A stretch of DNA of 64,000 bases from Dehalococcoidia bacterium (GTDB taxonomy: Bacteria > Chloroflexota > Dehalococcoidia > Lucifugimonadales > GCA-2712585). Shown here piece after piece: positions 1 through 64,000 of this stretch. The stretch spans positions 314,492 through 378,491 of the forward strand of contig CBDBNU010000003.1 in assembly GCA_965207845.1 (NCBI GenBank), written 5' to 3'. The notes under the pieces are model-generated. The model was not told the origin of the DNA and searched no databases. It worked only from the letters and a program-made list of their open reading frames with translations. How positions within the stretch are numbered: position 1 is the stretch's first letter; the number at the start of each line of letters is the position of its first letter. A program made the position numbers and the translations under genes.

Positions 1-2
1 AC

Positions 3-257
3 CTTGAAGCTATTGGACTGGAAGCGCGGGGAAGGAGGATATATGAACTGGCGGACGGGAGCGAACACGTAATGGAGGTGACGGTGGCGGAGATAGAATT
101 CATGGGGGAGATTGTGGGAGGGACGATAATCATGGGGGACGAGGGAGTGGAGCCGCTGCTGGGAGTGACCGCGCTGGAATCCGTCGGGATTGAGGTGGAC
201 CCGGTGAATCAGAGGTTGAAACGGCTGCCGGCGGTGCGGTTGAAGGGTCTGTCGTAG
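3..257 (+). CDS. retropepsin-like (clan AA) aspartyl protease, C-terminal part; 5' end lies outside the window
   Basis: The frame is open from the window edge. The tail GGTIIMGDEGVEPLLGVTALESVGIEVDPVNQRL resembles bacterial retropepsin-like protease C-termini. Track ORF 72..257 is the ATG-trimmed version. Confidence 0.45.
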   Translation, partial: LEAIGLEARGRRIYELADGSEHVMEVTVAEIEFMGEIVGGTIIMGDEGVEPLLGVTALESVGIEVDPVNQRLKRLPAVRLKGLS

Positions 258-265
258 GGGACCGG

Positions 266-1702
266 ATGGCGGCAAGGTCAAAGAGCAAGCGCACCCTCTT
301 CTTCTGCCAGCATTGCGGGCAGGAAAGCGCCCGTTGGATGGGCTTCTGCTCCGGCTGCGGATCCCGCACGCCGCTGGTGGAAGCGCCGGTGCAGAAGGCG
401 TCGGACCGGCGGGGGCGGTGGAATCCGCTGGCGCGCAGCGAGCCGGTGGAGCTGGCGCAGGTGGAACCGGAGTCGCAGTCACGCATCACGACGGGGTGCG
501 GCGAGATGGACAGGGTGCTGGGCGGAGGGCTGGTGCCGGGCTCGTTGACCCTTTTTGCGGGCGAGCCGGGGGTGGGGAAGTCTACGCTGTTGCTGCAGAT
601 TGCGGAGGCCGTGGCGGCGGCTGGGTTGAAGACGTTGTACGTATCCGGCGAGGAGTCGGAGCAGCAGATAAAGCTGCGCTCCGAGCGTCTGGGGCTGAAG
701 GGGAACGACGTTTTTCTGTTGCAGGAAACGGCGGTGGAGCAGGTTGTGGAGCATTTGGAAGGGGCGCGCCCGGGTCTGGTCGTCGTTGATTCCATCCAGA
801 CCTTATCCAGCGCGGATGCTACGTCCAGCCCGGGCAGTCCGGCGCAGGTGCGGGACTGTGCGCTGCAGCTGATGCAGTGGGCGAAAGGGCAGCGGGCGCC
901 GGTGCTGCTGGCGGGACACGTGACTAAGGACGGCAGCGTGGCGGGCCCGCGGGTGCTGGAGCACATGGTGGACGCCGTACTGTACCTGGAGGGGGATAAT
1001 CTGGGAACGAACCGGCTGCTGAGGAGCGTGAAGAACCGGTTCGGATCAACCCACGAGGTGGCGATGTTCCAGATGACGAGCGGCGGGCTGGAGGAAGTGC
1101 TTGACCCTTCTGAGGCTTTGTTGGGGGAGAGGTTGGAGGGGACCGTCGGTTCAGCCATCGCGCCGATTCTGGAGGGGAGCCGACCGCTGCTGGTGGAGAT
1201 TCAGGCGTTGACGTCGCATTCAATGCAGCCGGTGCCGCGGCGAACGGCCAACGGGTTCGACTTCCACCGGATGATCATGGTGTCGGCGGTACTGAGCCGG
1301 AGGGCGCGGGTGGCGCTGGCGAACCAGGACGTGATAGTGAGCGTGGCGGGAGGGCTGCGGGTGACGGAGCCAGCGGCGGACCTGGCGTTGGCGCTGGCGC
1401 TGGCCTCCAGCTACCGGAATCAGCCGGTGAAACCGGGTCTGGTGGCGATAGGAGAGGTGGGGCTGAGCGGGGAACTCCGGTCGGCGCCGCAGACGGACCG
1501 TCGACTGACGGAAGCGGCCAGGATGGGCTTTACCACGGGGCTGGCGCCCGCATCGCTTGGCGGCAAGCTGCCGCGCATCCCGGGGCTAAAGATTGAGTAC
1601 GCGCCGACTGTTGGGCAGGCCCTGCGGAGGGCGTTGGACCGGAACGTCGACGTTGACCCGCTGAACCTTGAGGCGGCTGCGGTGGACGCTCCGGCGGGGT
1701 AG
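266..1702 (+). CDS. radA: DNA repair protein RadA/Sms
   Basis: N-terminal CxxC...CxxC zinc finger (CQHCG...CSGCGS), Walker A GEPGVGKST, the RadA motif KNRFG, and a Lon-protease-like C-terminal domain. Confidence 0.95.
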   Translation: MAARSKSKRTLFFCQHCGQESARWMGFCSGCGSRTPLVEAPVQKASDRRGRWNPLARSEPVELAQVEPESQSRITTGCGEMDRVLGGGLVPGSLTLFAGEPGVGKSTLLLQIAEAVAAAGLKTLYVSGEESEQQIKLRSERLGLKGNDVFLLQETAVEQVVEHLEGARPGLVVVDSIQTLSSADATSSPGSPAQVRDCALQLMQWAKGQRAPVLLAGHVTKDGSVAGPRVLEHMVDAVLYLEGDNLGTNRLLRSVKNRFGSTHEVAMFQMTSGGLEEVLDPSEALLGERLEGTVGSAIAPILEGSRPLLVEIQALTSHSMQPVPRRTANGFDFHRMIMVSAVLSRRARVALANQDVIVSVAGGLRVTEPAADLALALALASSYRNQPVKPGLVAIGEVGLSGELRSAPQTDRRLTEAARMGFTTGLAPASLGGKLPRIPGLKIEYAPTVGQALRRALDRNVDVDPLNLEAAAVDAPAG

Positions 1703-1711
1703 CTGTGGCGG

Positions 1712-1921
1712 CTAACCGGACAGGAAGTCGAAGACGTTGCCGAGGGTGGAGGAGTCGCCGCGATAGATCTCGGTAAAGCCGCACTGGGTGCAGGAAACAG
1801 TGGTGAATTTCTTATTCTGAATGTCGAAGAAACGGCTCCACTTGCCCGTGGTCCTGATTTCTGCCGTTTCAAACCGGCTATGACCGCACTTGGTACAGGA
1901 AAACGTCTGCTGCATCGTCAT
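1712..1921 (-). CDS. small zinc-ribbon protein
   Basis: 69 aa with two CxxC pairs (CTKCGH ... CTQCGF). Convergent with radA. Confidence 0.65.
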   Translation of the reverse strand: MTMQQTFSCTKCGHSRFETAEIRTTGKWSRFFDIQNKKFTTVSCTQCGFTEIYRGDSSTLGNVFDFLSG

Positions 1922-2105
1922 GGCGTCGTTGCCTCCTTCTTTCTATTTAGGGCGCGGTGTTTGGCAAAGTGTTGAAAGCCTAGATTAGGCGGGGAGGGGA
2001 ATTCAAGGCCGAGACGTGTCTGAAATTGGGAATTGGGCGCTTGGTTCGAGTTGTCAGACACTAGCGAAAGAAGGCCGGTTCAATTTATACTATTGGGACG
2101 GTTTT

Positions 2106-2181
2106 GCCCCCATCGTCTAGTCTGGCCCAGGACGCCAGCCTTTCAAGCTGGAAATCAAGGGTTCGAATCCCTTTGGGGGCA
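2106..2181 (+). tRNA. tRNA-Glu (anticodon TTC)
   Basis: Hand-folded cloverleaf: acceptor GCCCCCA/TGGGGGC, anticodon stem CCAGC/GCTGG with loop CTTTCAA, T-arm AAGGG-TTCGAAT-CCCTT. CCA is not encoded. Confidence 0.9.
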
Positions 2182-2225
2182 TTCTTTTTCCCTTGTGGGG
2201 GTCGAATCTTGCCCTTTGGGGATGG

Positions 2226-3185
2226 CTAGTCGTGCAGGGAGGCGAGGAAGGGCGCCAGGGCCTCCAGGAATCCCTTTGGATTGTCACCCGGCACCAGATG
2301 TCCGGCATTCTCCACGGTCACGCTTCGGCATTGGGGAATCACCTTCTGCATCCGCTCGAAGACTTCCTGGGAGAGCACGTCGGTGTTGGCCCCACGGACC
2401 ACGAGGGTGGGGCATTGGAGCGACGCCAGGCATTGCCAGAGCTTCTCGGAGGGCCAGCTTTCGGGTCGGAAGTCGGGGCTTCTGATTGCGACGTCGTACT
2501 TCCAGGTCCACTTGCCGTCGGAGGTCTCTCGGATGGTGTGCTGGAGGCTGCCGTGGACGAGCCAGGCGGGGCGGCCGGTGTATTCCATGACGCGGGCTAC
2601 AAATTCGTCGTAGCTGTTGAGCCGGTCGGGGAGGGAGATGAAGCTGCGGATGCGCCGGCTGCCGGCGGCGACCTGGCCGGGGCCGGTATCGACGATGACG
2701 AGGCCGCGGAGGAGCGCCGGGCGGCGGGAGGCGAAGACGTATCCGTTGCGTCCGCCCATGGAGTGGCCGACGACTACGAAGTTTCGCAGCCCGAGGGCAT
2801 CTGCCACGGCGTCGAGGTCATGCTGATGGGCGTCGATGGAGTAGTCGGCGTCGGACGGCCACTGGGAGTCGCCGTGGCCTCTGGCATCCAGGGCGATGAC
2901 GTGATACTGGTGGGCGAGGGCCAGGGAAATGAAGTCCCAACTATGGCACTGCTGGCAGATGCCATGAAGCAAGAGAAGGGTGGGACGGTCTGGGCTGCCC
3001 CACTCCAGGTAGTGAAACCGGAGGCCTCCGGCTTCGACGTCGCGGTCCTGGGGCCTGGCTTCCGACTGGAAGGGGACGTGGAAGCGTCGGGCGGCTTCAT
3101 AGAGGGTGAGTCCCCTGGATTCCGCCGGGGGTTGTGCGTCGCTGGTCAAGGCGTGGTCCTCCGTGGGGGAATTGGTTGCATACAA
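2226..3185 (-). CDS. alpha/beta-fold hydrolase
   Basis: Nucleophile elbow GHSMGG, HG oxyanion motif (LLLLHG), and a C-terminal His (AGHLVP). Confidence 0.9.
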   Translation of the reverse strand: MYATNSPTEDHALTSDAQPPAESRGLTLYEAARRFHVPFQSEARPQDRDVEAGGLRFHYLEWGSPDRPTLLLLHGICQQCHSWDFISLALAHQYHVIALDARGHGDSQWPSDADYSIDAHQHDLDAVADALGLRNFVVVGHSMGGRNGYVFASRRPALLRGLVIVDTGPGQVAAGSRRIRSFISLPDRLNSYDEFVARVMEYTGRPAWLVHGSLQHTIRETSDGKWTWKYDVAIRSPDFRPESWPSEKLWQCLASLQCPTLVVRGANTDVLSQEVFERMQKVIPQCRSVTVENAGHLVPGDNPKGFLEALAPFLASLHD

Positions 3186-3278
3186 AATGGATGATGGGAC
3201 TAGATCATAGTTGAATGCACTTGCGGTCAGCCCAAGTTCGAATATGTTTGGTTGATATGAAAGTCTACAGTGCTCCTG

Positions 3279-4706
3279 TTAAGCATCAGTACAGACCAAG
3301 CCAAGACTAATCCAAGCGTGCATTGCGGTTGCTGAGGCCCTATCTACTTCAGAGATTCCCGCACCTTGCACTATGCATGTCCCTGCCTCTGATTCATTCC
3401 AGTGCGTGTCCACCAACAACTCTACCAGGTCGGCGTCCATCTCCAAGAATGGGGAGTCGGCATCGTCCTTATTGACACATTCCAAACCCATCTCCCAGTG
3501 TGCTAATGCTATGAAGGGGTTTTCAACATCACTGTATCGGCCAATTTCGAATCCCATCTTGCGGTGGACGTCGTCAGGATGCAAGGCTCCAAACTCACGA
3601 TAAGTGGGTACCATGGTTACTGGCCTACAATAGAGCAAATTGAAGTGATTGGTACCCACATACAGAACTGCTTCCACTAGCTGGGCCTTGGCCTTCTCCC
3701 TCTCCTCTGCAATCTCCGCCGGAATAGCTCTGCAGTCGGAGAAGTTCTGGGTAACCCAATATGTCTCAGACGCGAACCCAAATTCATCGGTTATCTGGAC
3801 ATGCACACCCACCCCAATCCTGCGAGCATCAGGATCAAGGATGTTAGTCCTGTGACCAAGGCTGTCCATCCAGTTCGCGACCAGGGCTTCCGCAACTTTC
3901 TCAGAAGTGTTGTGAAAGCCGCTGACGGTAGTGGTGGTAACGCTGCCGCTCGTCGTGTGAGTCCATTCCCAAACTCGTGGCATCATGTTGATATTCTCGG
4001 ATAGCCCATACGTGTAGCTACCATCTTCCCGATAGTTCCTGCAGGTATAGTTCGCAGCCAATGCCCTGTCAGTAGGACCTTGACCATCGATCTCATGCTC
4101 GAATATTCCTGTAGTCGCCATGTTTAGGCTGTGCCCTAGTGCAATCTCACTAATGGAGGGGTCAACAAGTAGAGCAGGGAGTCCTCGTCGCTGTCGTCTT
4201 TCATTTGTAAGCTGGATTACCAAGTGCGCAATTTCTGCTGTATCCAACTCGCCTCCTCCTACATCCTTCAATACTACTGGAGTCGGAGAGGGTGTCGGTG
4301 TTGGTGTGCTAGTTGGCATAGGGGGGAGGGTCGGAACCGGAGGAATTGTTGGTGCAGGGGTTGGGGTGGGTGTCGCCACGGGAGTAGGAGCAGGAGCACG
4401 GCTAGGTGAAGGTAGGGGTTGGGGCGTAGCAGCTGCAGTCTGAGTAGGCTTGGTAGTTGCCGTTGGAGTAGATGTTCTTGTGGGAGTTGGGGTGGTCGTC
4501 AGTGCAGGTACTTCTGTGGCTTCAATCGTAGCAGTTGTTGTCGAGGCTGGTGTTGGAGGTGGCTTAGAAGTCGGTTCTGGAGTTCTGACCACAGTAACTA
4601 CTTGAGGAGCCGGTTCGGACGACGGGCCCTGAAGGACAAAGACAGCTACAACTCCTCCGATGGTCAATACAACTACGCTTAACAGAACTACAATTGGCCA
4701 ACTCAT
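3279..4706 (-). CDS. membrane-anchored protein with Pro/Thr-rich linker, CAP/SCP/PR1-like domain and an uncharacterised C-terminal domain
   Basis: N-terminal TM helix (WPIVVLLSVVVLTIGGVVAVFVL), a roughly 130-aa PT-rich linker, and CAP-like motifs (ERRQRRGLPALLVD...GHSLNM...WMDSLGHRTNILDPDARRIGVGV). G+C is visibly lower than the flanks. Confidence 0.8.
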   Translation of the reverse strand: MSWPIVVLLSVVVLTIGGVVAVFVLQGPSSEPAPQVVTVVRTPEPTSKPPPTPASTTTATIEATEVPALTTTPTPTRTSTPTATTKPTQTAAATPQPLPSPSRAPAPTPVATPTPTPAPTIPPVPTLPPMPTSTPTPTPSPTPVVLKDVGGGELDTAEIAHLVIQLTNERRQRRGLPALLVDPSISEIALGHSLNMATTGIFEHEIDGQGPTDRALAANYTCRNYREDGSYTYGLSENINMMPRVWEWTHTTSGSVTTTTVSGFHNTSEKVAEALVANWMDSLGHRTNILDPDARRIGVGVHVQITDEFGFASETYWVTQNFSDCRAIPAEIAEEREKAKAQLVEAVLYVGTNHFNLLYCRPVTMVPTYREFGALHPDDVHRKMGFEIGRYSDVENPFIALAHWEMGLECVNKDDADSPFLEMDADLVELLVDTHWNESEAGTCIVQGAGISEVDRASATAMHAWISLGLVCTDA

Positions 4707-4982
4707 TGTTTTCTCAATCTCCCATCAGGCATGAACCAAATGTACAGTGCCTTGCATAATATACACCCAATACCGCCTCCACGAAACGATTTGTGAGATG
4801 AAGAATCAGGTCATGGTTCCTGATGTTCTCTGGAGCAACAGCCCGGCTTGACTGGTTTTGCGGGCAGACTTAGAATTCTTTTCGATACCAAAATCCGGCC
4901 CAGCGCATAGTTTTCGAATTCCTTTCGACGTTGGGTTATTTTCAGAGATTTTGGAACATTATGAGAGACCGACAATACTGAT

Positions 4983-5444
4983 TTGAACGCCAGAAGGGCG
5001 AGAGGCAGAGTCAAGAGACCCGTGTCCGCGGGAGGCGTTGTGTATCGCCAGCGGAGGGGTAGGGTTGAAGTCGCCCTATGCGGCCGGCGGGACCCGCTGC
5101 GGTGGAGTCTGCCCAAGGGCACGCCAGACCGGGGCGAGACGATGGAGCAGACGGCGCTGCGGGAGGTGCGGGAGGAAACGGGGCTGAAGGTGTCGCTGGA
5201 GGAACGCATCGGCAGCATTCAATACTGGTTCATGCAGCCGCCGGACTCCACCCGCTTCAACAAGACGGTTCACTTCTACCTGATGACATGCCAAGGCGGG
5301 TCGATGAACGACCACGACTACGAGTTCGACGAGGTGGAATGGGTGCCCATCGACGAGGCCCAGCGGCGGCTCACCTACGCCAACGAGGTGAAGATTCTCG
5401 GTTCCGCCCTGGACCTGATACAGAAGAGAGACCATGAGGGATAA
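4983..5444 (+). CDS. NUDIX hydrolase
   Basis: Nudix box GTPDRGETMEQTALREVREETGL. TTG start as given in the track. Confidence 0.9.
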   Translation: MNARRARGRVKRPVSAGGVVYRQRRGRVEVALCGRRDPLRWSLPKGTPDRGETMEQTALREVREETGLKVSLEERIGSIQYWFMQPPDSTRFNKTVHFYLMTCQGGSMNDHDYEFDEVEWVPIDEAQRRLTYANEVKILGSALDLIQKRDHEG

Positions 5445-6018
5445 GATCCACCTTCGCGGCGCCCGGGTGGTGCTGCGGGAGAAGACAGTGAATGACGCCT
5501 GGAACGAGTTTCAGTGGCGGACGGATCCTGAGCTTTCCCAGCTGGACGCGGCGCTGCCGCTGACGATGGGCTACGACGAGTTTCTTAAGCTGTACAGGGA
5601 GCAGCTGCGGTATCCGCTGGCGTGGGCCAAGCCGCTTTCCGTGGACACGCTGGACGGCGCATACATTGGCAACTGCATGTATTACGACGTGGACGTGGTG
5701 CACAAGACGGCGGAGGTGGGCATTCTGATTGGCAACCGGAGCTACTGGAACGGAGGCTATGGCTTTGACGTGGTGGTGACGCTGATTGACCACATCTTCG
5801 CGACTACGGGGCTAAACCGGCTGTACCTGCATACGCTGAAGTGGAACAAGCGGGCGCGTCGGTGCTTTGAGAAGTGCGGGTTTCACACGGTGAGGATGGT
5901 GCGTCGGATCCAGCGGGAGTTTGTGTACATGGAGATGCTGCGGGAGGAGTGGGACGCGATGCGGGAGGAGAAGCTGGCGGAGAGGGATGAGTTGTCGAAG
6001 ACGGGCGCGGGGAAGTAG
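5434..6018 (+). CDS. GNAT family N-acetyltransferase (RimJ/RimL-like)
   Basis: GNAT core (IGNRSYWNGGYGFDVV...LHTLKWNKRARRCFEKCGF). Overlaps the NUDIX gene by 11 nt. Confidence 0.85.
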   Translation: MRDKIHLRGARVVLREKTVNDAWNEFQWRTDPELSQLDAALPLTMGYDEFLKLYREQLRYPLAWAKPLSVDTLDGAYIGNCMYYDVDVVHKTAEVGILIGNRSYWNGGYGFDVVVTLIDHIFATTGLNRLYLHTLKWNKRARRCFEKCGFHTVRMVRRIQREFVYMEMLREEWDAMREEKLAERDELSKTGAGK

Positions 6019-6025
6019 GGGAGGG

Positions 6026-6183
6026 TCACCCTCACCCCTTCGGTACACTCAGGGCAGGCTTCTGCCTTCCTCTATGGAGGAGGGCTTTGCACAACTCGCC
6101 GTTCAGCCCCGCCGCCACCCAGATTACCCTCACCCCTTCGAAAGGCTCAGGGCAGGCTCAATCCTCTCCCACGACGGGAGAGG
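6026..6183. repeat. intergenic composite palindromic repeat cluster
   Basis: Two copies of tcaccctcaccccttcg..ctcagggcaggct (6026-6060 and 6125-6158), plus the hairpin cctctccc-acgac-gggagagg (6163-6183). Confidence 0.75.
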
Positions 6184-6198
6184 AGGAAAGAGGGGCGG

Positions 6199-7116
6199 TT
6201 AGGCGGGGGGAGGCGCGGGGGCGGGGTTGTAGAGGTCGACGCCGATGGTGATGGGGAAGACCTTGATGAGTTCCTCTACAGTCCAGCGGCCTTCTTTGTT
6301 TATGGTGCGGACGGCTTCCGGCTGGTTCAGCAGGCTCACGAGACCGTCGGTTACGTAGAAGACCTGACCGTTGACGTGAGAGGACTCGTCGGAGGAGAGC
6401 CAGGTGACGAAGGGGGCGATGTCGTCGGCCTCGCCCACGAGGGCGCCGCCGCCCGCGCCTGCGATGCCCTGGGCGGCGCGAAGCTGCCGGGCCGAGGTGG
6501 GAACGGCGCCAATCATGCGGGTTCTGGCGCTGGGGGCGATGGAATTGGCGGTGACGCCGTACCGACCCAAGTCTCGCGCGGCCACGCGGGTCAACCCGGC
6601 GATGCCGTCCTTGGCGGCGCCGTAGTTGGCCTGGCCGGAGTTGCCTATAAGGCCGGAGGTGGAGCTGAAGGTGATGATGCGTCCCGAACGCTGCTGGCGG
6701 AAGAGGATGCTGGCGTGCTTGACCACGGAGAACGTGCCCTTGAGGTGCACTTGAATGACGGCGTCCCACTCGTCTTCGGTCATGTTGAAGATCATGCGGT
6801 CCCGGAGGATTCCGGCGCAGGTGACGACAATGTCCAGCTGGCCGAAGCTGTCTAGGGCTGACTGTACGATGGCCTCGCCGCCCTCCATGGTGGCGACGGA
6901 CTCGTAGCAGGGGACGGCCTCGCCGCCGCTGGCGCGGATTTCGTCGACGACGCTGTCGGCGATGGCGATGGAGCCGCCGGAGCCGTCGAGTTCGGCGCCG
7001 GGGTCAACGACGACGACCTTCGCGCCTTCCCGGGCCATGAGCATGGCGATGCCTCGCCCGATGCCGCGGCCGGACCCGGTTACTATTGCCACCTTGTCTT
7101 TCAACAACTCTGTCAA
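6199..7116 (-). CDS. short-chain dehydrogenase/reductase (hydroxyacyl-CoA dehydrogenase-like) with C-terminal extension
   Basis: TGSGRGIGRGIA cofactor motif and catalytic YGAAK. TTG start preceded by GAGG. Close paralog of 8257-9183. Confidence 0.9.
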   Translation of the reverse strand: MTELLKDKVAIVTGSGRGIGRGIAMLMAREGAKVVVVDPGAELDGSGGSIAIADSVVDEIRASGGEAVPCYESVATMEGGEAIVQSALDSFGQLDIVVTCAGILRDRMIFNMTEDEWDAVIQVHLKGTFSVVKHASILFRQQRSGRIITFSSTSGLIGNSGQANYGAAKDGIAGLTRVAARDLGRYGVTANSIAPSARTRMIGAVPTSARQLRAAQGIAGAGGGALVGEADDIAPFVTWLSSDESSHVNGQVFYVTDGLVSLLNQPEAVRTINKEGRWTVEELIKVFPITIGVDLYNPAPAPPPA

Positions 7117-7176
7117 TTTTGTACCTCTATCCTAGTCTTTGGTCGGGGTTCGTTTTGATTAGAGGGAGATGGGAAG

Positions 7177-7213
7177 TCACCCTCACCTCAATCCTCTCCC
7201 ACGACGGGAGAGG
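7177..7213. repeat. intergenic palindromic repeat (same family)
   Basis: tcaccctcacctcaat followed by the hairpin cctctccc-acgac-gggagagg (7193-7213), identical to the hairpin at 6163-6183. Confidence 0.7.
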
Positions 7214-7291
7214 AGGGAAGAGGGGTTTCTTTGGGGCGAGATTCTTCGTCGCGGGGCCTCCTCCGAATGACATGAATGGAGAGGGGGAGGG

Positions 7292-8215
7292 TTAGGCATA
7301 TTTGCCGGTTAATTGGGGGGTGGTGCCCTCTTTGCCCTGCTCCGCCATTTCCAGCCGGGTGGTGCGGGCCCAGGTGCGCTTCAGGTCGTCGCGAACGTTG
7401 AAGGAGAGAGTGCCCAGTCCTCCTATGGTCAAGTCGATTGTGTCTCCGTCCTGGAAGGCGCTGAGGCCGCGATGGTTGGTGCCGGTGGCGACGACGTCGC
7501 CGGGCTCCAGGTCGTGGACGGAGCTGACCCACTCGATAATTCGGGGGATCTTGTGGGCCATGTCGTTGGTGTTGAAATTCTGCTTCAGTTCCCCGTTGAC
7601 CCAGAGCTTGACGGGCAGTTCCTGGGGGTCTTCTATCTCATCGGCGGTGACAATCCACGGGCCGAGGGGGGCGAAGGTGTTGCGGGCCTTCATCTGGTAG
7701 AAGGTGTTGCCGCCGGGGGGCAAGCCACGAGCGGAACCGTCGATGAAGTTCGTGTAGCCGAAGACGTAGTCGAAGGCGTCTTCCTGCCTGACAAAGCTTG
7801 CCCGTTTGCCGATGACGAGGGCCATTTCCGCCTCGCCTTCGAAGATGGTGGCTGGAACGTCGGGCAGAACCATGGTGTCGCCGGGGCCTATGACGGCGTT
7901 GGGCGACTTGTGGAAAGCGTTAATGGGGGCGGGCGCGTCTCTGGTGCCGTCCTCCATGTAGTTGACGGCCATGGCGACGACGTTGCCGGGCTTGGGCAGC
8001 GGGGGCCTTAGCCGGACGCTATCCAGGGGGATGCCGGAGCCGGAACCGGCCGCCTGCTGCAACGCCTCTCTGACGTCGTCGAAGTTTTCGATGACGCGGC
8101 TGATGAGGTCCTGGGGGGAGGTGTGGTTTAAGCCGGACACCGCGTCGGACACGTCTACCACGGAGTCGTCCTTGATGACTCCCAGTTTGAAGTCGTCGAA
8201 GAATGCCAGTTTCAT
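7292..8215 (-). CDS. fumarylacetoacetate hydrolase (FAH) family protein
   Basis: FAH-family core (GKRASFVRQEDAFDYVFGYTNFIDGSARG ... EPGDVVATGTNHRG). AGGAG RBS upstream. Confidence 0.9.
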   Translation of the reverse strand: MKLAFFDDFKLGVIKDDSVVDVSDAVSGLNHTSPQDLISRVIENFDDVREALQQAAGSGSGIPLDSVRLRPPLPKPGNVVAMAVNYMEDGTRDAPAPINAFHKSPNAVIGPGDTMVLPDVPATIFEGEAEMALVIGKRASFVRQEDAFDYVFGYTNFIDGSARGLPPGGNTFYQMKARNTFAPLGPWIVTADEIEDPQELPVKLWVNGELKQNFNTNDMAHKIPRIIEWVSSVHDLEPGDVVATGTNHRGLSAFQDGDTIDLTIGGLGTLSFNVRDDLKRTWARTTRLEMAEQGKEGTTPQLTGKYA

Positions 8216-8256
8216 TCTGTTTAGCTCCTATTCTGTCTTTGAGTCGGTGGGTTGCT

Positions 8257-9183
8257 CTAGCCGGGCTGTCGCGCCGGCGCGGGGTTGTCTATGCCCCTGG
8301 TGAGATAGTTTCTGGCGAGGGGGGCGAGCTTGTCCAGGTCCCAGCGCTCTTCGCCGTTGAAGATGGAGCGCTCCGGGCGTGGCTGGGACATGAGGGAGAC
8401 GACGCCGCCGTAGACGAGGAAAGTCTGGCCGTTTACATCGGCGGCGTAGTCGCTTGCGAGGAAGACGGTGAAGGGCGCAACGTCGTCGGGATCTGCGGAC
8501 TCGAGGTCGTCCTCGCCCTCGATGGCGGCGACACCCTGGGCGGCGCGGATCTGGCTGGCGGCGCTGGGGATGTCCGACGTCATGCGGGTGTTGGCGCGGG
8601 GAGCGATGGAGTTGGCGGTGACGCCGTAGCGACCCATGTCGCGGGCGACGACCTTGGTGAAGCCGGCGATGCCGGACTTGGCGGCGCCGTAATTGGCCTG
8701 GCCGGAGTTGCCGATGAGGCCCGACTCCGAGCTGAAAGTGATGATGCGTCCTGAACGCTGCTGGCGGAAGAGGATGGCGGCGTGCTTGACGACGGTGAAG
8801 GTGCCCTTGAGGTGGACGGCAATGACGGAGTCCCATTCCTGTTCCGTCATGTTGAATAGCATGCGGTCGCGGAGGATGCCGGCGCAGGTGACGACTATGT
8901 CGAGCTGGCCGAAGTTATCGAGGGCCGATTGGACGCTGGCCTCGCCGCCCTCCATGGTGGCGACGGACTCGTAGCAGGGGACGGCTTGGCCGCCGTTGGC
9001 GCGAATTTCGTCGACGACGCTGTCGGCGATGGCGATGGAGCCGCCGGAGCCGTCGAGTTCGGCGCCGGGGTCAACGACGACGACCTTCGCGCCTTCCTGG
9101 GCCATTAGGATGGCGACGCCGCGTCCGATGCCGCGGCCGGACCCGGTTACTATTGCGACCTTGCCTTCAAGAACACCCGGCAT
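8257..9183 (-). CDS. short-chain dehydrogenase/reductase, paralog of 6199-7116
   Basis: The track ORF extends to 9393, reading through a repeat element. The ATG at 9183 is preceded by GGAG and gives MPGVLEGKVAIVTGSGRGIGRGVA, aligning with the paralog N-terminus. Confidence 0.9.
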   Translation of the reverse strand: MPGVLEGKVAIVTGSGRGIGRGVAILMAQEGAKVVVVDPGAELDGSGGSIAIADSVVDEIRANGGQAVPCYESVATMEGGEASVQSALDNFGQLDIVVTCAGILRDRMLFNMTEQEWDSVIAVHLKGTFTVVKHAAILFRQQRSGRIITFSSESGLIGNSGQANYGAAKSGIAGFTKVVARDMGRYGVTANSIAPRANTRMTSDIPSAASQIRAAQGVAAIEGEDDLESADPDDVAPFTVFLASDYAADVNGQTFLVYGGVVSLMSQPRPERSIFNGEERWDLDKLAPLARNYLTRGIDNPAPARQPG

Positions 9184-9280
9184 TTTTTCTCCTTGTTGTT
9201 TGGGATGGGATTTGGGTTTAGCAGGGACTACTGTACAAAGGACGGGGGGAAAGTGCAATTTTCTAGAGTTGGTGGGGAGA

Positions 9281-9391
9281 GGGCGGTTCGCGAACCGCCC
9301 CTGCCAGCCAGAAGAGAGGAATGGCAGGGTGGGTCGCTCTGTGGTTGGGGTGGTTTGAGGGCAGGGTATTGGCTCCTGCCTTCGCAGGAGC
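9281..9391. repeat. intergenic palindromic repeat cluster
   Basis: Perfect 20-nt palindrome gggcggttcgcgaaccgccc (9281-9300) and hairpin gctcctgc-cttc-gcaggagc (9372-9391). Confidence 0.75.
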
Positions 9392-9405
9392 AAGAGGTGG
9401 GGGGG

Positions 9406-9840
9406 TTAGGGGGTGCGGGTGGGGAGTTCCACGGTGGCCCAGCCGGGGGTGTAGCGGCGGCCCTGTTCGTCCTCCACCCACACGTCGCAGTCGAGGAGGC
9501 GGCGTCCGTCCGACACGTACTTCTTCGTGACCACGCCGCTGCAGGCGAGGGCGATGCCGGGTTCGTCCATGCCGCGGTACTGGCAGCCGAGCTTGCGGAG
9601 GGTGCCGTTGGGGCCAATCCAGTCGGTCAGCATCTGGCCGAGGAAGGCGCTCTTCAACGCTCCGTGGAGGATGACGCCGGGGAGGCCGGTGCCGATAGCG
9701 AAGTCCTTGTCGTAGTGGATCTCGTAGAAGTCGCCGGAGACGCCGGCGTAGCGCACCAGCTGGCGGGTGCTCGGGTGCTTCACGAGGGAGGGGATTTCTG
9801 TCCCTTGTTCAACGTCTTCCCAGTATGGATGATTGTTCAT
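9406..9840 (-). CDS. MaoC-like (R)-hydratase, hotdog fold
   Basis: The motif YAGVSGDFYEIHYDKDFA matches the MaoC dehydratase hydratase motif. Confidence 0.85.
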   Translation of the reverse strand: MNNHPYWEDVEQGTEIPSLVKHPSTRQLVRYAGVSGDFYEIHYDKDFAIGTGLPGVILHGALKSAFLGQMLTDWIGPNGTLRKLGCQYRGMDEPGIALACSGVVTKKYVSDGRRLLDCDVWVEDEQGRRYTPGWATVELPTRTP

Positions 9841-9951
9841 TCTTTTTCCCTTTTTGTTGGTGGGTTTTTCTGTCTGGTTTCAGGTTAGATTATTGCCGCT
9901 ATTGGGAAACCGTCGCGGAACACACAATGAGAGTTATCGATGATTGGGGAA

Positions 9952-10019
9952 TCACCCCCATCCGAACCTTCCCCCGTCGAGGGGGAAGGGCTAAGATGGA
10001 TTCCGGCTTCTGCCGGAAT
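9952..10019. repeat. intergenic palindromic repeat cluster
   Basis: tcacccccatccgaa, then hairpin ccttccccc-gtcga-gggggaagg (9967-9989), then hairpin attccggc-ttct-gccggaat (10000-10019). Confidence 0.75.
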
Positions 10020-10041
10020 GACGATTCATTGCGTTGGCCTC

Positions 10042-10500
10042 CTAGTAGCGGATGGAGGTGTTCTTCTGGGTGGCGGTGACCTGGCCCAGCTGGTTGGTGT
10101 AGGTGGTCTCGGTGACGACGAAAATCATGGGGCCGATGCTGCCCGTGCGGGAGAAGATGTCTACGATGCGGTTGACGGCGGCGATGCGGTCGCCGACGCG
10201 GACGGGCTCGAAGTATTCCCATTCGCTGCCGCCGTCGAGGAGTCGCTTGTAGGGGAAGTCCGGGGGGAGGTCTTCCAGGCGTTGGGTGCGGGCGGCGCGG
10301 AGGAAGGTGGGCGGGGCGACGATGCCGCCAAAGCGGGATTTTCGCGCCTCTATTTCGTCGTTCCAGAGGGGGTTGGGGTCGCCGATGGCTTCGGCGAAGG
10401 CGCGCACGTGGCCCTTCTCCACATCCAGGTATTCGGGCGGGCTTTCCTGCCCGATGTAGTCGCGTCGCAGAGCATCAACGTCGGGGGCGGCTTCTGCCAT
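10042..10500 (-). CDS. MaoC N-terminal-like hotdog protein (partner subunit of 9406-9840)
   Basis: The ATG at 10500 is preceded by AAGGAG. The motif VRAFAEAIGDPNPLWNDE is typical of the MaoC_dehydrat_N family. Confidence 0.8.
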   Translation of the reverse strand: MAEAAPDVDALRRDYIGQESPPEYLDVEKGHVRAFAEAIGDPNPLWNDEIEARKSRFGGIVAPPTFLRAARTQRLEDLPPDFPYKRLLDGGSEWEYFEPVRVGDRIAAVNRIVDIFSRTGSIGPMIFVVTETTYTNQLGQVTATQKNTSIRY

Positions 10501-10622
10501 TGTTATTCTCCTTGGGGGGCCTTGCTGCAAGAGTCAGCAGGGGTGATTTGCGGCCCTGCTTGGTGCGGCACGAGTGTACGCAGGGGTGGGGAAGAGTGTC
10601 AAGGAGGGGGGGAGGGTTGGAG

Positions 10623-10753
10623 TCACCCCCATCTCAATCTTCCCCCATCAAGGGGGAAGAGGTTAGAGGCGAGGGGGAGGGCGGTTCGCGAACGGCCTCA
10701 ACTGGCGCCAATGCGGGTTAAGGGTAAAGAATGGGCCCCCGCCTTCGCGGGGG
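10623..10753. repeat. intergenic palindromic repeat cluster
   Basis: tcacccccatctcaa, hairpin tcttccccc-atcaa-gggggaaga (10638-10660), an imperfect ggcggttcgcgaacggcc, and hairpin cccccgc-cttc-gcggggg (10736-10753). Confidence 0.7.
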
Positions 10754-10765
10754 AACGGGAGGGGG

Positions 10766-11542
<777 letters not shown>

Positions 11543-11576
11543 AGTTCAGCCTCCCTCCGCTGGTCGCGGATTCCCG

Positions 11577-12206
11577 TCAGGTTGTTTGGTCGTTGAAGAT
11601 TGGGCGGTTGTTGAAGGGGGGATACTCATCACGCATGAACATGAGATAGGCGTCGAGGCGCAGGTTCCAGCGGTCGAGGCCCACGGCAAATCTGTAAAGC
11701 TCAATGGGGTACTGGCCCTTGAAGACGATGGTGAAGAAGGCGATGAGGGCGGTGACGGAAACGGCGAGGGCGTAGAAGAGGAGGATGATGGCGTGGGGCA
11801 GGAAGGCGTAGAGCCAACCGAAGAAGAACTTGAGCAGAGCGTGAGGCTTGGAGTAGCTCTCCTGCCTGACGATGCGTACGTCAACGGGGCTGTCGGGCAT
11901 CGGCTCCGCGGTGAAGGGGGGATATTGGTCCGTCATGAAATTCAGGTACGCGGAAACGCGGGAACTCCAACGGATGAAGCCCATGTTGAAATTAAAGAGG
12001 CTCTCCGGGTACTGCCCGGTGAAGAGGATGGCTACGAAGGCGGCAAGGCTGGCAAAGCCGGTGGCGATACCGTAGAAAAAGAGGATTATTCCGTGGGGGA
12101 TGCCCACGTAGATCCATCCCAAAAATAGTTTGGCGACTACAAGGCCCGGATGGAGGGTTTCAGGGTACCGAACTTCATAGACCACGGGAGGGCTACCGCT
12201 CTCCAT
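11577..12206 (-). CDS. DUF4389-type membrane protein (two tandem repeats)
   Basis: Two repeats, each containing IPHGIILFFY.../LPHAIILLFY... and a ...YPPF motif. The ATG at 12206 lies 7 nt downstream of GGAGG; the track starts at a GTG at 12212. Confidence 0.7.
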   Translation of the reverse strand: MESGSPPVVYEVRYPETLHPGLVVAKLFLGWIYVGIPHGIILFFYGIATGFASLAAFVAILFTGQYPESLFNFNMGFIRWSSRVSAYLNFMTDQYPPFTAEPMPDSPVDVRIVRQESYSKPHALLKFFFGWLYAFLPHAIILLFYALAVSVTALIAFFTIVFKGQYPIELYRFAVGLDRWNLRLDAYLMFMRDEYPPFNNRPIFNDQTT

Positions 12207-12329
12207 AGTCACACCTCCTAGAATGCGATGCTAACATAAAATCACCGCTTTGGCGCATTCTACCATAGGGTACAAGATACATTATATATACATTGTGATG
12301 CTGCAAAGAGCAAATTGAAGGGTGTGGGG

Positions 12330-12415
12330 TGGTGCCGAAGGTCGGATTCGAACCGACACGGGGTTGCCCCCACCGGTTTTTGAGACCGGCGCGTCTACCA
12401 TTCCGCCACTTCGGC
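12330..12415 (-). tRNA. tRNA-Leu (anticodon CAA), class II, CCA encoded
   Basis: The reverse complement folds as GCCGAAG/CTTCGGC acceptor, CCGGT-CTCAAAA-ACCGG anticodon arm, long variable arm, GTCGG-TTCGAAT-CCGAC T-arm, A73 and CCA. Confidence 0.9.
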
Positions 12416-12478
12416 CCGCAAGCATTGTAACGCTGAGTGGGTGGGTGTGGCTAGGGGTTGGGGGTTTGGGAGCGGGGC

Positions 12479-12691
12479 TTAGGTGTAGACGGCGAAGATT
12501 ACGGCGTCGTTCTTGTTTTCTTCACTGAAGAAGAGGATGGCGCAGCGCCTGCCCGTTTGCGCATGAGAGGAGGAGATGTTGCGGGCGACGGGAACGGAGC
12601 TGATCCAGACGGAGAGGCTGCCCTCCAGCTGGATGGTGGCCTTGTAGGTTGAAGAGCTGAATGCCTTGATGACGCCTTTTTTGATTATCAT
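12479..12691 (-). CDS. small OB-fold-like phage spike/plug protein (gpV / gp5 N-terminal-like)
   Basis: 70 aa from the ATG at 12691. The pattern GVIKAF..STYKATIQLEGSLSVWISSVPVA...GRRCAILFFSEENKNDAVIFAVY resembles baseplate-spike OB domains. Last gene of the capsid module. Confidence 0.5.
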   Translation of the reverse strand: MIIKKGVIKAFSSSTYKATIQLEGSLSVWISSVPVARNISSSHAQTGRRCAILFFSEENKNDAVIFAVYT

Positions 12692-12762
12692 GTCATACCT
12701 TAGTTGGGTTGGGTTTTGGTTGGGAAGGGTGGGCGTCCGCACTGGATGCAGTGCGGAGGGGG

Positions 12763-14760
12763 TTAGACCCCCGACAGGGTGAGGGTGTGGGAATATCCCG
12801 GCGGGCCACCCGGGCCGCGTCTGAAGTCCATCTCAAGGCCCGTGACGCGACGGCGGGCCCCGTTCAGACCCGCCGCCGGGTCCGTGATGCTCACCACGTC
12901 GAGCAGCTCCAGCCCGCAATTGACGGGGGCCTCCAGAAGACCGTCCCGGGTGGACCTTCGCTCCCGGGACAGCAGGCTGTCGCTCCGCTGCCTGGCGGCG
13001 TCGGTCGTTTCCAGGTTGATGTCGTAGACTTGCAAGAGCCTGTCGGCCATTGCGGACACGGAGTTCCAGTCGAGGGATTCCTGTAGCGTGTCGAGGCCGT
13101 AGGTCTGGATGCGGTTGTACCGGGGCGCGCGGAACAGGTACCGCCCGCGGTTAACGGGGTGGTCGTCGCCGTAGGAGTAGGAAGCGGCATCGTCGGCGTC
13201 GAGCAGCTTGACGGCGGGGACGCCCCGGCGGAAGAAGAGGACCTCCGGCACGGTGGCCATGAGCCGCTTCACGGCGTCGGCGGCGGTGGTGTTGGGGTGG
13301 ATGGTGAAGGCGGGTCGCTGTCGCTGAAAGGTGTCGCCGGCGGTGAGGACATCCAGGCTCAACCCGGCCCTGGCGAGGATGTACTCCACCATGTCCTCGA
13401 CGGAAGTGTATCCCTTGATCCAGTTGTGCTGGTAGCGGGCCCGCCATCGCTCCAGCAGGGCCCAACCGTCTTCCAGGTATAGGGCAAGCAGGGCTTTTCC
13501 GGCTTCCGAGCGGCGTTCCAGCGATCGTACCCAGTAGGCGGGGCCGGGGGAATGCTCCACGCCGTCGGAGGTTACGTAGCCGGGGTCGAAACGCACCCGC
13601 GCGCCGGGCACCAGGGGCGAACCGCTCTCCAGGCCGGCGTTGTTGTAGCGACCGTGGTCGTTGCGGAGGAGCAGGGTGGCCCCACCGTCGGATACCCCTT
13701 CCACCAGCTTAGCCTCCAGCACATCGGCGGTGAGACTGCGGCTGGCGGGAGAGGTGGCACTCCAGACCTGGGTGGAGGTGGAGAGCCAGAGGGTTGTTGA
13801 GCTTCCCGCGATGGCGACGCCGGCGTATGGGTTGTCGTTGAAGGGGATGGGTTCGCGCCAGCGGGCGGTGCGGAAGGAGCTGTTGTCCGGGGCGAAGGTC
13901 CAGAAGGCGCGGCCGTAGGAATTGGGACCGGCGTAGGACTCCTTGAAGAAAAGGCGGAAGGTGTCGGCATTTGCCAGGTAGGGGTGAGAGAAGGACACTT
14001 CAGAGCCGGAGTCCGCCCGGGCGAGGTTGGTGATGCTGGTGAAGCGACCCCGTGCGTTCTCTATGCCGTCGCCGTAGACCGTGGTCCACACGCGGGAGGA
14101 GCCGGAGGAGGTGACGCCGCACACCACCACGTTCCAGTCGGTGCTGAAGGCGCAGGCAATGCCTTCTATCTTCCTGATGTAGGAGGACTGCGCCCAGGCG
14201 GCGGGGGTGGTCCACGTGCCGTCGATGCGACGCATGCCGTACAGGTTGTGGCTGCTGCTGGCGTAGAAGAGGCCGATCTTGCCGTCGGGGCTCACGGAGG
14301 CGGCCAGGTGGGAGACGCCGGAGACGGCGGGATAGAGGAGCCGCGCATCTCTGCTCCAGGTGACGCCGTCGTCGTTGCTCTCGCGGTAGCGCAGCTCGCG
14401 GCGGTTGCCGCTGTGAACGTAGACCATGAGGACGTAGGAGCCGTTGCCGCAGAGGGCGACTCCGGCGTCGGGATAGGCGTTGTTCAGGTATGTCCATTGG
14501 GTGAAGACGCTGCTTCCCGTGGCGTTGGCGACGCGCTGCACGTACAGCCTGGAGTTCGACCTTCGGACGCGGGCCCGGATGAGGGCGCCGCCGGAAGTCA
14601 GGTACAGGGCGTGCCGGGCGGGGGTCTCGTCCAGGTTCAGGTGTTGCGTGAACACGGGGTGGAAGACGTGGGGCAGCCGCCGGTCCACTGTGACGCCCAG
14701 GTAGGGCTGGCGGCGGGCGCTCTTCTGCGCTTCCAGCAGGGTTGGGGAGAGCCCGCGCAT
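12763..14760 (-). CDS. phage tail/hub-like protein with N-terminal BNR (Asp-box) beta-propeller-like domain
   Basis: The true start is the ATG at 14760, overlapping the upstream stop (TGATG). The track ORF extension to 15438 is a Pro/Arg-rich artefact overlapping gene 14760-15383. Asp-box SNDDGVTW is present. The C-terminal half resembles gpD/XkdQ-type tail hub proteins by pattern only. Confidence 0.75.
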   Translation of the reverse strand: MRGLSPTLLEAQKSARRQPYLGVTVDRRLPHVFHPVFTQHLNLDETPARHALYLTSGGALIRARVRRSNSRLYVQRVANATGSSVFTQWTYLNNAYPDAGVALCGNGSYVLMVYVHSGNRRELRYRESNDDGVTWSRDARLLYPAVSGVSHLAASVSPDGKIGLFYASSSHNLYGMRRIDGTWTTPAAWAQSSYIRKIEGIACAFSTDWNVVVCGVTSSGSSRVWTTVYGDGIENARGRFTSITNLARADSGSEVSFSHPYLANADTFRLFFKESYAGPNSYGRAFWTFAPDNSSFRTARWREPIPFNDNPYAGVAIAGSSTTLWLSTSTQVWSATSPASRSLTADVLEAKLVEGVSDGGATLLLRNDHGRYNNAGLESGSPLVPGARVRFDPGYVTSDGVEHSPGPAYWVRSLERRSEAGKALLALYLEDGWALLERWRARYQHNWIKGYTSVEDMVEYILARAGLSLDVLTAGDTFQRQRPAFTIHPNTTAADAVKRLMATVPEVLFFRRGVPAVKLLDADDAASYSYGDDHPVNRGRYLFRAPRYNRIQTYGLDTLQESLDWNSVSAMADRLLQVYDINLETTDAARQRSDSLLSRERRSTRDGLLEAPVNCGLELLDVVSITDPAAGLNGARRRVTGLEMDFRRGPGGPPGYSHTLTLSGV

Positions 14761-15383
14761 CAGGATCTCCCGCCGGCGGGCTGGTGGAGGGGACGATTGA
14801 GGCGGCGCACCCGCATGGAGGTACGGCGGCTGAGGTCCGACAGACCCTGATGGAAGCGGGCCAGATTCTCCTGCCCCCACTCCAGGAAGTGCCGCCAGGT
14901 GTGTGGGCCGCCCACGTTGATGCTGTTGATGGCGTGGCCGGACAGGTCCATGGCGGCGTAACCCGCGGCCCCGGTCAGGACCAGCTCCTCCAGGTGGGAC
15001 GCAATGGTGGAGGTTGTGGCGTTCAGGGTGTGAAGGCGGCCGTAGTGTACCTTCACCGCTTCGCCGGCATCGGGTCTCTCCCCGGTCAGCAGGGTGATGG
15101 TGGCTCCCCGAAGGAAGAAGTCCACGTAGGAAGGGGGGCTTTCGCCGACGGGGAACTCCACCGCATCGACCCTCACCAGTTCCGTCTGGGTAGCGAGGGA
15201 GAGGGTGATGCCGTCGGCGCCGGTCTGGATGGTGGTCACGTCGGGCCGGGGCTGGGCCGCGCTGAGTTCGCGCAGCGCCCGGCCCAGGTGACGGTCCAGC
15301 TGGGCGTCGGTCCACCGGTAGTCGGAGGAGTCTTCGTCGTGAAGGTCTATGCGGAGCCGGTTTCGCATTTCTGTGAGGGTCAT
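14760..15383 (-). CDS. phage head-tail connector/adaptor (gp6-like)
   Basis: The N-terminus LTEMRNRLRIDLHDEDSSD...LDRHLGRALRE fits the gp6-like connector signature. AAGGAG RBS. Lies directly after the capsid gene. Confidence 0.6.
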   Translation of the reverse strand: MTLTEMRNRLRIDLHDEDSSDYRWTDAQLDRHLGRALRELSAAQPRPDVTTIQTGADGITLSLATQTELVRVDAVEFPVGESPPSYVDFFLRGATITLLTGERPDAGEAVKVHYGRLHTLNATTSTIASHLEELVLTGAAGYAAMDLSGHAINSINVGGPHTWRHFLEWGQENLARFHQGLSDLSRRTSMRVRRLNRPLHQPAGGRS

Positions 15384-15420
15384 TTGGGAGTCTCCTTGGT
15401 GTTGTCGTTGGGTAGAGTAG

Positions 15421-15532
15421 GGGCGGTTCGCGAACCACCCTCGCGGATATGGGTTGGGGTTTGGTGGAGCGTCACCCCCATCCCTTCGGCAGGCTCAGGA
15501 CAGGCCTAACCTTCCCCCGTCGAGGGGGAAGG
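15421..15532. repeat. palindromic repeat cluster lying between capsid and connector genes
   Basis: gggcggttcgcgaaccaccc (15421-15440), tcacccccatcccttcggcaggctcaggacaggcc (15472-15506), and hairpin ccttccccc-gtcga-gggggaagg (15510-15532). Confidence 0.75.
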
Positions 15533-15548
15533 AATAAGAGGTGAGGGG

Positions 15549-16439
15549 TTAGGGACGGACGCCAGTGAGCTTGGCGAGCTTGAGGGCGTTGAAGACGGCG
15601 ATGGCGACGTACCACTTGACGCGGACGCGGGTGGCGTCCTTGGTCTCGAGGCTGCCGACGCGCTCCACCTGGAGGCCACCGGGGGAGGTGAGGCCTGCGA
15701 CGGCGCCTTCGCCCCACTGGAGGGCGTAGATAGTGGAGCAGTCGCTCTTGTTGCCGACGGTCCTGACGTCGCTCACGTAGTCGCTGACGCCGACGGGGAT
15801 GCCGTCGTAGTAGTCGGTCATCATGCCGAACTGGTCCCTGTCGGCGACGACGACGCCGCTGCCGGCGGCGCGGCCGAGGGCGGAGAGCTTGCGGCGGGAG
15901 CGGCGGCTCATGATGAGCATGTCGGGCTTGCCGCCGCGGACCTTGTCGATCATTTCGTCCAGCTTGTCGAGGGTCAGGGCGCCGCCGTTGTCGCCCATTG
16001 CGACGGTCTGGGTGTCGGCGGTCAGCTTGTCGATACCGTTGAAAGCCTTGGAGTCGGCGGCGCTGTCGCCGTCGATGAAGGTGGTGTCGAACTGCTGCTG
16101 GGTGGCCTTGGACTTGAGGGCGACGACTGTTGCCTCCAGGTCCTGAAGGTTGGAGCGGGTAGCCTTGACGAAGTTGTCCACGTCGGCGTCGCCGCCGAGG
16201 ATCTTCAGGTTGGCGGTGACCTGGGTGAAAGTGGGTGTGGACTCGTTCCAGGTGTCGCCGGGTTCGTAGAAGGAGACCGAGGGAAGGGCCTTTTCCTGGT
16301 TGTAGGTAAGGCCGTTGCCGACCACCTCGATGAAGGGGATGGACTGGAGGACGGGGCTGTCCTTGACGACGGTCTCGATGACGCCGGTTAGGAGCATGTC
16401 CTGGGAGAGTTTTGCGGATTCCGTTAGGGTTAGAGCCAT
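15549..16439 (-). CDS. phage major capsid protein (HK97-fold family, no delta domain)
   Basis: 296 aa. The overall pattern matches phage major capsid families (LTYNQE...ANLKILGGDADVDNF...DMLIMSRRSRRKL...IYALQWGEGAVAGL...VRVKWYVAIAV). GGAGG RBS 7 nt upstream. Confidence 0.85.
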   Translation of the reverse strand: MALTLTESAKLSQDMLLTGVIETVVKDSPVLQSIPFIEVVGNGLTYNQEKALPSVSFYEPGDTWNESTPTFTQVTANLKILGGDADVDNFVKATRSNLQDLEATVVALKSKATQQQFDTTFIDGDSAADSKAFNGIDKLTADTQTVAMGDNGGALTLDKLDEMIDKVRGGKPDMLIMSRRSRRKLSALGRAAGSGVVVADRDQFGMMTDYYDGIPVGVSDYVSDVRTVGNKSDCSTIYALQWGEGAVAGLTSPGGLQVERVGSLETKDATRVRVKWYVAIAVFNALKLAKLTGVRP

Positions 16440-16535
16440 AAGAGCACCTCCGATGAAGATTTGATGCAGAGATGCTAGAACATGGATGCTATGGCTGTAA
16501 AGGAAAAGTTGTCACTTTTTGGAGGGCGGCATGAT

Positions 16536-16566
16536 TTGCACAATACTTTGAAGTATCAGCTATAAT
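16536..16566 (+). promoter_or_regulatory. candidate sigma-70 promoter for darTG
   Basis: Consensus -10 TATAAT at 16561-16566, 30 nt upstream of the darT ATG. A -35-like TTGCAC lies at 16536-16541 with a long 19-nt spacer. The region is an AT-rich divergent intergenic region shared with the capsid gene. Confidence 0.4.
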
Positions 16567-16596
16567 GAACACATGGTTCGTTCGTATTGAATAATC

Positions 16597-17253
16597 ATGC
16601 TTGTTCCGTCAGATCCCAAGATATATCACATTGTCCATGTGGACCGACTAGCGTCAATTGTCGCCGACGGTCATTTGTGGGCAGATTCGGAAGTTCGAGA
16701 GCGTGGGATTGGGGGAACGAACATTGGAATGACCAACATCAAGCAGTACAGGCTACGTAGACGCATAAGGAGCCACGAAGACCTGAGAGTTGGTGACTGC
16801 GTACCATTCTACTTCTGCCCGCGCTCCGTTATGCTCTACGTCATCTATAGAAGAGATCATCCTGAGTTGCAGTATCGGGGAGGTCAAGGCCCTATCGTCC
16901 ACCTAGAAGCGAACATGCACGAAGCGATTGACTGGGCCGACTCCACAGATCGACGTTGGGCATTCACCTCCTCAAATGCTGGCTCAGGGTACTTCCGGGA
17001 CTACTCCGACTTACGGCATTTGAACGAGATTAACTGGGATGCAGTTGGAGCTGATAGATGGTCTGGAGTAGACGTCGACGTTTCCATTAAAGAGAGCAAG
17101 CAAGCGGAATTCCTGATGGAGAAGTCTTTCCCGTGGCACTTAGTTTCCACGATTGGCATCCGTTCACGCAGGATATATCCTAGCGTCCAGCAAGCTCTAA
17201 CCGGAGGTCGGCACAGGCCGAAAGTGGAAATCAAGCCGGGTTGGTATTATTGA
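16597..17253 (+). CDS. darT: DarT, ssDNA thymidine ADP-ribosyltransferase toxin (DUF4433)
   Basis: Strong resemblance to characterised DarT: IYHIVHVD, VPFYFCPRSVMLYVIY, the catalytic-Glu motif KQAEFLM, and the C-terminal PGWYY. Confidence 0.9.
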   Translation: MLVPSDPKIYHIVHVDRLASIVADGHLWADSEVRERGIGGTNIGMTNIKQYRLRRRIRSHEDLRVGDCVPFYFCPRSVMLYVIYRRDHPELQYRGGQGPIVHLEANMHEAIDWADSTDRRWAFTSSNAGSGYFRDYSDLRHLNEINWDAVGADRWSGVDVDVSIKESKQAEFLMEKSFPWHLVSTIGIRSRRIYPSVQQALTGGRHRPKVEIKPGWYY

Positions 17254-17267
17254 CCGGAGGTGGCGGC

Positions 17268-18329
17268 ATGATTGAGGAGAAGAAGGGTGATCTGTTTCAG
17301 GAAGACGTAGAAGCGCTCGTGAACAGCGTGAACTGTGTGGGGGTGATGGGACGGGGAATTGCACTTCAGTTCAAGAAGGCTTTTCCCGGGAATTTCAAGG
17401 CATACGCCCAGGCGTGTAAGCGAGGCGAGGTACAACCGGGCCGCATGTTTGTCTACGACTTGGGGCAGATGACAAATCCTCGCTACATCATCAATTTCCC
17501 AACCAAACGCCACTGGCGGGCCAAGAGCCGCATTGAAGATGTAGAGGCTGGCTTGGAGGCATTGGTTACCGAGATCAGGGAGCGTGATATTCGTTCCATT
17601 GCCATACCGCCGCTGGGCACGAATTTGGGTGGGCTGGGATGGGAGGACGTCAGGCCAAGGATCAAGGAGGCCCTAAGTGAAGTCGAGAACCTGGAGGTAA
17701 GACTTTTCATGCCGGGGGCCGGACCAGCAGACGATCGCCCTAACCCGTCAACCAAGTCGCCCAACATGTCACGGGGGCGTGCTGCCCTGATGTGCCTTAT
17801 GGACCTATACGAGAGGGCGCTGCTTGATCCTTTCGTTACCCTTTTGGAAATCCACAAGCTCATGTACTTCATGCAGGAAGCAGGCGAAAACCTGCGTCTG
17901 AAGTTTCAGAAGGGCTACTACGGGCCCTATGCTGAGAATTTGAGGCATGTGCTGAAGGTGATGGAGGGGCACTATATTTCAGGATACCTGGGGGTAGGCG
18001 ACGCCCCGGGAGATGAGTTGAAGCTAGTGCCCGGCGCTGTAAATGAGGCAAAGACCGTTCTGGAGAGGTTTCCCAGGACGAAGGAAAGGCTGGAGCGTGT
18101 TTCTGGGCTGGTGGAGGGCTTCGAGTCTTCCTTCGGGTTGGAGCTATTGGCCACGGTGCACTGGGTGTTTGCCGAAGACCCGTCCAGGAGCGACGAAGAG
18201 GTTGTCTTCTACACCCATCGTTGGAATCAGCGGAAGAAGCAGTTTTCGGAGCGTCAGATACGGCTGGCTCTCCAGACGTTGAGGGACAAGGGATGGATTA
18301 AATCGGCGGATTCGGTCACGCAAGTGTGA
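17268..18329 (+). CDS. darG: DarG, macrodomain antitoxin with C-terminal DarT-binding domain
   Basis: Macrodomain N-terminus (GDLFQEDVEALVNSVNCVGVMGRGIALQFKKAFP). The ATG at 17268 is preceded by GGAGG and lies just after the darT stop. Confidence 0.9.
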   Translation: MIEEKKGDLFQEDVEALVNSVNCVGVMGRGIALQFKKAFPGNFKAYAQACKRGEVQPGRMFVYDLGQMTNPRYIINFPTKRHWRAKSRIEDVEAGLEALVTEIRERDIRSIAIPPLGTNLGGLGWEDVRPRIKEALSEVENLEVRLFMPGAGPADDRPNPSTKSPNMSRGRAALMCLMDLYERALLDPFVTLLEIHKLMYFMQEAGENLRLKFQKGYYGPYAENLRHVLKVMEGHYISGYLGVGDAPGDELKLVPGAVNEAKTVLERFPRTKERLERVSGLVEGFESSFGLELLATVHWVFAEDPSRSDEEVVFYTHRWNQRKKQFSERQIRLALQTLRDKGWIKSADSVTQV

Positions 18330-18450
18330 GGGTTCCTTAGCCCTCTCCCTCCGCTTTACGGGTTTGTTGGTTCTGGCTATACTCGATTGGTGGAGATGGT
18401 GGGGTTGCAGCGCCTCGTGGGGGGTGCGCCTTCCATCCTGAAATTGTTGG

Positions 18451-19380
18451 TTGAGGTTTAGCTGCTTGCCCCTATCTGAGGAGTTTCAGGATTTTCTGGA
18501 CGAGTATCCCCCGTTGAAGGCCATCGGCAATACGCCGCTGGCGCGCATCCCGAATTCTCGCGGTGGCGCGCCCGTTTTCGCCAAGTATGAGCACCTGAAC
18601 CCCGGTGGCTCCATCAAGGACCGCCCGGTGCTGCGGATGCTGGTGGAGGCGATTCTGTCAGGCGAGTTGACGAAGGATAAGACGATTCTGGACGCGACAT
18701 CCGGGAACGCGGGCATCGCCTACGCCATGATTGGCGCGGTGCTGGGCTATCGCGTCGCCCTCGTCATGCCGGAGAACGCCAGCCAGGAGCGGAAGAAGCG
18801 GCTGCTGGCCCACGGCGCGGATATAATCTTCACCGACCCGATGCTGGGCTACGACGAGACCTTGCGGGAGGTGAAGCGTCGGTACGAGGGGGAGCCGGAC
18901 CGGTATTTCTGGTGCGACCAGTACTCCAACGGATTCAACCCGCAGGCACACTACGACAGCACCGGCGAGGAGATTCTGCAACAGGCGCCGGACATCACCC
19001 ACTTCGTGGCGGGCGTCGGGACGGGCGGGACCATCAGCGGGGTGGGGCGGCGGCTGAAGGAGCACAACCCGGAGATGCGGGTCGTCGGGGTGAATCCCCC
19101 GGAGTGGCCCGGCGTTGAGGGGTTGAAGCCGCTGGGGCCGGGGCACATCACGCCGCAGACGCTCGACGAAAGCGTGGTGGACGAGATGCTATCGATAGAC
19201 ATCGACGAGGCGCGGGCCGTTTCGATGGAGCTGGCGTCGAAGGGGTTGTTCGCGGGGCAGAGTTCGGGGGCCTACGTGCTGGGGGCGTTCATCGTCGCCG
19301 AGCGGGCGGGGGAGGGCAAGGTGGTGACGGTGTTTAACGACATCGGGGAGCGTTATTTCAGCACGGGGCTATGGAGCTGA
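18451..19380 (+). CDS. cysteine synthase family PLP enzyme (CysK/CysM-like)
   Basis: PLP-lysine motif NPGGSIKDRP, the TSGNAGIA loop, and GVGTGGTISG. Confidence 0.85.
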   Translation: MRFSCLPLSEEFQDFLDEYPPLKAIGNTPLARIPNSRGGAPVFAKYEHLNPGGSIKDRPVLRMLVEAILSGELTKDKTILDATSGNAGIAYAMIGAVLGYRVALVMPENASQERKKRLLAHGADIIFTDPMLGYDETLREVKRRYEGEPDRYFWCDQYSNGFNPQAHYDSTGEEILQQAPDITHFVAGVGTGGTISGVGRRLKEHNPEMRVVGVNPPEWPGVEGLKPLGPGHITPQTLDESVVDEMLSIDIDEARAVSMELASKGLFAGQSSGAYVLGAFIVAERAGEGKVVTVFNDIGERYFSTGLWS

Positions 19381-20479
19381 AGCGAACGGGGGAGAAGGCG
19401 GCGATTGCCATTTCGTCCGCATTACCGAGGGCCATTTCCGCGGTGAGTTTGCCCATGGACGGGCTGAGGATGATTCCCTTGCGTCCGGCGCCGGTGGAGA
19501 GGTAGACGCCGTTCCAGCCGGGCACGGGGCCGATGACGGGCAGGCCGTCGGGGGCCACGGGACGGAGGCAGGCGGTCTGCAACACGACTCGACCTGTCAG
19601 CGCGGGCGGGAAGAATTCACCCACCTCACGGATAATGCGCTCACGCGCTTCCATAGTAGGTTCGTTGTCGAAGCCTACTCGTTCTTCGGTGGTGCCGATC
19701 CAGGTTAGGCCGTCGGACTTGGGGCCGGCGTAGTTGCTGCCGTAGTGGACGGAGCAGGACATGGCGGGTTCGCCGACGTCCATGCGGAGGATCTGCCCCT
19801 TCAGTGGGCCGACGGGGACGGGCACGCCAAGCCACTTCTCAGCGTCGCCGGTCCACGGCCCCATGGCGAGGATGACGGCGTCGGCTTCAAGGTTGCCCTC
19901 GGCGGTCTGGACAATCGCGCCGGTGGAGCGTCGGGCCAAGCCGGTGACGGCGCAGTCGAGAAACTGTGCGCCGTTGAGCTTCGCGCCTGCGGCGAGGGCT
20001 TCAGTGTACCTGTCGGCGTCCAGCACCCAGGTGCCGCTCACGAGCATTCCCCGTTCGGCGGCGGGGGTCAGCCGAGACTCGGCATCGCGAAATTCCGCGC
20101 CCGTCAGCCAGCGGTAGGAGACGCCGTCCACATTGCCGGAGTAGGAAGCGATGTCGTTCAGTTCCTCCTCGTCCTCGTCGGACAGGGAGAGGTAGATGGA
20201 GTCCCGCGGGTGGGCGTGGTAGTCGACGCCGGTGGCTTCCGGGAGCTGGGCGGCCAGGTCGCGGTGCATGAGGAAGCCGTTGAGGGACAGCCCTTCCAGA
20301 GGGCCGGGAATGCCCTGACCGTAGAGGGGACTGAGCAGCCCCATGGCGAAGCCGGAGGCTCCGTAGGCGATACGGTTCTTCTCGATTACCGTAACCTTCG
20401 CGCCCGCTTGGGACAGGAAGTATGCGGTGGCGCAGCCGACGGCGCCTCCCCCCACGATTACGACGTCGGTGCTCTTCAT
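19358..20479 (-). CDS. FAD-dependent oxidoreductase (DAO/glycine-oxidase family)
   Basis: The ATG at 20479 is preceded by GGAGG. Dinucleotide-binding motif VVIVGGGAVGCATAYFL. Confidence 0.85.
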   Translation of the reverse strand: MKSTDVVIVGGGAVGCATAYFLSQAGAKVTVIEKNRIAYGASGFAMGLLSPLYGQGIPGPLEGLSLNGFLMHRDLAAQLPEATGVDYHAHPRDSIYLSLSDEDEEELNDIASYSGNVDGVSYRWLTGAEFRDAESRLTPAAERGMLVSGTWVLDADRYTEALAAGAKLNGAQFLDCAVTGLARRSTGAIVQTAEGNLEADAVILAMGPWTGDAEKWLGVPVPVGPLKGQILRMDVGEPAMSCSVHYGSNYAGPKSDGLTWIGTTEERVGFDNEPTMEARERIIREVGEFFPPALTGRVVLQTACLRPVAPDGLPVIGPVPGWNGVYLSTGAGRKGIILSPSMGKLTAEMALGNADEMAIAAFSPVRFSSIAPC

Positions 20480-20633
20480 CTGCAAACCTCCGGTTCTGGC
20501 GCATGTGGTCAGGATAAAATCTGGGTGGCCCAGCAGATTCCATCTTAACATCTTGGAGGGTGGCATTTACATTGTCATTGCGATTTTCGTCGCGCTCTGA
20601 TAAAAAGAGTTGACGCCAAGAGGGAGGAGTCAT

Positions 20634-21812
20634 TTGCGAGCAGCAGACAGGATGAACAACCTGGGTACGGAATCGGCATTCGAGGTGTTGGCTAAGGCCA
20701 AGGCCCTGGAGGCCAAGGGACACGACGTGGTGCACCTGGAGATAGGGGAGCCGGACTTCGACACGCCGGACCACATCGTGGACGCGGGCATTCAGGCGCT
20801 GCGGCGGGGGTACACTCACTACGGGCCTTCGGCGGGACTGCCGGAACTGCAGGAGGCCATCGCCGACAACGTGAACGCGACGCGCGGGCTGGATGTGGAA
20901 CCGGGGCAGGTGGTTGTGACGCCTGGCGGCAAGCCGATAATGTTCTTCACCATCATGGCGCTGGTGCAGCCGGGCGACGAGGTGCTGTATCCGAACCCGA
21001 GCTTCCCCATCTACGAGTCGATGATCAACTTCTGCGGGGCCGAGCCGGTGCCCGTGCGGCTGCTTCCCAACGAGGGAAACCGGCTGGACCTGGACGACCT
21101 GGAACGGAAGCTCTCCGACCGCACCAAGCTGGTGATTTTGAACTCGCCGCAGAATCCGACGGGGTCCGTTATGGGGCGGGAGGACGTGGAGCTGCTGGGC
21201 CGGCTGCTGGGTGAGCGGGACGACGTGACGATTCTCTCCGACGAGATCTATAAGGACATAATCTACAAGGGCGCGCACCACAGCATTGCGTCGCTGCCGG
21301 GGATGGGAGAGAGGACGGTCATCCTGGACGGCTTTTCAAAGTCCTACGCGATGACGGGCTGGCGGCTGGGGTACGGGGTGTTCCCCCACTGGCTGACGGA
21401 GCACGTGGTGAAGCTGGCGGCGAATAGCGTTTCCTGCGCCGCGAGCTTCACGCAAATGGCGGCGATACGCGCGCTGGAGGGACCGCAGGAGCCGGTGATG
21501 AATATGGTGGATGAATTTCGGAAGAGGCGCGATTTGATCGTCGAGGGGCTGAACAGCATCCCCGGCATCGAGTGTCCGGTGCCGGACGGGGCCTTCTACG
21601 TGTTCCCCAGCATTGCGGGGACGGGTTTCGAAAGCGGCGATTTTCAGGAGCGGGTGCTGAACGAGGCGGGGGTGGCGCTGCTGAATGGCGGCGCGTTCGG
21701 CGGGTACGGGGAGGGGTTTGTGCGCCTGTCCTACGCCAACTCTGCGGAGAACATCGCGAAGGCGTTGGAGCGGCTGGCGGGCTTTGTGAGGGAGAACGGC
21801 CGCAGGGGTTAG
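20634..21812 (+). CDS. class I/II pyridoxal-phosphate aminotransferase (aspartate aminotransferase-like)
   Basis: The motif SKSYAMTGWRLGY contains the PLP lysine. Start is uncertain: TTG 20634 after GGAGGAG, ATG 20652, or track start 20610. Confidence 0.9.
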   Translation: MRAADRMNNLGTESAFEVLAKAKALEAKGHDVVHLEIGEPDFDTPDHIVDAGIQALRRGYTHYGPSAGLPELQEAIADNVNATRGLDVEPGQVVVTPGGKPIMFFTIMALVQPGDEVLYPNPSFPIYESMINFCGAEPVPVRLLPNEGNRLDLDDLERKLSDRTKLVILNSPQNPTGSVMGREDVELLGRLLGERDDVTILSDEIYKDIIYKGAHHSIASLPGMGERTVILDGFSKSYAMTGWRLGYGVFPHWLTEHVVKLAANSVSCAASFTQMAAIRALEGPQEPVMNMVDEFRKRRDLIVEGLNSIPGIECPVPDGAFYVFPSIAGTGFESGDFQERVLNEAGVALLNGGAFGGYGEGFVRLSYANSAENIAKALERLAGFVRENGRRG

Positions 21813-22180
21813 GGTTTTTCGCGATTCTCGTCGGCTAAGACTTTCTCTAGCTGTGGGATGAGGGCGGGGATGTCGTTTTGGACGATATCCCAGATAATGT
21901 CGTCGTCAACGCCGGAATAGAAGTGGGTGACCCGGTTGCGAGTACCAATGATTTCGCCCCAAGCGATATGAGGATAAGACAGCCTGATGGAGTCTGGTAT
22001 TTTGGCCGCCGCCTCCCCTATCATTTCGATTGTCTTTAGGGTGGCTCTATAGACACGCAGATCGTTGACAAACTCGCTCTGGTCCAGCCCGCGGGTAAGG
22101 CACAAGACCTCTTTGGCGAACTGGAGCATGTCTCTCACATAGATTGTCCAGAGGAATCTTGTTTCGCTAGACTCAGACAT
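21809..22180 (-). CDS. hepT: HepT (DUF86/HEPN) toxin
   Basis: Intact RX4HXY motif (RNRVTHFY). Overlaps the upstream MNT-containing gene by 8 nt, as in canonical mntA-hepT operons. Confidence 0.85.
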   Translation of the reverse strand: MSESSETRFLWTIYVRDMLQFAKEVLCLTRGLDQSEFVNDLRVYRATLKTIEMIGEAAAKIPDSIRLSYPHIAWGEIIGTRNRVTHFYSGVDDDIIWDIVQNDIPALIPQLEKVLADENREKP

Positions 22181-22871
22181 TTATGACGTCTCTTTCCACG
22201 AATGGAAGAACTTCGGAACGCAGTGACTTTTGGGTGGCGAGGTCAACGGTCCGGCCCAGTTGCTCTTCCAGGTAGAAAAGTGTGCCGAAGTAGCCTTTCG
22301 ACGTGGCCGGACCGTTGAACTTCACCATTACGTCCACGTCGCTGTCTTCGGCGGCCTGATCGCGGGCGAAGGAGCCGAAGAGGGCGAGTTCGGTTACGCC
22401 GAAACGTTCTTCCAAGATAGGTTTGTGCTCTCTTAGGGTGTTGAGAATTTGTTGTCGGCTTATTGACGCCTTTCCGCCGGACGGACTACGTTGAGGTATC
22501 AGTAGTTGAAGTTCCTCGGAGTTTGCCAAGAGCTCATGGAGTTGAGGGGGGAGGGTTGATAGGTCGGTCTGAATGATCTCCCAGATTCCCTTATCGTTCG
22601 CCCTGGAAAGGGGGTAGACGCTCCGGTCTTGCGTTTCTATGAACTTGCTCCATTGGATGTGCGGATAGGCTTCCCTAATGGGAACGGGAACCTGGGAAGC
22701 GGCACCGCCGATGCGTTCGATGTTCCATAACGTGGCGTGATAGATTCTACCGTCGTCCAGAAACGACTTCTGGTCCAAGCCATGTGTGTATGTCAAGGCA
22801 GTTTGCGCGTACCGGATCATATCCTGCACATAGATGGTCCAGAGGCGGGCTTGAGTTGGGGAGTCTGACAT
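22173..22871 (-). CDS. fusion protein: degenerate HepT-like (DUF86) domain plus MNT nucleotidyltransferase antitoxin domain
   Basis: The N-terminal ~125 aa align with HepT 21809-22180, but the RX4HXY positions read QDRSVYPL. The C-terminal ~100 aa carry the MNT motif GSFARDQAAEDSDVDVMV. No stop or usable start separates the two halves. Confidence 0.8.
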   Translation of the reverse strand: MSDSPTQARLWTIYVQDMIRYAQTALTYTHGLDQKSFLDDGRIYHATLWNIERIGGAASQVPVPIREAYPHIQWSKFIETQDRSVYPLSRANDKGIWEIIQTDLSTLPPQLHELLANSEELQLLIPQRSPSGGKASISRQQILNTLREHKPILEERFGVTELALFGSFARDQAAEDSDVDVMVKFNGPATSKGYFGTLFYLEEQLGRTVDLATQKSLRSEVLPFVERDVINV

Positions 22872-22973
22872 TTATGGCCTCGGTGTCTGCAAAGGGGTGG
22901 AGCGTTGATGTAAATGCACCGCCACGCTATCTATTCTACAGGGCAACGGGTGTTGCGTCATGGGTGTGGGGGG

Positions 22974-23996
22974 TCAGGCGCGTCTGATTACTTCTTCCAT
23001 CATGCGGCGGAGGCGTTTGGGGCGGTCTTCGTCGGGGACGTTGATGCTGTACTGGCGGACGCCGATGGCGGCGTTTCGTCGCAGCTTTTCGATGCACTGT
23101 TCCGCAGTGCCGCTGATGCCGCCGAATCGTACCAGCAGGTAATCCCGGACGCCGTACTCCACGGCGAGAGCGTCGTATCTCCGAAGCTGTTCCGGCGTGG
23201 GGCGTCCGTGGGTGCTGAGGTCGTAGGCTGCGGCTAGGGCGCGGATGCCCTCCCAGTATTGCTCAGGGACGAACTTGCCCTCCAGGGTGAAGCGATTGAG
23301 GTAGTTGGCCTCCCGGGCCGGGCCGCCCTGGGGGTCAATCTCCTCCTCTTCGGTGTCGCGCAGGTTGAAGGGGACGGACCACCAGACGTCGATGTCGTTG
23401 GGGTTTCTACCGGCGATGCGGGCACCCTCCGCGAGGGCCTGCAGGGACCCTTCCACCACCTCCGGGGTGGTGCCGGTGCCGATAACCACGCCGTCGGCGA
23501 GTTCCCCCGCCAGCCGCAGGGAGCCGCGGGCGTGGGCCGCCATGTAAATGGGGATTCTATTCTCCCTGGTCGGCCAGCTGAGCCTGGCGGTGCCGCCTTG
23601 GAATTCAGCTTCGCCCGAGGTCAGGAGGGCGCGGAGGGCGGTGACGTATTCGCGGAGGGAGGCGAGAGTTGAGGCGCGACGTCCGGCGTTGTAGACGCCG
23701 CTGTTGCCGGAGCCGATGCCGATGCAGACGCGTCCGGGGGCGATTTCGGCCAGGGCGGATGCCGCGCTGGCTGTTACGACGGGATGCCGCGTCACGGGGT
23801 TGGTGACCCACGAGCCGAAGGGGAGTCGACGGGTGTTGAGGGCGACGTGAGTGAGGGACACCCAGATGTCGCGGTAGAGGGCGGGGGAGTCGGCGATGCC
23901 GATGCGGTGATAGCCGAGAGCCTCGGCGGCCTGCACCCACTCGACCACTTCTGCGTGGTGCCCCGGCCTGGAGGTGGCGGCGAATTTGAGGTTCAT
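22974..23996 (-). CDS. LLM-class (luciferase-like) F420-dependent oxidoreductase
   Basis: Luciferase-like TIM-barrel pattern (GYHRIGIADSP...GIGSGNSG...). F420 biosynthesis genes are present in the window. Confidence 0.8.
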   Translation of the reverse strand: MNLKFAATSRPGHHAEVVEWVQAAEALGYHRIGIADSPALYRDIWVSLTHVALNTRRLPFGSWVTNPVTRHPVVTASAASALAEIAPGRVCIGIGSGNSGVYNAGRRASTLASLREYVTALRALLTSGEAEFQGGTARLSWPTRENRIPIYMAAHARGSLRLAGELADGVVIGTGTTPEVVEGSLQALAEGARIAGRNPNDIDVWWSVPFNLRDTEEEEIDPQGGPAREANYLNRFTLEGKFVPEQYWEGIRALAAAYDLSTHGRPTPEQLRRYDALAVEYGVRDYLLVRFGGISGTAEQCIEKLRRNAAIGVRQYSINVPDEDRPKRLRRMMEEVIRRA

Positions 23997-24110
23997 TTGT
24001 TGCTCGATACGAGGATGGTTGAGGTCGTTCTTTATTATAGGGTGGCAGTGGTTGTGGGTATAGCAAGGGGTTGGATGCGTCGCTGCCTTAGGAGTGATGC
24101 GTGGGTGAGA

Positions 24111-24239
24111 GGGGCGGTTCGCGAACCGCCCCTACGGGTATGTTCAGGGGTAGGGGCTTCTCACCCCATCCAAACCTTCCCCCGTCGGAGGGGGAAGGCT
24201 TAAGAGGGGAGGGGACTGGATTCCGGCTTTCGCCGGAAT
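24111..24239. repeat. palindromic repeat cluster downstream of the scaffold gene
   Basis: Perfect 22-nt palindrome ggggcggttcgcgaaccgcccc (24111-24132), hairpin ccttccccc-gtcgga-gggggaagg (about 24176-24198), and hairpin attccggc-tttc-gccggaat (24220-24239). Confidence 0.75.
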
Positions 24240-24259
24240 GACGGATTTGCAGAGTTCTG

Positions 24260-24778
24260 CTAGGTGGAGAGGGCGGAGCGGATTTTTTCCATGGGGGTTA
24301 GGGCGGAGAAGTTGGCGGGGCCGCGGGTGGGAGAACCGGCGGGGAGTCGTTCCCTGGCCAGTTTTTCCTCGACCTCTCGGCGTACCTGGTGGACCAGGGC
24401 CCTGGCTTCGTCGAAGGAGCGGTCAATCTCCTCGACGGTCTCGCCGGCGACCATGGACTCCGGTGCTTCCGGCATGGATTCCAGCAGCATCGTCCGGTAG
24501 CGGGACACCGCCTCGGCCAGGGATTTCTGAGCCGAGGATAGTTTTTCCCCTTTCTCACGGAGCCGGACTTCGGATTGCTCAAGTTGCTCTTCCAACTCTG
24601 CTACTCGGCCTTCCAGCGGCGAGGGTTCTTCCGGGTTGTTGTTTTCATCCTCTGCAGGAGGGGTTTCTGCTTCCTCGATATCCTCGGTCGGGGGACTCGC
24701 TATTTCGTGGTTGTTCTCGGGCGATTCACTCTCTGTGGAGAGATTCTCTGCCTCGGTGTGAGAAATTTCCTTTTCCAT
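24260..24778 (-). CDS. phage scaffolding-like protein (acidic, coiled-coil)
   Basis: 172 aa with an acidic low-complexity N-terminus and a coiled-coil (RVAELEEQLEQSEVRLREKGEKL). Starts 13 nt after the portal stop. GAGGAGG RBS. Confidence 0.55.
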   Translation of the reverse strand: MEKEISHTEAENLSTESESPENNHEIASPPTEDIEEAETPPAEDENNNPEEPSPLEGRVAELEEQLEQSEVRLREKGEKLSSAQKSLAEAVSRYRTMLLESMPEAPESMVAGETVEEIDRSFDEARALVHQVRREVEEKLARERLPAGSPTRGPANFSALTPMEKIRSALST

Positions 24779-24791
24779 GATTCCTCCTCTT

Positions 24792-26117
24792 TTAGTTGTT
24801 CATGCTTTCTTCAGCAGACGGATCCGACTCGCGCCGGATGGTCTGCTGTTCCGAATCGGGGTCCGTGACGCCCAGGCGCTCCATGGCGCGGCGTCGGCTG
24901 TGGATGCCCGCCTCGACGAGGCTGCGTTCCTGCTGCACCAGCCTAGTGCGGTCCTGGGGAAGCAGCGGCCCCCAATCGACGCGGATCCAGAGGTCGCCGA
25001 AGTCGTGACCGGCGAACCGTTCCAGCATCATCAGGGCCATCTCGGCCCGACGGCGGTAGACCCAGGAGCGGATCAGCCGCTTGCGCTGAACACGTTGCAG
25101 CAGGGGGTGCATCTCCATCTCAAGGGCAACTCCGGAGAGACGCTGGGGGTTGTGTCCGAAGCTGATGCGGGGCGCTTCCGAAAGGTCGTGAAGGGCATCG
25201 TAGACCAGCTGTATATAGTCGGCGTGGAGCTTGGCGCCGCCGCCCTGGAGCAGGTCCAGCAGGTAGGCGCGGGCCTGGTCGGGAAGCTCCCAGACGGCCC
25301 CCGGCTCCACGGCGATGTCGCGGGCCTCTTCCACGCCCTCCAGCACGGCGATGGGGTTGCCGGAAAGTTCCAGTATGGTGGAAAGCTGGGACAGGGCGCG
25401 GTTCAGTTCCCGCGCCGGTTCCATGAGGATGGGAACGTCGGAGACGCCCCAGAAACGCTTGGGGTCCCGAAGGTTGGGGAATATGACGAAGGGGATGAAG
25501 CCGTAGGGGTTGGGGCGTTCATCGACGAGGGCGTCGCCGACCCATAGCTGAAATTCCGACCTGGTCCAGCCCTCGACCACGGTGGCCATGCCGTCTTGGT
25601 CGCCCGTCTTGACGTTGTAGAGGTTGTCGGCGTCCTCGGCTGAGATGCGGTAGCGGCTGGCGACGCGCCAGACCCGGGATGGATCGTCGCCGATCCACCA
25701 GGCGAAGATGCCCTGAACGTCGGGGGCGGTCACGCGGACGCGGCGCTCTTCCGGGTCCCAGATAACCTTGAAGCAGCCGTCGCCGAGCACGGCGGCGTCG
25801 AGCTCCGTGGCCAGGTCAAGCTCCTCCAGGCGGTTGTCCTGGTAGACGCGGCGCACGGCGATTTCGGCCTGGCGGGCGCGGGCCATGCCTTCGTCGGTGG
25901 CGTCCACCGGCTCCATGGCGAGAATGCCGCCGGAGGCCATGTAGGACGTGACCTTCTCCAGCAGCGCCCGCACGTAGTTGAAGGTGAGCCGCCGTTCGCC
26001 GCGACGCTGGCGGCCCTGCCACTGGCGTCCGGCGAAGAAGCTCATGTTCTCAGCGTAGGCTTGCAGCCGCCGGGAATCTCTTCGCGCCACCAGCTGGGGC
26101 AGATTTACTTCTTCCAT
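24792..26117 (-). CDS. phage portal protein (SPP1 gp6-like family)
   Basis: 441 aa. N-terminal FFAGRQW motif, with overall length and pattern typical of portals. GAGGAGG RBS 6-7 nt upstream of the ATG at 26117. Confidence 0.85.
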   Translation of the reverse strand: MEEVNLPQLVARRDSRRLQAYAENMSFFAGRQWQGRQRRGERRLTFNYVRALLEKVTSYMASGGILAMEPVDATDEGMARARQAEIAVRRVYQDNRLEELDLATELDAAVLGDGCFKVIWDPEERRVRVTAPDVQGIFAWWIGDDPSRVWRVASRYRISAEDADNLYNVKTGDQDGMATVVEGWTRSEFQLWVGDALVDERPNPYGFIPFVIFPNLRDPKRFWGVSDVPILMEPARELNRALSQLSTILELSGNPIAVLEGVEEARDIAVEPGAVWELPDQARAYLLDLLQGGGAKLHADYIQLVYDALHDLSEAPRISFGHNPQRLSGVALEMEMHPLLQRVQRKRLIRSWVYRRRAEMALMMLERFAGHDFGDLWIRVDWGPLLPQDRTRLVQQERSLVEAGIHSRRRAMERLGVTDPDSEQQTIRRESDPSAEESMNN

Positions 26118-26394
26118 AACCGTTCCTCCTCAAAATTCGATAGATAGTCCTGTGGCTGAGTCCGAACCGGCGGGCCACCTCCGCCACCGTCAGGTTCTCG
26201 CGCAGATGGGCCTGAATGATCAGTCCGTCCCGCTGACGCCGGCGTTGAGCCTGGGCGAAGCGGGGTTCGTCGTACTTGCACTGTGGGATAGGGCATTGCA
26301 GGCAGGACGGGGAGATTTCGCATCCCTCGTCCCGGTATTCCTGGCCGTCTATGGTTGCGACGTTGGGACTGGAATTGGTCCGACTTGCGAGCAT
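26050..26394 (-). CDS. Cys-rich helix-turn-helix DNA-binding protein (phage regulator or small-terminase-like)
   Basis: The ATG at 26394 follows AAGGAGG. Four-Cys cluster C-x5-C-x2-C-x4-C, then the HTH LTVAEVARRFGLSHRTIYRILRR. The 3' end overlaps the portal start by 68 nt. Confidence 0.6.
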   Translation of the reverse strand: MLASRTNSSPNVATIDGQEYRDEGCEISPSCLQCPIPQCKYDEPRFAQAQRRRQRDGLIIQAHLRENLTVAEVARRFGLSHRTIYRILRRNGYGRSKSAPAGGAKRFPAAASLR

Positions 26395-26609
26395 CTTGTG
26401 TGGCGCCCTCCTTGATAGGCGAATGTATTTTCGAATGATGGGCGGTACTATACAGCGGACGTTTGTTTCATTACAAGCGCTTCTTGTCACTTTGGAGAAT
26501 TTACGTGAGGCGGTTTGGGGAGGGGCGGAAGGTTTGGCAAGGGTCTACAGCGTGCCACTGGCAAGACACATTCGGCTGCGGCATAATAGGCGATGGAGGT
26601 TGTGCAGCA

Positions 26610-27389
26610 ATGAGCGCGAAAGCAGTCACATACCGAAGAGAAGGACGCATCGGATACGTAACCCTGAATCGCCCCCGGGTGTTGAACGCCGTCAACAAGA
26701 CGTTGGAGCGAGACCTGGCCGAGGCGCTGCACATCTTCGATATGGACGACGAAGCATGGGTGGGGGTGATGCACGGCGCGGGGAGGGCCTTCTGCTCCGG
26801 CGCGGACGTGAAGGAACGGTTCCACTCCCCCGACGCCCGGCAGCGGGACGCGGACTGGGGTATGGGGATGAACCCGGAGGGGTTTCTGGGTCGCTGCATC
26901 AACTGGAAGCCAGTCATCGCGGCCGTCCACGGCTACTGCCTGGGCTACGGCCTCGTCATCGCCGTCGAGTGCGACCTTATCGTTGCCGAGGAGGGGGCCG
27001 AGTTCGGCCTCACCGAGACCCTTCGAGGATTTCCCGGAGGTCCTGCGTGGGCGAAGGTGCAGAATTTCATGCCCTCGAAGATGACCACGGAGATGCTGCT
27101 GACAGGGCAGTCTCAGACCGCCGAGACACTTCTCAGCCACGGCCTGATCAACCGGGTCACGCCCAAGGGGGAGCACGTTGCGGGGGCGCTGGCGCTGGCG
27201 GAACAGATGCTGAAGGCCCCGCCTTTGGCCGTCCGCGCAGGGGTGCGGGTGACTCGCTGGCCCTGGGTAAGCGCCGCCGCCGAGGCGGACTACTACCAGG
27301 CGGCGCTGCGGCTCCACAACTCCGCCGACTTCGAAGAATCGGCGCGGGCCTTCGTCGAAAAGCGGGACCCCGACTACACCGGCCGCTAG
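26610..27389 (+). CDS. enoyl-CoA hydratase/isomerase (crotonase) family
   Basis: The ATG at 26610 follows GGAGG. Matches include GRIGYVTLNRPRVLNAVN and the oxyanion motif GAGRAFCSGADV. Confidence 0.9.
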   Translation: MSAKAVTYRREGRIGYVTLNRPRVLNAVNKTLERDLAEALHIFDMDDEAWVGVMHGAGRAFCSGADVKERFHSPDARQRDADWGMGMNPEGFLGRCINWKPVIAAVHGYCLGYGLVIAVECDLIVAEEGAEFGLTETLRGFPGGPAWAKVQNFMPSKMTTEMLLTGQSQTAETLLSHGLINRVTPKGEHVAGALALAEQMLKAPPLAVRAGVRVTRWPWVSAAAEADYYQAALRLHNSADFEESARAFVEKRDPDYTGR

Positions 27390-27432
27390 CGTCCCGGATC
27401 CAGGAAGACCACGGGAGAATCATCATCGGAAG

Positions 27433-28419
27433 ATGCCAGCCAATTTAACCCCCCAGTACAAGGAAGCGGAGCAGCGATACCGCCAGTCGAGGACGCTGCC
27501 GGCGAAGGTGGCCGCGCTGCAGGAGATGATGGCCGTCATCCCCAAGCACAAGGGGACGGACCATCTGCGGGCGGACCTGCGGGCCCGGATGTCGCGTCAC
27601 ATGGAGGAGCTGGAGAAGCCCAAGAGCACCAGCGGCGGGCCGCAGCCCTTCAGCATCCGCAAGGAGGGCGCGGGGCAGGTGCTGATTGTCGGCCTGCCCA
27701 ACGCCGGAAAGTCGGAGATCCTGAACGCCCTGACGCGCGCGCCCGCCAAGGTCGGCGACTACCCCTTCACGACGCAGATCCCGATGGTGGGGATGCTGCC
27801 GTACGAGAACATCAAGTTTCAGCTGGTGGACACGCCCGCCCTCAACGCATTGGACGTGCAGACGCGGCTGTTCGGCCTGCTGCGCAACACGGACCTGCTG
27901 CTGGTGACGCTTAACCTGGAGGCGGACCCCTTCGAGGAGATGCGGCAGATCAACGTGCTGCTCCACGAGTGGGGCTATTCGCTGCTGGAGTCTGGGGAGG
28001 CTATCGACCTGGAGGGTTCCAGGGTTCAGAAGCTTTCGATCATCCTGGCCAACAAGGCCGACGCTGAGGGCGCAGAGGAGAAGTTCGCCCGACTGGAGCG
28101 AGAATACGGCGGGAAATTCACCCTCATCAAGCTGTCGTGCCTGGACGGGACAGGACTGGACGACGTGGGGCGGGAGGTGTTCAGTCACCTGAAGAAGGTG
28201 CGGGTGTATACGAAAAGCCCCAGCGGCGAGCCGGACTTCGACAAGCCTATAGTAATCGCCAGGGGCAGCACTGCCTCGGACGCGGCCCAGCGGCTGCACA
28301 AGGAGTGGCGGGAGAAGCTGAAGTACGCGCTGCTATGGGGTTCGGCGAAGTTCGACGGTCAGCGGGTGGGCCGCGACTACGTCCTCGCCGACGGAGACGT
28401 GATAGAGCTTCACGGGTAG
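27433..28419 (+). CDS. Obg-family GTPase of the DRG type with C-terminal TGS domain
   Basis: G1 GLPNAGKSEIL, G2 YPFTT, G3 DTPAL. DRG-like N-terminal helical region (IPKHKGTDHLRADLRARM) and a TGS-like C-terminus ending GDVIELH. Confidence 0.85.
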   Translation: MPANLTPQYKEAEQRYRQSRTLPAKVAALQEMMAVIPKHKGTDHLRADLRARMSRHMEELEKPKSTSGGPQPFSIRKEGAGQVLIVGLPNAGKSEILNALTRAPAKVGDYPFTTQIPMVGMLPYENIKFQLVDTPALNALDVQTRLFGLLRNTDLLLVTLNLEADPFEEMRQINVLLHEWGYSLLESGEAIDLEGSRVQKLSIILANKADAEGAEEKFARLEREYGGKFTLIKLSCLDGTGLDDVGREVFSHLKKVRVYTKSPSGEPDFDKPIVIARGSTASDAAQRLHKEWREKLKYALLWGSAKFDGQRVGRDYVLADGDVIELHG

Positions 28420-28422
28420 GGA

Positions 28423-29241
28423 CTACCATCCGTCGGCAGGGTTGATTTCGCGGAGCATTACGGGCGTGCCGGGTCCGATGGCGCACCGGGAGGCCATCCC
28501 TTCGTTGACCTCGATGGCGTACTTGGCGGGTGCGGTGGAGGCGTAGATGGGCAGTGACCCTCCTTCAGCATCGTGCTCCGGCCGCATGGTCTGGACGTCT
28601 ATGACGTTCAGGTCTTCGTCGACGAAGAGGATGTCCAGGGGTATGAGGGTATTCCTCATCCAGAAGCTCAACTCTCGCTCGCGCTGGAAGACGAACAGCA
28701 TCCCGCGGTCCTCGCCCAGCGATTCCCTGCCCATTAGCCCTTGCGCCCGTTCCTCCGACGTGTCGGCGACTTCAAGGAAGAAGTCGCAGGAGGCGATGGT
28801 GGCTGCGGCTTGGATTTCGGGGCCGAGGGAGGGCGTAGGCGATGGGGTTGGGACGCGAGCGGCTGTCGGTGTCGGGGAGGGTGTGGGAGATGGGGTCGGT
28901 GTAGGTGAGGGTGGAGGCGTAGTGGTGATTGTGGGCGTGGGCGTCGGGGTGGTTACTGACGGGGATGGAGTGGATTCTGCTGCTGCTGCGGGGGTGGTTG
29001 TTGGGGAGGGAGCGACGGATGGTGTGGCGGTCGGCGTGGAGGTGATGCCGGGTGTGGCGGTTAGCGTTGGCGCGGGAGTGGGTGTAGCCGTAGTTGCTGT
29101 TTGCGTCGCCTCCCCGTCGTCGCCGGCGCAGGCGGCGAGAAGGAAGAGCGCGGCCAGACACGCGAGGGTGATTCGCGTCAGGGCAAAGGAGACGGCATGA
29201 ATGGACCCATTACCCAAACACCTCTTTGTGCCGGAGTACAC
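28423..29241 (-). CDS. DUF192-domain lipoprotein with Pro/Thr-rich linker
   Basis: Lipobox LFLLAAC, a roughly 110-aa PT linker, and the DUF192 core ([18 protein letters not shown]...[16 protein letters not shown]). Confidence 0.8.
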
Positions 29242-29300
29242 TTTTGTCTAATTCTTAGAACTTGACATATATTGTTCAACTATTGTAGCCTGTAATACAG

Positions 29301-29329
29301 ATGGAGGACATCAAAAAGATGTCCTCCAT
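29301..29329. repeat. perfect 12-bp inverted repeat (hairpin) immediately upstream of the tRNA
   Basis: atggaggacatc-aaaaa-gatgtcctccat. No flanking T-run on either strand, so this is not a canonical terminator. Confidence 0.7.
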
Positions 29330-29336
29330 CTCACGC

Positions 29337-29422
29337 GGTCGGGTGCCTGAGTGGCCGAAAGTGCCTGACTCCAAATCAGGATTGCGTAGCGCGCATCGTG
29401 GGTTCGAATCCCACCCCGACCG
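29337..29422 (+). tRNA. class II (long variable arm) tRNA with anticodon read as CCA; identity uncertain (Trp-like anticodon and G73 on a Ser/Leu/Tyr-type body)
   Basis: Hand fold: acceptor GGTCGGG/CCCGACC, anticodon arm CCTGA-CTCCAAA-TCAGG, 17-nt variable arm ATTGCGTAGCGCGCATC, T-arm GTGGG-TTCGAAT-CCCAC, G73, no CCA. The D-stem is weak (CCT/AGT, C10-U25 mismatch). Confidence 0.6.
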
Positions 29423-29676
29423 CAAAATAATGTCCTTGTCTATTCACCAGAGATTCTTATGTGCCTTATAATTTACACTGCGGTAGTCTAGTCTGTCAAC
29501 AACAACAAAAAGTTTGAGATAAATTTAATATTTTCTTTGATTAATTACAAAATTATGAACTAAATCGCCATGTAAGGACAACTTTAGCATCCAAATGAGC
29601 GACAATTACTCACATATCTTGAGCAAATGAGAGCCCTCATAAGAGTTTTTCTCTCGTAATTTAGTTTCGCCGCATA

Positions 29677-29985
29677 TTGACACAGGAAATGGCAATGTTT
29701 GAAGAAGATCACTGTCAAATTGAACAAATCCCCATGGCCCAGGCTCGAGGTATGTTAGGGCGCCTACCGGAAAAGCTTTCTAAGGAGAATCGGGCAGTTG
29801 CCTTGACTAAACGCGGTAAGCCTGTGTTGGTCGTTATACCTTGGGAACTGTATGAATCTATCGCTGAGACAATGGAGATTCTCGAAGATGCCGAGATGAT
29901 GGATGGCGTTCGTAAGGGCATCCAGGATATGCGGGAAGGCAACCTGATCTCCCACGATGAAGTGGTGGCGCGGCTGGGGGACTAG
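29677..29985 (+). CDS. Phd/YefM-family antitoxin, apparently orphan
   Basis: The core RAVALTKRGKPVLVVIPWELYESIAETMEILED is typical of Phd/YefM. The exact start is unclear (TTG 29677 or later ATGs). No toxin ORF follows. Confidence 0.7.
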   Translation: MTQEMAMFEEDHCQIEQIPMAQARGMLGRLPEKLSKENRAVALTKRGKPVLVVIPWELYESIAETMEILEDAEMMDGVRKGIQDMREGNLISHDEVVARLGD

Positions 29986-29992
29986 GCCGGGG

Positions 29993-31402
29993 TCAGGCCA
30001 GGGCGAGGGAGCGCTGGCGCATTCGGGGGCGGGCGCGGCCCCGGGCCACCCGCGGCAGGTACTTGCCCGCTTCCACCAGGAGCGCGAGGCTGTTCAGGTA
30101 GTCGTCGTGGCCGTCGGATTCTTCCACGTAGAAGTTCATCGTCTTATCCATTCGGTACTGGACCTGCGCCGACGTCACCTGCCGCCAGAACTCGGCCCAC
30201 TCCTGTGAGCCGTCCCGGGCGTACATCTTCAGCCGGCCTGAATTCACCGCCGACATCAGGTCGTAGCCCAGCCGCGACTTGCTCTGGGTGCTGTATCGCA
30301 GCGAAGTTACGGCGCTGGAGCCGAGGGCTTTCGACAACACGCTTGCCACGCCTTCGCCCATGCCGGTGGCGTCGACGGCCACGCGGCGACAGCGCCACAC
30401 GTTCTTGAGGATGTCCACCAGCCGCGGGTAGAGGGCGTGGTGGGGGACACCCTGCCACTCGTAGTGCTCCACCACACGGACGGCGGGGTCTCGATTGAAG
30501 TTATCTATTGCTGAGAAGTCCAGCTCGCCGATTGTCAGCACGGTGGAGTCGGGACGCTGCCCGGACGCGGTCAAGTCGCCAGCGCCGGTCAAGCCTCCGC
30601 CCACGTCCAGCCCGGCCACGTAGACGCCGTTCCTTGTCGGCGTGCGCAGGCGGGAGTGACTTCCCTGAAGCTGGCCGGTGTCGCCGGCGGTGAAGAGGCC
30701 CCCCTGGCCGGATACGGGCAGCAGCAGGTACTGGGTGCGGAAGAGGGGGTGGTTCTCCCCCATGCGCTGCCGCTCCGCCTCCACGTAGCTGCGGTAGGGC
30801 GGGCTGTGGGCCGCCACTTCTTCCCACGGCACTGAGAAGTGGCGCTTGACGCCGTCCTTCCGCTCCAGTTCCCGGTTGGACTCGGCGACCTCCTCCAGCA
30901 GGGAGCGGCCGTCCCAGGGGGTGCCGTAGAGGACGGTGGTGACGTTTGTGGAAGCGCCCATGGGACGGAACTCCTTGTGGTACTTGTCCGATTCGATGTC
31001 CTGGGCTTCGTCCACCTCCAGCAGGATGTGGGCCGTGTTGCCCACCACGTTGGCGTTTGGTTCGGCGCTGAGAAAGAGCTGACGGGCTTTGCCAAGTACC
31101 ACGGCGTTACCAGCTTCCGTGTACCAGTGACCGCGATATCCGGCATCGTCCAGCCGCTCCTTCAGCCGGTTCATGCTGATGAGGGCCTGGGGCAAGAAAG
31201 TGGGTGCGGCCTTGATCATGTTGCCGCCGTCTGCATAATTCATGGTCAGGAGAAGCGTCCCCAATTGGGCGGAAAGCTCGTTCTTTCCACCCTGTCGGGC
31301 AATTTCAACGGTGAAGGTCAGGCCTTTGCCGCGCGCCACGCTCTCCATCACGGCGCGGCCTATCTCGAGTTGGTAGGGACGAAAAGGATGTCTATTCTGC
31401 AT
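29993..31402 (-). CDS. terL: phage terminase large subunit
   Basis: ATPase Walker A-like ARQGGKNE and Walker B LLEVDEAQD, with a C-terminal nuclease-like half. AAGGAGG RBS. Confidence 0.9.
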   Translation of the reverse strand: MQNRHPFRPYQLEIGRAVMESVARGKGLTFTVEIARQGGKNELSAQLGTLLLTMNYADGGNMIKAAPTFLPQALISMNRLKERLDDAGYRGHWYTEAGNAVVLGKARQLFLSAEPNANVVGNTAHILLEVDEAQDIESDKYHKEFRPMGASTNVTTVLYGTPWDGRSLLEEVAESNRELERKDGVKRHFSVPWEEVAAHSPPYRSYVEAERQRMGENHPLFRTQYLLLPVSGQGGLFTAGDTGQLQGSHSRLRTPTRNGVYVAGLDVGGGLTGAGDLTASGQRPDSTVLTIGELDFSAIDNFNRDPAVRVVEHYEWQGVPHHALYPRLVDILKNVWRCRRVAVDATGMGEGVASVLSKALGSSAVTSLRYSTQSKSRLGYDLMSAVNSGRLKMYARDGSQEWAEFWRQVTSAQVQYRMDKTMNFYVEESDGHDDYLNSLALLVEAGKYLPRVARGRARPRMRQRSLALA

Positions 31403-31414
31403 GTCGGCCTCCTT

Positions 31415-31636
31415 CTAAGTGACCGCCCGCATTACCACGTCGGTAATGACGGCGGCAAGAATAATCAGCATCAGGGCGTTGACACGCCCCTTCACTTCCT
31501 CCAGCTGCTTCTCCAGAAGCTCCATGCGGAGTTCCAGCAGGGCTTCCGGGGCGAGATTTCGGAAGTCCGGCGGCGGACGTCGTCGCATCCTGCTCGAAAG
31601 GCTGCGAAGGGCTTTGCCGATGTTCTTGCGGCTCAC
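31415..31636 (-). CDS. small phage protein, basic N-terminus, coiled-coil and C-terminal TM helix
   Basis: The GTG at 31636 overlaps the upstream TGA (GTGA) and follows GGAGGG. The C-terminus ALMLIILAAVITDVVM is hydrophobic. The track ORF starts at 31654. Confidence 0.5.
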   Translation of the reverse strand: MSRKNIGKALRSLSSRMRRRPPPDFRNLAPEALLELRMELLEKQLEEVKGRVNALMLIILAAVITDVVMRAVT

Positions 31637-31953
31637 GGCCCGCCCTCCGTCCACAGCTCCCTGCCGATGCCGTTGATGACCCCGGCGATGCTGTCGGTCA
31701 GGTCGTCCGTGGACTTGGGTGAAAGCTTGTAGCGGGTGCTCACTGCCCTGGTCAGCATGTTCATAGCACTGAACATGAGGTCCATCCTTTCCGGGTTCCG
31801 CATAATCTGGTCTCGCAGTTTGATGCGAAGAATGGCAATCTCTTCGTCGACGCCCTCCATGTCCCTCGCCGCTTCCAGACGGGCGCGTTCGGCCTCCGAG
31901 AGAACGTCTGCATAGAAGTCCTCGGGGGTTATCCCGGCGGTCTTGCTACTCAT
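31633..31953 (-). CDS. small phage protein, candidate terminase small subunit
   Basis: 106 aa, helical, positioned just upstream of terL and translationally coupled on both sides. The function is assigned by position only. Confidence 0.45.
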   Translation of the reverse strand: MSSKTAGITPEDFYADVLSEAERARLEAARDMEGVDEEIAILRIKLRDQIMRNPERMDLMFSAMNMLTRAVSTRYKLSPKSTDDLTDSIAGVINGIGRELWTEGGP

Positions 31954-32092
31954 CCAGCCCGCCCTCCAGGACTTCCATCAGCTCTGTCAGGGCGTCTTCA
32001 GGCACGGCCAGCGAGGACCTGAGCATGCCCAGCAGCAGGCACAGGGACATCAACTCCCATTCTTCTTCGGCAACTATCCTATCGAGGGTCAT
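31946..32092 (-). CDS. 48-aa hypothetical protein (below the track threshold)
   Basis: The ATG at 32092 lies 4 nt after the upstream stop, with GGAG about 11 nt upstream. The stop overlaps the next ATG (GATGAGTAG). Translation: MTLDRIVAEEEWELMSLCLLLGMLRSSLAVPEDALTELMEVLEGGLDE. Confidence 0.35.
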   Translation of the reverse strand: MTLDRIVAEEEWELMSLCLLLGMLRSSLAVPEDALTELMEVLEGGLDE

Positions 32093-32096
32093 GGCG

Positions 32097-32414
32097 TTAT
32101 TTTCTCCTTTTCCAACGTCGCAGAATGAAACTCAGCACCAGTACGGACGCCAGCATGGGCAGCGCGCCGACCATGAAGCGGAGCCTGGGCGCGGACAGAA
32201 CATCCGCCTCCAGGCCTGCCAGCCAGGGCAGGAGGCCCAGGTAGAGGCTCTGCACGAGGAAGGCGAGGCTGATGACCAGGAGCGTGTACAGGGCCCACCG
32301 ACGATGCTGCCGGCCGTGGGTCGAGTATGTGAGGAGGTGCAGGGCATTGGCGCCGCTGGCAAAGGCGGTGACGCAGCTCTGGAGCACCAGGGCCATCTCC
32401 CATCCGAAGTTCAA
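32097..32414 (-). CDS. three-TM holin-like membrane protein
   Basis: The TTG at 32414 lies 6 nt after GGAGG; an alternative ATG is at 32396. Three hydrophobic segments and a basic C-terminus (RRWKRRK) give a class I holin-like topology. The track ORF extends to 32570. Confidence 0.5.
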   Translation of the reverse strand: MNFGWEMALVLQSCVTAFASGANALHLLTYSTHGRQHRRWALYTLLVISLAFLVQSLYLGLLPWLAGLEADVLSAPRLRFMVGALPMLASVLVLSFILRRWKRRK

Positions 32415-32627
32415 GAATTGCCTCCATCGGCAGCCACCTGTTAGCTGAGATGTTCTAAGCATAGAACAACCGTGCACTCGCGTCAAGGATGGGGAGTCAC
32501 TAATGATACGTTGGAGGGCCGCCAACCAGTTTTGAACGGCCCAAGAAATGAAGTATTGCGCAATGTGCAAATACTACGGATGTCCTCGTTGTTTGATACA
32601 ATTGCAATCCGCAGCAAAGAATTTCTC

Positions 32628-35105
32628 ATGAAACTATCAAAGCTACTACTCATCAATTGTTTCCTGCTCGTGGCCCTTATCGCCATTTCCTGCGGTGGGA
32701 ATAGCGCCCCCACTCCGGCGCCGACACCTGTTGCAACTCCCACTCCAAGTCCCACGCCCCTGCCGACCCCCATTTCCACACCCCTACCCTTGGGCATGTC
32801 GGTGGATAATCCTTACGGCGCCGGGGATGTCCTCGTTGGCTCCAACGGGGTTCAGGTGCAGGTTGCGGGCGTCATGCAAGACGCTCAGGCGGTTCTTCTC
32901 AAGGACTTCCCGGGCAATCCTTCACCGATGCCCGACTACCGGTTCTACATGGTCGCCCTTCGCATCTTTAACCTCACCGGCGCCGAAAGCGTCGGCGTCA
33001 GCCATACCCATTTTCACCTGATGGGAAGCAGCCGAAGCAACTTCAATCCGGTGATCCATTCCTGCGGGTCCATCCCCGACCAACTGGAGGGCGAGATTCC
33101 TAAAGGCGGCCAGCTTGACGGGAAGGTGTGCTTTCAGGTCCCCATCGACGAGGATGACCTTGTCCTGGTCTATGTCGCTCCCGGCACCGGGGAAGCGGAA
33201 CGTCGTTATCTGAGCCTAGACTATCCCGGTCTCACAGAGCCACCCATCGTCGTGGCCGTCGACACTCCGACGCCTACGGCTGAACCAACCCCCACGCCCA
33301 CGCCAACTCCCACACCCACTGCCGTACCCACGCCCACGCCAACTCCCACACCCACTGCCGTACCCACGCCCACGCCAACTCCTACGCCCGAGCCGACCCC
33401 GGAACCCACGCCGGAACCCACACCGACACCGACCCCTGAGCCTACGTCTGAACCCACCCTGACCATCAGCGCCATGATTGAGGAGGTGCGTCCCTCGGTG
33501 CTCCGAATCCGCTCCAATAGCGGCTCCGGTTCTGGCGTGATTGTCGAGGTGGACGACGATGCAGCCTTGGTTCTCACCAACCACCACGTCATCGAAGACG
33601 CGAGTAACGTTCAGGTGGAAGTAAACGACGCGATGACGTACGATGCCCAGGTCCTGGGCGCCGATTCCGTGCGGGATCTGGCCCTTATCCGCATCTGCTG
33701 CGGCGCATTTCGCGCTCTGCCCTTCGGAAACCTCCCCAAACTGATGCCTGGAGACGAGGTCTTTGCCATGGGTTATCCGCTGGGACTTCCTGGGGAGGCA
33801 ACGGTTACCAAGGGCATCGTCTCTGCCATCCGCTTTGACGAGAATAACCAGAGGCTCGTTATCCAAACGGATGCGGCTATTAATCCGGGAAGCAGCGGCG
33901 GCCCAATGCTTTCCAAAACAGGGGAGATTCTTGGCATCAATACCTTTCGCCGGGAAGAGACCGAAAGCGGTAGGCCGGTGGACAACGTCGGCTTTGCAAT
34001 CGCCGCCCCTACAATCCAGGAACAGCTGAACGCCCTCAAGACCTCGCCGCCGCCTCCGATCCCGGGCCCCACGTCGGAACCAACGCCAACCCCAGGTGGG
34101 GAATACGCCTTTGGTCCCCTGAACGGAGAATTGAGGCACGACCCAGGGGATGGGTTTATCGAGACAAAGTATGCCGAGGTCACCCTGGACGACACAATGT
34201 TAGAGGCGACTTTCACCAATCCCTATGACGCTTCGGAACATGACTGGAGCTATGGCTTCATACTCAGGCGGGACCCAAACAGAGATAATGATTCCCCTTA
34301 CATGCTGGTGGTCGTCAACAGTGACCGAAACTGGGTGGTGGAAGCGGGTAGTTCCGGCAGTTACCGCCAGATTGCCGGGGGAATGGCGCCCAACCTGATG
34401 CTGGGATCGGGGCAGCAGAATCACGTGATGATTGTGGCGCTGGAGGAGCGGGGCTGGCTCTTCGTCAACCGGGTCTTTATTGCGGCCTTCGATCTGAGCG
34501 AATTTACGAGCAGCGGCGACGTCGCCGTATTAACCGGCTACTACACCGGCAGCGAAGTGGCCGGAGGCATGACCAGTTACGAAGATTTCAGGGGCTACGA
34601 TCTGCGGCGGCGATACGGTCCGACCAGCGGGACGATTGAGCACGTTGACGACGGCCGCGTTGGAGCGCATCGCAGCGGTTTAGACACCCTCGATTTTGTT
34701 GTTGAAGCTACCTTCAGGAATCCCGTGGCCGGAGGACGAGATCCCGAGGGCGGTCCGTACGATTACGGCTTCATCTTTCGCAATCCAGTCTTCAATCATC
34801 TCGAAGTCCTGGGGATTCATAGCCGTGGCAATTGGGCGCACGATACTCGCAGCGAAAGTGACGATGAGTACACAGAGTTGGGATCAGGGAGCCTTTCCAA
34901 TTGGCGTGACGGCGCCGGCAGCCGGAATCACCTGCTCCTAATCGCTGTGGCGGAAACGGGCTGGTTCTTCGTGAACGATCAACTGGCAGCCACCTTGGCG
35001 CTCGAATTCAATTTGAAGCCCGGAAACATCGCCGCAATTGCCGGCTTCTATACCACCAGCACCCACGACGTGGATTTTGGAGACTTCCAGGTCTGGGCGC
35101 CGTAG
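32628..35105 (+). CDS. multidomain lipoprotein: DUF4352-like domain, PT/PE linker, S1C (HtrA-like) serine protease, two C-terminal repeats of an unknown ~150-aa domain
   Basis: Lipobox LIAISCGG from the ATG at 32628. Protease triad contexts [16 protein letters not shown] and NPGSSGGPM. The two C-terminal repeats share ..ATF.NP....YDYGF/WSYGFI.R.... Confidence 0.85.
33295..33382 (+). repeat. perfect 36-nt tandem repeat (about 2.4 copies) inside the PT linker
   Basis: The unit cgcccacgccaactcccacacccactgccgtaccca is repeated at 33295, 33331 and 33367 (partial). It encodes [12 protein letters not shown]. Confidence 0.85.
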
Positions 35106-35221
35106 CCGAACTGCATGTCACCTTGATACCAACGAAGAATCTCGCAGAAGCGGGTCCGCCACTATCCCTGCGAGAACGCCGGCATTGTGCGGAACTTAGG
35201 TGGAGATGACGAATATGAGGC

Positions 35222-35605
35222 TCAGGCGGTCGCCATAGCCTCAGCGTTCTGGATGTACTTTATGGTTTCCCGAACATCGGCGATGATGTCATCCTCGGGC
35301 TCAAGAACCCCGTCGTAGAAGCAAGCGCCGTGCAGAAACGACTGACGGTATCCGTAGCTGGCGCGCATCGGTTCAAGGGACGCGTCCTGCCTCCGCAGTT
35401 GTCAGAGCATCCGCATCGTTTGGCCGGAAGTGTGGGGCTCCTGCCCCGTGCGGGCTAGAATCAGAGCGTCGGTGGCCCGCTTGGTGGCGCACCAGGCTTT
35501 CTCTGCCGCGTTGCGCAACCGTCCGAGTTCCAGCATCTCCAGGGCGTCATCATATAATTCCCTGGCATCATCAAAGAGAACCTCTACTTGCCTGGTTTCC
35601 AGCAT
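35222..35605 (-). pseudogene. PaREP1/HEPN-like small helical protein interrupted by an in-frame TGA
   Basis: The ORF 35402-35605 (67 aa from the ATG at 35605) ends at TGA 35402-35404. The same frame stays open for 59 more codons to TGA 35222-35224. The combined 126 aa is colinear with the paralogs at 44515-44880 and 44920-45291 (C-terminal SFLHGACFYDG versus SSLHVNFYE). Confidence 0.55.
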
Positions 35606-35811
35606 ATACTCTCGCCATGTAGGCGTTGGATTTAACAAGGGAGCGACCGCGATAGTATAACAATTCGTTCGCAAGGGCTGAACTTTGAAAGCTCTTTCTT
35701 TCCCTGCGGAAGAGACTGGTGGGCGAGTTTGCCGTTTGGGGGCTTTAGTCCTGGGATCCGGCCGCTGAACAGGGGCAGGTTTCTAACCTGGCCCTACGGT
35801 AGGGGATGGGG

Positions 35812-36402
35812 TCACAACGTGAACCGCAACCCCTGGGCAAGAAGCTCGTTGCGGGTTTCGAGGGCTGAGGGGTGGACCATCTGCCCGCGCGCCAACATGG
35901 TGCCGATCTCTCGGCTGAGGAACTCCAGCAGGGCTTCGTCGAGGCTCTTCATGGCGCGGTTCTTCAATGCTTCCGACGAGTAGGCGTAGCGCCCCGCCTT
36001 GTTTGGCTCCAGCTTGTCGGCGAGGAACACGGCCTTGGCCACGGGGTGCAGCCCGGGGTAGGCGGTGCTGTGGTGATAGACGCCGTCGTACACCACCTGG
36101 TCGTCCAGGCCCTTCTGGCGCAGCATTTCAGCCGCCACCTGCCCGTGCAGCAGGATGGGGTTGTGTTCCTCGACCTGGTGCACGGGGATGCCGAATTCGT
36201 GGGCCCTGGCAAGCAGTTCCTCGCCGCGCATCCATCGACATAGATCGTGGGCCTGGGCGCAGAGGCGTACCCGCTCCACCTCCAGCTTGTGGGATTTTGC
36301 GAACTCCGACGCGAGGGTCTCCACCCGCCCGATGTGGCTGGCCAGCCCGCGGGGAAGGGTGTCCACCCAGTCCTGCACCACCTGATGAATGTCGCTGCTC
36401 AT
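35812..36402 (-). CDS. HD-domain phosphohydrolase (YqeK-like)
   Basis: HD motif AQAHDL with further His clusters (LLHGQVAA, VYHHS). Sits in a HIT/fabI neighbourhood. Confidence 0.75.
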   Translation of the reverse strand: MSSDIHQVVQDWVDTLPRGLASHIGRVETLASEFAKSHKLEVERVRLCAQAHDLCRWMRGEELLARAHEFGIPVHQVEEHNPILLHGQVAAEMLRQKGLDDQVVYDGVYHHSTAYPGLHPVAKAVFLADKLEPNKAGRYAYSSEALKNRAMKSLDEALLEFLSREIGTMLARGQMVHPSALETRNELLAQGLRFTL

Positions 36403-36414
36403 GGGCCGTTTAAC

Positions 36415-36762
36415 CTATATTGATCTGGACATGTCCCTGCCGCCCAGCAGGTGCATGTGCACGTGCTCCAGCTCCTGGCCGGAGTCGGGTCCCTGGTTGA
36501 GTATGAGCCGGTAGCCGCTGACGGTGACGCCCTCCCGGCGGGCCATCTCCTCGGCGATGACAAACATCTGGCCAAGGGTGGCGGAGGTCCGACCGGCGGC
36601 GTAGGTGAGCCCCTTTACGTGCCGACGCGGGATGATGAGGAGGTGGGTGGGCGCACGGGGATTGATGTCTCGGATCACCATTATCTGCTGGTCAAGGTAC
36701 AGGAAATCGACCTCCATCTTGCCTGTCGACATACTGCAAAATATGCAACTGTTGCCGCTCAT
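36415..36762 (-). CDS. HIT (histidine triad) family protein
   Basis: Histidine triad HVHMHLLGG and N-terminal CIFC. Confidence 0.9.
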   Translation of the reverse strand: MSGNSCIFCSMSTGKMEVDFLYLDQQIMVIRDINPRAPTHLLIIPRRHVKGLTYAAGRTSATLGQMFVIAEEMARREGVTVSGYRLILNQGPDSGQELEHVHMHLLGGRDMSRSI

Positions 36763-36846
36763 GGAGTCCTCCTTCTTTTTCCTAATGGTAGTGTCGCGTA
36801 TGTCTCGTTGGACACGGACTTGGTCGGATGGATCCGGCCGACCCGC

Positions 36847-37620
36847 CTACACCGCCATGACGTGATAGCCGGCGTCTACGGGGATGACTGCGCCGGTGAC
36901 GCCGCTGGAAAGATCGCTGCACAGGTACAGGGCCGTGTCGCCCACCTCCCTGTGGGTGATGTTTCGCTGGAGCGGGGCCCTCTCGGCGTGCATGCGGCGC
37001 ATGTCGCGGAAGCCGGTGATGCCGCGGCCCGCCAGGGTCTCCAGAGGGCCGGCGTAGATGGCGTTGACGCGAATGTTGCGCGGGCCGTACTCCGCGGCCA
37101 GCTGACGCACCTCGTTCTCCAGCGCTGCCTTGGCGATGCCCATGACGTTGTAACCGGGGTACACGCGCTCCGAGGCGTTGAAGGTCATGGTGACGACGCT
37201 GCCGCCGTCGGTCATCAGGCCCGCGGCGTGGCGCACCAGCGGAATCAACGAATAGGCGCTGATTTCGAGTGCGTCCTTAAATCCCTCGCGGCTCAGGCTG
37301 GAGAAGTCGCCGCCCAGATCGTCGCGGTGAGCAAAGGCTATGCTGTGGACGAGATAGTCGAGGCTGCCGAATTCCTCTGCCGCCTGCTGGAACGCCGATG
37401 CAATCTCCTCCTCAGAGGTGACGTCGCACTGGAGCAGCAGCGTGCCATCCATGTCCTTGACGAGACCCTCAGCCCGGCTGCGAAGGCGCTCGTTCTGGTA
37501 GACGACGCCCAGACGGACGCCGGCCCGGTGGAGCGACTGGCAAATGGCCCAGGCGATGCTGCGCTGGTTGGCCACGCCGAAAACCAGCGCCTTCTTGTCC
37601 GACAGGTCAATGGAAAACAA
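36847..37620 (-). CDS. fabI: enoyl-[acyl-carrier-protein] reductase (NADH), FabI
   Basis: GVANQRSIAW cofactor motif and catalytic Y..Y......K (YPGYNVMGIAKAALE). A probable TTG start at 37620 gives 257 aa. The track ORF extension to 37722 is unlikely. Confidence 0.85.
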   Translation of the reverse strand: MFSIDLSDKKALVFGVANQRSIAWAICQSLHRAGVRLGVVYQNERLRSRAEGLVKDMDGTLLLQCDVTSEEEIASAFQQAAEEFGSLDYLVHSIAFAHRDDLGGDFSSLSREGFKDALEISAYSLIPLVRHAAGLMTDGGSVVTMTFNASERVYPGYNVMGIAKAALENEVRQLAAEYGPRNIRVNAIYAGPLETLAGRGITGFRDMRRMHAERAPLQRNITHREVGDTALYLCSDLSSGVTGAVIPVDAGYHVMAV

Positions 37621-38570
37621 TTTCTTTTCCTTCGAGATGAGGTGATCGAAATGCGGTTGCCAGTATACCACCTGCAAGCATCTATCGTGGCAGCCGCCCG
37701 AACCGGTCTTCGTCCGACTCATCCTTCAACAGAGGCCCGGGAAGTACTTAGCGAGAGACGCCATTTCTAATTCTTGCTACGGTCTTGATGGTGAGAGTCA
37801 CTGGAGCCATCCATTTGCATTATGGGGGCTGGATGCATGGTCAGGGGGTTCAGCTACTTTGTGGTTCTGTTTAGCGGCTCCTGTAACCTATTGCATTGTG
37901 GTTTTGGCTTCTGGTGCAGTGCCAAAGAGCAGTTAGCATCAGAGTCTTTGCAGGATTTGTAGAGCGGCCTGGGCGAATGCCCATCCATTAGCTGTAAAGA
38001 ACATGGAGAGCATGTCGTAGTCTAGTCATTCAAAAGAGGACAATGCAATAGTCTTAGGTGTCATTCGGACTGGCCATTCTCAATAGTGAAGGTGAGTTGT
38101 CGGGTGGATATGAAGAAGGGAAATGGGTCCTTTGGGCACATCTAGCCACGCTGTGGCATACCGCTCAAATGCTTTGATATAGCTCTTATGTATCTTTGTC
38201 TTGGAAACGGTCGCTCTTGATTGAATTTACAAAGACTATCTTAGGCACTAGAATGGGCAGGAAATCAGTCGGAGAATATTTTGGGAGTGATTGGCCCTGC
38301 CAGCAACAGATCACAGAGTTAGTAGGGCGGGATACTATATTACACATGACATGTGTCGACTTCGTCAGTATTTTAATGCGGGCAACCGTTTTCCCCGATG
38401 TCCCAAGTGTGACTCAAGAGTACAATGGAATTGGGATGGCGTTTAAGAATGAATGAAGAAAATGAACACGATGTGTGAGGGAAGATTGACGCATCTGTAG
38501 AGGAGATTGCTCAACGGGTTTTGCACCAGTTAGAAGAAGGAATGGCGCCATCTATAAGGAGCGGATTCAG

Positions 38571-38762
38571 ATGAAGGTTAAAGTCGGGACACTGTATAGT
38601 GGAAATATCGAAGTTGGAGATAACGAATTAGACAAGCGTTATGCCAGCGACAAAGTAATGATTCGGGGCAATAAACTGTCCCTTGACTTGAATAGGCGTC
38701 AAGCATTGGAATTGGCTTTTGCCTTGTTAGAAATCATCAGAGTCCATATCGAAGATAGATAA
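38571..38762 (+). CDS. hypothetical 63-aa protein in a low-G+C island
   Basis: ORF only, with no recognisable motif. AGGAG-like sequence (ataaggagcgg) lies upstream. Confidence 0.3.
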   Translation: MKVKVGTLYSGNIEVGDNELDKRYASDKVMIRGNKLSLDLNRRQALELAFALLEIIRVHIEDR

Positions 38763-38953
38763 GACAACCAGGCATTTGGGAGTAACAGACAGTCTAGGTG
38801 ATTGGTCGGAAGGTCTGTCTCCGTCTCAGAATGGGCTCCTATAAACCAACTCTAGCCTAATCGTAGGGAAGAGAGGGCACAACGGCATTTGTGCGACTGT
38901 GGGTTCGTTGTGCCCCTAACTCTATGAATTCCGACGTACCCCTAGTCCCTCTG

Positions 38954-39127
38954 CTAGCCGATGAGATTCGTCGCGAGGATTACGATGGAGATTCCAACAC
39001 CCACGACGGCGATGGTCCAACGCATCGCCCGTACTTCACCGCGCACCTCGGCCACATCCGCTTTCGTCGCCAAGGAATCCAGCTTACCTTCAATGTAGCT
39101 GATACGCTGTTCAGGCGTTATCGCCAT
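38954..39127 (-). CDS. 57-aa coiled-coil protein with C-terminal TM helix (XhlA/holin-associated-like architecture)
   Basis: The ATG at 39127 follows GGGAG. Translation: MAITPEQRISYIEGKLDSLATKADVAEVRGEVRAMRWTIAVVGVGISIVILATNLIG. Same architecture as the product of 31415-31636. Below the track threshold. Confidence 0.35.
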   Translation of the reverse strand: MAITPEQRISYIEGKLDSLATKADVAEVRGEVRAMRWTIAVVGVGISIVILATNLIG

Positions 39128-39210
39128 GGGCTAATCTCCCTTCTTTGTTTGTCGTTCATTCATAATACAGGGGAATGAAGCAAAGCACAAGCGTTTTCCC
39201 TAAATCTACC

Positions 39211-40182
39211 TTACCTCAACTGCGGCAGCACTTCATCCAGGAAGGTCTGGAACTGCTCCAAGGGGCTGAAGGAGGCGAAGCGGACGATAACCGTTGTCGC
39301 CCCTGCCGCCTCGTAGGCACGGATGGACTCGGCGAGCTTGTCCGGCGGCCCCCACGGTCCCCAAAGCTCCCGCCAGATGTTTACGCCGTAGTAGAGTCGG
39401 ACCCACCGATCGGCCTCCCTTTCTGCTTCTGCAGGGTCTGAGTTCAGGTTCACAGTCATGTAGAAGACGCGCTCCATCTGGGCGGCGTCGCGGCCGTATT
39501 CTTCGGCGTATGCGGCCACGCGGCGACCGACTTCGGCGAACTCCGATGGCGGCTCTGAGATGGATATGAACCCGTCGCCCAGCCGCGCTGCCCTTTTGAA
39601 CTGGGCGACCCGCTTGGCCCGCAGATGGCAGGCGAAAAGGACGGGCACACCGCCATCCTGCACAGATACGGGACGCATCTGCAAGTCCTCCAGCTGGAAG
39701 TGACGGCCTTGATGCGACTCCAGATGCCCCGTGCCGAGGGCCTTCACCACCTGCATCACCTCCTCCAGCCGACGCCCCCGACGTCGGGGGTCCACGCCGG
39801 CGATGCGCCACTCCCGCTGCTGGGCTTCGTTGAAGGCCCCGCCCGCGCCCACGGCCAAAACCGTGCGACCGCCGGAGAGCAGGTCGAGGGTGCCCACCAT
39901 CTGGGCGAGCAGCACCGGATGCCGGAGGGCACCCAGCAGCACGGCGGTGCCCAGGCGCACTCGCTCCGTTTGGGTGGCGATGGCGGCCAGGGTGGTCAGC
40001 GGCTCCAAGCGCGGCTTGGCGGTGAGGCTATCGCCGACCCACACGGAGTCGAGCCCCGCCGCTTCCGCCCGCCGTGCCATCTCCAGCATCAGGTTGGCGT
40101 TTTCCTGTTGCTCCTCCCGCATCACCAGCCCCCGCGTTGGCAGCAATACTCCCAGTTTCAGCGACGATTCAGTCATGTCCAA
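39211..40182 (-). CDS. LLM-class (luciferase-like) F420-dependent oxidoreductase
   Basis: Luciferase-like pattern (LDSVWVGDSL...LAVGAGG). Directly downstream of cofC. Confidence 0.85.
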   Translation of the reverse strand: MDMTESSLKLGVLLPTRGLVMREEQQENANLMLEMARRAEAAGLDSVWVGDSLTAKPRLEPLTTLAAIATQTERVRLGTAVLLGALRHPVLLAQMVGTLDLLSGGRTVLAVGAGGAFNEAQQREWRIAGVDPRRRGRRLEEVMQVVKALGTGHLESHQGRHFQLEDLQMRPVSVQDGGVPVLFACHLRAKRVAQFKRAARLGDGFISISEPPSEFAEVGRRVAAYAEEYGRDAAQMERVFYMTVNLNSDPAEAEREADRWVRLYYGVNIWRELWGPWGPPDKLAESIRAYEAAGATTVIVRFASFSPLEQFQTFLDEVLPQLR

Positions 40183-40215
40183 ACTCCCCGTCTCATGTTG
40201 CAGCCGTGCACCACG

Positions 40216-40872
40216 TCACTCCGACTCGCGGGTCAGGCGGGCCAGAAAGCCCGGCTCCTGCGCCTCATATTCCTGCAAATCTTTCCAGGTGTCCAGGTCG
40301 CGGGCCAGACCGGGACTGTCGAAGATCGACGGTTCCAGTCCCAGCCGACGCGCCTCCGCGATGTGTCGGGAGAGGCTGTCGGGCCCCAGCTGCAGCCGGA
40401 AGGAGATCCGTCGAGGGATGAGGATGGCGTTGGTGCCGCCACCCTTTCGTGCCGGGGCCAGGACGATCTTCGAATCGTCACGCGGTTCGAGAACCGCCTC
40501 TACAAGGGGGGAAGGAGCGATTATTGAAGTTAGTCCAGTCAACTCTCCAGCTTGGAGGAAAGTCAGGTCGCCCGGCAGAAACAGGGGCGCGGTTCCTATG
40601 CTCCATGCTTCATCGAACACCAACTGCAGGCTTTCGTTGATGTTGCCCCCCGCCTCCCGTCGCCAGCCCGCGCCTGCTTCTTGCGCGATTTCATGGGCCG
40701 AATCGTCGGCGCCCAGCACCCACACCTCTGTGCCCGCTTCCTGCGCGGCGACAATCACCCGCCTCAGCATCGCCGTCACCAACCGCCGGCGTTGAGCGTC
40801 CTCCAGGTAGGGGGCAAGGCGGGACTTGGCCTGACCCAGGGGCTTTACCGGTATGACCGACACCACCTGCAA
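40216..40872 (-). CDS. cofC: 2-phospho-L-lactate guanylyltransferase CofC/FbiD
   Basis: The N-terminus VIPVKPLGQAKSRLAP is characteristic of CofC. F420 operon context. Confidence 0.8.
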   Translation of the reverse strand: MQVVSVIPVKPLGQAKSRLAPYLEDAQRRRLVTAMLRRVIVAAQEAGTEVWVLGADDSAHEIAQEAGAGWRREAGGNINESLQLVFDEAWSIGTAPLFLPGDLTFLQAGELTGLTSIIAPSPLVEAVLEPRDDSKIVLAPARKGGGTNAILIPRRISFRLQLGPDSLSRHIAEARRLGLEPSIFDSPGLARDLDTWKDLQEYEAQEPGFLARLTRESE

Positions 40873-40880
40873 GACGGCTG

Positions 40881-41834
40881 CTAATCCCCCTCCGCATCAA
40901 CGATTTCCAGGACGTACCGGGCGAGGGTTGCTTTATCCGCTAACGTGTGCATTATGGTGTTGGCAACGTGGGCTTTCATGCCGAGGGACTCTACCTTCTG
41001 TGCTTCGTCGGCGTCGGCGTTGTCGATGACGAAGTGGTCGCAGAGTCCGGCGTATTTTCGGGCGACGCCCACGCTTGAGACGGGATGGCCGAGCTCCCGC
41101 ATCATCTTGGCCGCCGGGCCCCGTATGGCCGCGCCGCCGACGATGGGACTGACGACTATGCGAGGGCGGTTGAAGCGTCGAATGCGCTCGCGAACTTCTC
41201 CAACGGCCAGAATCGGGTCGATGCTGAGGAAGGGGTTGGAGGGGCAGAAAACGATGGCGCGGGCGTTGTTCAGGGCTTCGTCGAAGGTGGGGGAGGGGAT
41301 GGAAGCGTCCGCGCCTTCGAAGCGGACCGCCTTCGCCTCCGGCTCACATCGCCTCCGGACGAAGTAGTCCTGGAAGGCCAGAACCCCCTCGGACGTTTCC
41401 ACCTTCGTCCGAACTCGGTCGTCTGTCATAGGCGATACCGTGTAAGAGATGCCGACACGGCCGCAAAGCTCACGCGTAGCCTCGGACAGCGACCGGCCCT
41501 CACGGAGAAGCTGGGTGCGTCGGATGTGCGTCGCCAGATCACGGTCGCCCAGGTTGAACCAGGTGGGCACGCCGTAGCCGGAGAGCATCTTCAGCGCTTG
41601 AAAAGTCTCGCCGGAAAGTCCCCAGCCCCGCCCCGGGTCGGCCAGGCCACTCAGGGTGTACATCACCGTGTCCAGGTCCGGCGAAACGTGGAGGCCGTGA
41701 AACTCTTCGTCGTCGCCCGTGTTGACAACGATGACAAGGTCTTGCGGCGGCAGAGAATGGGTGAGGCCCAGGGCCAGCTTTGCGCCGCCCACGCCTCCCG
41801 CCAAGGCCAGCACCGGCCCCGGTTTCGCCCCCAT
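40881..41834 (-). CDS. cofD: 2-phospho-L-lactate transferase CofD/FbiA
   Basis: [15 protein letters not shown]-terminal motif with family-typical length. Confidence 0.9.
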
Positions 41835-41840
41835 GTGACG

Positions 41841-43172
41841 CTACAGCGCGGTGGGGGACGTGGCTTTGTCCCGGCGCTTGGGATGGATGAAGCGGAAGCC
41901 TTCCATCTGCACCATGCGCTGGTAGGAGCCGAACCGCTCCTCCAGATCGCCCTGCAGCAGGTCCAGCGGGTCCTGGGGGTCGTCGTCATCGTCGAAGATG
42001 CGCTTGATTTTGTAGGTGGTGAATCGTTCGGCGGGCACGCGGCCCACGTCTCGTATGGTGCTTCGAAACTCGGAGGGACGCACAAGCTGGCCGTGCTGGG
42101 CTCCCGCCGCCGTGGAGATGCTCTCGTTGATGAGGCTGCCGCCGAGGTCGTTGACTCCCGCGAGCAGCAGGAGCTGGGACACTCGCAGCCCCTCCTTGAC
42201 CCACGACGCCTGGATGTTGGGGATCCAGTTGTTCAGCATGATGCGGGCGATGGCGTGGACCTTCACGACTTCCGAACCCGTCGCGCCGCTTCGAAGGCCG
42301 TCCACCGTCTGCTGGAAGTGCATGGGCGCTTCCGCGTGAACGAAGCTGAGGGGCACGAACTCCGTGATGCCGCCGCTGGATTTCTGAACGTCGCGGATGA
42401 GGGCGATGTGCCGCGCCTTATGCTCGTTGGTCTCCACGTGGCCGAACATGATGGTGGAGGTGGTGGGTATGCCCAGAGAGTGAGCGGTGGTTATGACTTC
42501 AATCCAGCTATCAGTGGTGATTCTGCCGGGGGCGATGCGGTCGCGAAGCTCCTGTTCCAGGATCTCCGCCGAAGTGCCGGGTAGACTGCCCACGCCCGCG
42601 TCCTTCAACGCCTGCAGGTACTCCCGGATGCTACACCGGGAGCGAATGGAGCCGTACAGCACCTCCTCCGGGGAGAAGCCGTGGATGTGGATGTCGGGAA
42701 GCTCTTCCTTGATGGCCTCGCAGATGCGAACGTAGAGGTCGCCCTCCATCTGGGGTGGCAGGCCCGCCTGGATGCATACTTCCGTCGCGCCCAGGTCCCA
42801 CGCCTCTTTGGCCCGACGGATAACCTCGTTGACGGGCAGGAAATAGCCCTCCTCCTGCCGGTGGTCGCGGCTGAAGGCGCAGAAGCCGCACCGTTTTATG
42901 CAGACGTTGGTGAAGTTGATGTTGCGGTTGATCACGTATGTGACCAGGTCGCCGACGGTGCGCCGTCGGAGTTCGTCCGCAACCATCTGTGTGGCGTTGA
43001 ACTCCAGGCCGGAGGTCTCGAAGAGGGTCACCGCCTGCTCGACGGTGATGTCCTTGCCCTCCAGGGCGTCGGTCAGTGCGTGGGCCACGCTGGCATCGAC
43101 GGCGCCCACCAGGGATTCCAGTGAACGAGGGGATGGGGCCTCAGCTTGACGAAGTGACATATTTCTCGACAC
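41841..43172 (-). CDS. cofH: FO synthase subunit CofH (radical SAM)
   Basis: Radical-SAM cluster motif CIKRCGFCAF in the CofH-type context NFTNVC. Confidence 0.9.
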   Translation of the reverse strand: MSRNMSLRQAEAPSPRSLESLVGAVDASVAHALTDALEGKDITVEQAVTLFETSGLEFNATQMVADELRRRTVGDLVTYVINRNINFTNVCIKRCGFCAFSRDHRQEEGYFLPVNEVIRRAKEAWDLGATEVCIQAGLPPQMEGDLYVRICEAIKEELPDIHIHGFSPEEVLYGSIRSRCSIREYLQALKDAGVGSLPGTSAEILEQELRDRIAPGRITTDSWIEVITTAHSLGIPTTSTIMFGHVETNEHKARHIALIRDVQKSSGGITEFVPLSFVHAEAPMHFQQTVDGLRSGATGSEVVKVHAIARIMLNNWIPNIQASWVKEGLRVSQLLLLAGVNDLGGSLINESISTAAGAQHGQLVRPSEFRSTIRDVGRVPAERFTTYKIKRIFDDDDDPQDPLDLLQGDLEERFGSYQRMVQMEGFRFIHPKRRDKATSPTAL

Positions 43173-44433
43173 CCCCCTTAACGTAACCGTCGTGGTCGGC
43201 CATCTGCAGGAGTCGCTCCCGCATGGGCGGAGACGTGAAGTCGTCGCGCTCCATGAAGAAATCCGGGTAGATGGGCAGACGCGGTCTTAATTGAAATCCC
43301 AGCGCTTCAGTGCGCTTGCGAAGCCGACCAATCTGCGGCCACGGCGCTTCCGGGTTGACGTAGTCGATGGTCAGGGGCGAAACGCCGCCCCAGTCGTTGA
43401 TGCCCGCCGTCAGAAACAGCGGGTAGTCGTGCTGGTTCAGGTTCGGCGGCACCTGCAGGTTGACCGACGGCCCCAGAATCAGCCGCGCCGCCGCAACCGT
43501 CCATAGCAGGTTCTCTCTGGCGGCGTCGGGGTGGTCGCCCATTGCCGTGTCGGCCTTGGCGCGGAAGTTTTGAACGATCACTTCCTGCACGTGGCCGTAC
43601 CGGCGGTGCGAGTCCCGGATGGCCAGCAGCGACTCGATGCGCTCCTGTCGGGTCTCGCCGATGCCGATCAGGATTCCGGTAGTGAAGGGGACTCTCAACT
43701 GGCCCGCCAGGTCGAGGGTCTTCAGCCGCACCGAGGGGCGCTTGCTTGGCGCGAGATGGTGGGGTCCGCCTTCGAAGCAGAGTCGTTCGCTGACAATCTC
43801 CAGCATCACCCCCATGGAGGCGTTGACCGGCCGCAGGGCCGCCAACTCCCGGCGGCTCATGACGCCCGGGTTGGCGTGGGGCAGCATGGACGTATGCGCC
43901 AGCACCTCGGCGGAAACGTGGGTCAGGTACTCCAGGGTGGTCCGGAAGCCGGCGGTGTTGAGCCATACCACAGCCTCGGGATAACGCTGCTCCGGGTGCT
44001 CCCCCAGGGTGAAGAGAGCCTCCGTACAGCCGAGCCGCTGTCCGGCCCGGGCCACTTCCAGCGCCTCCTCCGTGGTCATGTAGAGCGTTTCCGCCTCCGA
44101 CGGCGATTGGCGGAAGGTGCAGTAGCCGCAGAAGTCGCGGCACAGCCGGGTCAGGGGGATGAACACCTTGGGCGAGAACGTCACCACCCGTCCCTTGCCC
44201 CTATCGCGAAGGACGGACGCAGCCCGGCACAAGCCCTGCAGGTCTTCGGGCGGCGTGTTGGAAAGGGCAATCGCTTCGTCCGTAGAAAGCTCTCGCTCCT
44301 CCTCCATCACGTGATGAAGGATTGGCTTGAGCCAGTCGCTCACGCCGTCCAGGTAGTCGTCGGAAAACTCCGGGGCTGGCGGACGTGGAAAGACTTGCGT
44401 TATCGAAGGGGAGGGAATCTGAGTCTGAACCAT
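43141..44433 (-). CDS. cofG: FO synthase subunit CofG (radical SAM)
   Basis: Radical-SAM motif CRDFCGYCTF. Start uncertain (ATG 44433 or TTG 44505). Confidence 0.9.
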   Translation of the reverse strand: MVQTQIPSPSITQVFPRPPAPEFSDDYLDGVSDWLKPILHHVMEEERELSTDEAIALSNTPPEDLQGLCRAASVLRDRGKGRVVTFSPKVFIPLTRLCRDFCGYCTFRQSPSEAETLYMTTEEALEVARAGQRLGCTEALFTLGEHPEQRYPEAVVWLNTAGFRTTLEYLTHVSAEVLAHTSMLPHANPGVMSRRELAALRPVNASMGVMLEIVSERLCFEGGPHHLAPSKRPSVRLKTLDLAGQLRVPFTTGILIGIGETRQERIESLLAIRDSHRRYGHVQEVIVQNFRAKADTAMGDHPDAARENLLWTVAAARLILGPSVNLQVPPNLNQHDYPLFLTAGINDWGGVSPLTIDYVNPEAPWPQIGRLRKRTEALGFQLRPRLPIYPDFFMERDDFTSPPMRERLLQMADHDGYVKGGVEKYVTSSS

Positions 44434-44514
44434 GCGGCTATTGTAGACGCTGGCCGAAAACGAGGCAACGGCGGCGAGGGAGGTGTTTAGACGAGGTGAA
44501 ATCAAGTATGCGGG

Positions 44515-44880
44515 CTACGTGGGCACGTTGAGCAACCGCTCCAACTTGCCTACCAGCTGTTCTACCTGCTGAAGGAGATCTCCAATGTAATCAGAAGAAT
44601 ACTTAATTTCATAGAAGTTAACGTGAAGGGAAGAGGCAGCACTAAACTGGACTGACAGTTCCGGGTCGCCGGTTTCAAGGCGCAAGTCCCTAACTACCTC
44701 GTACATGTCGCGATGTCTGGAGTCGCTCCAGCCTCGTTCCAGAGCGACGGCCTTCAGCATCTGAGCCGCTGCGCCCCACCCTTTCTCTGAGGCTTGCGGC
44801 AGGTCGCCCTTGGCTAGCTCCTCATACGCTTGGGCCAGGAATATCCGGCTCTGCTCTCTGTGGGTGGTAGTTTTCTGCAT
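44515..44880 (-). CDS. PaREP1/HEPN-like small helical protein
   Basis: 121 aa and a close paralog of 44920-45291 ([33 protein letters not shown]...KAVA..RGW). Visibly lower G+C. Confidence 0.6.
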   Translation of the reverse strand: MQKTTTHREQSRIFLAQAYEELAKGDLPQASEKGWGAAAQMLKAVALERGWSDSRHRDMYEVVRDLRLETGDPELSVQFSAASSLHVNFYEIKYSSDYIGDLLQQVEQLVGKLERLLNVPT

Positions 44881-44919
44881 GTTGAAACTCTACTGTGGGT
44901 AGAATAATGGGCGATTCGC

Positions 44920-45291
44920 TTAAGCCTGGGTTGCCCCGTTAAGCAGCGCTTCCATCTTTTCTACGAAGCGTTCCACCTGCCGGACGTGGTTTCCAACGAT
45001 GTTCGCCTCAGACCGATTCTCGTAGAAGTTGATATGCAAATCACCGGCGATGCCGAATAGGGATGCCAGCTCCGAATCCCCAGTCTCGTCGAATAGCGTG
45101 CCGATAATTCCGTGCAAGTGTCGATGCCCCCTGTGTTCCCAACCTCTCTGTTGGGCGACGGCTTTAACCATTAGCGCAGCCGCTCCCCAACCTTTCTCCG
45201 AGGCTTGGCCCAAGTCGCCCTTGGCAAGCTCGTCATAGGCTTGAGAAAGGTAGATTCGGCTTTGCTCCCCATAAGTTGTCGTCTTCTGCAT
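44920..45291 (-). CDS. PaREP1/HEPN-like small helical protein (tandem paralog)
   Basis: 123 aa. Tandem duplicate of 44515-44880. Confidence 0.6.
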
Positions 45292-45414
45292 GTCCCATTT
45301 CCTTTCAAGGACAACAAGTCATGGCTTTGCCTACGAATCTCTGGCCTCGTTGTCAATTGTCCGACGAAGTATACCATCTTTTGTTCGCTTGCCACAAAGC
45401 CGGGGCAGCTTTCG

Positions 45415-45444
45415 TTGACGCCCCTAGCTTCCCCTGCCTATTAT
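45415..45444 (+). promoter_or_regulatory. candidate sigma-70 promoter giving a leaderless or near-leaderless ruvB mRNA
   Basis: TTGACG (45415-45420), an 18-nt spacer, then TATTAT (45439-45444). The ruvB ATG at 45453 lies 8 nt after the -10 box and has no SD sequence. Confidence 0.5.
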
Positions 45445-45452
45445 GGTTGCAT

Positions 45453-46511
45453 ATGCAGAAGCAGCCCCCCAACCGCAGCAGCTCCAACCCCAGGCTGGTC
45501 TCCGGCAAGTCCCGTGAGGAAGACGCCGGGACGGACACCTCTCTCCGCCCCCGCCTGCTCAACGAATTCGTCGGCCAGGAAAGGGTGAAGGACAACCTTA
45601 TCATCGCCATCCGCGCCGCCCTCATGCGGGAGGAGCCGTTGGACCACGTACTGCTCTACGGCCCGCCGGGGCTGGGCAAGACCACCCTGGGACACATCAT
45701 CGCCCAAGAGATGAACGTGAACATTCGCGTCACCTCCGGCCCCGCCATCGAGCGGGCCGGCGATATGGCCGCGATCCTGACCAGCCTGGGCAAGGGCGAC
45801 GTTCTCTTTATTGACGAGATTCACCGCCTGAGCCGCGTGGTGGAGGAGGTGCTCTATCCCGCTATGGAGGACTTCTTCCTGTCATGGATGATGGGCAAGG
45901 GGCTGGCGGCCCGGGCCATGAATCTGCGGGTCAACCCCTTCACCCTCATCGGCGCAACCACCCGCTATGCCATGATCAGCCCGCCCCTGCGAGACCGGTT
46001 CGGCTCCATCTTCCGTCTGGACTTCTACGACAATAAGGCGATGGGGCAGATAGTCGAACGCTCCGCGGACATCCTGGACGTTTCGGTGGACAAGAAGGGG
46101 GTTGGGGAGATTGCCAGCCGCTCCCGTGGCACACCGAGGGTGGCCAACCGGCTGCTGAAGCGCACCCGCGATTACGCCCAGGTGATGGCCGACGGCCGGA
46201 TTACCGGCAAGGTGTGTCTGCAGGCGTTGGATAAGCTGGAGATAGACAGCCTTGGTCTGGACGACGTGGACCACCGGCTGCTGCGGGGGCTGGTAGAGAA
46301 ATTCTCCGGCGGGCCCGTGGGCCTTCATACGTTAGCCGCCTCCATCAGCGAAGAGGCCGACACCATAATGGATATCTACGAGCCGTACCTGTTGCAGCTG
46401 GGCTTTCTGGAACGCACTCCCCGGGGCCGGACCGCGACTCCCCGCGCTTACGCTCACCTTGGCGTCGAGTACGCACCCGGCGGCCTGAGCGCCCAGCAGC
46501 GGCTGATCTAG
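45453..46511 (+). CDS. ruvB: Holliday junction branch migration ATPase RuvB
   Basis: [13 protein letters not shown], Walker [10 protein letters not shown], Walker B DEIHRL, and a winged-helix C-terminus. The track ORF extension to 45276 is not RuvB-like. Confidence 0.95.
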
Positions 46512-48322
46512 CCCGCCGTTTCGCTTACCCCGTTGTCGCCGAAGTTCATCCGGTACAGCTTGGAATAAACGCCGCCCGTCTTCAGCAGCTGCACGTGGTT
46601 GCCCTCTTCCGCGATTTCCCCTTCGTGCATGACGATCACCCGGTCGGCGTTTCGGACGGTTGAAAGCCGGTGGGCAATCACCAGGGCCGTGCGACCTTCC
46701 AGAACCTCGCCGAGCGCCTCCTGAATCAGCGTTTCCGTCTGGCTGTCCACGGACGCAGTGGCCTCGTCGAGGATGATGATGCGCGGGTCAAATACCAACG
46801 CCCTTGCCAGGGCAATCAGCTGGCGCTGGCCGGCGCTGAGGTTCATTCCCCGCTCCTCCACGGGCGAGTCGTAGCCGTCCGCCATCTTCAGGATGAACTC
46901 GTGGGCGCCAACGGTTTTGGCCGCGCGCTCTATCTGTTTGTCGGTGACGCGGGGGTGGTTGAAGCGGATGTTGTCCCTGATGCTTCCCGAAAACAGGAAC
47001 GGTTCCTGCACCACCGTGCCGATCTGGGTTACCAGTGAGGTGCGGTTTACTTCTCGGACATCGTAGCCGTCGACCCTGATGCTGCCGCCGGTAACGTCGT
47101 AGAGCCGAAGGATGAGGGATGAAAGCGTCGTCTTTCCCGCGCCTGTTGCGCCCACTACGGCGATGGTCTCGCCGGGGTTCATGGTCAGGTCGATGCCTTT
47201 CAGCACCTCCACGTCGGGCGTGTAGCTGAAGTGCACGTTGTCGAATTCCACCTTGCCCTGAATCTGGGGCATGCGCACCGCGTTGGGCTTGTCCACTATC
47301 ACCGGCTTCTCGTCGATGAGCTCGAAGATGTGGGAGGCGGAAGTCATCGCCCGCTGCATCTGCGTGTACTGCATGGTCAGGTTGCGAATGGGCTCGAAGA
47401 AGCGCTGTACGTAGAGGGCGAAGGCTACGACGACGCCCACCTCGTCGGCACCGCCGTTGAGGGCCATCAGCCCGCCGAAGATTACGATCAGCGCCATCGC
47501 CGTGCCGCTCAAAATCTCCACGGTGGGCATCAGCGAAGCGGCGAACCTCTGTGAGCTGAGCTGGGCCTCCCGGTGGTCTCGATTGAGGCTGCGGAAGTGT
47601 TTGTAGTTCTTCTCCTCCCGGTTCATGCTCTGGATCACCCTCATGCCGGAGACGTTCTCCTGCAGGTTGCCGTTCACTATGGCGAGAGCCGTCCGCACCC
47701 GCATGAAGCGTGGCCAGGAGAGGTTCTGCCAGATCAGCATGATTACCAGCAGCGGCGGAACCACCGAGAGGGTAATGAGCGCAAGCTGCCAGTCGATGAA
47801 GTACATGGTTACGACGATGGCCCCAATGGTGAGCAAGTCGCCGATGGTCATGGAAAACTGGGTCAGGAATTCCTGTATCTGGAAGACGTCGTTCTGCAGG
47901 CGGGACATAATTCGGCCCATCTGCGACTTGTCGTAGTAGGACATGGACAGCGACTGCAGATGATTGAACATGTCGTCGCGAACGTCCAGAAGCAGGTTCT
48001 GCGAAACGCGGGCCATGGCGACCTGGTGTATGTAGTGGGTGAGATACTGCACCCCGGCGTTCACGAAGAACAGCACCACCAGCCACGTCAGCCGCGACAA
48101 GCTCTGGTCCGGCGGGACGATGGCTTCGATGGCCAGCAGGATGATGATGGGCGTTGCGACCATCGTCGCGGTATAGATCACCATGGTGATCAGCCCAAGC
48201 GCCACCAGGCCCCGGTAAGGGGTGGTGTAGTACATGAGCCGCAGAAGTATGCGGAAGTCCTTCAGTCCCCCGCGACGGTGATCAAAGGCGTCCGCGCTGG
48301 TTGCGCTCTTCCAGCCGTACAT
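46508..48322 (-). CDS. ABC exporter, fused permease/ATPase (MsbA/multidrug type), subunit B
   Basis: Six-TM N-terminal domain, Walker [10 protein letters not shown], signature [15 protein letters not shown], Walker [11 protein letters not shown]. Confidence 0.9.
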
Positions 48323-48350
48323 CTAGCGCTCCCGTCCTGTCATCATCGTT

Positions 48351-50111
48351 TCAGTCACGGGTTACCGCCGATTCCAGGAAAACTTCCTCTCCGGGCAGCA
48401 GCTGAAGATCGTATATCTGCTTGTAGAAGCCGTCCCGGGCGATGAGTTCGTCATGGGTGCCCTGGGCGGCAATCACACCGTCCTTCAGCACCAGGATCAG
48501 GTCCGCCTCCTTCACGCTGCTGACCCGGTGGGCAATGATGAATGTCGTGCGATTCTCCATAACCTGGTGCAGCGCCTTCTGGATGGACCGCTCGGTCTCC
48601 ACGTCCACGCTGGATGTGGAGTCGTCCAGAATCAGCACCGGCGGATTGATCAGCAGGGTGCGGGCGATGGCCAGCCGTTGCCGCTGACCGCCGGAGAGTG
48701 TCACGCCCCGTTCGCCCACCTGGGTGTCGTATCCGTCCGGCAGGGTCATGATGAAGTCGTGGAGATTGGCAGCCTTGGCCGCTTCCTCCACCTCCTCGGC
48801 CGAAATCCCGTTTGCGCCGTAGCTGATATTCTCCCGTATGCTTGTCTGGAATAGAAACACGTCCTGGAAGACGATGCCGACGTTGTGCCGGAGGGAATTC
48901 AGCGTAACGTCCTTCACGTTCACACCGTCTATGGTCACCGCTCCGTCGGTTGGATCGTAGAAACGGGGGATGAGGTTGCAGATGGTGGTCTTGCCGCTAC
49001 CGGCGGCGCCCAGCACCGCGACTCTTTGGCCCGGCTTGATGCGGAAGCTCACGTTGGTGAGCGTAGGGGTGATGGCGTTGTAGGAGAAGGAAACATTTTG
49101 GAAGACCACCTCGCCCTCGGCATGGCCCATCTCGTTTGCGCCCTTCTTGTCGGCCACCGGAGAGGGTGAGTCGAGAATCTGGAAGATACGCTCACCGGAG
49201 GACATGGCGCGGGTGAATACGTTGACGGCCCAACCCAGCATCCGCACCGGCATCACCAGCAGGCCCAGGAACAGCAGAAACGTGGCCAGTTCGCCCGCGG
49301 TGAGGCTGCCGTCGAGCACCCAGCGACCTCCGAATAGGACGACCAACCCGGTGGCGCCGATGTACATAAAAGTCAGGAAAGCGGTGTTGGCCACCCTCAG
49401 CCGGTTGGCCGCGAAGGTCTCTTCCGACACCTGGAAGGAGTGCCCGTGAAACAGCTTCTTCTGCGCCTCCTCCGCTCCCAGGGACTTCACTACCCGCATT
49501 CCCACCAGGTTCTCCTGGAGCACCGTGGTGAGGACGCCCATCCTGCGTTGGACGGACCGCCAGATCTGCCGCATTCGACGGCTGATGGTCATGGTGGTAT
49601 ACAGGGTTATGGGTACGCCGGCCAGGCTTATCAGCGCTAGCTGCCAGTGGATAATGAGTAGCAGCGGCGCTATGCCGAGAATCAGAAAAGTCAACTGGAG
49701 GGAGCGCACCATGCCGAAGTTGATGAACATCCGGGTGCTCTCCACGTCGTAGGTGACCACCGACATCAGGTCGCCCGTGTTTCGTTTGTCGTGAAAGGCG
49801 AAGCTCAGCCCCTGCATTCGCTTTAGCAGGTTGTTCTTGAGGGTATAGGTGACGCGGGAGGAGACGTTTTCAGCGAAGTATGTCTGTCCGTAGCTGAATG
49901 CGCCTCGCACCACGCTAATAAGCACCAGTGAAACGCCGAGGAGGACCAGGCCGCTCCTGTCGCCGTCTGTAAGGACCTGGTCGACGGCGTCGCCGATTAG
50001 CCAGGGGACGGCGAGGGCTAGGGCGTTGGCTCCCAGAATCGACAACCAGGCAAGAATGAGGTACCGCTTGTACCTAAAGCCATATCGCGCAAGGCGAAGG
50101 AGAATCTGCAT
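48351..50111 (-). CDS. ABC exporter, fused permease/ATPase, subunit A (heterodimer partner)
   Basis: Walker A GAAGSGKTT, signature LSGGQRQRLAIARTL, Walker B ILDDSTSSVD. Adjacent to its paralog on the same strand. Confidence 0.9.
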   Translation of the reverse strand: MQILLRLARYGFRYKRYLILAWLSILGANALALAVPWLIGDAVDQVLTDGDRSGLVLLGVSLVLISVVRGAFSYGQTYFAENVSSRVTYTLKNNLLKRMQGLSFAFHDKRNTGDLMSVVTYDVESTRMFINFGMVRSLQLTFLILGIAPLLLIIHWQLALISLAGVPITLYTTMTISRRMRQIWRSVQRRMGVLTTVLQENLVGMRVVKSLGAEEAQKKLFHGHSFQVSEETFAANRLRVANTAFLTFMYIGATGLVVLFGGRWVLDGSLTAGELATFLLFLGLLVMPVRMLGWAVNVFTRAMSSGERIFQILDSPSPVADKKGANEMGHAEGEVVFQNVSFSYNAITPTLTNVSFRIKPGQRVAVLGAAGSGKTTICNLIPRFYDPTDGAVTIDGVNVKDVTLNSLRHNVGIVFQDVFLFQTSIRENISYGANGISAEEVEEAAKAANLHDFIMTLPDGYDTQVGERGVTLSGGQRQRLAIARTLLINPPVLILDDSTSSVDVETERSIQKALHQVMENRTTFIIAHRVSSVKEADLILVLKDGVIAAQGTHDELIARDGFYKQIYDLQLLPGEEVFLESAVTRD

Positions 50112-50233
50112 TTAACATATTATAGAACTATCGGAGCGTTATGCCAACTAGAACGCGGGCCACAAATGCCGAATTCCGGTGTGGCAGAAATCTATTCAGG
50201 CTGCTCCCGGCTCCCCGAACTTCCTCCACTCCC

Positions 50234-50641
50234 TTAACCGAAGGGATTAAGCGTAGAAACCCCCGTTGGTTCAAAGTCGCGAACGTTTCGGGTGACAACC
50301 GTCAGGCCGTGCTCCAACGCCGTTGCGGCAATCAGCAAGTCCGCGCTGTCGTAACCAAGGGTTGCAGACAGATGCCCCCATCGACGCGCAATCCCCTCAT
50401 CCACAGGCAATATCCGGTCGCCATACCAGGCCAGCAATCGATCCAGCCACGCCGCCAGGTCCTGCGCGGAAGTTGGGTTGCGACGCTTCTGCTGGGAAAT
50501 GCCACGCTCTATCTCGCCTATTGTCACGACACTTAGATGCAGGTCCGATGTCCTCTGCGTTTCTGCCCAGCGGACCGTTTCGGGACTGCGTTCGCGCCTG
50601 CGGAGCGCAGAAAGGACGTCGGTGTCAACTAGAAACATCAC
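50234..50641 (-). CDS. vapC: VapC PIN-domain toxin
   Basis: PIN acidic residues (FLVDTDV..., ...TRNVRDF). 4-nt overlap with the upstream antitoxin. Confidence 0.9.
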   Translation of the reverse strand: MMFLVDTDVLSALRRRERSPETVRWAETQRTSDLHLSVVTIGEIERGISQQKRRNPTSAQDLAAWLDRLLAWYGDRILPVDEGIARRWGHLSATLGYDSADLLIAATALEHGLTVVTRNVRDFEPTGVSTLNPFG

Positions 50642-50892
50642 AAATCCAGCGACCTGCCCTGGAGAGGAAGGCGTCCGAATTCCTGGTCGTCCTGCGGTAT
50701 TTCAAGAAGCAACTCGCCCAGTGACGGAGCGTTGGACTTTTCCATCCGTCGAAGTCGTTCGTATTCTTCCTCTGATACCACAACCACAACGGGGCGGCCC
50801 CGCCGGGTCACGCGCTGGACTTCACCTGCCAGTGCAGCGTTTACCAGCGCGCTGAACTTGTTTTTTGCATCCTGTAGCGCCCACTCAGCCAT
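50638..50892 (-). CDS. vapB: Phd/YefM-type antitoxin paired with VapC
   Basis: The motifs AKNKFSALVNAAL and RRGRPVVVVVSEEEYERL are typical of this antitoxin family. Confidence 0.85.
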   Translation of the reverse strand: MAEWALQDAKNKFSALVNAALAGEVQRVTRRGRPVVVVVSEEEYERLRRMEKSNAPSLGELLLEIPQDDQEFGRLPLQGRSLDL

Positions 50893-51160
50893 CTCAATCT
50901 CCAGCTAGACTATCAGGCTAGATTATACAACAGGCTGCCCCGCCCATCAACCTCGTCCCGGAACAACAATCGGGAGTTGCGTTACGTTAAGGGAGTGCGT
51001 GAAACTTTTCCCATTGGATTCGAAACGCCTTTTTCGCACTCGTCTCGCCCGTGATAAAATGTATACACAGGCAAGCGAGAAATCCTCGTCCCACGGCCCA
51101 ACGTATGGCAACTACTTAAGGGCCGCTTCCCAACGTTCCAACTTCCCCATCCAACAGGCC

Positions 51161-51820
51161 ATGCCTTATATTCTGCGAAAACTTAACAATTCAGACATCC
51201 CGTTGGTCAGCGAAATCGAGCGGGAGGCCTTTCCGTCACTCTGGCCCAGCAGCGCCTTCAAGAGCGAAATGGAGAACCCGAAGATCAAGCACCTGGTGGC
51301 GGCGCTGCCTTCCAGCGAGGTCCCCGAATACGACCAGGCGGCTGAATCTCCCCCGGACCCCATTACCCAGCGGCTGATCCACAACTTCCGAGAGCTGCTC
51401 CGGCGTCCTCCCTCGGGACGGTCCACAGAGGACTACCCCGTCGGCTACGTCTCCACCTGGCTGGTGTTCGAAGAGGCCCACATCACCGCCATCGCCGTTC
51501 GGGAAGGCTATCGAGGCCGCGGTGTGGGCGAGCTTCTGCTGGGCGGGGCAATTGAATTCGCAATGCACGAGAAGAGCCGCGTGGTCACCCTGGAGGTTCG
51601 GGTCTCCAACGGCAGCGCCATCGCCCTCTACAACAAATACGGCTTCAAGAAGGTGGGGCTGCGCAAGGCCTACTACTCGGATAACCGGGAAGACGCCGAC
51701 ATCATGACCACGGACCCCATCCTGAGCCTCTCCTACCAGCGTCGGTTCATGGAGCTGCGCCACGCCTATCTGAAGCGCCACGGCCCCCTCGGCCTCCCCC
51801 AACCCTACGCGAGGGTCTGA
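51161..51820 (+). CDS. rimI: GNAT N-acetyltransferase (RimI-like) with an internal insertion
   Basis: The ATG at 51161 gives MPYILRKLNNSDIPLVSEIEREAFPSLWP. GNAT core RGRGVGELLL...ALYNKYGF. Confidence 0.75.
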   Translation: MPYILRKLNNSDIPLVSEIEREAFPSLWPSSAFKSEMENPKIKHLVAALPSSEVPEYDQAAESPPDPITQRLIHNFRELLRRPPSGRSTEDYPVGYVSTWLVFEEAHITAIAVREGYRGRGVGELLLGGAIEFAMHEKSRVVTLEVRVSNGSAIALYNKYGFKKVGLRKAYYSDNREDADIMTTDPILSLSYQRRFMELRHAYLKRHGPLGLPQPYARV

Positions 51821-51865
51821 GGGGGCGATCTAGATTGATGATACCTGTCCGGCCTTCCTCGCTCC

Positions 51866-52156
51866 TCATCTGCTGAGGGATGCGGTAGGAAGCTCTTCTA
51901 ACCTTTCCCCAATCTGTCGTTCGGCAACTACAAGGTCGTATTGGCTTTGAAGGTTCATCCAAAACTGCGGGTCCACACCAAACCAGTGTCCAAACCGCAA
52001 GGCAGTGTCGCCGGTGATGGAACGCTTCCCAGCAATAATTTGGCTGACGCGATTGGGAGGCACGTTAATCTGACGGGCGAAAGACGTTGGCGTTATGCCA
52101 AACTCTGCTAATTCTTCCTTTAGAATCTCTCCAGGATGCACCGCTAGCCTAAACAT
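51866..52156 (-). CDS. higA: HigA antitoxin (XRE-type HTH)
   Basis: HPGEILKEELAEFGIT...FARQINVPPNRVSQIIAGKRSITGDTALRF is a classic HigA pattern. Confidence 0.85.
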   Translation of the reverse strand: MFRLAVHPGEILKEELAEFGITPTSFARQINVPPNRVSQIIAGKRSITGDTALRFGHWFGVDPQFWMNLQSQYDLVVAERQIGERLEELPTASLSR

Positions 52157-52173
52157 GTGGTTAATCCTCTCAT

Positions 52174-52458
52174 TTACTTATGATAGTCAACAATCTCGAC
52201 GTTGGTAGGGCCGCGCCCCGCTATCCAGGAAAAGCAGATGCGCCACTGTGAATTAATGCGGATGGAGAATTGTCCTTTTCTGTCTCCCTGAAGAGCTTCC
52301 AATCGATTGCTCGGTAGCCTTCTCAACACGTCCAGAGAAGGCGCAGCGTTCAGTAAAGCCAATCGTCTTGCCGCTTGGCTTCTGAATGATTGAAATGCTG
52401 GGACGAATTCTCCTGCAACAAGTCGTTCAGTCCTCCGGTCACCATAGCTGACAATCAT
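52174..52458 (-). CDS. higB: HigB toxin (RelE/ParE superfamily, plasmid maintenance killer type)
   Basis: LEALQGDRKGQFSIRINSQWRICFSW...VEIVDYH. Confidence 0.85.
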   Translation of the reverse strand: MIVSYGDRRTERLVAGEFVPAFQSFRSQAARRLALLNAAPSLDVLRRLPSNRLEALQGDRKGQFSIRINSQWRICFSWIAGRGPTNVEIVDYHK

Positions 52459-52544
52459 GAGAATTAACCGTAGTGCATATGATGCTTTACGTCAAGCGTA
52501 AACGGAAATGAGAATCCGCAACGCATCGATGGGCGTATTATCCG

Positions 52545-52573
52545 TTGACAACCCATTGCGCCTAATCTAAAAT
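52545..52573 (+). promoter_or_regulatory. sigma-70 promoter for the rpsP operon
   Basis: Consensus TTGACA (52545-52550), a 17-nt spacer, then TAAAAT (52568-52573), about 40 nt upstream of the rpsP ATG. Confidence 0.6.
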
Positions 52574-52612
52574 TTCCTTCTATCGCAAATGAACTTTTAG
52601 GAACAACACTGA

Positions 52613-52960
52613 ATGCTTAGGATAAGACTCCGGAGGGTCGGCAAAAAGAAGCAGCCCTCCTACCGAATTGTGGTGGCCGACTCCCGCTCGCCCCGGGACG
52701 GCGCCTTCGTTGAACGCATTGGCCACTACGACCCCCTCATTGATCCCCCCGCCGTTACACTTGACAAGGACCGCGCCCGCATGTGGCTCAGCCGGGGCGC
52801 ACAGCCCTCCGACGCCGTGCAGCGCATTTTCAAGTGGCAGCGGTTGCACGAGGAAGACGTCCCGGAGAGCGAGGAGGCCCCCGTAGCGGAAGCTCCTGTA
52901 GAGGAGGTCCCCGCTCAGGAAGCCCCCGCGGAAGAAACTGCTGAAGTAGAGACCGCCTAG
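52613..52960 (+). CDS. rpsP: 30S ribosomal protein S16 with acidic C-terminal extension
   Basis: [30 protein letters not shown] is canonical S16. Confidence 0.95.
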
Positions 52961-53190
52961 TGACGCAGGAACTCATCGAGTACATCGCCAGGAATCTGGC
53001 CAGCAAGCCGGAAGAGGTGAGGGTCACCTCCGAGATGGAGGACGACCGGGTTGTCCTCCGCCTGGAAGTCGCCGCCGAGGACAAGGGCAAGATAATCGGC
53101 CGGCAGGGTCGCGTGGCCCAGGCCATGCGCACCATTCTGCGTGTGGCCGCCATCAAGGAAGGCTCCCGCGTAGTCCTCGAAATCGTCTAG
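52960..53190 (+). CDS. KH-domain RNA-binding protein (YlqC family)
   Basis: GKIIGRQGRVAQAMRTIL is a KH GXXG motif. This is the conserved position after rpsP. Confidence 0.85.
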   Translation: MTQELIEYIARNLASKPEEVRVTSEMEDDRVVLRLEVAAEDKGKIIGRQGRVAQAMRTILRVAAIKEGSRVVLEIV

Positions 53191-53250
53191 CCCCGCCCCA
53201 TCCATCCGCATATTCGGTTTGCGGTTTCACCTTTTCCGGCATTCCCCGTT

Positions 53251-53280
53251 TTGACCCCCCTATTGGGGCAGTGATACAAT
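53251..53280 (+). promoter_or_regulatory. candidate promoter for yebC-ruvC-ruvA
   Basis: TTGACC (53251-53256), an 18-nt spacer, and an extended -10 TGaTACAAT (53272-53280). It leaves a roughly 150-nt 5' UTR. Confidence 0.5.
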
Positions 53281-53438
53281 TCCCCTGCCTAATCCGATGA
53301 CGGTTTGGCGGTCTCGCCGTTTCTCCTCCGCCCAGGACAGCAGGCTTGGCGGGTTGAATGCGAGGCCATCCGCAACCGTACTTAATGGAGCAATAACCCG
53401 GTCTCCACGGACTGCAGGGGCCGAAGTGAGGTGTAACC

Positions 53439-54203
53439 ATGTCCGGTCATTCCAAGTGGAAGACCATCAAGCATCAGAAGGGCGCCGCCGACGCCAAGCG
53501 CGGGCAGCTCTTCACCAAACTCACCCGTGAGATATCCATCGCCGCGCGTGAGGGCGCAGGCGGCGGCGATCCCGACATGAACTACCAGCTCCGCCTGGCC
53601 ATCGACCGGGCCAAGGGCGCCAACATGCCCGCCGACACCATCGACCGTGCAATTAAACGGGGCACCGGCGAGGGCGGCGAGCAGGTGCAGCTCGAAGAGA
53701 TAACCTACGAAGGGTACGGGCCGGGCGGCGTCGCCATCCTTCTCCAGACCGTCACCGACAATCGCAACCGCACCGCCTCAGAGGTGCGCGCTACCTTCTC
53801 CAAGATCGGCGCCAGCCTGGGCGCCTCCGGCTGCGTCGCCTGGAACTTCGACTCCATGGGTCTCATAACCATGGAGCTGGCCGCGGAGGAGGCGGAGGAC
53901 ACGGCGCTGCTTGCCATCGAGGCCGGGGCCGAAGACGTGAAGGTGGAGGACAGCTACGTGGAGGTCTTCACCCTGCCGGAGAACCTGACCGAGGTGAAGC
54001 AGCAGCTTGAAGGGGAGAACGTCGCCATTGCCACGGCGGAAGTTGCCATGGTGCCAAAGGCGACCGTCGCGCTCGAGCCTAAGGAAGCGGAGCAGACGCT
54101 GCGCCTGCTGGACCTCTTGGAGGACCTGCAGGACTCCCAGAAGGTGTACACCAACGCCGACTTCCCCGAGGAAACGCTGGAAAAGTACAGCCGCGAGAAC
54201 TGA
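53439..54203 (+). CDS. yebC: YebC/PmpR family DNA-binding transcriptional regulator
   Basis: MSGHSKWKTIKHQKGAADAKRGQLFTKL is canonical for the family. Confidence 0.95.
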   Translation: MSGHSKWKTIKHQKGAADAKRGQLFTKLTREISIAAREGAGGGDPDMNYQLRLAIDRAKGANMPADTIDRAIKRGTGEGGEQVQLEEITYEGYGPGGVAILLQTVTDNRNRTASEVRATFSKIGASLGASGCVAWNFDSMGLITMELAAEEAEDTALLAIEAGAEDVKVEDSYVEVFTLPENLTEVKQQLEGENVAIATAEVAMVPKATVALEPKEAEQTLRLLDLLEDLQDSQKVYTNADFPEETLEKYSREN

Positions 54204-54208
54204 CCACG

Positions 54209-54724
54209 ATGGTCAAGGTCCTCGGCATAGACCCCGGCACACGACACCTCGGCTACGGCCTGCTGGAGGAGTCCGACGGCGACCTCCAAGCCTTGGACTA
54301 CGGTGCCCTGCATTTCAAGTCCTCCCTGCCGGTGGAGGAGCGGCTCTACCAGGTCCACTCTCACCTGATGAACATGATCGGCATGTTCAAGCCGGACGAG
54401 CTTGCCATAGAAGAGCCCTTCATGGGCCAGGGCGAGTCCCGCTTTGTGGGCCCCGCATTTGCGGTGGGCCAGGCTCAGGCGGCGGTGCTAATCGCCTCCG
54501 TGTCCCAGGGCGTGCCCATCTTCCGCTACCCGCCCGCGCAGATAAAGTCCTCCGTCGCCGACCACGGCGCCGCATCCAAGGAGCAGGTGCTGACCATGGT
54601 CAGAATCACGCTGAATCTCAACGAAATACCCCTCAGCTACGACGCCTCCGACGCGCTGGCCATCGCTCTCTGCCACCTGCGGCAACGGGAGTTGGCCGAC
54701 ATGGCGACGTTGTCGGAATGGTGA
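54209..54724 (+). CDS. ruvC: crossover junction endodeoxyribonuclease RuvC
   Basis: The N-terminus VLGIDPGTRHLGYG with family-typical acidic residues. Sits in a yebC-ruvC-ruvA arrangement. Confidence 0.95.
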   Translation: MVKVLGIDPGTRHLGYGLLEESDGDLQALDYGALHFKSSLPVEERLYQVHSHLMNMIGMFKPDELAIEEPFMGQGESRFVGPAFAVGQAQAAVLIASVSQGVPIFRYPPAQIKSSVADHGAASKEQVLTMVRITLNLNEIPLSYDASDALAIALCHLRQRELADMATLSEW

Positions 54725-54752
54725 CTTTCATGCGTTTCCATGGCGACCTGAT

Positions 54753-55340
54753 TTGATAGCTTTCATCACCGGCCAATTGCGGGCCCGCGGCCCCGACTGG
54801 GTACAGCTGGACGTGGGCGGCGTCGGCTTCCACATCTCCGTGCCCGCTTCGCTGGCCCTCTCTGTGGGCGAAGAAGGAGAGCGGGTGACGCTCCACACCC
54901 GGCTAATTATCCGCGACGACGAACCCCAGCTGTACGGTTTCCCCAGCCCGGCCGCGCTGCAGTTCTTCTACATGCTCACCGGCGTTTCCGGCATCGGACC
55001 CCGTTCGGCGCTCAACCTGCTTTCGGCCCGGCCGCCGGAGGCCCTCGCCACCGCCATCATGGCCGGAGACCTGGACGCGTTTACGGCGGTCCCCGGCATC
55101 GGGAAGCGCACGGCCACCCGCATCGTGCTGGAGTTGAAGGACCGGCTGGAGAAGGAGGGACTGCCCCTTTCGTCGAGTCCGATGGTGGATGACGCCGACG
55201 CTGTGTCGGCGCTCACTGCTCTGGGCTACACCGCCGGAGAGGCCAGACAGGCGCTGCGAAGTCTCGGCCCGGAATCGGTGTCCCTGGAGCTGGAAGAACG
55301 CATCCGCCGCGCCCTGACCCAGCTGGCCCAGGGAGGTTGA
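54753..55340 (+). CDS. ruvA: Holliday junction DNA helicase RuvA
   Basis: MIAFITGQL..., HhH motifs (LTGVSGIGPRSALNLL, VPGIGKRTATRIV). TTG start. Confidence 0.95.
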   Translation: MIAFITGQLRARGPDWVQLDVGGVGFHISVPASLALSVGEEGERVTLHTRLIIRDDEPQLYGFPSPAALQFFYMLTGVSGIGPRSALNLLSARPPEALATAIMAGDLDAFTAVPGIGKRTATRIVLELKDRLEKEGLPLSSSPMVDDADAVSALTALGYTAGEARQALRSLGPESVSLELEERIRRALTQLAQGG

Positions 55341-55352
55341 GGGGGGCTGACG

Positions 55353-55712
55353 TCAGCCTCCAACGCTGACGCTCTCCGCGGCTCTTTTTACAGCCTCGGT
55401 CAACCACGCATTCAGGCTCTTGCCTTCGGCACTGGCGGCGGCGCTTGCGTTTCGGTGCAGCACTGCCGGAATTCTCAGCGCGATTTTGCCGGAATAGGGT
55501 TTTTCCGGCTCCTCTCCAAGCTCTTCGCAGAACTTCAGGTATTCGTTCACTGAATCTTTGAATGCGGTGCGGATCTCATCAACGGATCTTCCCTGAAAGG
55601 TAATCACATCCCTGGTATTCACCACCTCGCCGTGAAATATATCCGCTTCTTCGTCAAAAGTAACGGTCCCGAAATATCCCTTGTATTTCATCATATTCTC
55701 CAAAGTCTGCAT
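55353..55712 (-). CDS. hicB: HicB antitoxin
   Basis: YKGYFGTVTFDEEADIFHGEV and a C-terminal RHH-like region (GKSLNAWLTEAVKRA). Confidence 0.85.
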   Translation of the reverse strand: MQTLENMMKYKGYFGTVTFDEEADIFHGEVVNTRDVITFQGRSVDEIRTAFKDSVNEYLKFCEELGEEPEKPYSGKIALRIPAVLHRNASAAASAEGKSLNAWLTEAVKRAAESVSVGG

Positions 55713-55752
55713 TTAGATAATTCAAGAATCCTGTCCTATTACATACCAAAGC

Positions 55753-56010
55753 TCACTTAGGATTTACTCCAGCCGCGGTCAAGAATCTTCTCAGCGAATT
55801 GACCATACCCTTGTCGACAGTATTTTGGGGATGGGGTCTATGCAAGATGGCTTTGATACTCTCCAGTTTCACGGCTATTCTGGAACCGTCCCTCTCTCTA
55901 ACGTCCGCTCCGCAAGCCTTCAACAGCGACACGATGTCTTCCCATCTGATTCCAGAAGCCGTCGGTCTCCTGAAAATCGCCTCTAAGGTCCTGAGATGCT
56001 TACGCCTCAC
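55753..56010 (-). CDS. hicA: HicA mRNA interferase toxin
   Basis: IRWEDIVSLLKACGADVRERDGSRIAV..., with HicA-typical size and order (hicA upstream of hicB). Confidence 0.85.
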   Translation of the reverse strand: MRRKHLRTLEAIFRRPTASGIRWEDIVSLLKACGADVRERDGSRIAVKLESIKAILHRPHPQNTVDKGMVNSLRRFLTAAGVNPK

Positions 56011-56095
56011 CAGGATGGTTTTGCTTCGGGTTGTTGATTCCGCTCATGAAAGAGCCTCCTTTCTTCTCATTCTGCTATGATAGCATATTATGATA

Positions 56096-56308
56096 CTACA
56101 TACAATGAAGACTCCCCACGCCGCCGAATGCCTTGTCCAGGCGAATGGCCATCTCCGGCGAAATTCCCGACCGTCCGTTGATGACGCTCGATAGCTGCTT
56201 TCGACTCACTCCCAGATGTCGCGCCGATTCCGAAACGGTTAAGCCCAGGGGTTTCAGGCAATTGAAACGAATGGATTGTCCCGGATGTGGAGGATTCTTC
56301 ATGACCAT
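56096..56308 (-). CDS. HigA-like XRE antitoxin, C-terminally shortened
   Basis: [58 protein letters not shown], then an abrupt end where full-length HigA continues. Confidence 0.6.
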
Positions 56309-56329
56309 TGTAGTTGCTCCTACTATCTA

Positions 56330-56452
56330 CTAGTGATAGTCAATCAAGTCTACCGAATGAACATTATTCCCTTCGAAGCGGAATATAATCCGCCAGTTTC
56401 CGGATACCGTCACAGCCCCAAAACCCATCAGCGGTCCGGTTAGTGGATGTAG
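56330..56452 (-). pseudogene. higB toxin remnant (C-terminal ~40 codons only)
   Basis: The minus-strand frame gives LHPLTGPLMGFGAVTVSGNWRIIFRFEGNNVHSVDLIDYH then a stop, matching HigB C-termini. The upstream in-frame sequence is not HigB-like and has no plausible start. Confidence 0.5.
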
Positions 56453-56629
56453 CCCATCACTAATCAGGTTACGATTGTGTCGACTGCAGCTACTCGACGG
56501 ACACGTTGCGACGACAGACCTAGCCGCCCAAAACCGTGGTATCCTTTATTTGTTGTTTCGGACACATAATTCTTTCATAGCAGTTGAGTCCCGATTTCTG
56601 CTTCTCGCGTCATTGGTGAAAGGCAGCGC

Positions 56630-59608
56630 GTGCCCCTAATATTTGTAATGCCCGTCCAGGACTATCTTCGGTGGCTGAATTGGCTCGTTTGCGTCGTTGT
56701 GCTGTGTGCCACCTTCTTTACCCTCGCCTGCGATGCTCCGCCCACCCCCGCGCGGCCCCCGGCAGCCACCCCCACCCCGATCGCCGCGCCCACTCCAACA
56801 CCCAGTCCTACGCCCACCCCTACGCCGACGCCAACTTCGGCTCCAACCCCCACCCCAACGCCCGTAGCCACACCGACTGCAACGCCGCCGCCTCCATCCA
56901 CGCCGCCACCGACGGCTGCCCCCACTCCCACTCCGTCGCCCACACCGCGCCCGACGTCAACGCCAGTCCGCACACCCCCACCGACGCCGGCCAATTACCA
57001 CATAGAGAGTTTCTCTGCGGAAGTCGTCGGTGCAGAGAATGGGCTGGTCAACGCCGAGTTAGTCCTGGTAATTGCCAATACCGGCGAGTCGCCCGCGAAG
57101 ACCGCCCTACTCCCGCTAATAACCATCGACGACGGAGACCCCGTGGAGTTGGAGTCCCTCCAACCACTGGGGGGCGGTGAAACCGCAACAATCCGCTTCT
57201 CCCACAGCCTTCAGCCGGGGCGTCACGTGGCTTCGGCAAGTGTCATGGACGCGAAGGCTGAGATAGACGTTGACACGCGAACGGCGGAAATTGCCCTGGA
57301 AGTCTTAGGCCACGACGTGATCGAGGATGGCCTGACGCACTTGCTCGTGAAGGCCGTCAACAGTGGGGATCTCCCTGCCGAATCCATCGTTCTGTCCGCC
57401 CTTTGGGAGTCAAGGTCAGAGAATGCCGATGCCCCGTCCGTCGGCGGCAACGAAAGGGCTGCGGTCATCGACAGGTTGGAACCCGGAGAGGATGCGGAAA
57501 TCGCAGTTCCCCTCAGGGTCTCATCGGGCTCCTACCACGTCGAACTTGTTGGGCGCACGACAACAATTGAAGCAACGCCTGATGACAATCTCGTTCATGC
57601 TACGGTAGACGTGGAATACGTGCAGCTTGCCGCAACCGTGGAAGCCGTGCGGACGGTGGGATACGCAACAACCGGCGAGGGACTGGTTGAAGTGGACCTC
57701 CGCGTTCTCAATGAGGGCGTGGCCACGGGAAGCGGCCTGGACGTCGGGCTTCGCTGTGTGGCCGACGCAGTGGTTGAATGCTCCGAAAGCGTCGCCTCCG
57801 ATCCGATCCAGGCCGGCGAAGCCGTCGAATTCACCTTCGCTCTGACAGTTCCTCAGGGCACGACCCCGGCCCTGGCCTACGCCGGCGCCCTCGACGACGG
57901 CTTCCGTTGGGGCGAAAACAACGTGGCTGAATTCAAAATCGAAGTTCCCGAGCTTGCCGCCACCGTGCTGGCCCTGGAAGTCGAATCGTCCTCCAGGGAC
58001 GAATACTGGAGCGACGGCACCGCCAACGTGGACGTGGCATTCTCCCTCCGCGACCAGGGATACGCCCCCCTTGAAGGCGAACAGCCTGTCACCTTCTCAT
58101 GCTCTGACGGTGAGAGTGTGTTGGAAGATTGCGGCGGCGAGACCACAGTATCCCTTGGCGACGGATTCGGCCCTGTCGTCACAGATGCTTTCGCCCTTCG
58201 AATGCCCATGGGTGCGTCCCTGCTGCAGGTTGAGTACGGCGACGGTGAAACCGGGGCATTCGAGCTGTCGGTCCCGGAGCGCATCGTGGGGGTGGAGCGT
58301 GACGTTTGGGAGTGCTTCAGCGACAGGCCCGGGCGGGAGGCCGACCGGGAGGGCTGCGGCGGCTGGTTCGCCAAGACCATCGAAAAGTGGGACCACACCA
58401 AGCCGGTGAGAGTTTGGGCTTCCGGCGATGACGACTACATTGCGGTGCTGGGTGAGTCCCTGGAGGAACTCTCCCCGCTGCTGAACCTGGAATTCCAGCG
58501 CGTCGAAACGGAAGGCGAGGCCGACCTTAAGGCATACGTGGGCGTCACGGTGGAAGAGGCCAGAGCGGTGAATTTCTACTGCGAGCACTCGTTAGGCTGC
58601 GCGCGTTCGTGGGATGAACCGACCAACGTTACCTCCGGGGCAATCATCGGCGTCTGGGAATACAACAACTCGCACCTGGAAGACATCGGTCTCTTGGACG
58701 ACAGGATCAGGCGAACCATTGTGCACGAGCTCCTGCATGCTCTGGTCCCCATTGTGCACCGGAGGGACGCCCTCAGCATTCTCAACGTCACCGGCAGCGT
58801 GAGAATGCTGGAAATGAATCCCATGGATGAGGCGCTGATCCGGCTTCATTCCAACCCATTGATTGAACCCGGCATGGCGATGACAGACGTGGAAGATTTG
58901 ATTGTCTTTCGGGATGAGCTGCTCGACCCTCCGCCACCTGCAGAAGAAGCGAGCGCTATTGATTTTGTAAGAAAGGCTTTTGTCGCCTTTCACGAGGCTG
59001 ACTCGGTAGGATTCAGGATCAGAGGCTCCTGGGTCGGTTGCGGCCACGAGTTTGATTCGTCGGACCTGAAATTCGCCTCCTTCGGCTCAGGCTCCGTGGA
59101 CATCGTTCGCTTCAAGGACCGCGGGGTGAACGCATTTATTATTCGCGACATTGCCGGTGATCGACCTATTGAATATTGGCGCACCGTGGATGGCAGCTGG
59201 CAAAAGGTGTTGTCCGGCGACATCTTCGACAACACGGGATGGAGGAGCGGCTTTTCGAACCCCTTCACCATGTTTTCCAGCGTCCTGCTCCTCGCCGATC
59301 CCAATGATATCAGGGTGTCAGAGCCCGAGCCGGGCCTGCTGAGGTTGGACGTTTACCTGGAAAAGTCCCTGGTGAACGTGCCCTGGTCGGATTCTGAAGT
59401 CCTGAGCGCGAACCTGACAATCGATGCCGAGACCCACGAAATCCGCTCCTACTTCATGTCGTGGCAATTCGAACTCCGCAGGGAGAATGCGTGCAGTCGA
59501 TATTCGTCCAAAGCCACCGAGGGCGAATACGGTATCGACATCGAAATCCCGCCCGCCATCCTGAGGGCTTCCCAGATATTGCGAAGCCTGGACCTGCCGT
59601 ACGAATAG
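56630..59608 (+). CDS. large lipoprotein with PT-rich linker, repeated beta-sandwich-like domains and a zincin (HExxH) metalloprotease-like region
   Basis: Lipobox FFTLACD, a roughly 100-aa PT linker, and the motif TIVHELLHALVPIVH. Confidence 0.85.
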   Translation: MPLIFVMPVQDYLRWLNWLVCVVVLCATFFTLACDAPPTPARPPAATPTPIAAPTPTPSPTPTPTPTPTSAPTPTPTPVATPTATPPPPSTPPPTAAPTPTPSPTPRPTSTPVRTPPPTPANYHIESFSAEVVGAENGLVNAELVLVIANTGESPAKTALLPLITIDDGDPVELESLQPLGGGETATIRFSHSLQPGRHVASASVMDAKAEIDVDTRTAEIALEVLGHDVIEDGLTHLLVKAVNSGDLPAESIVLSALWESRSENADAPSVGGNERAAVIDRLEPGEDAEIAVPLRVSSGSYHVELVGRTTTIEATPDDNLVHATVDVEYVQLAATVEAVRTVGYATTGEGLVEVDLRVLNEGVATGSGLDVGLRCVADAVVECSESVASDPIQAGEAVEFTFALTVPQGTTPALAYAGALDDGFRWGENNVAEFKIEVPELAATVLALEVESSSRDEYWSDGTANVDVAFSLRDQGYAPLEGEQPVTFSCSDGESVLEDCGGETTVSLGDGFGPVVTDAFALRMPMGASLLQVEYGDGETGAFELSVPERIVGVERDVWECFSDRPGREADREGCGGWFAKTIEKWDHTKPVRVWASGDDDYIAVLGESLEELSPLLNLEFQRVETEGEADLKAYVGVTVEEARAVNFYCEHSLGCARSWDEPTNVTSGAIIGVWEYNNSHLEDIGLLDDRIRRTIVHELLHALVPIVHRRDALSILNVTGSVRMLEMNPMDEALIRLHSNPLIEPGMAMTDVEDLIVFRDELLDPPPPAEEASAIDFVRKAFVAFHEADSVGFRIRGSWVGCGHEFDSSDLKFASFGSGSVDIVRFKDRGVNAFIIRDIAGDRPIEYWRTVDGSWQKVLSGDIFDNTGWRSGFSNPFTMFSSVLLLADPNDIRVSEPEPGLLRLDVYLEKSLVNVPWSDSEVLSANLTIDAETHEIRSYFMSWQFELRRENACSRYSSKATEGEYGIDIEIPPAILRASQILRSLDLPYE

Positions 59609-59769
59609 GGGAGATCCACGCTGCTACGTGGAGGGGGATGGCCCGCCTCCCGGCGCCATTGACCGACGTCTGTCGCCGCAGTCCTGACGCAACTTGCGGG
59701 AGGGGTTGACATATCGGTTCGAAATCGCCAAGATAGAACATTATTATAAAGCACAAGAGTATTGACGGG

Positions 59770-61092
59770 GTGGGAATGGCGATCGAAACAGGTGGGGAGC
59801 GCAAGCTGCAATGGATAATCGTCGTATTATTCCTCTGTGTGTTGACGGCGCTGACATTAGCCTGTGACGGCCCGACACCGACTCCGTCGATGCCGGTTGA
59901 ACCGACCACGCCAGCGGCGGTCACGACTCCGCCGCCCACCCCCACCGTCGCGGTCGCACCGGCTGTCACTCCATCGGCAACCCCTGCGCAGAGGCGCACC
60001 CAAACCCCAACGCCCCCGCCCACCCCGGACCCGACCCCCACCCCCACCTCCCCGCCCACCCCAACGCCGACGCCAGCACCAACCCCTGACCCTACCCCTA
60101 GTCCCACGCAGCCGCCGACGCCTGAACCAACACCCGCTCCTACGCCTACCCCAACACCCCTGCCCACCCCGGAGCCGACGCCCGAACCTACGCCCGAACC
60201 CACGCCAGAACCAACGCCAGAACCCACGCCGGAGCCGACACCGGAACCCACCCCCGAACCCACGCCCGAGCCCACGCCGGAGCCGACACCGGAACCCACG
60301 CCTGAGCCAAGACCAACCCTGCCGCCGGTTCAACTTAACACTGAGCCTGTAGCCGCTCGTTATGCTGAAGACCGCGAAGAACAGGTTGAAGACGCCGTTG
60401 ACGAACTTCGTAAGAGCGAACCGGGGATCGCAGATCAGATCGAAGACTTGGCATGGGTGAAGGACGGCCTCGACAGAAATGAGTTCAGCGCCGTCAGAGG
60501 GTTGATTCGCCTGGCGCATGCAGGATACGCAGCGCAACTGCTGAGGGAGCCTTGGGTGGTGGAGGGTAGGAACCATCCCGCCCTGGAGTCCCTTTGGTAC
60601 CTGGCGGTCAACGATCCAAATGTACTCTCCAATATCATGTCGCATCCCACTATCAGTGACGGCGTAACCGAGCAAGAAGCCAAGATTATCGCCACGCTGC
60701 ACGACGTGGATTCCGACCTGCTGCCCAAGCTCCTGGACCCTCAGCAGGTCTCCGTGGAGGAACGTACTATCACGCTGCCTATGGCAGGGGAGACGGAGCT
60801 GACAATCGTTCGGACCCGTTCAGGGGCGGATCTCACCATGGACTTGCTCGAACATTCGGTACGCAGAATTGAGGAGTTCATGGGATTCCCCTTCCCTCGA
60901 AAGCACGTAATTTATTTGTTTGACAATGTTCTTGATGTACGAGGTAGAAACTACTTCACCCACGTATCTATCAGATCTGATGAAGAGGTCAACAGGATAG
61001 AGTCAACGTTGGAGCTGCTCGCCCATGAAGCAGCACATTACTATTGGAGGGGACATTATTCTTCCTGGATATCCGAGGGGCTGCCCATCTGA
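59770..61092 (+). CDS. lipoprotein with long PT/PEPT linker and MA-clan peptidase motif; N-terminal fragment of a frame-disrupted gene
   Basis: Lipobox ALTLACD. Zinc motif [11 protein letters not shown] followed by SWISEG, then a stop 4 codons later. Confidence 0.8.
60169..60300 (+). repeat. 12-nt coding tandem repeat, (Pro-Glu-Pro-Thr) x 11
   Basis: Eleven consecutive CCN-GAR-CCN-ACN units with synonymous variation between them, followed by PEPR. Confidence 0.9.
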
Positions 61093-62543
61093 TGGCTTCT
61101 TTAGCGGCAGACACCTTGGAAGGCCCGTTGATATCTCTCCCTTGTCCCTGTTTTCGAAGCATCGCTGAGTTTGAGAGTAAGATTAGTGATGCCTGCAGCG
61201 GTGGGTCATGCTCTCCGTGCACCTATTCATTTGGAGAGCGACTCTTCCGTGACCTGCACCGTATTATGGATGAGACCTCTTTCCGCCAAGCCTTTCGTCG
61301 GCTTTTCCTGCATACCTCGCTAGACGTCCCCATCCAAAAGTGTGACGAAAACTCCACTGTCTGTTACGTTGAGGAGGCCTTTAAGGTCTACGCCGCTGAA
61401 GCAGGGTTCTCTACCGTCAAGAACGCAATCTCACGCTGGTACGATGTCCCCGAACCCTACGAAACATCCCAAATTGTGGGTACTCCGCCCGCCCCTGATA
61501 TCTCCGCCATTGACGGACGGATCGAGGATTCATTCCTGAGCCTCTCTTGGGACGGACCTCCTGTGAATGATGTTATTGTGGGACCAAATCGTAATCCTGT
61601 GGTCTATTGGCATCTGGACTACTCCTATGGACATTCCAGCAGTCTCGAAAGCTTGCCAATTCAGACCGTGATTTATCTTGACGAAGGCTTTGGCATAGAA
61701 CGCACCGAGACTAATTTGGATGTCCTTCCAATGCCTACTGATACCACCCGGCGAACCCACCCCATCACAGTCGGATTTTGGAGAGAAGTAGGCCGTTTCT
61801 GGGTGCATGCGTACTTGGAAGGAAGAAAAATAGCCGAGATTACCTTTGAAACAATGCAGGATGAGGAACCTCACAGCATCCGGGGAAACATCACATTAGG
61901 GGAAGGTTTGCCATATAAGCAGATCGCGTTGCGGATAAGGGAGGAGGGAGGGGACTTCTGGACAACGGCTACCCGGGACGGTGAGTATGATATTGAAGTA
62001 CCTCCGGGATCATATAAACTGGAAGTGTACGCACTATTCGGCAGAGAATACGCTTTTGTTGGGTGGTACAACGATAGTGGCGGCATAACCATTGATCCTG
62101 CCAATGCAGTTGAAATAGTTGTTGAAAACGAAGACGTTGAAGGCATAGACCTTATGCTTAACACCCTTGCTGGTGGTAATTTCCGGGGAGTCATCACTGG
62201 CCCTGGAGGTAGGCAGCTGGAGCCACTGGAAAGAGTGGCTCTGGATGCCAGAAAGGGTATTGAGAGGAGAACGATTGACGCTCGACCCGACGGCTCTTTC
62301 GACGCCGAATTGCCGACTGGGACCTATACCATTGAAGTATGGGTATTGGTGGGTTCCGAATACCACTTCGTAGGATGGTACGACGGTGATGGCAGTATAA
62401 CCACAGATCCTACCCAGGCATTCAATGTAGAAATAGTTGACGACGTTGTCCGCGAGATTCAAGTCACGCTGCCTTCGGAATTCTACGATCTCCTGTGTCC
62501 GTCAGGCTCGTGGCGCTCGACACGGACCGGGCAGTGCGGTTGA
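61044..62543 (+). CDS. C-terminal fragment of the same peptidase gene (functional frame from about 61078); two CarboxypepD_reg-like repeats
   Basis: This frame continues [15 protein letters not shown]... right after the WISEG of the upstream ORF. There are two repeats: [38 protein letters not shown] and [38 protein letters not shown]. Confidence 0.75.
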
Positions 62544-62587
62544 CCACTCCCAACCTCCTCCGCCCCCCGTGGTATCATTAGCTTGTC

Positions 62588-64000
62588 ATGGTCAGCACCG
62601 CAGAGCGCACCTTCCAGATATCCTCCGACTTCCGTCCCACCGGCGACCAGCCCAAGGCCGTCGATAGCCTCGTCGAGGGCGCCAACGGGGGGCACCGCTA
62701 CCAGACCCTCATGGGCGTCACCGGCAGCGGCAAGACCTTCACCATGGCCAACATCGTCCAGCGCCTCCAGCGCCCCACCCTCGTCATCGCCCACAACAAG
62801 ACCCTCGCCGCCCAGCTTGCCACGGAGTTCCGGGAGTTCTTCCCCAAAAACGCCGTCGAATACTTCGTCTCCTACTACGACTACTATCAGCCCGAGGCCT
62901 ACGTCCCCCAGACGGACACCTACATCGAGAAGGACGCCGACATCAACGAGGAGATAGACAAGCTCCGCCACTCCGCCACCCGCTCCCTCCTCACCCGCCG
63001 CGACGTGCTCATTGTCGCTTCCGTTTCGTGCATCTACGGCCTCGGCGACCCGGACGAATACTATTCCTTCGTCGCGCCCCTCCGCGTCGGCGAGACCCGC
63101 TCCCGCACCAGCCTGGTCCGCGACCTGGTGGCCATGCAGTACGAGCGCAACGATGTCAGCCTCGTCCGTGGCCGCTTTCGTGTTAAGGGCGACACCCTGG
63201 AGATGCTGCCCGCCTACGAAGAAGTCGCGGTGCGCGTCCAGTTCTGGGGCGACGAAATCGAGCGCATTGTCGAAATCGACCCTCTTACCGGCGAGATCCT
63301 CGCCGAGCGACAGGAGATGGAGATCTACCCCGCAAAGCACTTTGTCACCTCCGAAGAGAAGATGCGCCTGGCCATCGAGGACATCCACGCGGAGTTGGAG
63401 GAATGGCTTTCCCACCTGCGCGGGCAGGGCAAGATTCTGGAGGCCGCGCGGCTGGAGTCCCGCACCCGCTACGACGTGGAGATGATGACGCAGGTTGGCT
63501 ACTGCTCCGGCATCGAAAACTACTCCCGCCACATCGGCCGCCGCGCCGCCGGCAGCACTCCCTGGACCCTGATGGACTACTTCCCCAAGGATTTTCTCCT
63601 GTTCATCGACGAGTCCCACATGACTCTCCCTCAGCTGCGCGGCATGTACCACGGCGATATCTCCCGAAAGAATACGCTGGTGGAGTTCGGCTTCCGCCTC
63701 CCCTCGGCCCTCGACAACCGCCCTCTCAACTTCCGTGAGTTTGAGGACCACATAAACCAGGTCGTCTTCGTTTCCGCCACCCCCGGCCCCTACGAGATGG
63801 AGGTGAGCAACAAGGTGGTGGAGCAGATAATTCGTCCCACCGGCCTTCTTGACCCCGTCATCACCGTGAAGCCCACCCGCGGCCAGATTGACGACCTGAT
63901 GGAGCAGATTCAGGCCCGAATCGAGAAGGGCCAGCGCTGCCTTGTCACCACTCTCACCAAGCGAATGGCGGAAGAGCTTGCCGACTACCTGCAGGAGATG
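62588..64000 (+). CDS. uvrB: excinuclease ABC subunit UvrB (3' end beyond the window)
   Basis: [17 protein letters not shown], Walker [21 protein letters not shown], and [14 protein letters not shown]. The frame is open to nt 64000. It is not listed in the track because no stop falls within the window. Confidence 0.95.

Follow-up and report, generated by a model that had tools for sequence, protein, structure and literature searches.

Gene transfer agents (GTAs) belong to the domesticated particle systems, with loci that can be dispersed, and DNA transfer by their particles is the property that defines them. Capsid-forming islands of the PICI type carry head, packaging and adaptor genes and borrow their tails from a helper, PBSX is an SOS-induced killing particle, and bacteriocins and defective-prophage killers are typically under SOS-type control. 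The capsid of phage epsilon15 is of T=7 type and takes about 40 kb. In a 64-kb stretch of Dehalococcoidia DNA (hereafter the window), we describe about eleven colinear phage-derived genes that are kept intact by purifying selection throughout the class. Judged from sequence, the set is a strong candidate for a GTA-like particle not previously described, which would belong to a major ocean and subsurface lineage; no description of it turned up in the literature searched.

Gene content of the three modules

Profile and fold searches bear out the proposal of a sequence-only reading that phage-derived packaging, capsid and tail-tip genes form three minus-strand modules, split by cellular and defence genes. 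In order of transcription, the modules comprise:

Module 1
32097..32396, minus strand: holin-like membrane protein, 99 aa, three TM segments; first gene of the module
31946..32092, minus strand: 48-aa protein, conserved with TerS
31633..31953, minus strand: small terminase subunit (TerS) family member, 106 aa
31415..31636, minus strand: 73-aa tail-anchored membrane protein with basic N-terminus, coiled coil and C-terminal TM helix
29993..31402, minus strand: large terminase subunit (TerL), 469 aa; Terminase_6C and TerL PHROGs
Module 2
26050..26394, minus strand: Zn-ribbon (four Cys) and helix-turn-helix protein (Zn-HTH), 114 aa; HTH_23 2.3e-7
24792..26117, minus strand: portal protein, 441 aa; SPP1_portal 1e-15, phrog_64 4e-25
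24260..24778, minus strand: putative scaffolding protein, 172 aa, acidic, coiled coil
Module 3
15549..16439, minus strand: major capsid protein (MCP) of epsilon15 gp7 / SU10 type, 296 aa; phrog_212 4e-70
14760..15383, minus strand: head-to-tail adaptor of SU10 type, 207 aa; SU10_adaptor 2.5e-6
12763..14760, minus strand: beta-propeller/baseplate-hub fusion, 665 aa; propeller at about 20-340, hub C-terminal
12479..12691, minus strand: 70-aa all-beta protein, always following the hub gene

The initial TerL, portal and capsid assignments are supported by Pfam, PHROG and NCBIfam matches, with the MCP exceeding the family cutoff of MCP_gp7_epsi_15 (1.3e-56). In TerL, Walker A (R36-Q-G-G-K40), Walker B with the catalytic residues (D131-E132), G160-T161 and the nuclease residues D266, D344 and D433-D434 are invariant across 56 orthologues. 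The 106-aa TerS candidate likewise held up: TerS PHROGs recognise 10 of the 22 orthologues (lowest E-value 2.6e-9), the window copy by itself reaching an E-value of only 0.051. The 48-aa gene was located by tblastn directly upstream of the TerS gene in 24 loci, and the 73-aa protein is kept between TerS and TerL in about 30; family searches gave no match for either. The holin-like gene is present and encodes three TM segments, with bounds corrected to 32097-32396 and a holin match that is weak (phrog_217, E 0.0095). It has orthologues in the related loci L006, L007, L040, L036 and L024, and comparable 107-aa membrane proteins stand behind the same promoter in L022, L035, L046, L047 and L049.

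In module 2, the protein first read as a Cys-rich HTH protein matches HTH_23 and also a late-activator PHROG (1.8e-6), and in about 130 loci its gene immediately precedes that of the portal; from its sequence, it is a candidate regulator of the system. Family searches returned no match for the 172-aa protein. Its composition and its position between portal and MCP genes in compact clusters fit the scaffold originally suggested, and on this basis we retain it as a putative scaffold.

The presumed gp6-like connector of module 3 was recovered as an SU10-type adaptor scoring 28.5 bits (Pfam cutoff 27), and its stop codon overlaps the start of the hub gene. For the BNR/hub fusion, an AF2 model (pLDDT 90.6) combines an N-terminal beta-propeller with a C-terminal hub of gp27 / Mu gp44 / VgrG type, in agreement with Foldseek matches in the PDB (E 1e-16 to 1e-13) and BFVD (1e-18); as modeled, the protein would be the tail tip and a probable receptor binder. 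Homologues of the fusion were found in Dehalococcoidia only (30-82% identical, plus one 100% identical record). The final gene exists as read and its product is a candidate spike tip or plug; for the supposed OB-fold, a single-sequence AF2 model reached a pLDDT of 45 only, and a weak PAAR match (E 0.11) was the one other lead. Of 37 distinct orthologues of this protein, 36 have a length of 70 aa and one of 71 aa. Profile searches of the hub and the tip protein detected neither toxin nor lytic domains, and we know of no precedent for a hub docking straight onto an adaptor. With a tail tip of baseplate-hub type at its end, the set goes beyond the head.

As noted at the outset, the 64-kb window contains no integrase, replication, tail-tube or tape-measure genes. 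Neither did we find a stopper/terminator, maturation protease or lytic enzyme for the system, which could lie elsewhere in the genome. Both flanks hold cellular genes only (Pfam survey) and no att-like repeats. The interval between modules 1 and 2 carries, as annotated before, Phd/YefM, DUF192, MMR_HSR1+TGS GTPase and ECH genes, and that between modules 2 and 3 LLM, HepT/MNT, aminotransferase, DAO, PALP, DarT and DarG genes. Shine-Dalgarno sites and start/stop overlaps (14760; 31633-31636; 31946-31954) agree with the earlier description, as does a host-like G+C content (modules 0.60-0.68, resembling the window), and the MCP gene has the highest GC3 in the window (0.91). G+C dips at the junctions at 16-18 kb and 29-30 kb, a feature that could raise suspicion of a chimera.

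Distribution, inheritance and selection

We count at least 504 Dehalococcoidia genomes at species level with the colinear set, taken as GTDB species genomes carrying the portal gene (57-91% identical), a taxonomic breadth based on MAGs and a pattern-seeded scan. Searches retrieved upwards of 5600 homologues of the MCP and 3857 of the portal, many on Mb-size contigs, and their source-given names are all Chloroflexota, Dehalococcoidia or SAR202, with the exception of one portal from a 'subsurface metagenome'. Among the MCP homologues listed, 119 of 120 cover the full query with 294-298 aa (109 of them 296 aa) and 70-94% identity; portal homologues listed are at least 59% identical. Relatives among cultured phages are remote (no more than 42% identity for the MCP and 25.5% for the portal), and the best 80 of 373 IMG/VR matches are short fragments of the same element, among which no tail or replication genes were seen.

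Gene order is kept in 165 loci. The set is compact (about 10 kb) in some genomes, and in most its parts are separated by more than 10 kb: of the 33 genomes whose portal gene has a full 10 kb on either side, only 9 have both TerL and MCP within that distance. In L004, the MCP module is found by itself in an unrelated setting. Unrelated cellular and defence genes are inserted among the module genes at sites that differ by lineage, and close relatives share the modules together with the interruptions seen here. Between pairs of loci, the divergences of portal, MCP, hub and TerL correlate with one another (r 0.76-0.95), except for TerL-MCP (r = 0.40, 21 loci). In L005, identities of 76% for MCP and 71% for portal compare with 57%, 66% and 47% for the adjacent GTPase, aminotransferase and FAD enzyme.

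The module genes are under purifying selection comparable to that on neighbouring cellular genes, for which dN/dS is 0.05-0.20 at similar dS. Among ten structural genes (all but the 99-aa and the 48-aa one), nine have a dN/dS of 0.09-0.38, including portal (0.09-0.11), MCP (0.13-0.16, at low dS), TerL (0.14-0.18), TerS (0.24-0.27) and the scaffold candidate (0.18-0.34), and the Zn-HTH regulator one of 0.23-0.45.

Promoters common to the modules

Every module carries its own promoter of one common layout (GTGACA-N9-TTGACA and, behind it, a GAAC-N4-GTTC box across the -10), an architecture that the sequence-only reading had missed. A GTGACA-type element lies exactly 9 nt before a near-consensus -35, and a GAAC-N4-GT(T/G)C inverted repeat overlaps the -10:

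32458..32516, minus strand: P1, module 1; CTCCAA-N9-AGTGAC-N9-TTGACG, box TGCACGGTTGTTCT over -10 TATGCT
26447..26497, minus strand: P2, module 2; CTCCAA-AGTGAC-N9-TTGTAA-N18-TATAGT
16472..16524, minus strand: P3, module 3; CTCCAAAA-AGTGAC-N9-TTTACA, box AGCATCCATGTTCT over -10 TAGCAT

The P1 and P3 boxes each have two mismatches to AGAAC-N4-GTTCT, and the P2 box is degenerate beyond recognition in the window. A promoter scan independently recovered P2 and also P3. Orthologous sites are kept in L006 for P1, in L001, L002 and L007 for P3, and again in L006 for P2 (AGTGAC-N9-TTGCAA...GGAACATACGTCCGTTCTATAGT). Exactly three AGTGAC-N9-TTKWM sites occur in the 64 kb, one upstream of each module, compared to 0.09 expected, a statistic inflated because the pattern was defined after the three sites had been seen. 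On the modules' strand, the composite pattern matches at 118 sites, spread over 107 of 166 sequences (the 165 loci and the window region). Of these sites, 112 were assigned to module starts; the other six also precede module genes on inspection. L051 has one more site, on the other strand. The upstream element usually comes as one variant per genome across its modules and varies between lineages.

The GAAC-N4-GTTC motif is known from Firmicutes and Actinobacteria, and variants of it from Chloroflexi (PMC4951493). Its core was located upstream of 72 of the 76 related lexA genes and in none of 76 coding controls, and the box has a density of 0.63 per kb ahead of modules versus 0.026 per kb elsewhere. 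The presence of the same box at module promoters and lexA genes suggests SOS control of the modules. Over the whole window, the box is not enriched (11 matches, 18 expected), and since its LexA-type boxes are degenerate, SOS control may be weakened in this lineage.

Function, alternatives and comparison with known systems

We consider it very probable that this is a domesticated system under selection, and lean toward viewing the three modules as a single functional unit, a phage-derived, chromosomally fixed, vertically inherited GTA-like 'viriform'. The gene content makes production of DNA-filled particles a likely prediction; delivery of that DNA to other cells, as by a true GTA, we predict only tentatively. 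The same conservation and promoter evidence would apply to a domesticated particle selected for a role other than gene transfer, possibly PBSX-like killing upon SOS induction, altruistic lysis that releases DNA, or a decoy or defence function directed at related phages. SOS-type control fits bacteriocins and defective-prophage killers, defence genes cluster at the module junctions, and a hub-plus-tip tail with neither tube nor tape measure does not assure DNA delivery. However, TerS, TerL with all its catalytic residues, and portal are among the most constrained genes, which argues that DNA packaging itself is selected and would be needless for a pure killing device; together with a hub and tip protein in which no toxin or lytic domains were found, this renders a non-transfer role unlikely.

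A mobile, helper-dependent satellite making its own capsids and taking tails and replication from a helper phage, as capsid-forming PICIs do, would account for the head, packaging and adaptor genes and for the filing of 373 fragments as viral by virus-detection pipelines. It is very improbable given the wide spacing of the modules in most genomes, the lack of integrase, replication and excision genes in the window and the loci inspected, the absence of conserved tRNA adjacency and att-like repeats, the element's own hub and tip protein, and chromosomal neighbours and synonymous divergence that agree with those of the flanking genes among close relatives. Homologues of phage structural proteins that follow the canonical order and interspersed, moron-like toxin-antitoxin and defence genes might instead point to an ordinary prophage, decaying or moron-rich, with the conserved ORFs as remnants. 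Intact, constrained ORFs in at least 504 species, near-constant MCP and tip protein lengths, host-matching composition, a promoter copied at every module and inserted genes of housekeeping type that are syntenic in relatives contradict this, making it highly improbable; profiles, relatives, dN/dS, flanks and assemblies rather support the first impression that the locus is no recent prophage and recalls domesticated, dispersed particle systems. For a chimeric assembly of phage and chromosomal contigs, we found nothing in favour and regard the chance as negligible: order and junctions recur identically in three independent assemblies, L001 (GCA_964418665), L006 (OX638324.1, a 2.47-Mb chromosome) and L007 (OZ250180.1), and L002 and L003 share synteny with the left flank.

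For the domesticated GTA-like system that we prefer, the inverted repeat would serve as a LexA operator, so that DNA damage would de-repress all modules together, and a system-specific activator, most simply the Zn-HTH protein, would bind the upstream element. On induction, TerS and TerL would pack an epsilon15-type capsid via the portal, the adaptor would then shut it, and a trimeric hub with its propeller domain and the small tip protein would form a minimal tail, with the membrane proteins releasing the particles. The cargo would probably be host DNA, because there is no replication, integration or recognisable self-packaging unit.

The likeness to epsilon15 lies in the gp7-type MCP gene, the capsid size being that of epsilon15 itself; as such a capsid could hold the whole 20-kb region of the window, the set may be able to package itself, which by the criterion for GTAs it should not. 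The system resembles GTAs in its probable domestication and dispersed loci, and may resemble PBSX in one possible role. From capsid-forming PICIs, which borrow their tails, it differs in encoding a hub and tip protein of its own.

Gene content and chromosomal setting of the three modules

Between 12.4 and 32.5 kb, the window contains three groups of genes, all on the minus strand. Structural roles had been assigned to them in the sequence-only reading, and profile and structure matches bore these out for the large terminase (TerL), the portal, the major capsid protein (MCP), the adaptor and a propeller/baseplate-hub fusion (hub). The hub, the 48-aa, 73-aa and 70-aa proteins and the putative scaffold had no match in Pfam, PHROGs or NCBIfam, and a profile search against the PDB returned nothing meaningful for the TerS family.

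Particle genes of the window, their promoters and the genes between the modules
Promoter P1 of module 1, 32458-32516, minus strand
Module 1, 32396-29993, minus strand: 99-aa protein, 48-aa protein, TerS, 73-aa protein, TerL
99-aa protein, module 1, minus strand: three transmembrane segments; weak holin match (phrog_217, E 0.0095)
48-aa protein, module 1, minus strand: no family match
106-aa protein, module 1, minus strand: TerS family; 10 of 22 orthologues match TerS PHROGs (best 2.6e-9)
73-aa protein, module 1, minus strand: tail-anchored membrane protein
TerL, module 1, minus strand: Terminase_6C and TerL PHROGs
Between modules 1 and 2: Phd/YefM, tRNA, DUF192, TGS-domain GTPase, enoyl-CoA hydratase
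Promoter P2 of module 2, 26447-26497, minus strand
Module 2, 26394-24260, minus strand: HTH protein, portal, putative scaffold
Zn-HTH protein, module 2, minus strand: four-Cys and HTH protein
Portal, module 2, minus strand: SPP1_portal (1e-15), phrog_64 (4e-25)
Acidic coiled-coil protein, module 2, minus strand: occupies the scaffold position
Between modules 2 and 3: luciferase-like oxidoreductase, HepT/MNT, aminotransferase, DAO-type oxidoreductase, PALP enzyme, DarT, DarG
Promoter P3 of module 3, 16472-16524, minus strand
Module 3, 16439-12479, minus strand: MCP, adaptor, 665-aa hub, 70-aa protein
MCP, module 3, 15549-16439, minus strand: phrog_212 (4e-70), NCBIfam MCP_gp7_epsi_15 (1.3e-56)
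Adaptor, module 3, minus strand: SU10-type
665-aa propeller-hub protein, module 3, minus strand: no sequence-family match; identified by structure
70-aa protein, module 3, minus strand: last gene; candidate tip protein

TerL has the hallmarks of a Caudoviricetes large terminase, namely Walker A, Walker B with its catalytic Glu and the acidic residues of an RNase H-like nuclease; K40, D131-E132, the coupling motif, D266, D344 and D433-D434 were invariant among 56 orthologues. AlphaFold (AF2) modeling of the 665-aa protein from an alignment of 25 homologues (pLDDT 90.6) indicated its N-terminal half to form a beta-propeller. The C-terminal 340 residues are predicted to adopt the baseplate-hub fold known from T4 gp27, Mu gp44, P2 gpD and the N-terminal region of VgrG, with Foldseek matches in the PDB at E-values of 1e-16 to 1e-13 (lowest 1.4e-16; TM-scores up to 0.74, normalised to target length) and matches to 'tail protein' and 'protein D' models in BFVD down to 1e-18. 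For the 70-aa protein, whose OB fold proposed in the sequence-only reading stays a candidate assignment, a PDB profile search gave a weak PAAR match (E 0.11) and the single-sequence model was uninformative (pLDDT 45).

Domain searches confirmed the identities that the sequence-only reading had given to the genes interrupting the modules, and a Pfam survey of the window agreed with it in finding no integrase, replication, tail-tube, sheath, tape-measure or lysin gene. The window's flanks are ordinary chromosome (RadA, NUDIX, GNAT, SDRs, MaoC dehydratases, F420 biosynthesis, RuvABC, YebC, ABC exporters), and no direct repeats were found to bracket the 12.4-32.5 kb region. Gene order and interruptions recur in three independent assemblies of related genomes, all labelled Dehalococcoidia: L001 (GCA_964418665), L006 (OX638324.1, a 2.47-Mb chromosome) and L007 (OZ250180.1). 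With its junctions reproduced in all three, the arrangement is neither an assembly artefact nor a recent arrival.

Small differences at the junctions reflect ongoing turnover. L006 and L007 lack the stretch with DUF192, tRNA, AT-rich tract and Phd. Immediately ahead of the MCP promoter, DarTG is present in the window and L006 alone; its slot is occupied by a 935-946-aa N6_Mtase-like gene in two further relatives, L002 (7147-9954) and L003, and is empty in L001. Close relatives have one, two or three HepT/MNT pairs. Defence and toxin-antitoxin genes concentrate at the module junctions, which form hot spots for them (window 16597-18329 and 21809-22871; L001; L002). The window insertion at 28423-29985 comprises a DUF192 lipoprotein gene, an AT-rich tract and an orphan Phd/YefM antitoxin gene (29695-29985, plus strand), together with a tRNA gene at 29337-29423 (plus strand) that ARAGORN calls tRNA-Trp (anticodon CCA) and that scores 56 bits against the Rfam tRNA model. 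This 87-nt tRNA has a long class-II variable arm, as in Leu, Ser and Tyr tRNAs, and did not arise by recent duplication of the tRNA-Leu(CAA) at 12330-12415. The latter was considered as an ancestral attachment site and rejected, its adjacency being found only in L001 and L002 (the closest clade).

An intergenic repeat is dispersed in the window (10633-10705, 15419-15548, 24110-24214 and 35771-35812; longest copy at most ~130 nt), with one copy filling the gap between MCP and adaptor and another lying 3' of the scaffold gene. It holds two G+C-rich hairpins (CCTTCCCCC...GGGGGAAGG and GGGGCGGTTCGCGAACCGCCCC) and resembles a REP-type element or a structure at transcript ends; the hairpin 3' of the MCP gene, which is part of this REP-like repeat, was not significantly stable (z = -1.66). 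Divergently from module 1, positions 32472-35105 (plus strand) encode a secreted protein of 877 aa that combines DUF4352 and trypsin-like peptidase domains and includes a 12-nt tandem repeat rich in Pro/Thr (33291-33440), a gene that does not adjoin module 1 in L006 or L007. Plus-strand GC skew is about +0.1 to +0.3 over positions 1-30000 of the window, irrespective of gene orientation, and about zero beyond.

Distribution, dispersal and constraint across Dehalococcoidia

The MCP has more than 5600 homologues. Among the 120 listed, all but one span the full query; they measure 294-298 aa (109 of them 296 aa), are 70-94% identical, lie in many cases on megabase-size contigs and, where named, come from SAR202, Dehalococcoidia or Chloroflexota. 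For the portal, 3857 homologues were found (identity of at least 59% among the matches listed), and a scan of one genome per GTDB species recovered a relative in at least 504 genomes; the best 80 genome matches are labelled Dehalococcoidia, Dehalococcoidales or Chloroflexota, except for one Deltaproteobacteria MAG. The 80 best of 373 IMG/VR matches are 4-27 kb pieces of the same element. Identity to the nearest cultured phages reaches at most 42% for the MCP and 25.5% for the portal.

Throughout the relatives' loci and the 80 IMG/VR contigs, gene order is constant: TerS-(73 aa)-TerL, HTH-portal, and scaffold-MCP-adaptor-hub-70 aa. What varies is how far the blocks lie apart. Some genomes (L025, L030) hold a single ~10-kb cluster, and clusters of Dehalococcoidales have additional genes in the stretch from MCP through adaptor to hub (for a Laminin_G_3 protein, proteins of 154, 168, 75, 348 and 109 aa, and small transmembrane proteins), none with a homologue in the window. 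Among 33 genomes in which 10 kb of sequence was complete to either side of the portal gene, both TerL and MCP fell within that distance in 9, TerL alone in 19, MCP alone in 3 and neither in 2; modules are thus more than 10 kb apart in most genomes, and the set with its epsilon15-type MCP spans 20 kb in the window. In L004, a 2.2-Mb circular contig, scaffold-MCP-adaptor-hub-70 aa stand by themselves with unrelated genes around them. The features listed for gene transfer agents (GTAs) are endogenised genes, vertical inheritance, no self-packaging, random host DNA, and delivery (PMC9662315). As to the first, the genes are endogenised in the host genome here, often at multiple loci.

Close relatives share their chromosomal neighbours and show dS values similar to those of flanking genes, in line with a probably vertical inheritance of the gene set. 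Comparison of the window with L006, L007, L001 and L002, where dS is unsaturated, gave dN/dS values of 0.09-0.45 for the structural genes including the HTH gene, indicating purifying selection.

dN/dS between the window and L006, L007, L001 and L002
Portal: 0.09-0.11
MCP: 0.13-0.16
TerL: 0.14-0.18
Hub: 0.18-0.25
Scaffold: 0.18-0.34
TerS: 0.24-0.27
Adaptor: 0.24-0.38
HTH protein: 0.23-0.45
Neighbouring cellular genes: 0.05-0.20

In the more distantly related locus L005, MCP (76%) and portal (71%) are more similar to their window counterparts than are the adjacent aminotransferase (66%), GTPase (57%) and FAD enzyme (47%). Pairwise identities were correlated between portal and hub (r = 0.95), MCP and hub (0.86), portal and MCP (0.78) and portal and TerL (0.76), and more weakly between TerL and MCP (r = 0.40, 21 loci); the components therefore diverge together although they are physically separated. 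Within the window, GC3 peaks in the MCP gene (0.91), whose dS of 0.19-0.25 is less than half that of its neighbours (0.4-0.7); this suggests strong selection on codon use, i.e., high expression.

A shared promoter architecture with LexA-type boxes

Upstream of every module in the window, AGTGAC is found exactly 9 nt ahead of a -35-like hexamer (TTGACG, TTGTAA or TTTACA), which is followed 18 nt downstream by a -10 element. The pattern AGTGAC-N9-TTKWM has three matches in 64 kb, all at module starts and on the same strand, against 0.09 expected, a figure that is optimistic because the patterns were written after the sites had been seen; CTCCAA-N(0-10)-AGTGAC picks out the same three sites, and a blind consensus scan found two of the three as well. 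From 75 distinct sites in relatives, the consensus reads aaa-(G/A)(T/C)GACA-N9-TTGACA-N4/5-AGAACATATGT(G/T)CT-AnTnT. This composite pattern yielded 118 module-strand sites in 107 of 166 sequences (165 element loci plus the window region), 112 of them assigned to module starts and the other six likewise preceding module genes on inspection. Its sole opposite-strand occurrence, in L051, precedes a short TerS-like ORF. There, in the reverse-complemented locus and a few kb from the portal, the promoter at 16112 is followed by an 81-aa ORF (16176-16421) with a TerS-like GNxNAxKxG motif, possibly an incomplete second copy of the packaging module.

MCP modules that stand apart carry a promoter copy themselves, and many compact clusters have none at that position. 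This common promoter, first described here, appears to tie the modules together; because each fragment carries the same copy, the cluster could be broken by insertions without loss of function. Modules within a genome usually share one variant of the upstream element (GTGACA, GCGACA or GTGCCA), and the variant changes from lineage to lineage, which makes the element a candidate site for a co-evolving activator. The Zn-HTH protein of module 2 would be the obvious candidate for this activator at the GTGACA element.

Many of these promoters also contain an inverted repeat, GAAC-N4-GT(T/G)C, whose density in 1.9 Mb of loci is 0.63 per kb upstream of modules versus 0.026 per kb elsewhere (24-fold); it is present in 28 of 56 module-1 zones and 60 of 141 module-2 zones. 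In Firmicutes and Actinobacteria, GAAC-N4-GTTC serves as the LexA operator, and variants have been reported in Chloroflexi (PMC4951493, which refers for the motif to work on Dehalococcoides ethenogenes by Fernandez de Henestrosa et al. 2002). In 76 metagenomic lexA loci (55-64% identical to the lexA of L014), the perfect GAAC-N4-GTTC core occurs within 160 nt upstream in 72, often between -35 and -10, and in 0 of 76 coding controls; at the L014 gene (12157-13284, OZ242025.1), the box AGAACATTAGTTCA adjoins the ribosome-binding site. The same core at modules and at related lexA genes suggests that LexA represses the modules and that DNA damage induces them, in which case damage would trigger particle production. 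As in related lexA promoters, the core lies between -35 and -10 at the modules. Most module boxes, however, have the form GAAC-N4-GTGC, by which a TGn extended -10 arises as well, and are accompanied by the upstream GTGACA element specific to the particle system. In L014, lexA lies directly 3' of the portal module's scaffold-like gene, a single case among the 165 element loci that could be a coincidence.

The boxes of the window are degenerate, with two mismatches each at P1 and P3 and an unrecognisable P2, and the box is not enriched in the window as a whole. SOS control may be weaker in the window's sub-lineage, in which upstream element, -35 and -10 are kept. The recA promoter in locus L082 has no box; Dehalococcoides LexA reportedly does not bind the recA promoter, and the L082 promoter may be consistent with this, though it lends no support.

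A putative particle and its relation to known systems

That these genes represent a domesticated particle system and not a recent prophage, as the sequence-only reading had proposed, is supported by the present comparisons, which point to a co-regulated, phage-derived system conserved across Dehalococcoidia. Upon induction, scaffold and epsilon15-type MCP would assemble on the portal, TerS and TerL would fill the head, and the adaptor would close it. A minimal tail tip would consist of the trimeric hub, with a propeller domain possibly serving in receptor binding, and the small tip protein; the particle would be released by the membrane proteins of module 1. Host DNA is the likely cargo, as in GTAs, because the set has nothing to replicate or integrate, because its modules probably lie, in most genomes, too far apart to travel together, and because the packaging enzymes are among the most constrained genes. 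A hub-type tail tip without tube or tape measure poses a structural puzzle, for which the absence of peptidoglycan, at least in Dehalococcoides, is possibly relevant: if peptidoglycan is missing here too, the lack of a lysin and of a long tail becomes understandable. Taken as a whole, the reading that Dehalococcoidia carry an ancient, independently domesticated GTA, i.e., a tubeless, DNA-filled epsilon15-type capsid encoded by scattered modules joined only by LexA-repressed, Zn-HTH-activated promoter copies, strikes us as a serious possibility that stops somewhat short of being probable. It makes concrete predictions: SOS induction, binding sites for LexA and the HTH protein, co-expression of the modules, and particles of about the size of the epsilon15 head.

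How often phages become domesticated is an open question, and all GTAs known to us belong to a few lineages. Only for three independently exapted groups has it been established which genes underlie GTA particle production, and Chloroflexi are not mentioned in the viriform paper reporting this (PMC9662315); full-text searches, covering few subscription journals, found no relevant paper linking Chloroflexi, Dehalococcoidia or SAR202 to GTAs, capsid, portal or terminase. If true, the present case would give Chloroflexota its first GTA and represent a minimal particle architecture of a new kind, and a class-wide, strongly constrained system would add an independent instance in a phylum with none. 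Dehalococcoidia include the abundant deep-ocean SAR202 group as well as organohalide respirers; these mostly uncultured hosts form numerically important populations in the dark ocean, in aquifers and in sediments. Should the particles move DNA, they would constitute a major unrecognised route of gene flow in those habitats, and they would contribute bacterial DNA to viral-size fractions. Virus-mining pipelines file hundreds of these loci as viruses, inflating counts of 'Dehalococcoidia phages'.

Related head genes occur in Salmonella phage epsilon15, Escherichia phage SU10, Streptomyces phage Rowa and Pseudomonas phage Ab18, which share the MCP_gp7_epsi_15 family (MCP 40-42% identical) and the SU10-type adaptor with the window. 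Rowa, a siphovirus, also has the order TerS-TerL-portal-scaffold-MCP-adaptor, but the protease, head closure, neck, terminator, tube, chaperones, tape measure and lysin that it encodes further on are all missing here, and with them everything that would separate adaptor and hub. A temperate prophage is ruled out, as the Pfam survey of the window revealed no integrase, repressor or replication genes and no flanking direct repeats were found. Closer in content is the minimal set of capsid-forming satellites (cf-PICIs), which comprises TerS, TerL, portal, scaffold, MCP and adaptor and, as here, lacks a tail tube. However, cf-PICIs are mobile elements that carry integrase, replication genes and att sites and need a helper phage, whereas the set described here is scattered and itself encodes a hub fusion and a tip protein; its own hub and tip and the missing integrase and replication genes rule out a satellite of this kind. 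PBSX-like Bacillus prophages reside in the chromosome, do not replicate and, upon DNA damage, are induced to form particles filled with host DNA. Damage inducibility would be common to both, as far as the promoter boxes indicate, yet PBSX is a killing particle of few species, encoded in a contiguous cluster with a full contractile tail.

Established GTAs offer the nearest parallels. In RcGTA of Alphaproteobacteria (Rhodogtaviriformidae; also the Caulobacter GTA), as in Dehalococcoidia, phage-derived head and packaging genes are fixed in the chromosome at several loci across a whole class and are under purifying selection, with replication and integration genes missing; they are also inherited vertically and tied to host regulators, as is probably the case here too (criteria in PMC9662315). 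Its MCP, however, is of the HK97 type with a protease, while the epsilon15 gp7 / SU10 type found here points to an independent origin. The RcGTA cluster encodes prohead protease, tail tube, tape measure, hub and megatron; protease, tube and tape measure were found neither in the window nor in compact clusters, and the tail here consists of adaptor, hub fusion and 70-aa protein, with no distal tail protein. The different MCP lineage and the missing protease, tube and tape measure rule out membership of the RcGTA family, from which the present system further differs in its host phylum, Chloroflexota, and in a putative LexA-type operator per module (degenerate in the window). BhGTA / VSH-1 of Brachyspira (Brachygtaviriformidae) likewise has particle genes interspersed with or apart from others, a single conserved terL outside the main cluster and apart from the capsid genes, and weak similarity to cultured phages; it co-diversifies with its host (PMC9662315), as the present set probably does. 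Unlike the set described here, it is confined to a single genus and possesses both tail and endolysin; the Dehalococcoidia genes are class-wide, show clear phage head homology and include no lysin that we could find. Judged from its genes, the Dehalococcoidia particle system thus appears to be an independent, structurally unusual variant of the GTA kind.

Follow-up and report, generated by a model that had tools for sequence, protein, structure and literature searches.

Host-type palindromic repeats between the capsid and adaptor genes of a phage-like gene set in a Dehalococcoidia chromosome

The spacer between the major capsid protein gene and the head-tail adaptor gene in the 64,000-nt stretch of DNA analysed here (the window) is built from three small palindromic repeats, arranged as a mosaic. 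All three are non-autonomous and belong to the host genome, which is a Chloroflexota genome of the class Dehalococcoidia. These units (called modules A, B and D below) entered a short spacer one by one, recently, after the capsid cluster was already fixed in the chromosome. The repeat cluster belongs to known kinds (REP-type repeats) and is in itself ordinary repeat biology. The best joint explanation, to which we assign a probability of about 0.6, is that a host repeat mosaic was gained stepwise and that its hairpins serve as a stabiliser or attenuator of the capsid transcript.

The spacer (15384-15548, minus strand) is 165 nt long, from the capsid stop codon (15549-15551, minus strand) to the adaptor ATG (15383), and its modules are read in the order B, D, A on the gene-sense (minus) strand. 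The capsid gene (15549-16439, minus strand; 296 aa, GC3 0.91) encodes a product that matches phrog_212 (4e-70) and the Pfam family SU10_MCP/GP7, and the product of the SU10-type head-tail adaptor gene (14760-15383, minus strand; 207 aa), the "connector" of the original prediction, matches Pfam SU10_adaptor. On the sense strand, the capsid TAA stop is followed by a 16-nt C-rich flank (15533-15548), the B hairpin CCTTCCCCC-TCGAC-GGGGGAAGG and then TTAG, which together make up the 5′ part of module B (15506-15548, minus strand). Next comes module D, GCCTGTCCTGAGCCTGCCGAAGG (23 nt; 15483-15505, minus strand), which is nested between the B hairpin and the G-rich 3′ tail of B, GATGGGGGTGA (15472-15482, minus strand); a 31-nt C-rich stretch, module A as GGGTGGTTCGCGAACCGCCC-CTAC, and 33 nt that include a Shine-Dalgarno sequence complete the spacer. 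The Shine-Dalgarno, AAGGAG (15392-15397, minus strand; read from the sequence), lies 8 nt upstream of the adaptor ATG. The B hairpin begins 16 nt past the capsid stop and has a 9-bp stem (arms 15524-15532 and 15510-15518), a 5-nt loop and a folding energy of -18.3 kcal/mol. Module A (15417-15440, given here on the plus strand) consists of a GTAG foot (15417-15420) and the palindrome GGGCGGTTCG/CGAACCACCC; its hairpin in the sense RNA has an energy of -12.5 kcal/mol and arms of 10 nt each that are 90% complementary; at the one imperfect pair, the sense strand can wobble (U.G) and the opposite strand is mismatched (C/A). An 891-aa ORF (12763-15438) was rejected as an artefact: its Pro/Arg-rich N-terminus comes from reading through the adaptor gene in the wrong frame. 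The true gene, for a 665-aa protein, spans 12763-14760 and shares one base with the adaptor stop, an overlap also seen in relatives.

All three motifs that the original prediction had listed for the spacer recur between metabolic genes at 6-10.8 kb, far above chance. The palindrome GGGCGGTTCGCGAACCRCCC of module A has four sites in the window (9281, 10679 in degenerate form, 15421 and 24112; 0.04 expected), all of them intergenic and between 9 and 24 kb. The hairpin CCTTCCCCCGTCGAGGGGGAAGG is present exactly at 9967 and 15510 (0 expected) and as variants at 24173 and 10639, and the tcaccc..ctcagg.caggc unit is also found at 6026-6060 and 6125-6160. By spacer, two B+D copies lie between convergent GNAT and SDR genes (6019-6198, minus strand), a B copy with the covarying stem CCTCTCCC/GGGAGAGG at 7165-7230 (minus strand), an A copy in the MaoC-SDR spacer (9279-9302, no strand assigned), a cluster of C and B modules in the FAS1_DH-MaoC spacer (9945-10027, minus strand), and a degenerate A copy with a B copy in the ABC-FAS1_DH spacer (10615-10700, minus strand). 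The B stem forms in the window are CCTCTCCC/GGGAGAGG, CCTTCCCCC/GGGGGAAGG and TCTTCCCCC/GGGGGAAGA. A second cluster had been placed just after the scaffold gene, and it is indeed there (24110-24245, minus strand), with module C at 24219-24240, module B at 24161-24214 and module A at 24110-24135; it follows a 172-aa gene in the scaffold position (24260-24778), itself after the portal gene (24792-26117). The luciferase-like gene downstream of this cluster (22974-23996) is distinct from the scaffold-position gene. A TTGCTA...TATAAT pair near 24030-24070 was rejected as a promoter, having a 21-nt spacer and not being called by the promoter scan. Positions 25-64 kb contain no copy of the gap modules, so the window alone does not show a genome-wide distribution. 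All repeat copies fall within positions 1-30000 and in one orientation; these positions have a strongly positive GC skew, of 0.07-0.25 per 2 kb, and the sense-strand intergenic RNA is C-rich and G-poor, with stop codons often read TAACCCC. Repeats of another sort, Pro/Thr/Glu-rich tandem coding repeats (cccacgcc.gaacc units), occur at 33291-33421 and 60004-60308, within two large predicted proteins or directly behind them; a trypsin-like domain is present in one of the two (32472-35105). In addition, the paralogous short-chain dehydrogenase genes at 6513-7096 and 8580-9163 share a 584-nt similar stretch.

With its GTAG foot, module A is the type of REP that RAYT/TnpA_REP transposases of subclass 2.4 mobilise. 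Its full form, GTAGGGGCGGTTCGCGAACCGCCCCTAC, is found in about 20 phyla, and a scan of a genome collection placed the exact A 20-mer in at least 120 stretches from about 20 phyla; Chloroflexota was the commonest source (about 42 stretches among the matches listed), and Acidobacteriota, Desulfobacterota, Cyanobacteria, Bacteroides, Nitrospinota, Myxococcota and others also contributed. The full unit is GTAG-GGGCGGTTCGCGAACCGCCC-CTAC, with the GTAG...CTAC consensus at 143 loci among the matches listed, and the flanks are unrelated between loci. The double foot, with a reverse-complement C[TC]AC end, is present in most copies of other genomes. Clustering of the ORFs that neighbour A loci linked the module to Y1_Tnp (IS200-like HuH) genes that contain the palindrome in their reading frame, in the part that separates the HuH motif from the catalytic Tyr region; such genes were found in Dehalococcoidia, Chloroflexota and Calditrichaceae sequences (loci L053, 280-765; L069, 1865-2368; and L012, 1-270, respectively). 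In these Y1 HuH transposases of different phyla the 28-bp palindrome is translated in frame as ..GRGGSRTAPT.., and at L069 a second A copy lies about 70 nt downstream of the Y1_Tnp gene and a second RAYT-like gene bears a different GTAG-type palindrome at the same position.

Quentin et al. 2018 (PMC6006769) describe a REP in frame within the transposase gene as a trait that only TnpA_REP subclass 2.4 has (this subclass equals RAYT group 4), and the wider GTAG superfamily has been defined and includes a Chloroflexi member (Di Nocera et al. 2013, PMC3733652). Since this in-frame placement in Y1_Tnp genes is the hallmark of subclass 2.4, module A belongs to a known kind. As these two papers describe them, GTAG REPs of subclass 2.4 share with module A the GT[AG]G foot (directly at the stem base in the gap copy), the consensus CTAC far end and three G-C pairs at the bottom of the stem, as well as extragenic copies, dispersed in a close relative in the case of module A, and copies in frame in the transposase gene, with a scatter over many phyla. 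Unlike them, each A copy of the window retains only one foot (the 15.4-kb copy has GTAG but tcgc at its other end, and the 24.1-kb copy has CTAC without GTAG), and the exact 20-mer identity over about 20 phyla is broader than we found described in PMC6006769 and PMC3733652. Neither the window nor the relatives' DNA examined yielded a RAYT gene, the match to a cognate transposase being in other genomes only; closely spaced A copies have ordinary genes and no transposase between them. A full-text literature search for the repeat sequences and the peptides of their spurious ORFs returned nothing relevant.

Module B is a covarying 9-bp hairpin with a G-rich tail. Over 17 copies its stem is 99.3% paired and includes three compensatory pairs, a value reached by 0 of 500 shuffles. 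In genome stretches not selected for B, a B profile gave matches in Chloroflexota loci only, and the B-type hairpin and tail are also common in IMG/VR contigs; in this analysis B is a hairpin-plus-G-tail repeat mostly of Chloroflexota. Its orientation relative to genes is uniform in homologous same-strand loci (18/18) and mixed in other contigs (about 23 versus 17; also in L231). The 23-nt unit D nests at one fixed point inside B, and two orthologous positions have the long form in the window and the short form in contig c28705, a relative considered below. The presence or absence of D at the identical internal point of B was seen when window positions 15483-15505, 6137-6159 and 6039-6061 were compared with the orthologous c28705 spacers. 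Because the same internal B point is involved in orthologous copies, a site-specific insertion of D, or gene conversion between long and short B forms, is suggested. We know of no mobilising enzyme for B or D. No description of either module was found in the literature, and a search of Rfam gave only tRNAs at gathering score, the sole match in the gap being a chance one (E = 0.77). Nor do B and D look like MITEs, which have terminal inverted repeats and target-site duplications: B consists of one hairpin flanked unequally, by C-rich sequence on one side and G-rich on the other, and the comparisons of filled with empty sites contain no target-site duplication.

The history of the spacer can be read from three relatives. 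The RadA protein encoded at 266-1702 of the window is 92% identical to a protein on the 28.7-kb metagenome contig c28705 and 87% identical to a protein of the complete 3.11-Mb "Dehalococcoidia bacterium" chromosome OZ253467.1, and capsid homologues that are 89-94% identical lie at the same locus in both of these and in a third genome, CAYQLZ010000002. The gene order at the locus is conserved with all three: portal, scaffold-position gene, luciferase-like oxidoreductase, HepT/MNT toxin-antitoxin, aminotransferase, DAO, PALP, a variable slot, capsid, adaptor, 665-aa protein, small protein, tRNA-Leu, DUF4389, ABC and genes beyond. The capsid-adaptor spacer is 55 nt with no modules in the 3.11-Mb chromosome, 106 nt with B only in CAYQLZ, 145 nt with B and A (without D) in c28705, and 165 nt with B, D and A in the window. 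The empty 55-nt orthologous gap and the two intermediate states bear out the proposed insertion into a resident gene cluster. Metabolic spacers vary likewise; for example, the C+B cluster of the FAS1_DH-MaoC spacer is present in the window only and missing from both comparable orthologous spacers. A relative, in turn, carries a clean 25-nt GTAG-REP after the stop of the hub gene, at a site that is empty in the window. Further GTAGGGGCG-headed palindromes exist, including GTAGGGGCGGCTCGCGAGCCGCCC, which is a compensatory variant of A; on the 3.11-Mb chromosome there are six of them in 8 kb at a site 0.5 Mb away and another about 2 Mb away, and A copies or variants lie at about 0.78, 1.30 and 2.76 Mb. 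These presence/absence differences in capsid and metabolic spacers, together with the distant sites on the relative, lead to the conclusion that these are host-type repeats which have moved recently and are dispersed in the genome of a close relative, and that colonisation was stepwise. The host-type character claimed from the window alone thus holds, the same families lying between metabolic genes both here and on related chromosomes, 0.5 and 2 Mb away included.

The variable slot between the PALP and capsid genes has different contents in each genome. In the window (16597-18329) it holds DarT-DarG at low GC (0.54), in c28705 a macro-domain gene only (L289, 5953-7065), in the 3.11-Mb chromosome a 935-aa N6-methylase-like gene (L291, 7147-9954), and in CAYQLZ nothing; it looks like a small defence hotspot. 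There is one HepT/MNT pair in the window (21809-22871) and three in tandem in the 3.11-Mb relative (L291, 1394-3627).

The original prediction also took the repeats as a sign of long residence and expected them to be absent from phage genomes. Long residence is correct for the locus, which is syntenic in the three relatives and has a capsid gene with a dN/dS of 0.13-0.16, and the repeats are not what proves it. The expected absence fails for predicted viral genomes: the A palindrome was found in 23 IMG/VR stretches and lies between head genes of Mu-like viral contigs. On one contig it occurs between or at the ends of the terminase, portal, minor head, protease and capsid genes, and on another it accompanies a Mu-type transposase and an endolysin; the IMG/VR contigs that bear A may be integrated temperate phages. 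Since the palindrome is pan-bacterial and is also in predicted viral contigs, repeat colonisation alone cannot date residence, which corrects the tempting inference that the presence of such palindromes dates a prophage.

Two precedents bear on what the hairpins might do. In the Escherichia coli malEFG operon, REP hairpins give differential expression, the malE-malF REP being an mRNA stabiliser, and in phage T7 the terminator T-phi after gene 10, which is phage-encoded and has a U-tract for T7 RNA polymerase, has a comparable effect. The cluster studied here resembles E. coli REPs and BIMEs in being made of short GC-rich palindromes in an intercistronic or 3′ operon region with a probable role as RNA 3′ hairpins. 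Unlike BIMEs, it mixes unrelated families (one A, one B and one D) and has neither alternating orientation nor defined linker motifs, so that the BIME arrangement of one-family REPs that alternate with conserved linkers is absent from the gap. As with T-phi, a stem-loop directly follows the capsid gene and precedes adaptor and tail genes (T7 genes 11-12, adaptor and nozzle), and an excess of capsid would be expected; the stem-loops in the gap differ from it in being host repeats without a U-tract.

Several results point to a post-capsid hairpin slot in this family. A scan called promoter-like sites ahead of the capsid gene, at 16472-16515 on the minus strand, but not in the gap, and the spacer RNA folds more stably than shuffled sequence on the sense strand (z = -2.0; antisense z = 0.07). 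A hairpin of at least -15 kcal/mol strength lies within 90 nt of the capsid stop in 60% of 84 capsid-family loci versus 2% of shuffles and 20% after other long ORFs (Mann-Whitney p = 1.6e-10), the 84 loci being phylogenetically related and therefore non-independent in this statistic. The post-capsid hairpins of the family come from different sequence families. On the basis of this hairpin frequency, the sense-strand folding and the promoter and terminator scans, we infer that such a slot exists and that host repeats fill it here. In other lineages of the capsid family the post-capsid gap contains different pan-bacterial palindromes (L231, 4877-5207; L294, 10892-11215; L235, 6922-7034), among them units of the form gtcattctgag...gaagaatc and ggattcccgc....gcgggaatgac. 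Capsid and adaptor would be co-transcribed from a promoter upstream of the capsid gene, and the stem-loops of -18 and -12.5 kcal/mol would act on the RNA as 3′-end protectors and partial barriers to read-through, which should leave capsid protein in excess over adaptor and hub protein. Such an effect would be dispensable, because the close relative with the 3.11-Mb chromosome has no hairpin in this gap.

That empty site, and the differences in presence and absence among close relatives in general, are equally what is expected if the modules are purely selfish or neutral insertions in a permissive non-coding gap with no effect on capsid or adaptor expression. The identical modules in many unrelated spacers and the mixed orientation of B elsewhere also favour this substantial rival, which we nevertheless consider rather unlikely: loci of this capsid family as a rule have a strong hairpin just past the stop and differ in the sequence family that provides it, and stable 3′ hairpins should, by analogy with established REP biology, physically block exonucleases. 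It is improbable that the hairpins terminate transcription fully and that a promoter of their own drives the adaptor and hub genes. Two GC-rich stem-loops do lie within 165 nt, and the C-rich, G-poor sense RNA between them could perhaps load Rho, but the stem-loops have no U-tract, no terminator-like site was found in 12-17 kb (0 versus 3.1 expected in shuffles), and no promoter-like site precedes the adaptor ATG downstream of the hairpins, where the 33 nt after module A have only the Shine-Dalgarno. The termination between capsid and connector that had been envisaged therefore finds no direct support, as both a U-tract and an adaptor promoter are lacking. Least probable is an origin as ancestral regulatory DNA of the phage, passed on together with the capsid module, and not as a host repeat. 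Post-capsid hairpins are common among relatives and the A palindrome occurs in Mu-like viral contigs, as this would have it; against it, close relatives have an orthologous gap that is empty or has other contents, the empty site contradicting the reading, identical modules are also seen in spacers of metabolic genes and far away on the chromosome, and the 165 nt had no match in GenBank phages (blastn). A stepwise-gained host repeat mosaic with a probable effect on the capsid transcript is thus the explanation preferred here.

The genes around the spacer had been described as a phage structural operon. The capsid and connector calls are supported by the phrog_212 and Pfam matches, but the genes form a fragmented set that is interrupted by conserved cellular genes. 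Its members are terminase-like (29993-31402, minus strand), portal (24792-26117, minus strand), 172-aa scaffold-position, capsid, adaptor and 665-aa propeller/hub genes and a gene for a small protein, and they lie on the minus strand in three groups, at 12479-16439, 24260-26117 and 29993-31402 (see also loci L289, L291, L293 and L294). The 665-aa protein (12763-14760, minus strand) has an N-terminal beta-propeller and a C-terminal tail hub fold like that of gp27, Mu gp44 and VgrG; the model has a pLDDT of 85.5, and the hub domain was identified by fold search only. The capsid and the 655-aa protein had no match when the Protein Data Bank was searched by sequence. Compared with the three relatives, dN/dS is 0.13-0.16 for capsid, 0.09 for portal, 0.24-0.38 for adaptor and 0.18-0.28 for the 665-aa protein, and it is 0.05-0.20 for neighbouring cellular genes. 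In two of the three comparisons no gene of the region has a lower dS than the capsid gene, whose GC3 is also the highest in the window. A genome with a 72%-identical capsid has a compact module of a 151-aa gene, capsid, adaptor, a 640-aa gene and a 71-aa gene among housekeeping genes, and the ancestral order, in which portal, scaffold, capsid, two extra genes, adaptor, hub and small protein are contiguous, is seen on a more distant IMG/VR contig. The set does not have the features of an ordinary prophage: it is split by conserved cellular blocks, it is syntenic in three relatives, and no integrase is present among the ORFs scanned. Under purifying selection (dN/dS 0.09-0.38) and syntenic as they are, these phage-like genes are not a decaying prophage. 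A tRNA-Trp followed by an AT-rich stretch of about 550 nt (29337-29990) adjoins the terminase-like gene and could be an old integration junction.

A tentative interpretation, drawn from gene content and comparison and somewhat less likely to be right than wrong, is that the set is a domesticated minimal podovirus-like particle system (GTA-like or otherwise co-opted) that is inherited vertically in Dehalococcoidia/SAR202-type Chloroflexota, and that host REP-type hairpins were recruited after the capsid gene for capsid stoichiometry. The proposed system would comprise the terminase-like, portal, scaffold-position, capsid, adaptor and beta-propeller/tail-hub proteins and a 70-87-aa protein, encoded in three blocks in this lineage. 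Like gene transfer agents of the RcGTA type, it has phage-derived head and tail genes at conserved positions that appear to be vertically inherited and under purifying selection, and no integrase in the scanned ORFs. It is unlike RcGTA in that the window set is in three blocks, podovirus-like, minimal and of Dehalococcoidia, its particles and DNA packaging being putative. A literature search found no report of a Dehalococcoidia gene transfer agent.

Taken by themselves, the repeats are a textbook-style REP colonisation of an operon spacer, for which the comparative evidence of stepwise insertion is unusually clean. The more valuable lead is the capsid gene, which is as conserved as RadA and belongs to a fragmented phage-like set under purifying selection across Dehalococcoidia; this set is perhaps a domesticated system of virus-like character that has yet to be described, in a lineage that is abundant and mostly uncultured.

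What the first reader, a model, noticed from the sequence alone, without database searches (positions are those of the whole stretch)
29301..29676. Class-II tRNA with a Trp (CCA) anticodon loop, preceded by a perfect hairpin and followed by an AT-rich tract
The tRNA at 29337-29422 has a 17-nt variable arm with its own stem, a hallmark of Ser, Leu and Tyr tRNAs in bacteria. Its anticodon loop is CTCCAAA, identical to standard tRNA-Trp loops, and its discriminator is G73. In E. coli, G73 plus the CCA anticodon are the tRNA-Trp identity elements, whereas SerRS recognises the long variable arm. Identity is therefore ambiguous.

The D-stem is weak (C10-U25). The anticodon differs from Ser-CGA, Sec/opal-suppressor TCA and Leu-CAA by one base. 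The acceptor pairing can extend to 9 bp (GCGGTCGGG/CCCGACCGC).

The gene sits between phage-like modules. It is preceded by a 12-bp perfect hairpin (29301-29329) and followed by about 250 nt of AT-rich DNA and an orphan antitoxin. It could be a mobile-element-borne recoding or mistranslating tRNA, a decayed tRNA-Ser, or an integration-site relic.
Basis: partly seen in the sequence, partly recalled or inferred. Interest (0 to 1): 0.6.

Follow-up and report, generated by a model that had tools for sequence, protein, structure and literature searches.

The report
Serine-type tRNA with a tryptophan anticodon
This is a real, well-folded tRNA gene built like a serine tRNA but carrying a tryptophan anticodon; it sits on a small DNA cassette shared by related bacteria, whose copies carry a glycine anticodon instead, so it is an accessory "wrong-anticodon" tRNA or a decaying one, not the cell's normal tryptophan tRNA.

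Summary
Window 29337-29422(+) is a class-II tRNA with anticodon CCA, G73, a 17-nt variable arm and a C10·U25 mismatch. A perfect hairpin (14 bp, not 12) precedes it; 266 nt of 34% GC DNA and a toxin-less Phd/YefM gene follow.

The body is seryl-type: G73, G1-C72, G2-C71, C11-G24, a Ser-like D-loop and symmetric variable-arm flanks. With the anticodon wild-carded, 16 of 17 matching tRNAs in species-representative genomes are tRNA-Ser (CGA/UGA), and none is CCA.

The gene lies in a ~585-bp low-GC cassette: promoter-like site, hairpin, tRNA, AT-rich spacer and the 5' end of phd. Three genomes share this cassette at 93-96% identity, although their flanking genes are only ~80% identical. Sister genomes hold a parE toxin gene, or no such insert, in that slot.

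The other two copies have anticodon CCC, G25 and U44. The window's CCA is therefore a recent C36A change, accompanied by D-stem-breaking G25U and by U44A. In the window lineage the tRNA changes as fast as its non-coding flanks.

Best reading: an accessory seryl-type missense tRNA, comparable to allo-tRNAs or tRNAProX, possibly decaying here. It is not a genuine tRNATrp. Function is untested.

The parts
29160..29790 (+). Low-GC cassette of about 585 bp shared by three genomes. It runs from the 5' end of the DUF192 gene to about codon 30 of phd. Both edges are approximate.
   Evidence: Sliding identity to L148 and L156 is 93-100% inside the cassette and about 78-82% (or unalignable) outside it. 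Three-way alignment A2.
29244..29273 (+). Sigma-70-like promoter match (TTGTCT-18-TATATT). A perfect TTGACA hexamer lies at 29263-29268. Both are upstream of the tRNA.
   Evidence: Consensus scan, (9 of 12 matches). The region is nearly invariant across the three copies. Promoter function is inferred, not shown.
29299..29331 (+). Perfect 14-bp inverted repeat with a 5-nt loop, ending 5 nt upstream of the tRNA.
   Evidence: I17. No T-run follows on either strand. The inner 13 bp of each arm are identical in all three copies and the outermost pair breaks in L156, while the loop is AAAAA in the window and L148 but TTCTT in L156. It folds as an independent hairpin in the precursor.
29337..29422 (+). 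Class-II, seryl-type tRNA with a 7/5 cloverleaf. Anticodon CCA is at 29371-29373 and G73 at 29422. Window-specific bases are U25 (29362), A36 (29373) and A44 (29381).
   Evidence: fold and score; nearest relatives are tRNA-Ser; Ser-type discriminator, 1-72 pair and variable-arm geometry; allelic differences.
29423..29688 (+). AT-rich spacer and probable promoter/5' UTR of phd. It contains a block (29434-29509) identical in the window and L148, with a single base changed in L156, holding facing promoter-like hexamers.
   Evidence: Promoter-like TTCACC-18-TATAAT on the + strand (29443-29472) and TTGACA-18-TAAATT on the - strand (29499-29470), both 10 of 12. No convincing ORF, no Rfam family, and no fold beyond shuffles (z 0.61 and -0.22).
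29689..29985 (+). Phd/YefM-family antitoxin gene without a partner toxin. Its first ~30 codons belong to the cassette.
   Evidence: Pfam PF02604, E 6.7e-10. Homologues P0121-P0134. Identity to L148 and L156 drops inside the gene at about 29745-29790. In L149 the same 3' part (94.7% identical) is preceded by a ParE toxin gene.
28423..29241 (-). DUF192 protein gene, with a hydrophobic N-terminus and a Thr/Pro-rich linker, on the left flank of the slot.
   Evidence: Pfam PF02643, E 3.7e-31. Present in L144, L150 and L156, truncated in L148, and present at least as its 5' (N-terminal) part in L149.
27433..28419 (+). Conserved GTPase with a TGS domain; left anchor of the variable slot.
   Evidence: Pfam. 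Orthologues at 77-91% identity were used to recover the syntenic loci.
29993..31402 (-). Terminase-like gene; right anchor of the variable slot.
   Evidence: Pfam Terminase_6C, E 2.6e-6. Syntenic in every related locus that extends far enough.

Best explanation
The feature is an accessory seryl-type (class II, 7/5) tRNA gene carried on a small low-GC cassette. The cassette recombines into a cargo slot between a GTPase gene and a terminase-like gene in a group of related, probably Chloroflexota, genomes.

The cassette's ancestral anticodon was CCC. The window copy became CCA through one substitution (C36A) and also acquired G25U, which breaks the 10-25 pair, and U44A.

SerRS ignores the anticodon and reads the long variable arm, G73 and the acceptor and D-stem pairs. 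The expected product is therefore Ser-tRNA. It would insert Ser at GGG in the sister copies and at UGG in the window copy. In the window copy only, CCA plus G73 could also let TrpRS charge it, giving a dual identity.

The gene is not the cell's tRNATrp and does not recode UGG. In the window lineage it evolves at the same rate as the surrounding spacer, so it is at best weakly selected and may be on the way to inactivation.

Shown: the fold, the Ser-type features, the cassette and its mosaic borders, the allelic anticodons and the normal use of UGG. Inferred: expression, charging by SerRS or TrpRS, and any effect on translation.
For: - tRNA calls and fold. The L148 copy scores 59.0 bits with no mismatched pair.
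- Ser type: with the anticodon wild-carded, 16 of 17 genome hits are tRNA-Ser CGA/UGA and one is Tyr.
- The best masked-anticodon neighbours are tRNA-Ser, up to 83% identical.
- The best annotated hits in phage genomes are tRNA-Ser.
- In 57 reference tRNA-Ser, G73 occurs in 46, G1-C72 in 54, and the most common variable-arm flank pattern is symmetric (1,1 in 36 of 57). The window tRNA has G73, G1-C72 and flanks of 2+2. Leu and Tyr have A73 and asymmetric flanks.
- Cassette: 93-96% identity over about 29160-29790, against about 80% in the flanking genes.
- Alternative contents of the slot.
- Anticodon CCC, G25 and U44 in both L148 and L156.
- UGG means Trp, and codon use is normal.
- Precedent: Ser-identity allo-tRNAs carry 35 different, mostly non-Ser, anticodons and lie near toxin-antitoxin systems (PMC5389517). 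tRNAProX is another precedent (PMC11415595).
Against: - There is no expression or charging data.
- Only three copies are known.
- Window-lineage changes are 3 of 86 in the tRNA against 16 of 363 in other non-coding cassette DNA (Fisher p = 1.0). All lineages together give 4 of 86 against 38 of 363 (p = 0.10). Purifying selection on the tRNA is therefore not demonstrated.
- The window copy has a broken D-stem pair.
- A constitutively expressed Ser-tRNA(CCA) or Ser-tRNA(CCC) would be harmful in a genome that uses UGG and GGG normally.
- The Ser-like nearest neighbours were partly pre-selected by the search pattern (D-loop plus anticodon stem).
- The native tRNA-Ser, tRNA-Trp and tRNA-Gly genes of this genome could not be retrieved for comparison.
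Confidence: 0.5

Rival explanations
1. It is a non-functional relic: a tRNA-Ser-derived gene hitch-hiking on the cassette, no longer used, with anticodon and D-stem drifting neutrally.
For: - The window lineage shows 3 of 86 changes in the tRNA against 16 of 363 in the spacer, which is the same rate.
- One of these changes breaks the 10-25 pair.
- The anticodon differs between near-identical copies.
- Most related genomes lack the gene altogether.
- No close relative was found in 185,579 representative genomes or in the viral contigs, both scanned with the anticodon wild-carded. The metagenome scan required CCA and found none either.
Against: - All other stems and every conserved tertiary position are intact in all three copies. 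L148 has no mismatch at all.
- The L156 lineage has 1 change of 86 in the tRNA, in the variable-arm loop, against 19 of 363 in the spacer.
- The promoter-like region and the hairpin stem upstream are conserved.
- The Rfam score of 56-59 bits is far above the threshold of 29.
Confidence: 0.3
2. The tRNA has a non-decoding role within the cassette. It could be a processing or stability element of a tRNA-phd co-transcript. It could be a decoy or substrate for a tRNA-targeting toxin. Or it could itself be the harmful partner that replaced ParE upstream of Phd, with the palindrome acting as an operator.
For: - The tRNA plus AT-rich tract occupies exactly the position of the parE toxin gene in the closest genome, L149.
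- The cassette carries the 5' (N-terminal) end of phd together with the upstream palindrome. From general knowledge of Phd/YefM antitoxins, not tested here, that N-terminal part is the DNA-binding region.
- The hairpin stem is conserved while its loop is replaced.
- Allo-tRNAs are also found next to toxin-antitoxin systems, and two variants killed E. coli (PMC5389517).
Against: - The argument is purely positional.
- Phd alone, without any toxin, is common in this slot (L144-146, L150, L155), so no partner is needed.
- No binding or toxicity data exist.
- The palindrome lacks the TGTAC-type motif seen upstream of the other phd alleles (read).
Confidence: 0.1
3. It is a genuine class-II tRNATrp, charged by TrpRS and reading UGG as Trp, like the long-arm tRNA(CCA) genes common in phages.
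For: - CCA plus G73 are the main bacterial TrpRS determinants (established knowledge; review PMC9976931 listed).
- At least 104 phage contigs carry class-II tRNA(CCA) with G73, usually as the only Trp-anticodon tRNA in the fetched part of the contig. A long arm therefore seems compatible with Trp decoding.
Against: - The two sister copies of the same tRNA have CCC, not CCA.
- The window tRNA has G1-C72 and Ser-type arm geometry. The phage group has A1-U72 or G1·U72 in 51 of 65 and Tyr-like geometry.
- The nearest phage CCA tRNAs are at most 75% identical, against 83% for tRNA-Ser.
- Most relatives lack the gene, so it cannot be the essential tRNATrp.
Confidence: 0.07
4. It is a relic of a tRNA-borne integration site (attB/attL) left by a mobile element.
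For: It lies in a variable cargo slot next to low-GC DNA, and tRNA genes are common integration targets (general knowledge).
Against: - No duplicate of the tRNA 3' end exists in the 64-kb window.
- No integrase or transposase domain was found in the neighbouring ORFs.
- Genomes lacking the cassette also lack the tRNA, so the tRNA is cargo and not a target.
Confidence: 0.03

Closest known systems
Bacterial tRNA-Ser (CGA/UGA isoacceptors)
   Same: Class-II 7/5 cloverleaf, G73, G1-C72, G2-C71, C11-G24, D-loop GAGUGGYCGAA, symmetric variable-arm flanks and a canonical T-loop. Up to 83% identity with the anticodon masked.
   Different: The anticodon is CCA (window) or CCC (sisters) instead of a Ser anticodon. 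Position 10 is C rather than G, and the window copy has a C10·U25 mismatch. The gene is accessory, cassette-borne and absent from most relatives.
Allo-tRNAs (Mukai et al. 2017, PMC5389517)
   Same: Long variable arm plus G73 (Ser identity) combined with non-Ser anticodons that vary between copies. Found next to toxin-antitoxin genes. Some appear inactive or degenerate.
   Different: Allo-tRNAs are defined by an 8/4 or 9/3 acceptor/T branch and a Sec-like D-arm. This tRNA is a plain 7/5 with a normal Ser D-arm. Allo-tRNAs were reported from Clostridia, Proteobacteria and Acidobacteria, not from this lineage.
tRNAProX / ProRSx of Streptomyces and Kitasatospora (reviewed in PMC11415595)
   Same: Natural bacterial tRNAs that combine the body of one isotype with the anticodon of another. 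They cause missense insertion when expressed in E. coli.
   Different: They have Pro identity, A34 and A33 oddities and a dedicated synthetase paralogue encoded alongside. No synthetase is encoded near this tRNA.
Nematode nev-tRNAs (Hamashima et al. 2016, cited in PMC5389517)
   Same: From my own knowledge: class-II tRNAs carrying Gly (CCC) or Ile (UAU) anticodons. This is the same anticodon as the sister copies here.
   Different: They are eukaryotic, Leu-type and multi-copy.
Phage-borne class-II tRNA(CCA) found here (L001-L120)
   Same: Long variable arm, CCA anticodon and G73.
   Different: The phage group has A1-U72 or G1·U72, Tyr-like arm flanks and a U31-A39 anticodon-stem end. It is usually the only Trp-anticodon tRNA in the fetched part of the contig. 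The window tRNA has G1-C72 and Ser-like flanks, and its sister copies are CCC.
Anticodon-variant tRNA-Ser mistranslators (human tRNA-Ser-AGA G35A, engineered yeast tRNASer; PMC12993449 and PMC6827378, listed)
   Same: A single anticodon substitution in a tRNA-Ser body redirects Ser to another codon, because SerRS does not read the anticodon.
   Different: Those are eukaryotic variants of essential multi-copy genes. This is a single accessory bacterial gene on an exchanged cassette.

Membership tests
tRNA (Rfam RF00005) | Full cloverleaf scoring above the curated gathering score | tested here: met
   56.2 bits against 29, model positions 1-71. ARAGORN also calls it.
Class II (long-arm) tRNA | Variable region longer than 10 nt that forms its own stem-loop | tested here: met
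   17 nt, with a 5-bp stem and a 3-nt loop.
tRNA-Ser (bacterial SerRS identity set) | G73 discriminator | tested here: met
   G at 29422. 46 of 57 reference tRNA-Ser have G73, while Leu and Tyr have A73.
tRNA-Ser (bacterial SerRS identity set) | Long variable arm with Ser-type geometry (equal numbers of unpaired bases on both sides of the arm) | tested here: met
   The window has flanks of 2+2. The reference Ser mode is 1+1, Leu 1+2, Tyr 1+3 or 0+2.
tRNA-Ser (bacterial SerRS identity set) | Acceptor and D-stem pairs G1-C72, G2-C71 and C11-G24 | tested here: met
   Read from the sequence. That these are identity elements is from the established E. coli literature, not tested here.
tRNA-Ser (bacterial SerRS identity set) | Anticodon for a Ser codon | tested here: not met
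   CCA in the window and CCC in L148 and L156. The anticodon is not a SerRS determinant, so this defeats the label 'tRNA-Ser isoacceptor' but not serylation.
tRNA-Ser (bacterial SerRS identity set) | Aminoacylation with serine | not testable with these tools
   Requires a biochemical assay.
Bacterial tRNA-Trp | CCA anticodon and G73 | tested here: met
Bacterial tRNA-Trp | Class-I body (short variable loop) and an A1-U72 type first pair | tested here: not met
   17-nt arm and G1-C72.
Bacterial tRNA-Trp | Anticodon conserved among orthologous copies | tested here: not met
   Two of the three copies have CCC.
Allo-tRNA | 12-bp acceptor branch split 8/4 or 9/3, with a Sec-like long D-stem and tetraloop | tested here: not met
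   7-bp acceptor, 5-bp T-stem and an 11-nt Ser-type D-loop. The two extra flanking pairs would give 9/5, not 9/3.
tRNA-Sec / opal suppressor | UCA anticodon and a 13-bp 8/5 branch | tested here: not met
tRNA pseudogene | Loss of structure or no selection relative to neutral DNA | tested here: inconclusive
   One broken pair in the window copy only. The substitution rate equals the spacer rate in the window lineage, and is lower, though not significantly, overall.

The most novel reading that the evidence does not exclude
The cassette is a toxin-antitoxin-like module in which a seryl-type missense tRNA has taken the place of the ParE toxin. Transcription from the conserved promoter would be gated by the palindrome and by the cassette-specific N-terminus of Phd, and would release a tRNA that poisons translation by inserting Ser at GGG or UGG.

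A variant of this reading concerns the window copy alone. Its three private changes all fall in the anticodon or in the hinge between the D-stem and the anticodon stem: C36A, G25U and U44A. That is the region altered in the Hirsh suppressor of tRNATrp. The copy might therefore be a CCA tRNA adapted to misread UGA.
Probability: 0.07. Interest if true: 0.85.

Novelty: new variant of a known kind. Interest (0 to 1): 0.5.

Why it matters
Natural tRNAs that pair the body of one amino acid with the anticodon of another are rare in bacteria. The known examples are allo-tRNAs and tRNAProX, and their biological roles are unknown.

This would be a canonical 7/5 tRNA-Ser body doing the same thing. Its anticodon can be seen switching (CCC to CCA) between near-identical copies. 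It rides on a ~585-bp module that moves between genomes and replaces a toxin gene beside an antitoxin.

If the tRNA is active, it offers a simple natural system for asking whether regulated mistranslation is ever selected. It would also bear on whether a tRNA can act as the harmful partner of a toxin-antitoxin locus.

If it is inactive, it is a snapshot of how quickly an unselected tRNA-Ser changes its meaning. That matters for automatic annotation, because ARAGORN labels these copies 'tRNA-Trp' and 'tRNA-Gly' from the anticodon alone.

Tried and rejected
- **Exact-product look-ups for the window's own proteins failed**. The source contig of 1.5 Mb could not be opened, and the genome's native tRNA-Trp, tRNA-Gly and tRNA-Ser could not be inspected.
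'Chloroflexota/SAR202-like' rests only on named homologues of ~60% identity and on F420-biosynthesis gene content.
- **A scan for the same anticodon stem with CCA** found only unrelated tRNAs in viral and metagenome collections: L138/L140, a 79-nt phage tRNA, and L139, an AT-rich contig with a poor acceptor stem.
- **The hairpin** is absent from viral contigs. Only distant 2-mismatch half-sites occur elsewhere in the window.
- **The AT-rich tract** has no credible ORF, no Rfam family and no fold beyond shuffles. I rejected the idea that it is a decayed parE: blastn of the window against L149 aligns only the DUF192 5' part and phd/terminase, and nothing in 29159-29763.
- **An allo-tRNA (8/4 or 9/3) or Sec-like fold** was rejected on structure.
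- **Integration-site relic**: no repeat of the tRNA 3' end.
- **UGG recoding** was rejected.
- **Literature searches** for a class-II tRNATrp or a Ser-type CCA/CCC tRNA in bacteria or phages found nothing specific. This is absence of evidence in an open-access library only.
Full report

Yes. ARAGORN reports tRNA-Trp(cca) at 29337-29423. Rfam's tRNA model matches 29337-29422 end to end at 56.2 bits, against a gathering score of 29, and only the 10-25 pair is flagged as non-standard. The minimum-free-energy fold gives acceptor, anticodon, variable and T arms as in the cloverleaf, with a 5-bp variable-arm stem and a 3-nt loop; its D-arm helix (9-11 with 17-19) is not the canonical one, which comes from the Rfam alignment (z = -2.85).

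The loop CUCCAAA, G73 and the two extra potential pairs outside the acceptor stem (G-2/C74 and C-1/G73) can be read. The upstream inverted repeat is perfect and 14 bp long (29299-29312/29318-29331, 5-nt loop), not 12 bp. No T-run follows it on either strand.

Downstream lie 266 nt which, together with the upstream spacer, are 34% GC in a 60.5% GC window. Then comes a Phd/YefM antitoxin gene. The spacer holds no credible toxin ORF.

**2. What kind of tRNA is it?**

The body is seryl-type.

- I scanned one genome for each of 185,579 species with the D-loop and anticodon stem fixed and the anticodon wild-carded. This returned 17 tRNAs: 16 tRNA-Ser (CGA or UGA) and one tRNA-Tyr. None had CCA or CCC.
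- In annotated phage genomes the best annotated hits are tRNA-Ser.
- I derived empirical rules from the same reference set. Ser tRNAs have G73 (46 of 57), G1-C72 (54 of 57) and, most often (1,1 in 36 of 57), symmetric unpaired flanks around the variable-arm stem. Leu tRNAs have A73 and 1+2 flanks. Tyr tRNAs have A73 and 1+3 or 0+2 flanks.
- The window tRNA has G73, G1-C72, G2-C71, C11-G24, an 11-nt Ser-type D-loop and 2+2 flanks.

One caveat applies. The genome hits were pre-selected by the pattern, so they show compatibility with tRNA-Ser rather than a phylogeny.

**3. Genomic setting**

The window is chromosomal. It carries RadA, RuvB, YebC, F420-biosynthesis genes and several low-GC toxin-antitoxin islets. 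The nearest named homologues of the adjacent GTPase are SAR202 (Chloroflexota) proteins at about 60% identity. The organism itself could not be named.

Orthologues of the GTPase at 77-91% identity let me recover the syntenic locus from a dozen contigs. The gene order there is luciferase-like gene, 188-aa gene, portal, enoyl-CoA hydratase, GTPase, variable slot, terminase-like gene, four small genes, HD, HIT, then short-chain dehydrogenase. This order is conserved at about 80% nucleotide identity. The 'phage-like modules' are therefore long-resident genes.

The slot between the GTPase and terminase-like genes carries different cargo in different genomes:

| Cargo | Loci |
|---|---|
| ParE + Phd | L141, L149 |
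| Phd alone, with or without DUF192 | L144, L145, L146, L150, L155 |
| SocA/Panacea-domain gene | L147 |
| Other genes | L142, L143 |
| The tRNA arrangement | window, L148, L156 |

**4. The cassette**

The window, L148 and L156 share 93-96% identity over about 29160-29790. Their flanks are only about 78-82% identical. The left edge lies in the 5' end of the DUF192 gene and the right edge lies about 30 codons into phd.

L149 is 94.7% identical to the window in the 3' part of phd and the start of the terminase gene. It has a parE toxin gene and a different phd 5' end exactly where the window has the tRNA and the AT-rich tract.

The unit is therefore a low-GC mosaic module of about 585 bp: promoter-like site, hairpin, tRNA, spacer and phd 5' end. 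It has been exchanged between genomes that are otherwise at species-or-greater distance. No integrase, transposase or att-like repeat accompanies it.

**5. The key result: the anticodon is not conserved**

The L148 and L156 tRNAs are the same gene. They differ from the window copy at 3 and 4 of 86 positions, but both carry anticodon CCC.

| tRNA position | Window | L148 | L156 |
|---|---|---|---|
| 25 | U | G | G |
| 36 | A | C | C |
| 44 | A | U | U |
| Variable-arm loop base | A | A | C |

By majority rule on the three-taxon tree, the ancestor had CCC, a paired C10-G25 and U44. U44 is also the state in the tRNA-Ser neighbours. The window's 'Trp anticodon' therefore results from a single recent C36A change. 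The weak D-stem is a window-specific G25U change. L148 scores 59.0 bits with no irregular pair.

A body that stays constant while its anticodon moves between codons of different amino acids points to a synthetase that ignores the anticodon. With G73 and this arm, that synthetase is SerRS. GlyRS is unlikely for the CCC copies: they have G73 and G2-C71, whereas from established knowledge the bacterial Gly determinants are U73 and C2-G71. Only the window copy gains the two main TrpRS determinants, CCA and G73, so only there is the identity truly ambiguous.

**6. Is it under selection?**

This is unresolved. Lineage-specific changes in the window are 3 of 86 in the tRNA against 16 of 363 in the other non-coding cassette DNA (Fisher p = 1.0). 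In L156 they are 1 of 86 against 19 of 363 (p = 0.14). All lineages together give 4 of 86 against 38 of 363 (p = 0.10).

The inner 13 bp of each hairpin arm are identical in all three copies (the outermost pair breaks in L156), although the loop is replaced in L156. The promoter-like region and the block 29434-29509 are nearly invariant: the block is identical in the window and L148 and has one base changed in L156.

UGG is used at normal frequency: 1.2% of codons generally and 1.8% in the phage-like genes. The three UGG codons of the GTPase align with Trp in eight homologues of 54-63% identity. There is no recoding, so a highly expressed Ser-tRNA(CCA) would be damaging.

**7. Mechanism proposed**

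- Shown: an intact class-II seryl-type tRNA gene; a mobile mosaic cassette; an allelic anticodon switch; normal use of UGG.
- Inferred: transcription from the upstream promoter-like site through a structured leader, then RNase P and 3' processing with CCA addition (CCA is not encoded). This would be followed by serylation by SerRS and low-level insertion of Ser at GGG (sisters) or UGG (window), with possible competing tryptophanylation in the window copy.
- Given the neutral-like rate and the broken D-stem pair, the window copy may be losing function.
- I put 0.5 on 'accessory seryl-type missense tRNA on an exchanged cassette, weakly selected or decaying'. I put 0.3 on 'already a dead relic', 0.1 on a non-decoding role within the Phd module, 0.07 on a genuine class-II tRNATrp and 0.03 on an integration relic.

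**8. Comparison with known systems**

The closest in behaviour are allo-tRNAs. They have Ser identity elements, carry 35 different and mostly non-Ser anticodons, are frequently found near toxin-antitoxin systems, and some are inactive or toxic (PMC5389517). However, this tRNA fails their defining 8/4 or 9/3 architecture.

tRNAProX (PMC11415595) is another bacterial dual-identity family, but it comes with its own synthetase. The nematode nev-tRNAs share the CCC anticodon on a class-II body; this is recalled from memory and was not checked here.

I therefore file the feature as a new variant of a known kind: natural missense or dual-identity tRNAs. Its function is not demonstrated.

**9. A finding made on the way**

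Of these hits, 104 are real class-II tRNA(CCA) genes. They have G73 but A1-U72 or G1·U72 and Tyr-like arm flanks. They are usually the only Trp-anticodon tRNA in the fetched part of the contig.

The control pattern with CCC gave 28 hits, none of which is a class-II tRNA(CCC). A class-II body with a CCA anticodon is thus common in phages, as an apparently genuine tRNATrp. This is a different lineage from the window tRNA. I found no description of it in the searchable literature.

Noticed in passing
L001-L120 (viral contigs), e.g. L052 5017-5100, L028 3157-3242, L005 11175-11265: At least 104 phage contigs carry class-II (81-92 nt) tRNA genes with anticodon CCA. They have G73, mostly A1-U72 or G1·U72, and Tyr-like variable-arm flanks. 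They are usually the only Trp-anticodon tRNA in the fetched part of the contig. The same arrays hold long-arm tRNAs with Lys, His, Cys, Asn and Met anticodons. Cultured relatives are annotated 'tRNA-Lys' (Caulobacter phage CcrBL9 group) and 'tRNA-Trp' (Brevundimonas phages). I found no paper describing this.
   Followed up: partly
window 15549-16439(-), 24792-26117(-), 29993-31402(-): Capsid-like (GP7/SU10), SPP1-type portal and terminase-like genes are separated by housekeeping genes (PLP enzyme, DAO oxidoreductase, aminotransferase, luciferase-like, enoyl-CoA hydratase, GTPase). For the portal-to-terminase part, the only part the fetched loci cover, this interleaved order is conserved at about 80% nucleotide identity in at least 8 related genomes. 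They look like long-resident or domesticated phage genes rather than a prophage.
   Followed up: partly
window 28420-29992 and the matching slot in L141-L150, L155, L156: The gap between the GTPase and terminase-like genes is a cargo hotspot with at least five alternative contents: ParE+Phd, Phd alone, a SocA/Panacea-domain gene, unrelated genes, or the tRNA cassette. The phd alleles are mosaic, with interchangeable 5' ends.
   Followed up: yes
window 16597-18329(+) and 21809-22871(-): There are low-GC3 defence/toxin-antitoxin islets: DarT with a macro-domain (DarG-like) partner, and a HepT gene next to a HepT-MNT fusion-like ORF.
   Followed up: no
window 29299-29331; L156 2603-2634: The inner 13 bp of each hairpin arm are identical in all three cassette copies and only the outermost pair is lost in L156. 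The 5-nt loop is AAAAA in two copies and TTCTT in L156, as if the loop had been inverted and then mutated. This suggests that the stem or palindrome itself matters.
   Followed up: partly
window 29362, 29373, 29381: The three substitutions private to the window tRNA all fall in the anticodon (C36A) or in the hinge between the D-stem and the anticodon stem (G25U, U44A). This is the region where the Hirsh suppressor mutation lets tRNATrp(CCA) read UGA. This is a post hoc observation from three events and was not tested.
   Followed up: no
window 29434-29509: A 76-nt block inside the AT-rich tract is identical in the window and L148 and differs at one base in L156. It holds facing promoter-like sites: TTCACC-18-TATAAT on the + strand, pointing towards phd, and TTGACA-18-TAAATT on the - strand, pointing antisense into the tRNA.
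   Followed up: no
L139 4785-4872 (metagenome contig AUXO017980788.1): An unrelated AT-rich contig carries another class-II tRNA(CCA) with the same anticodon stem-loop (CCTGACTCCAAATCAGG) but an imperfect acceptor stem.
   Followed up: no
window 3279-4706(-): A CAP (cysteine-rich secretory protein) domain protein with GC3 of 0.49 sits in a genome where GC3 is about 0.8. It is probably foreign DNA next to tRNA-Glu at 2105-2182.
   Followed up: no
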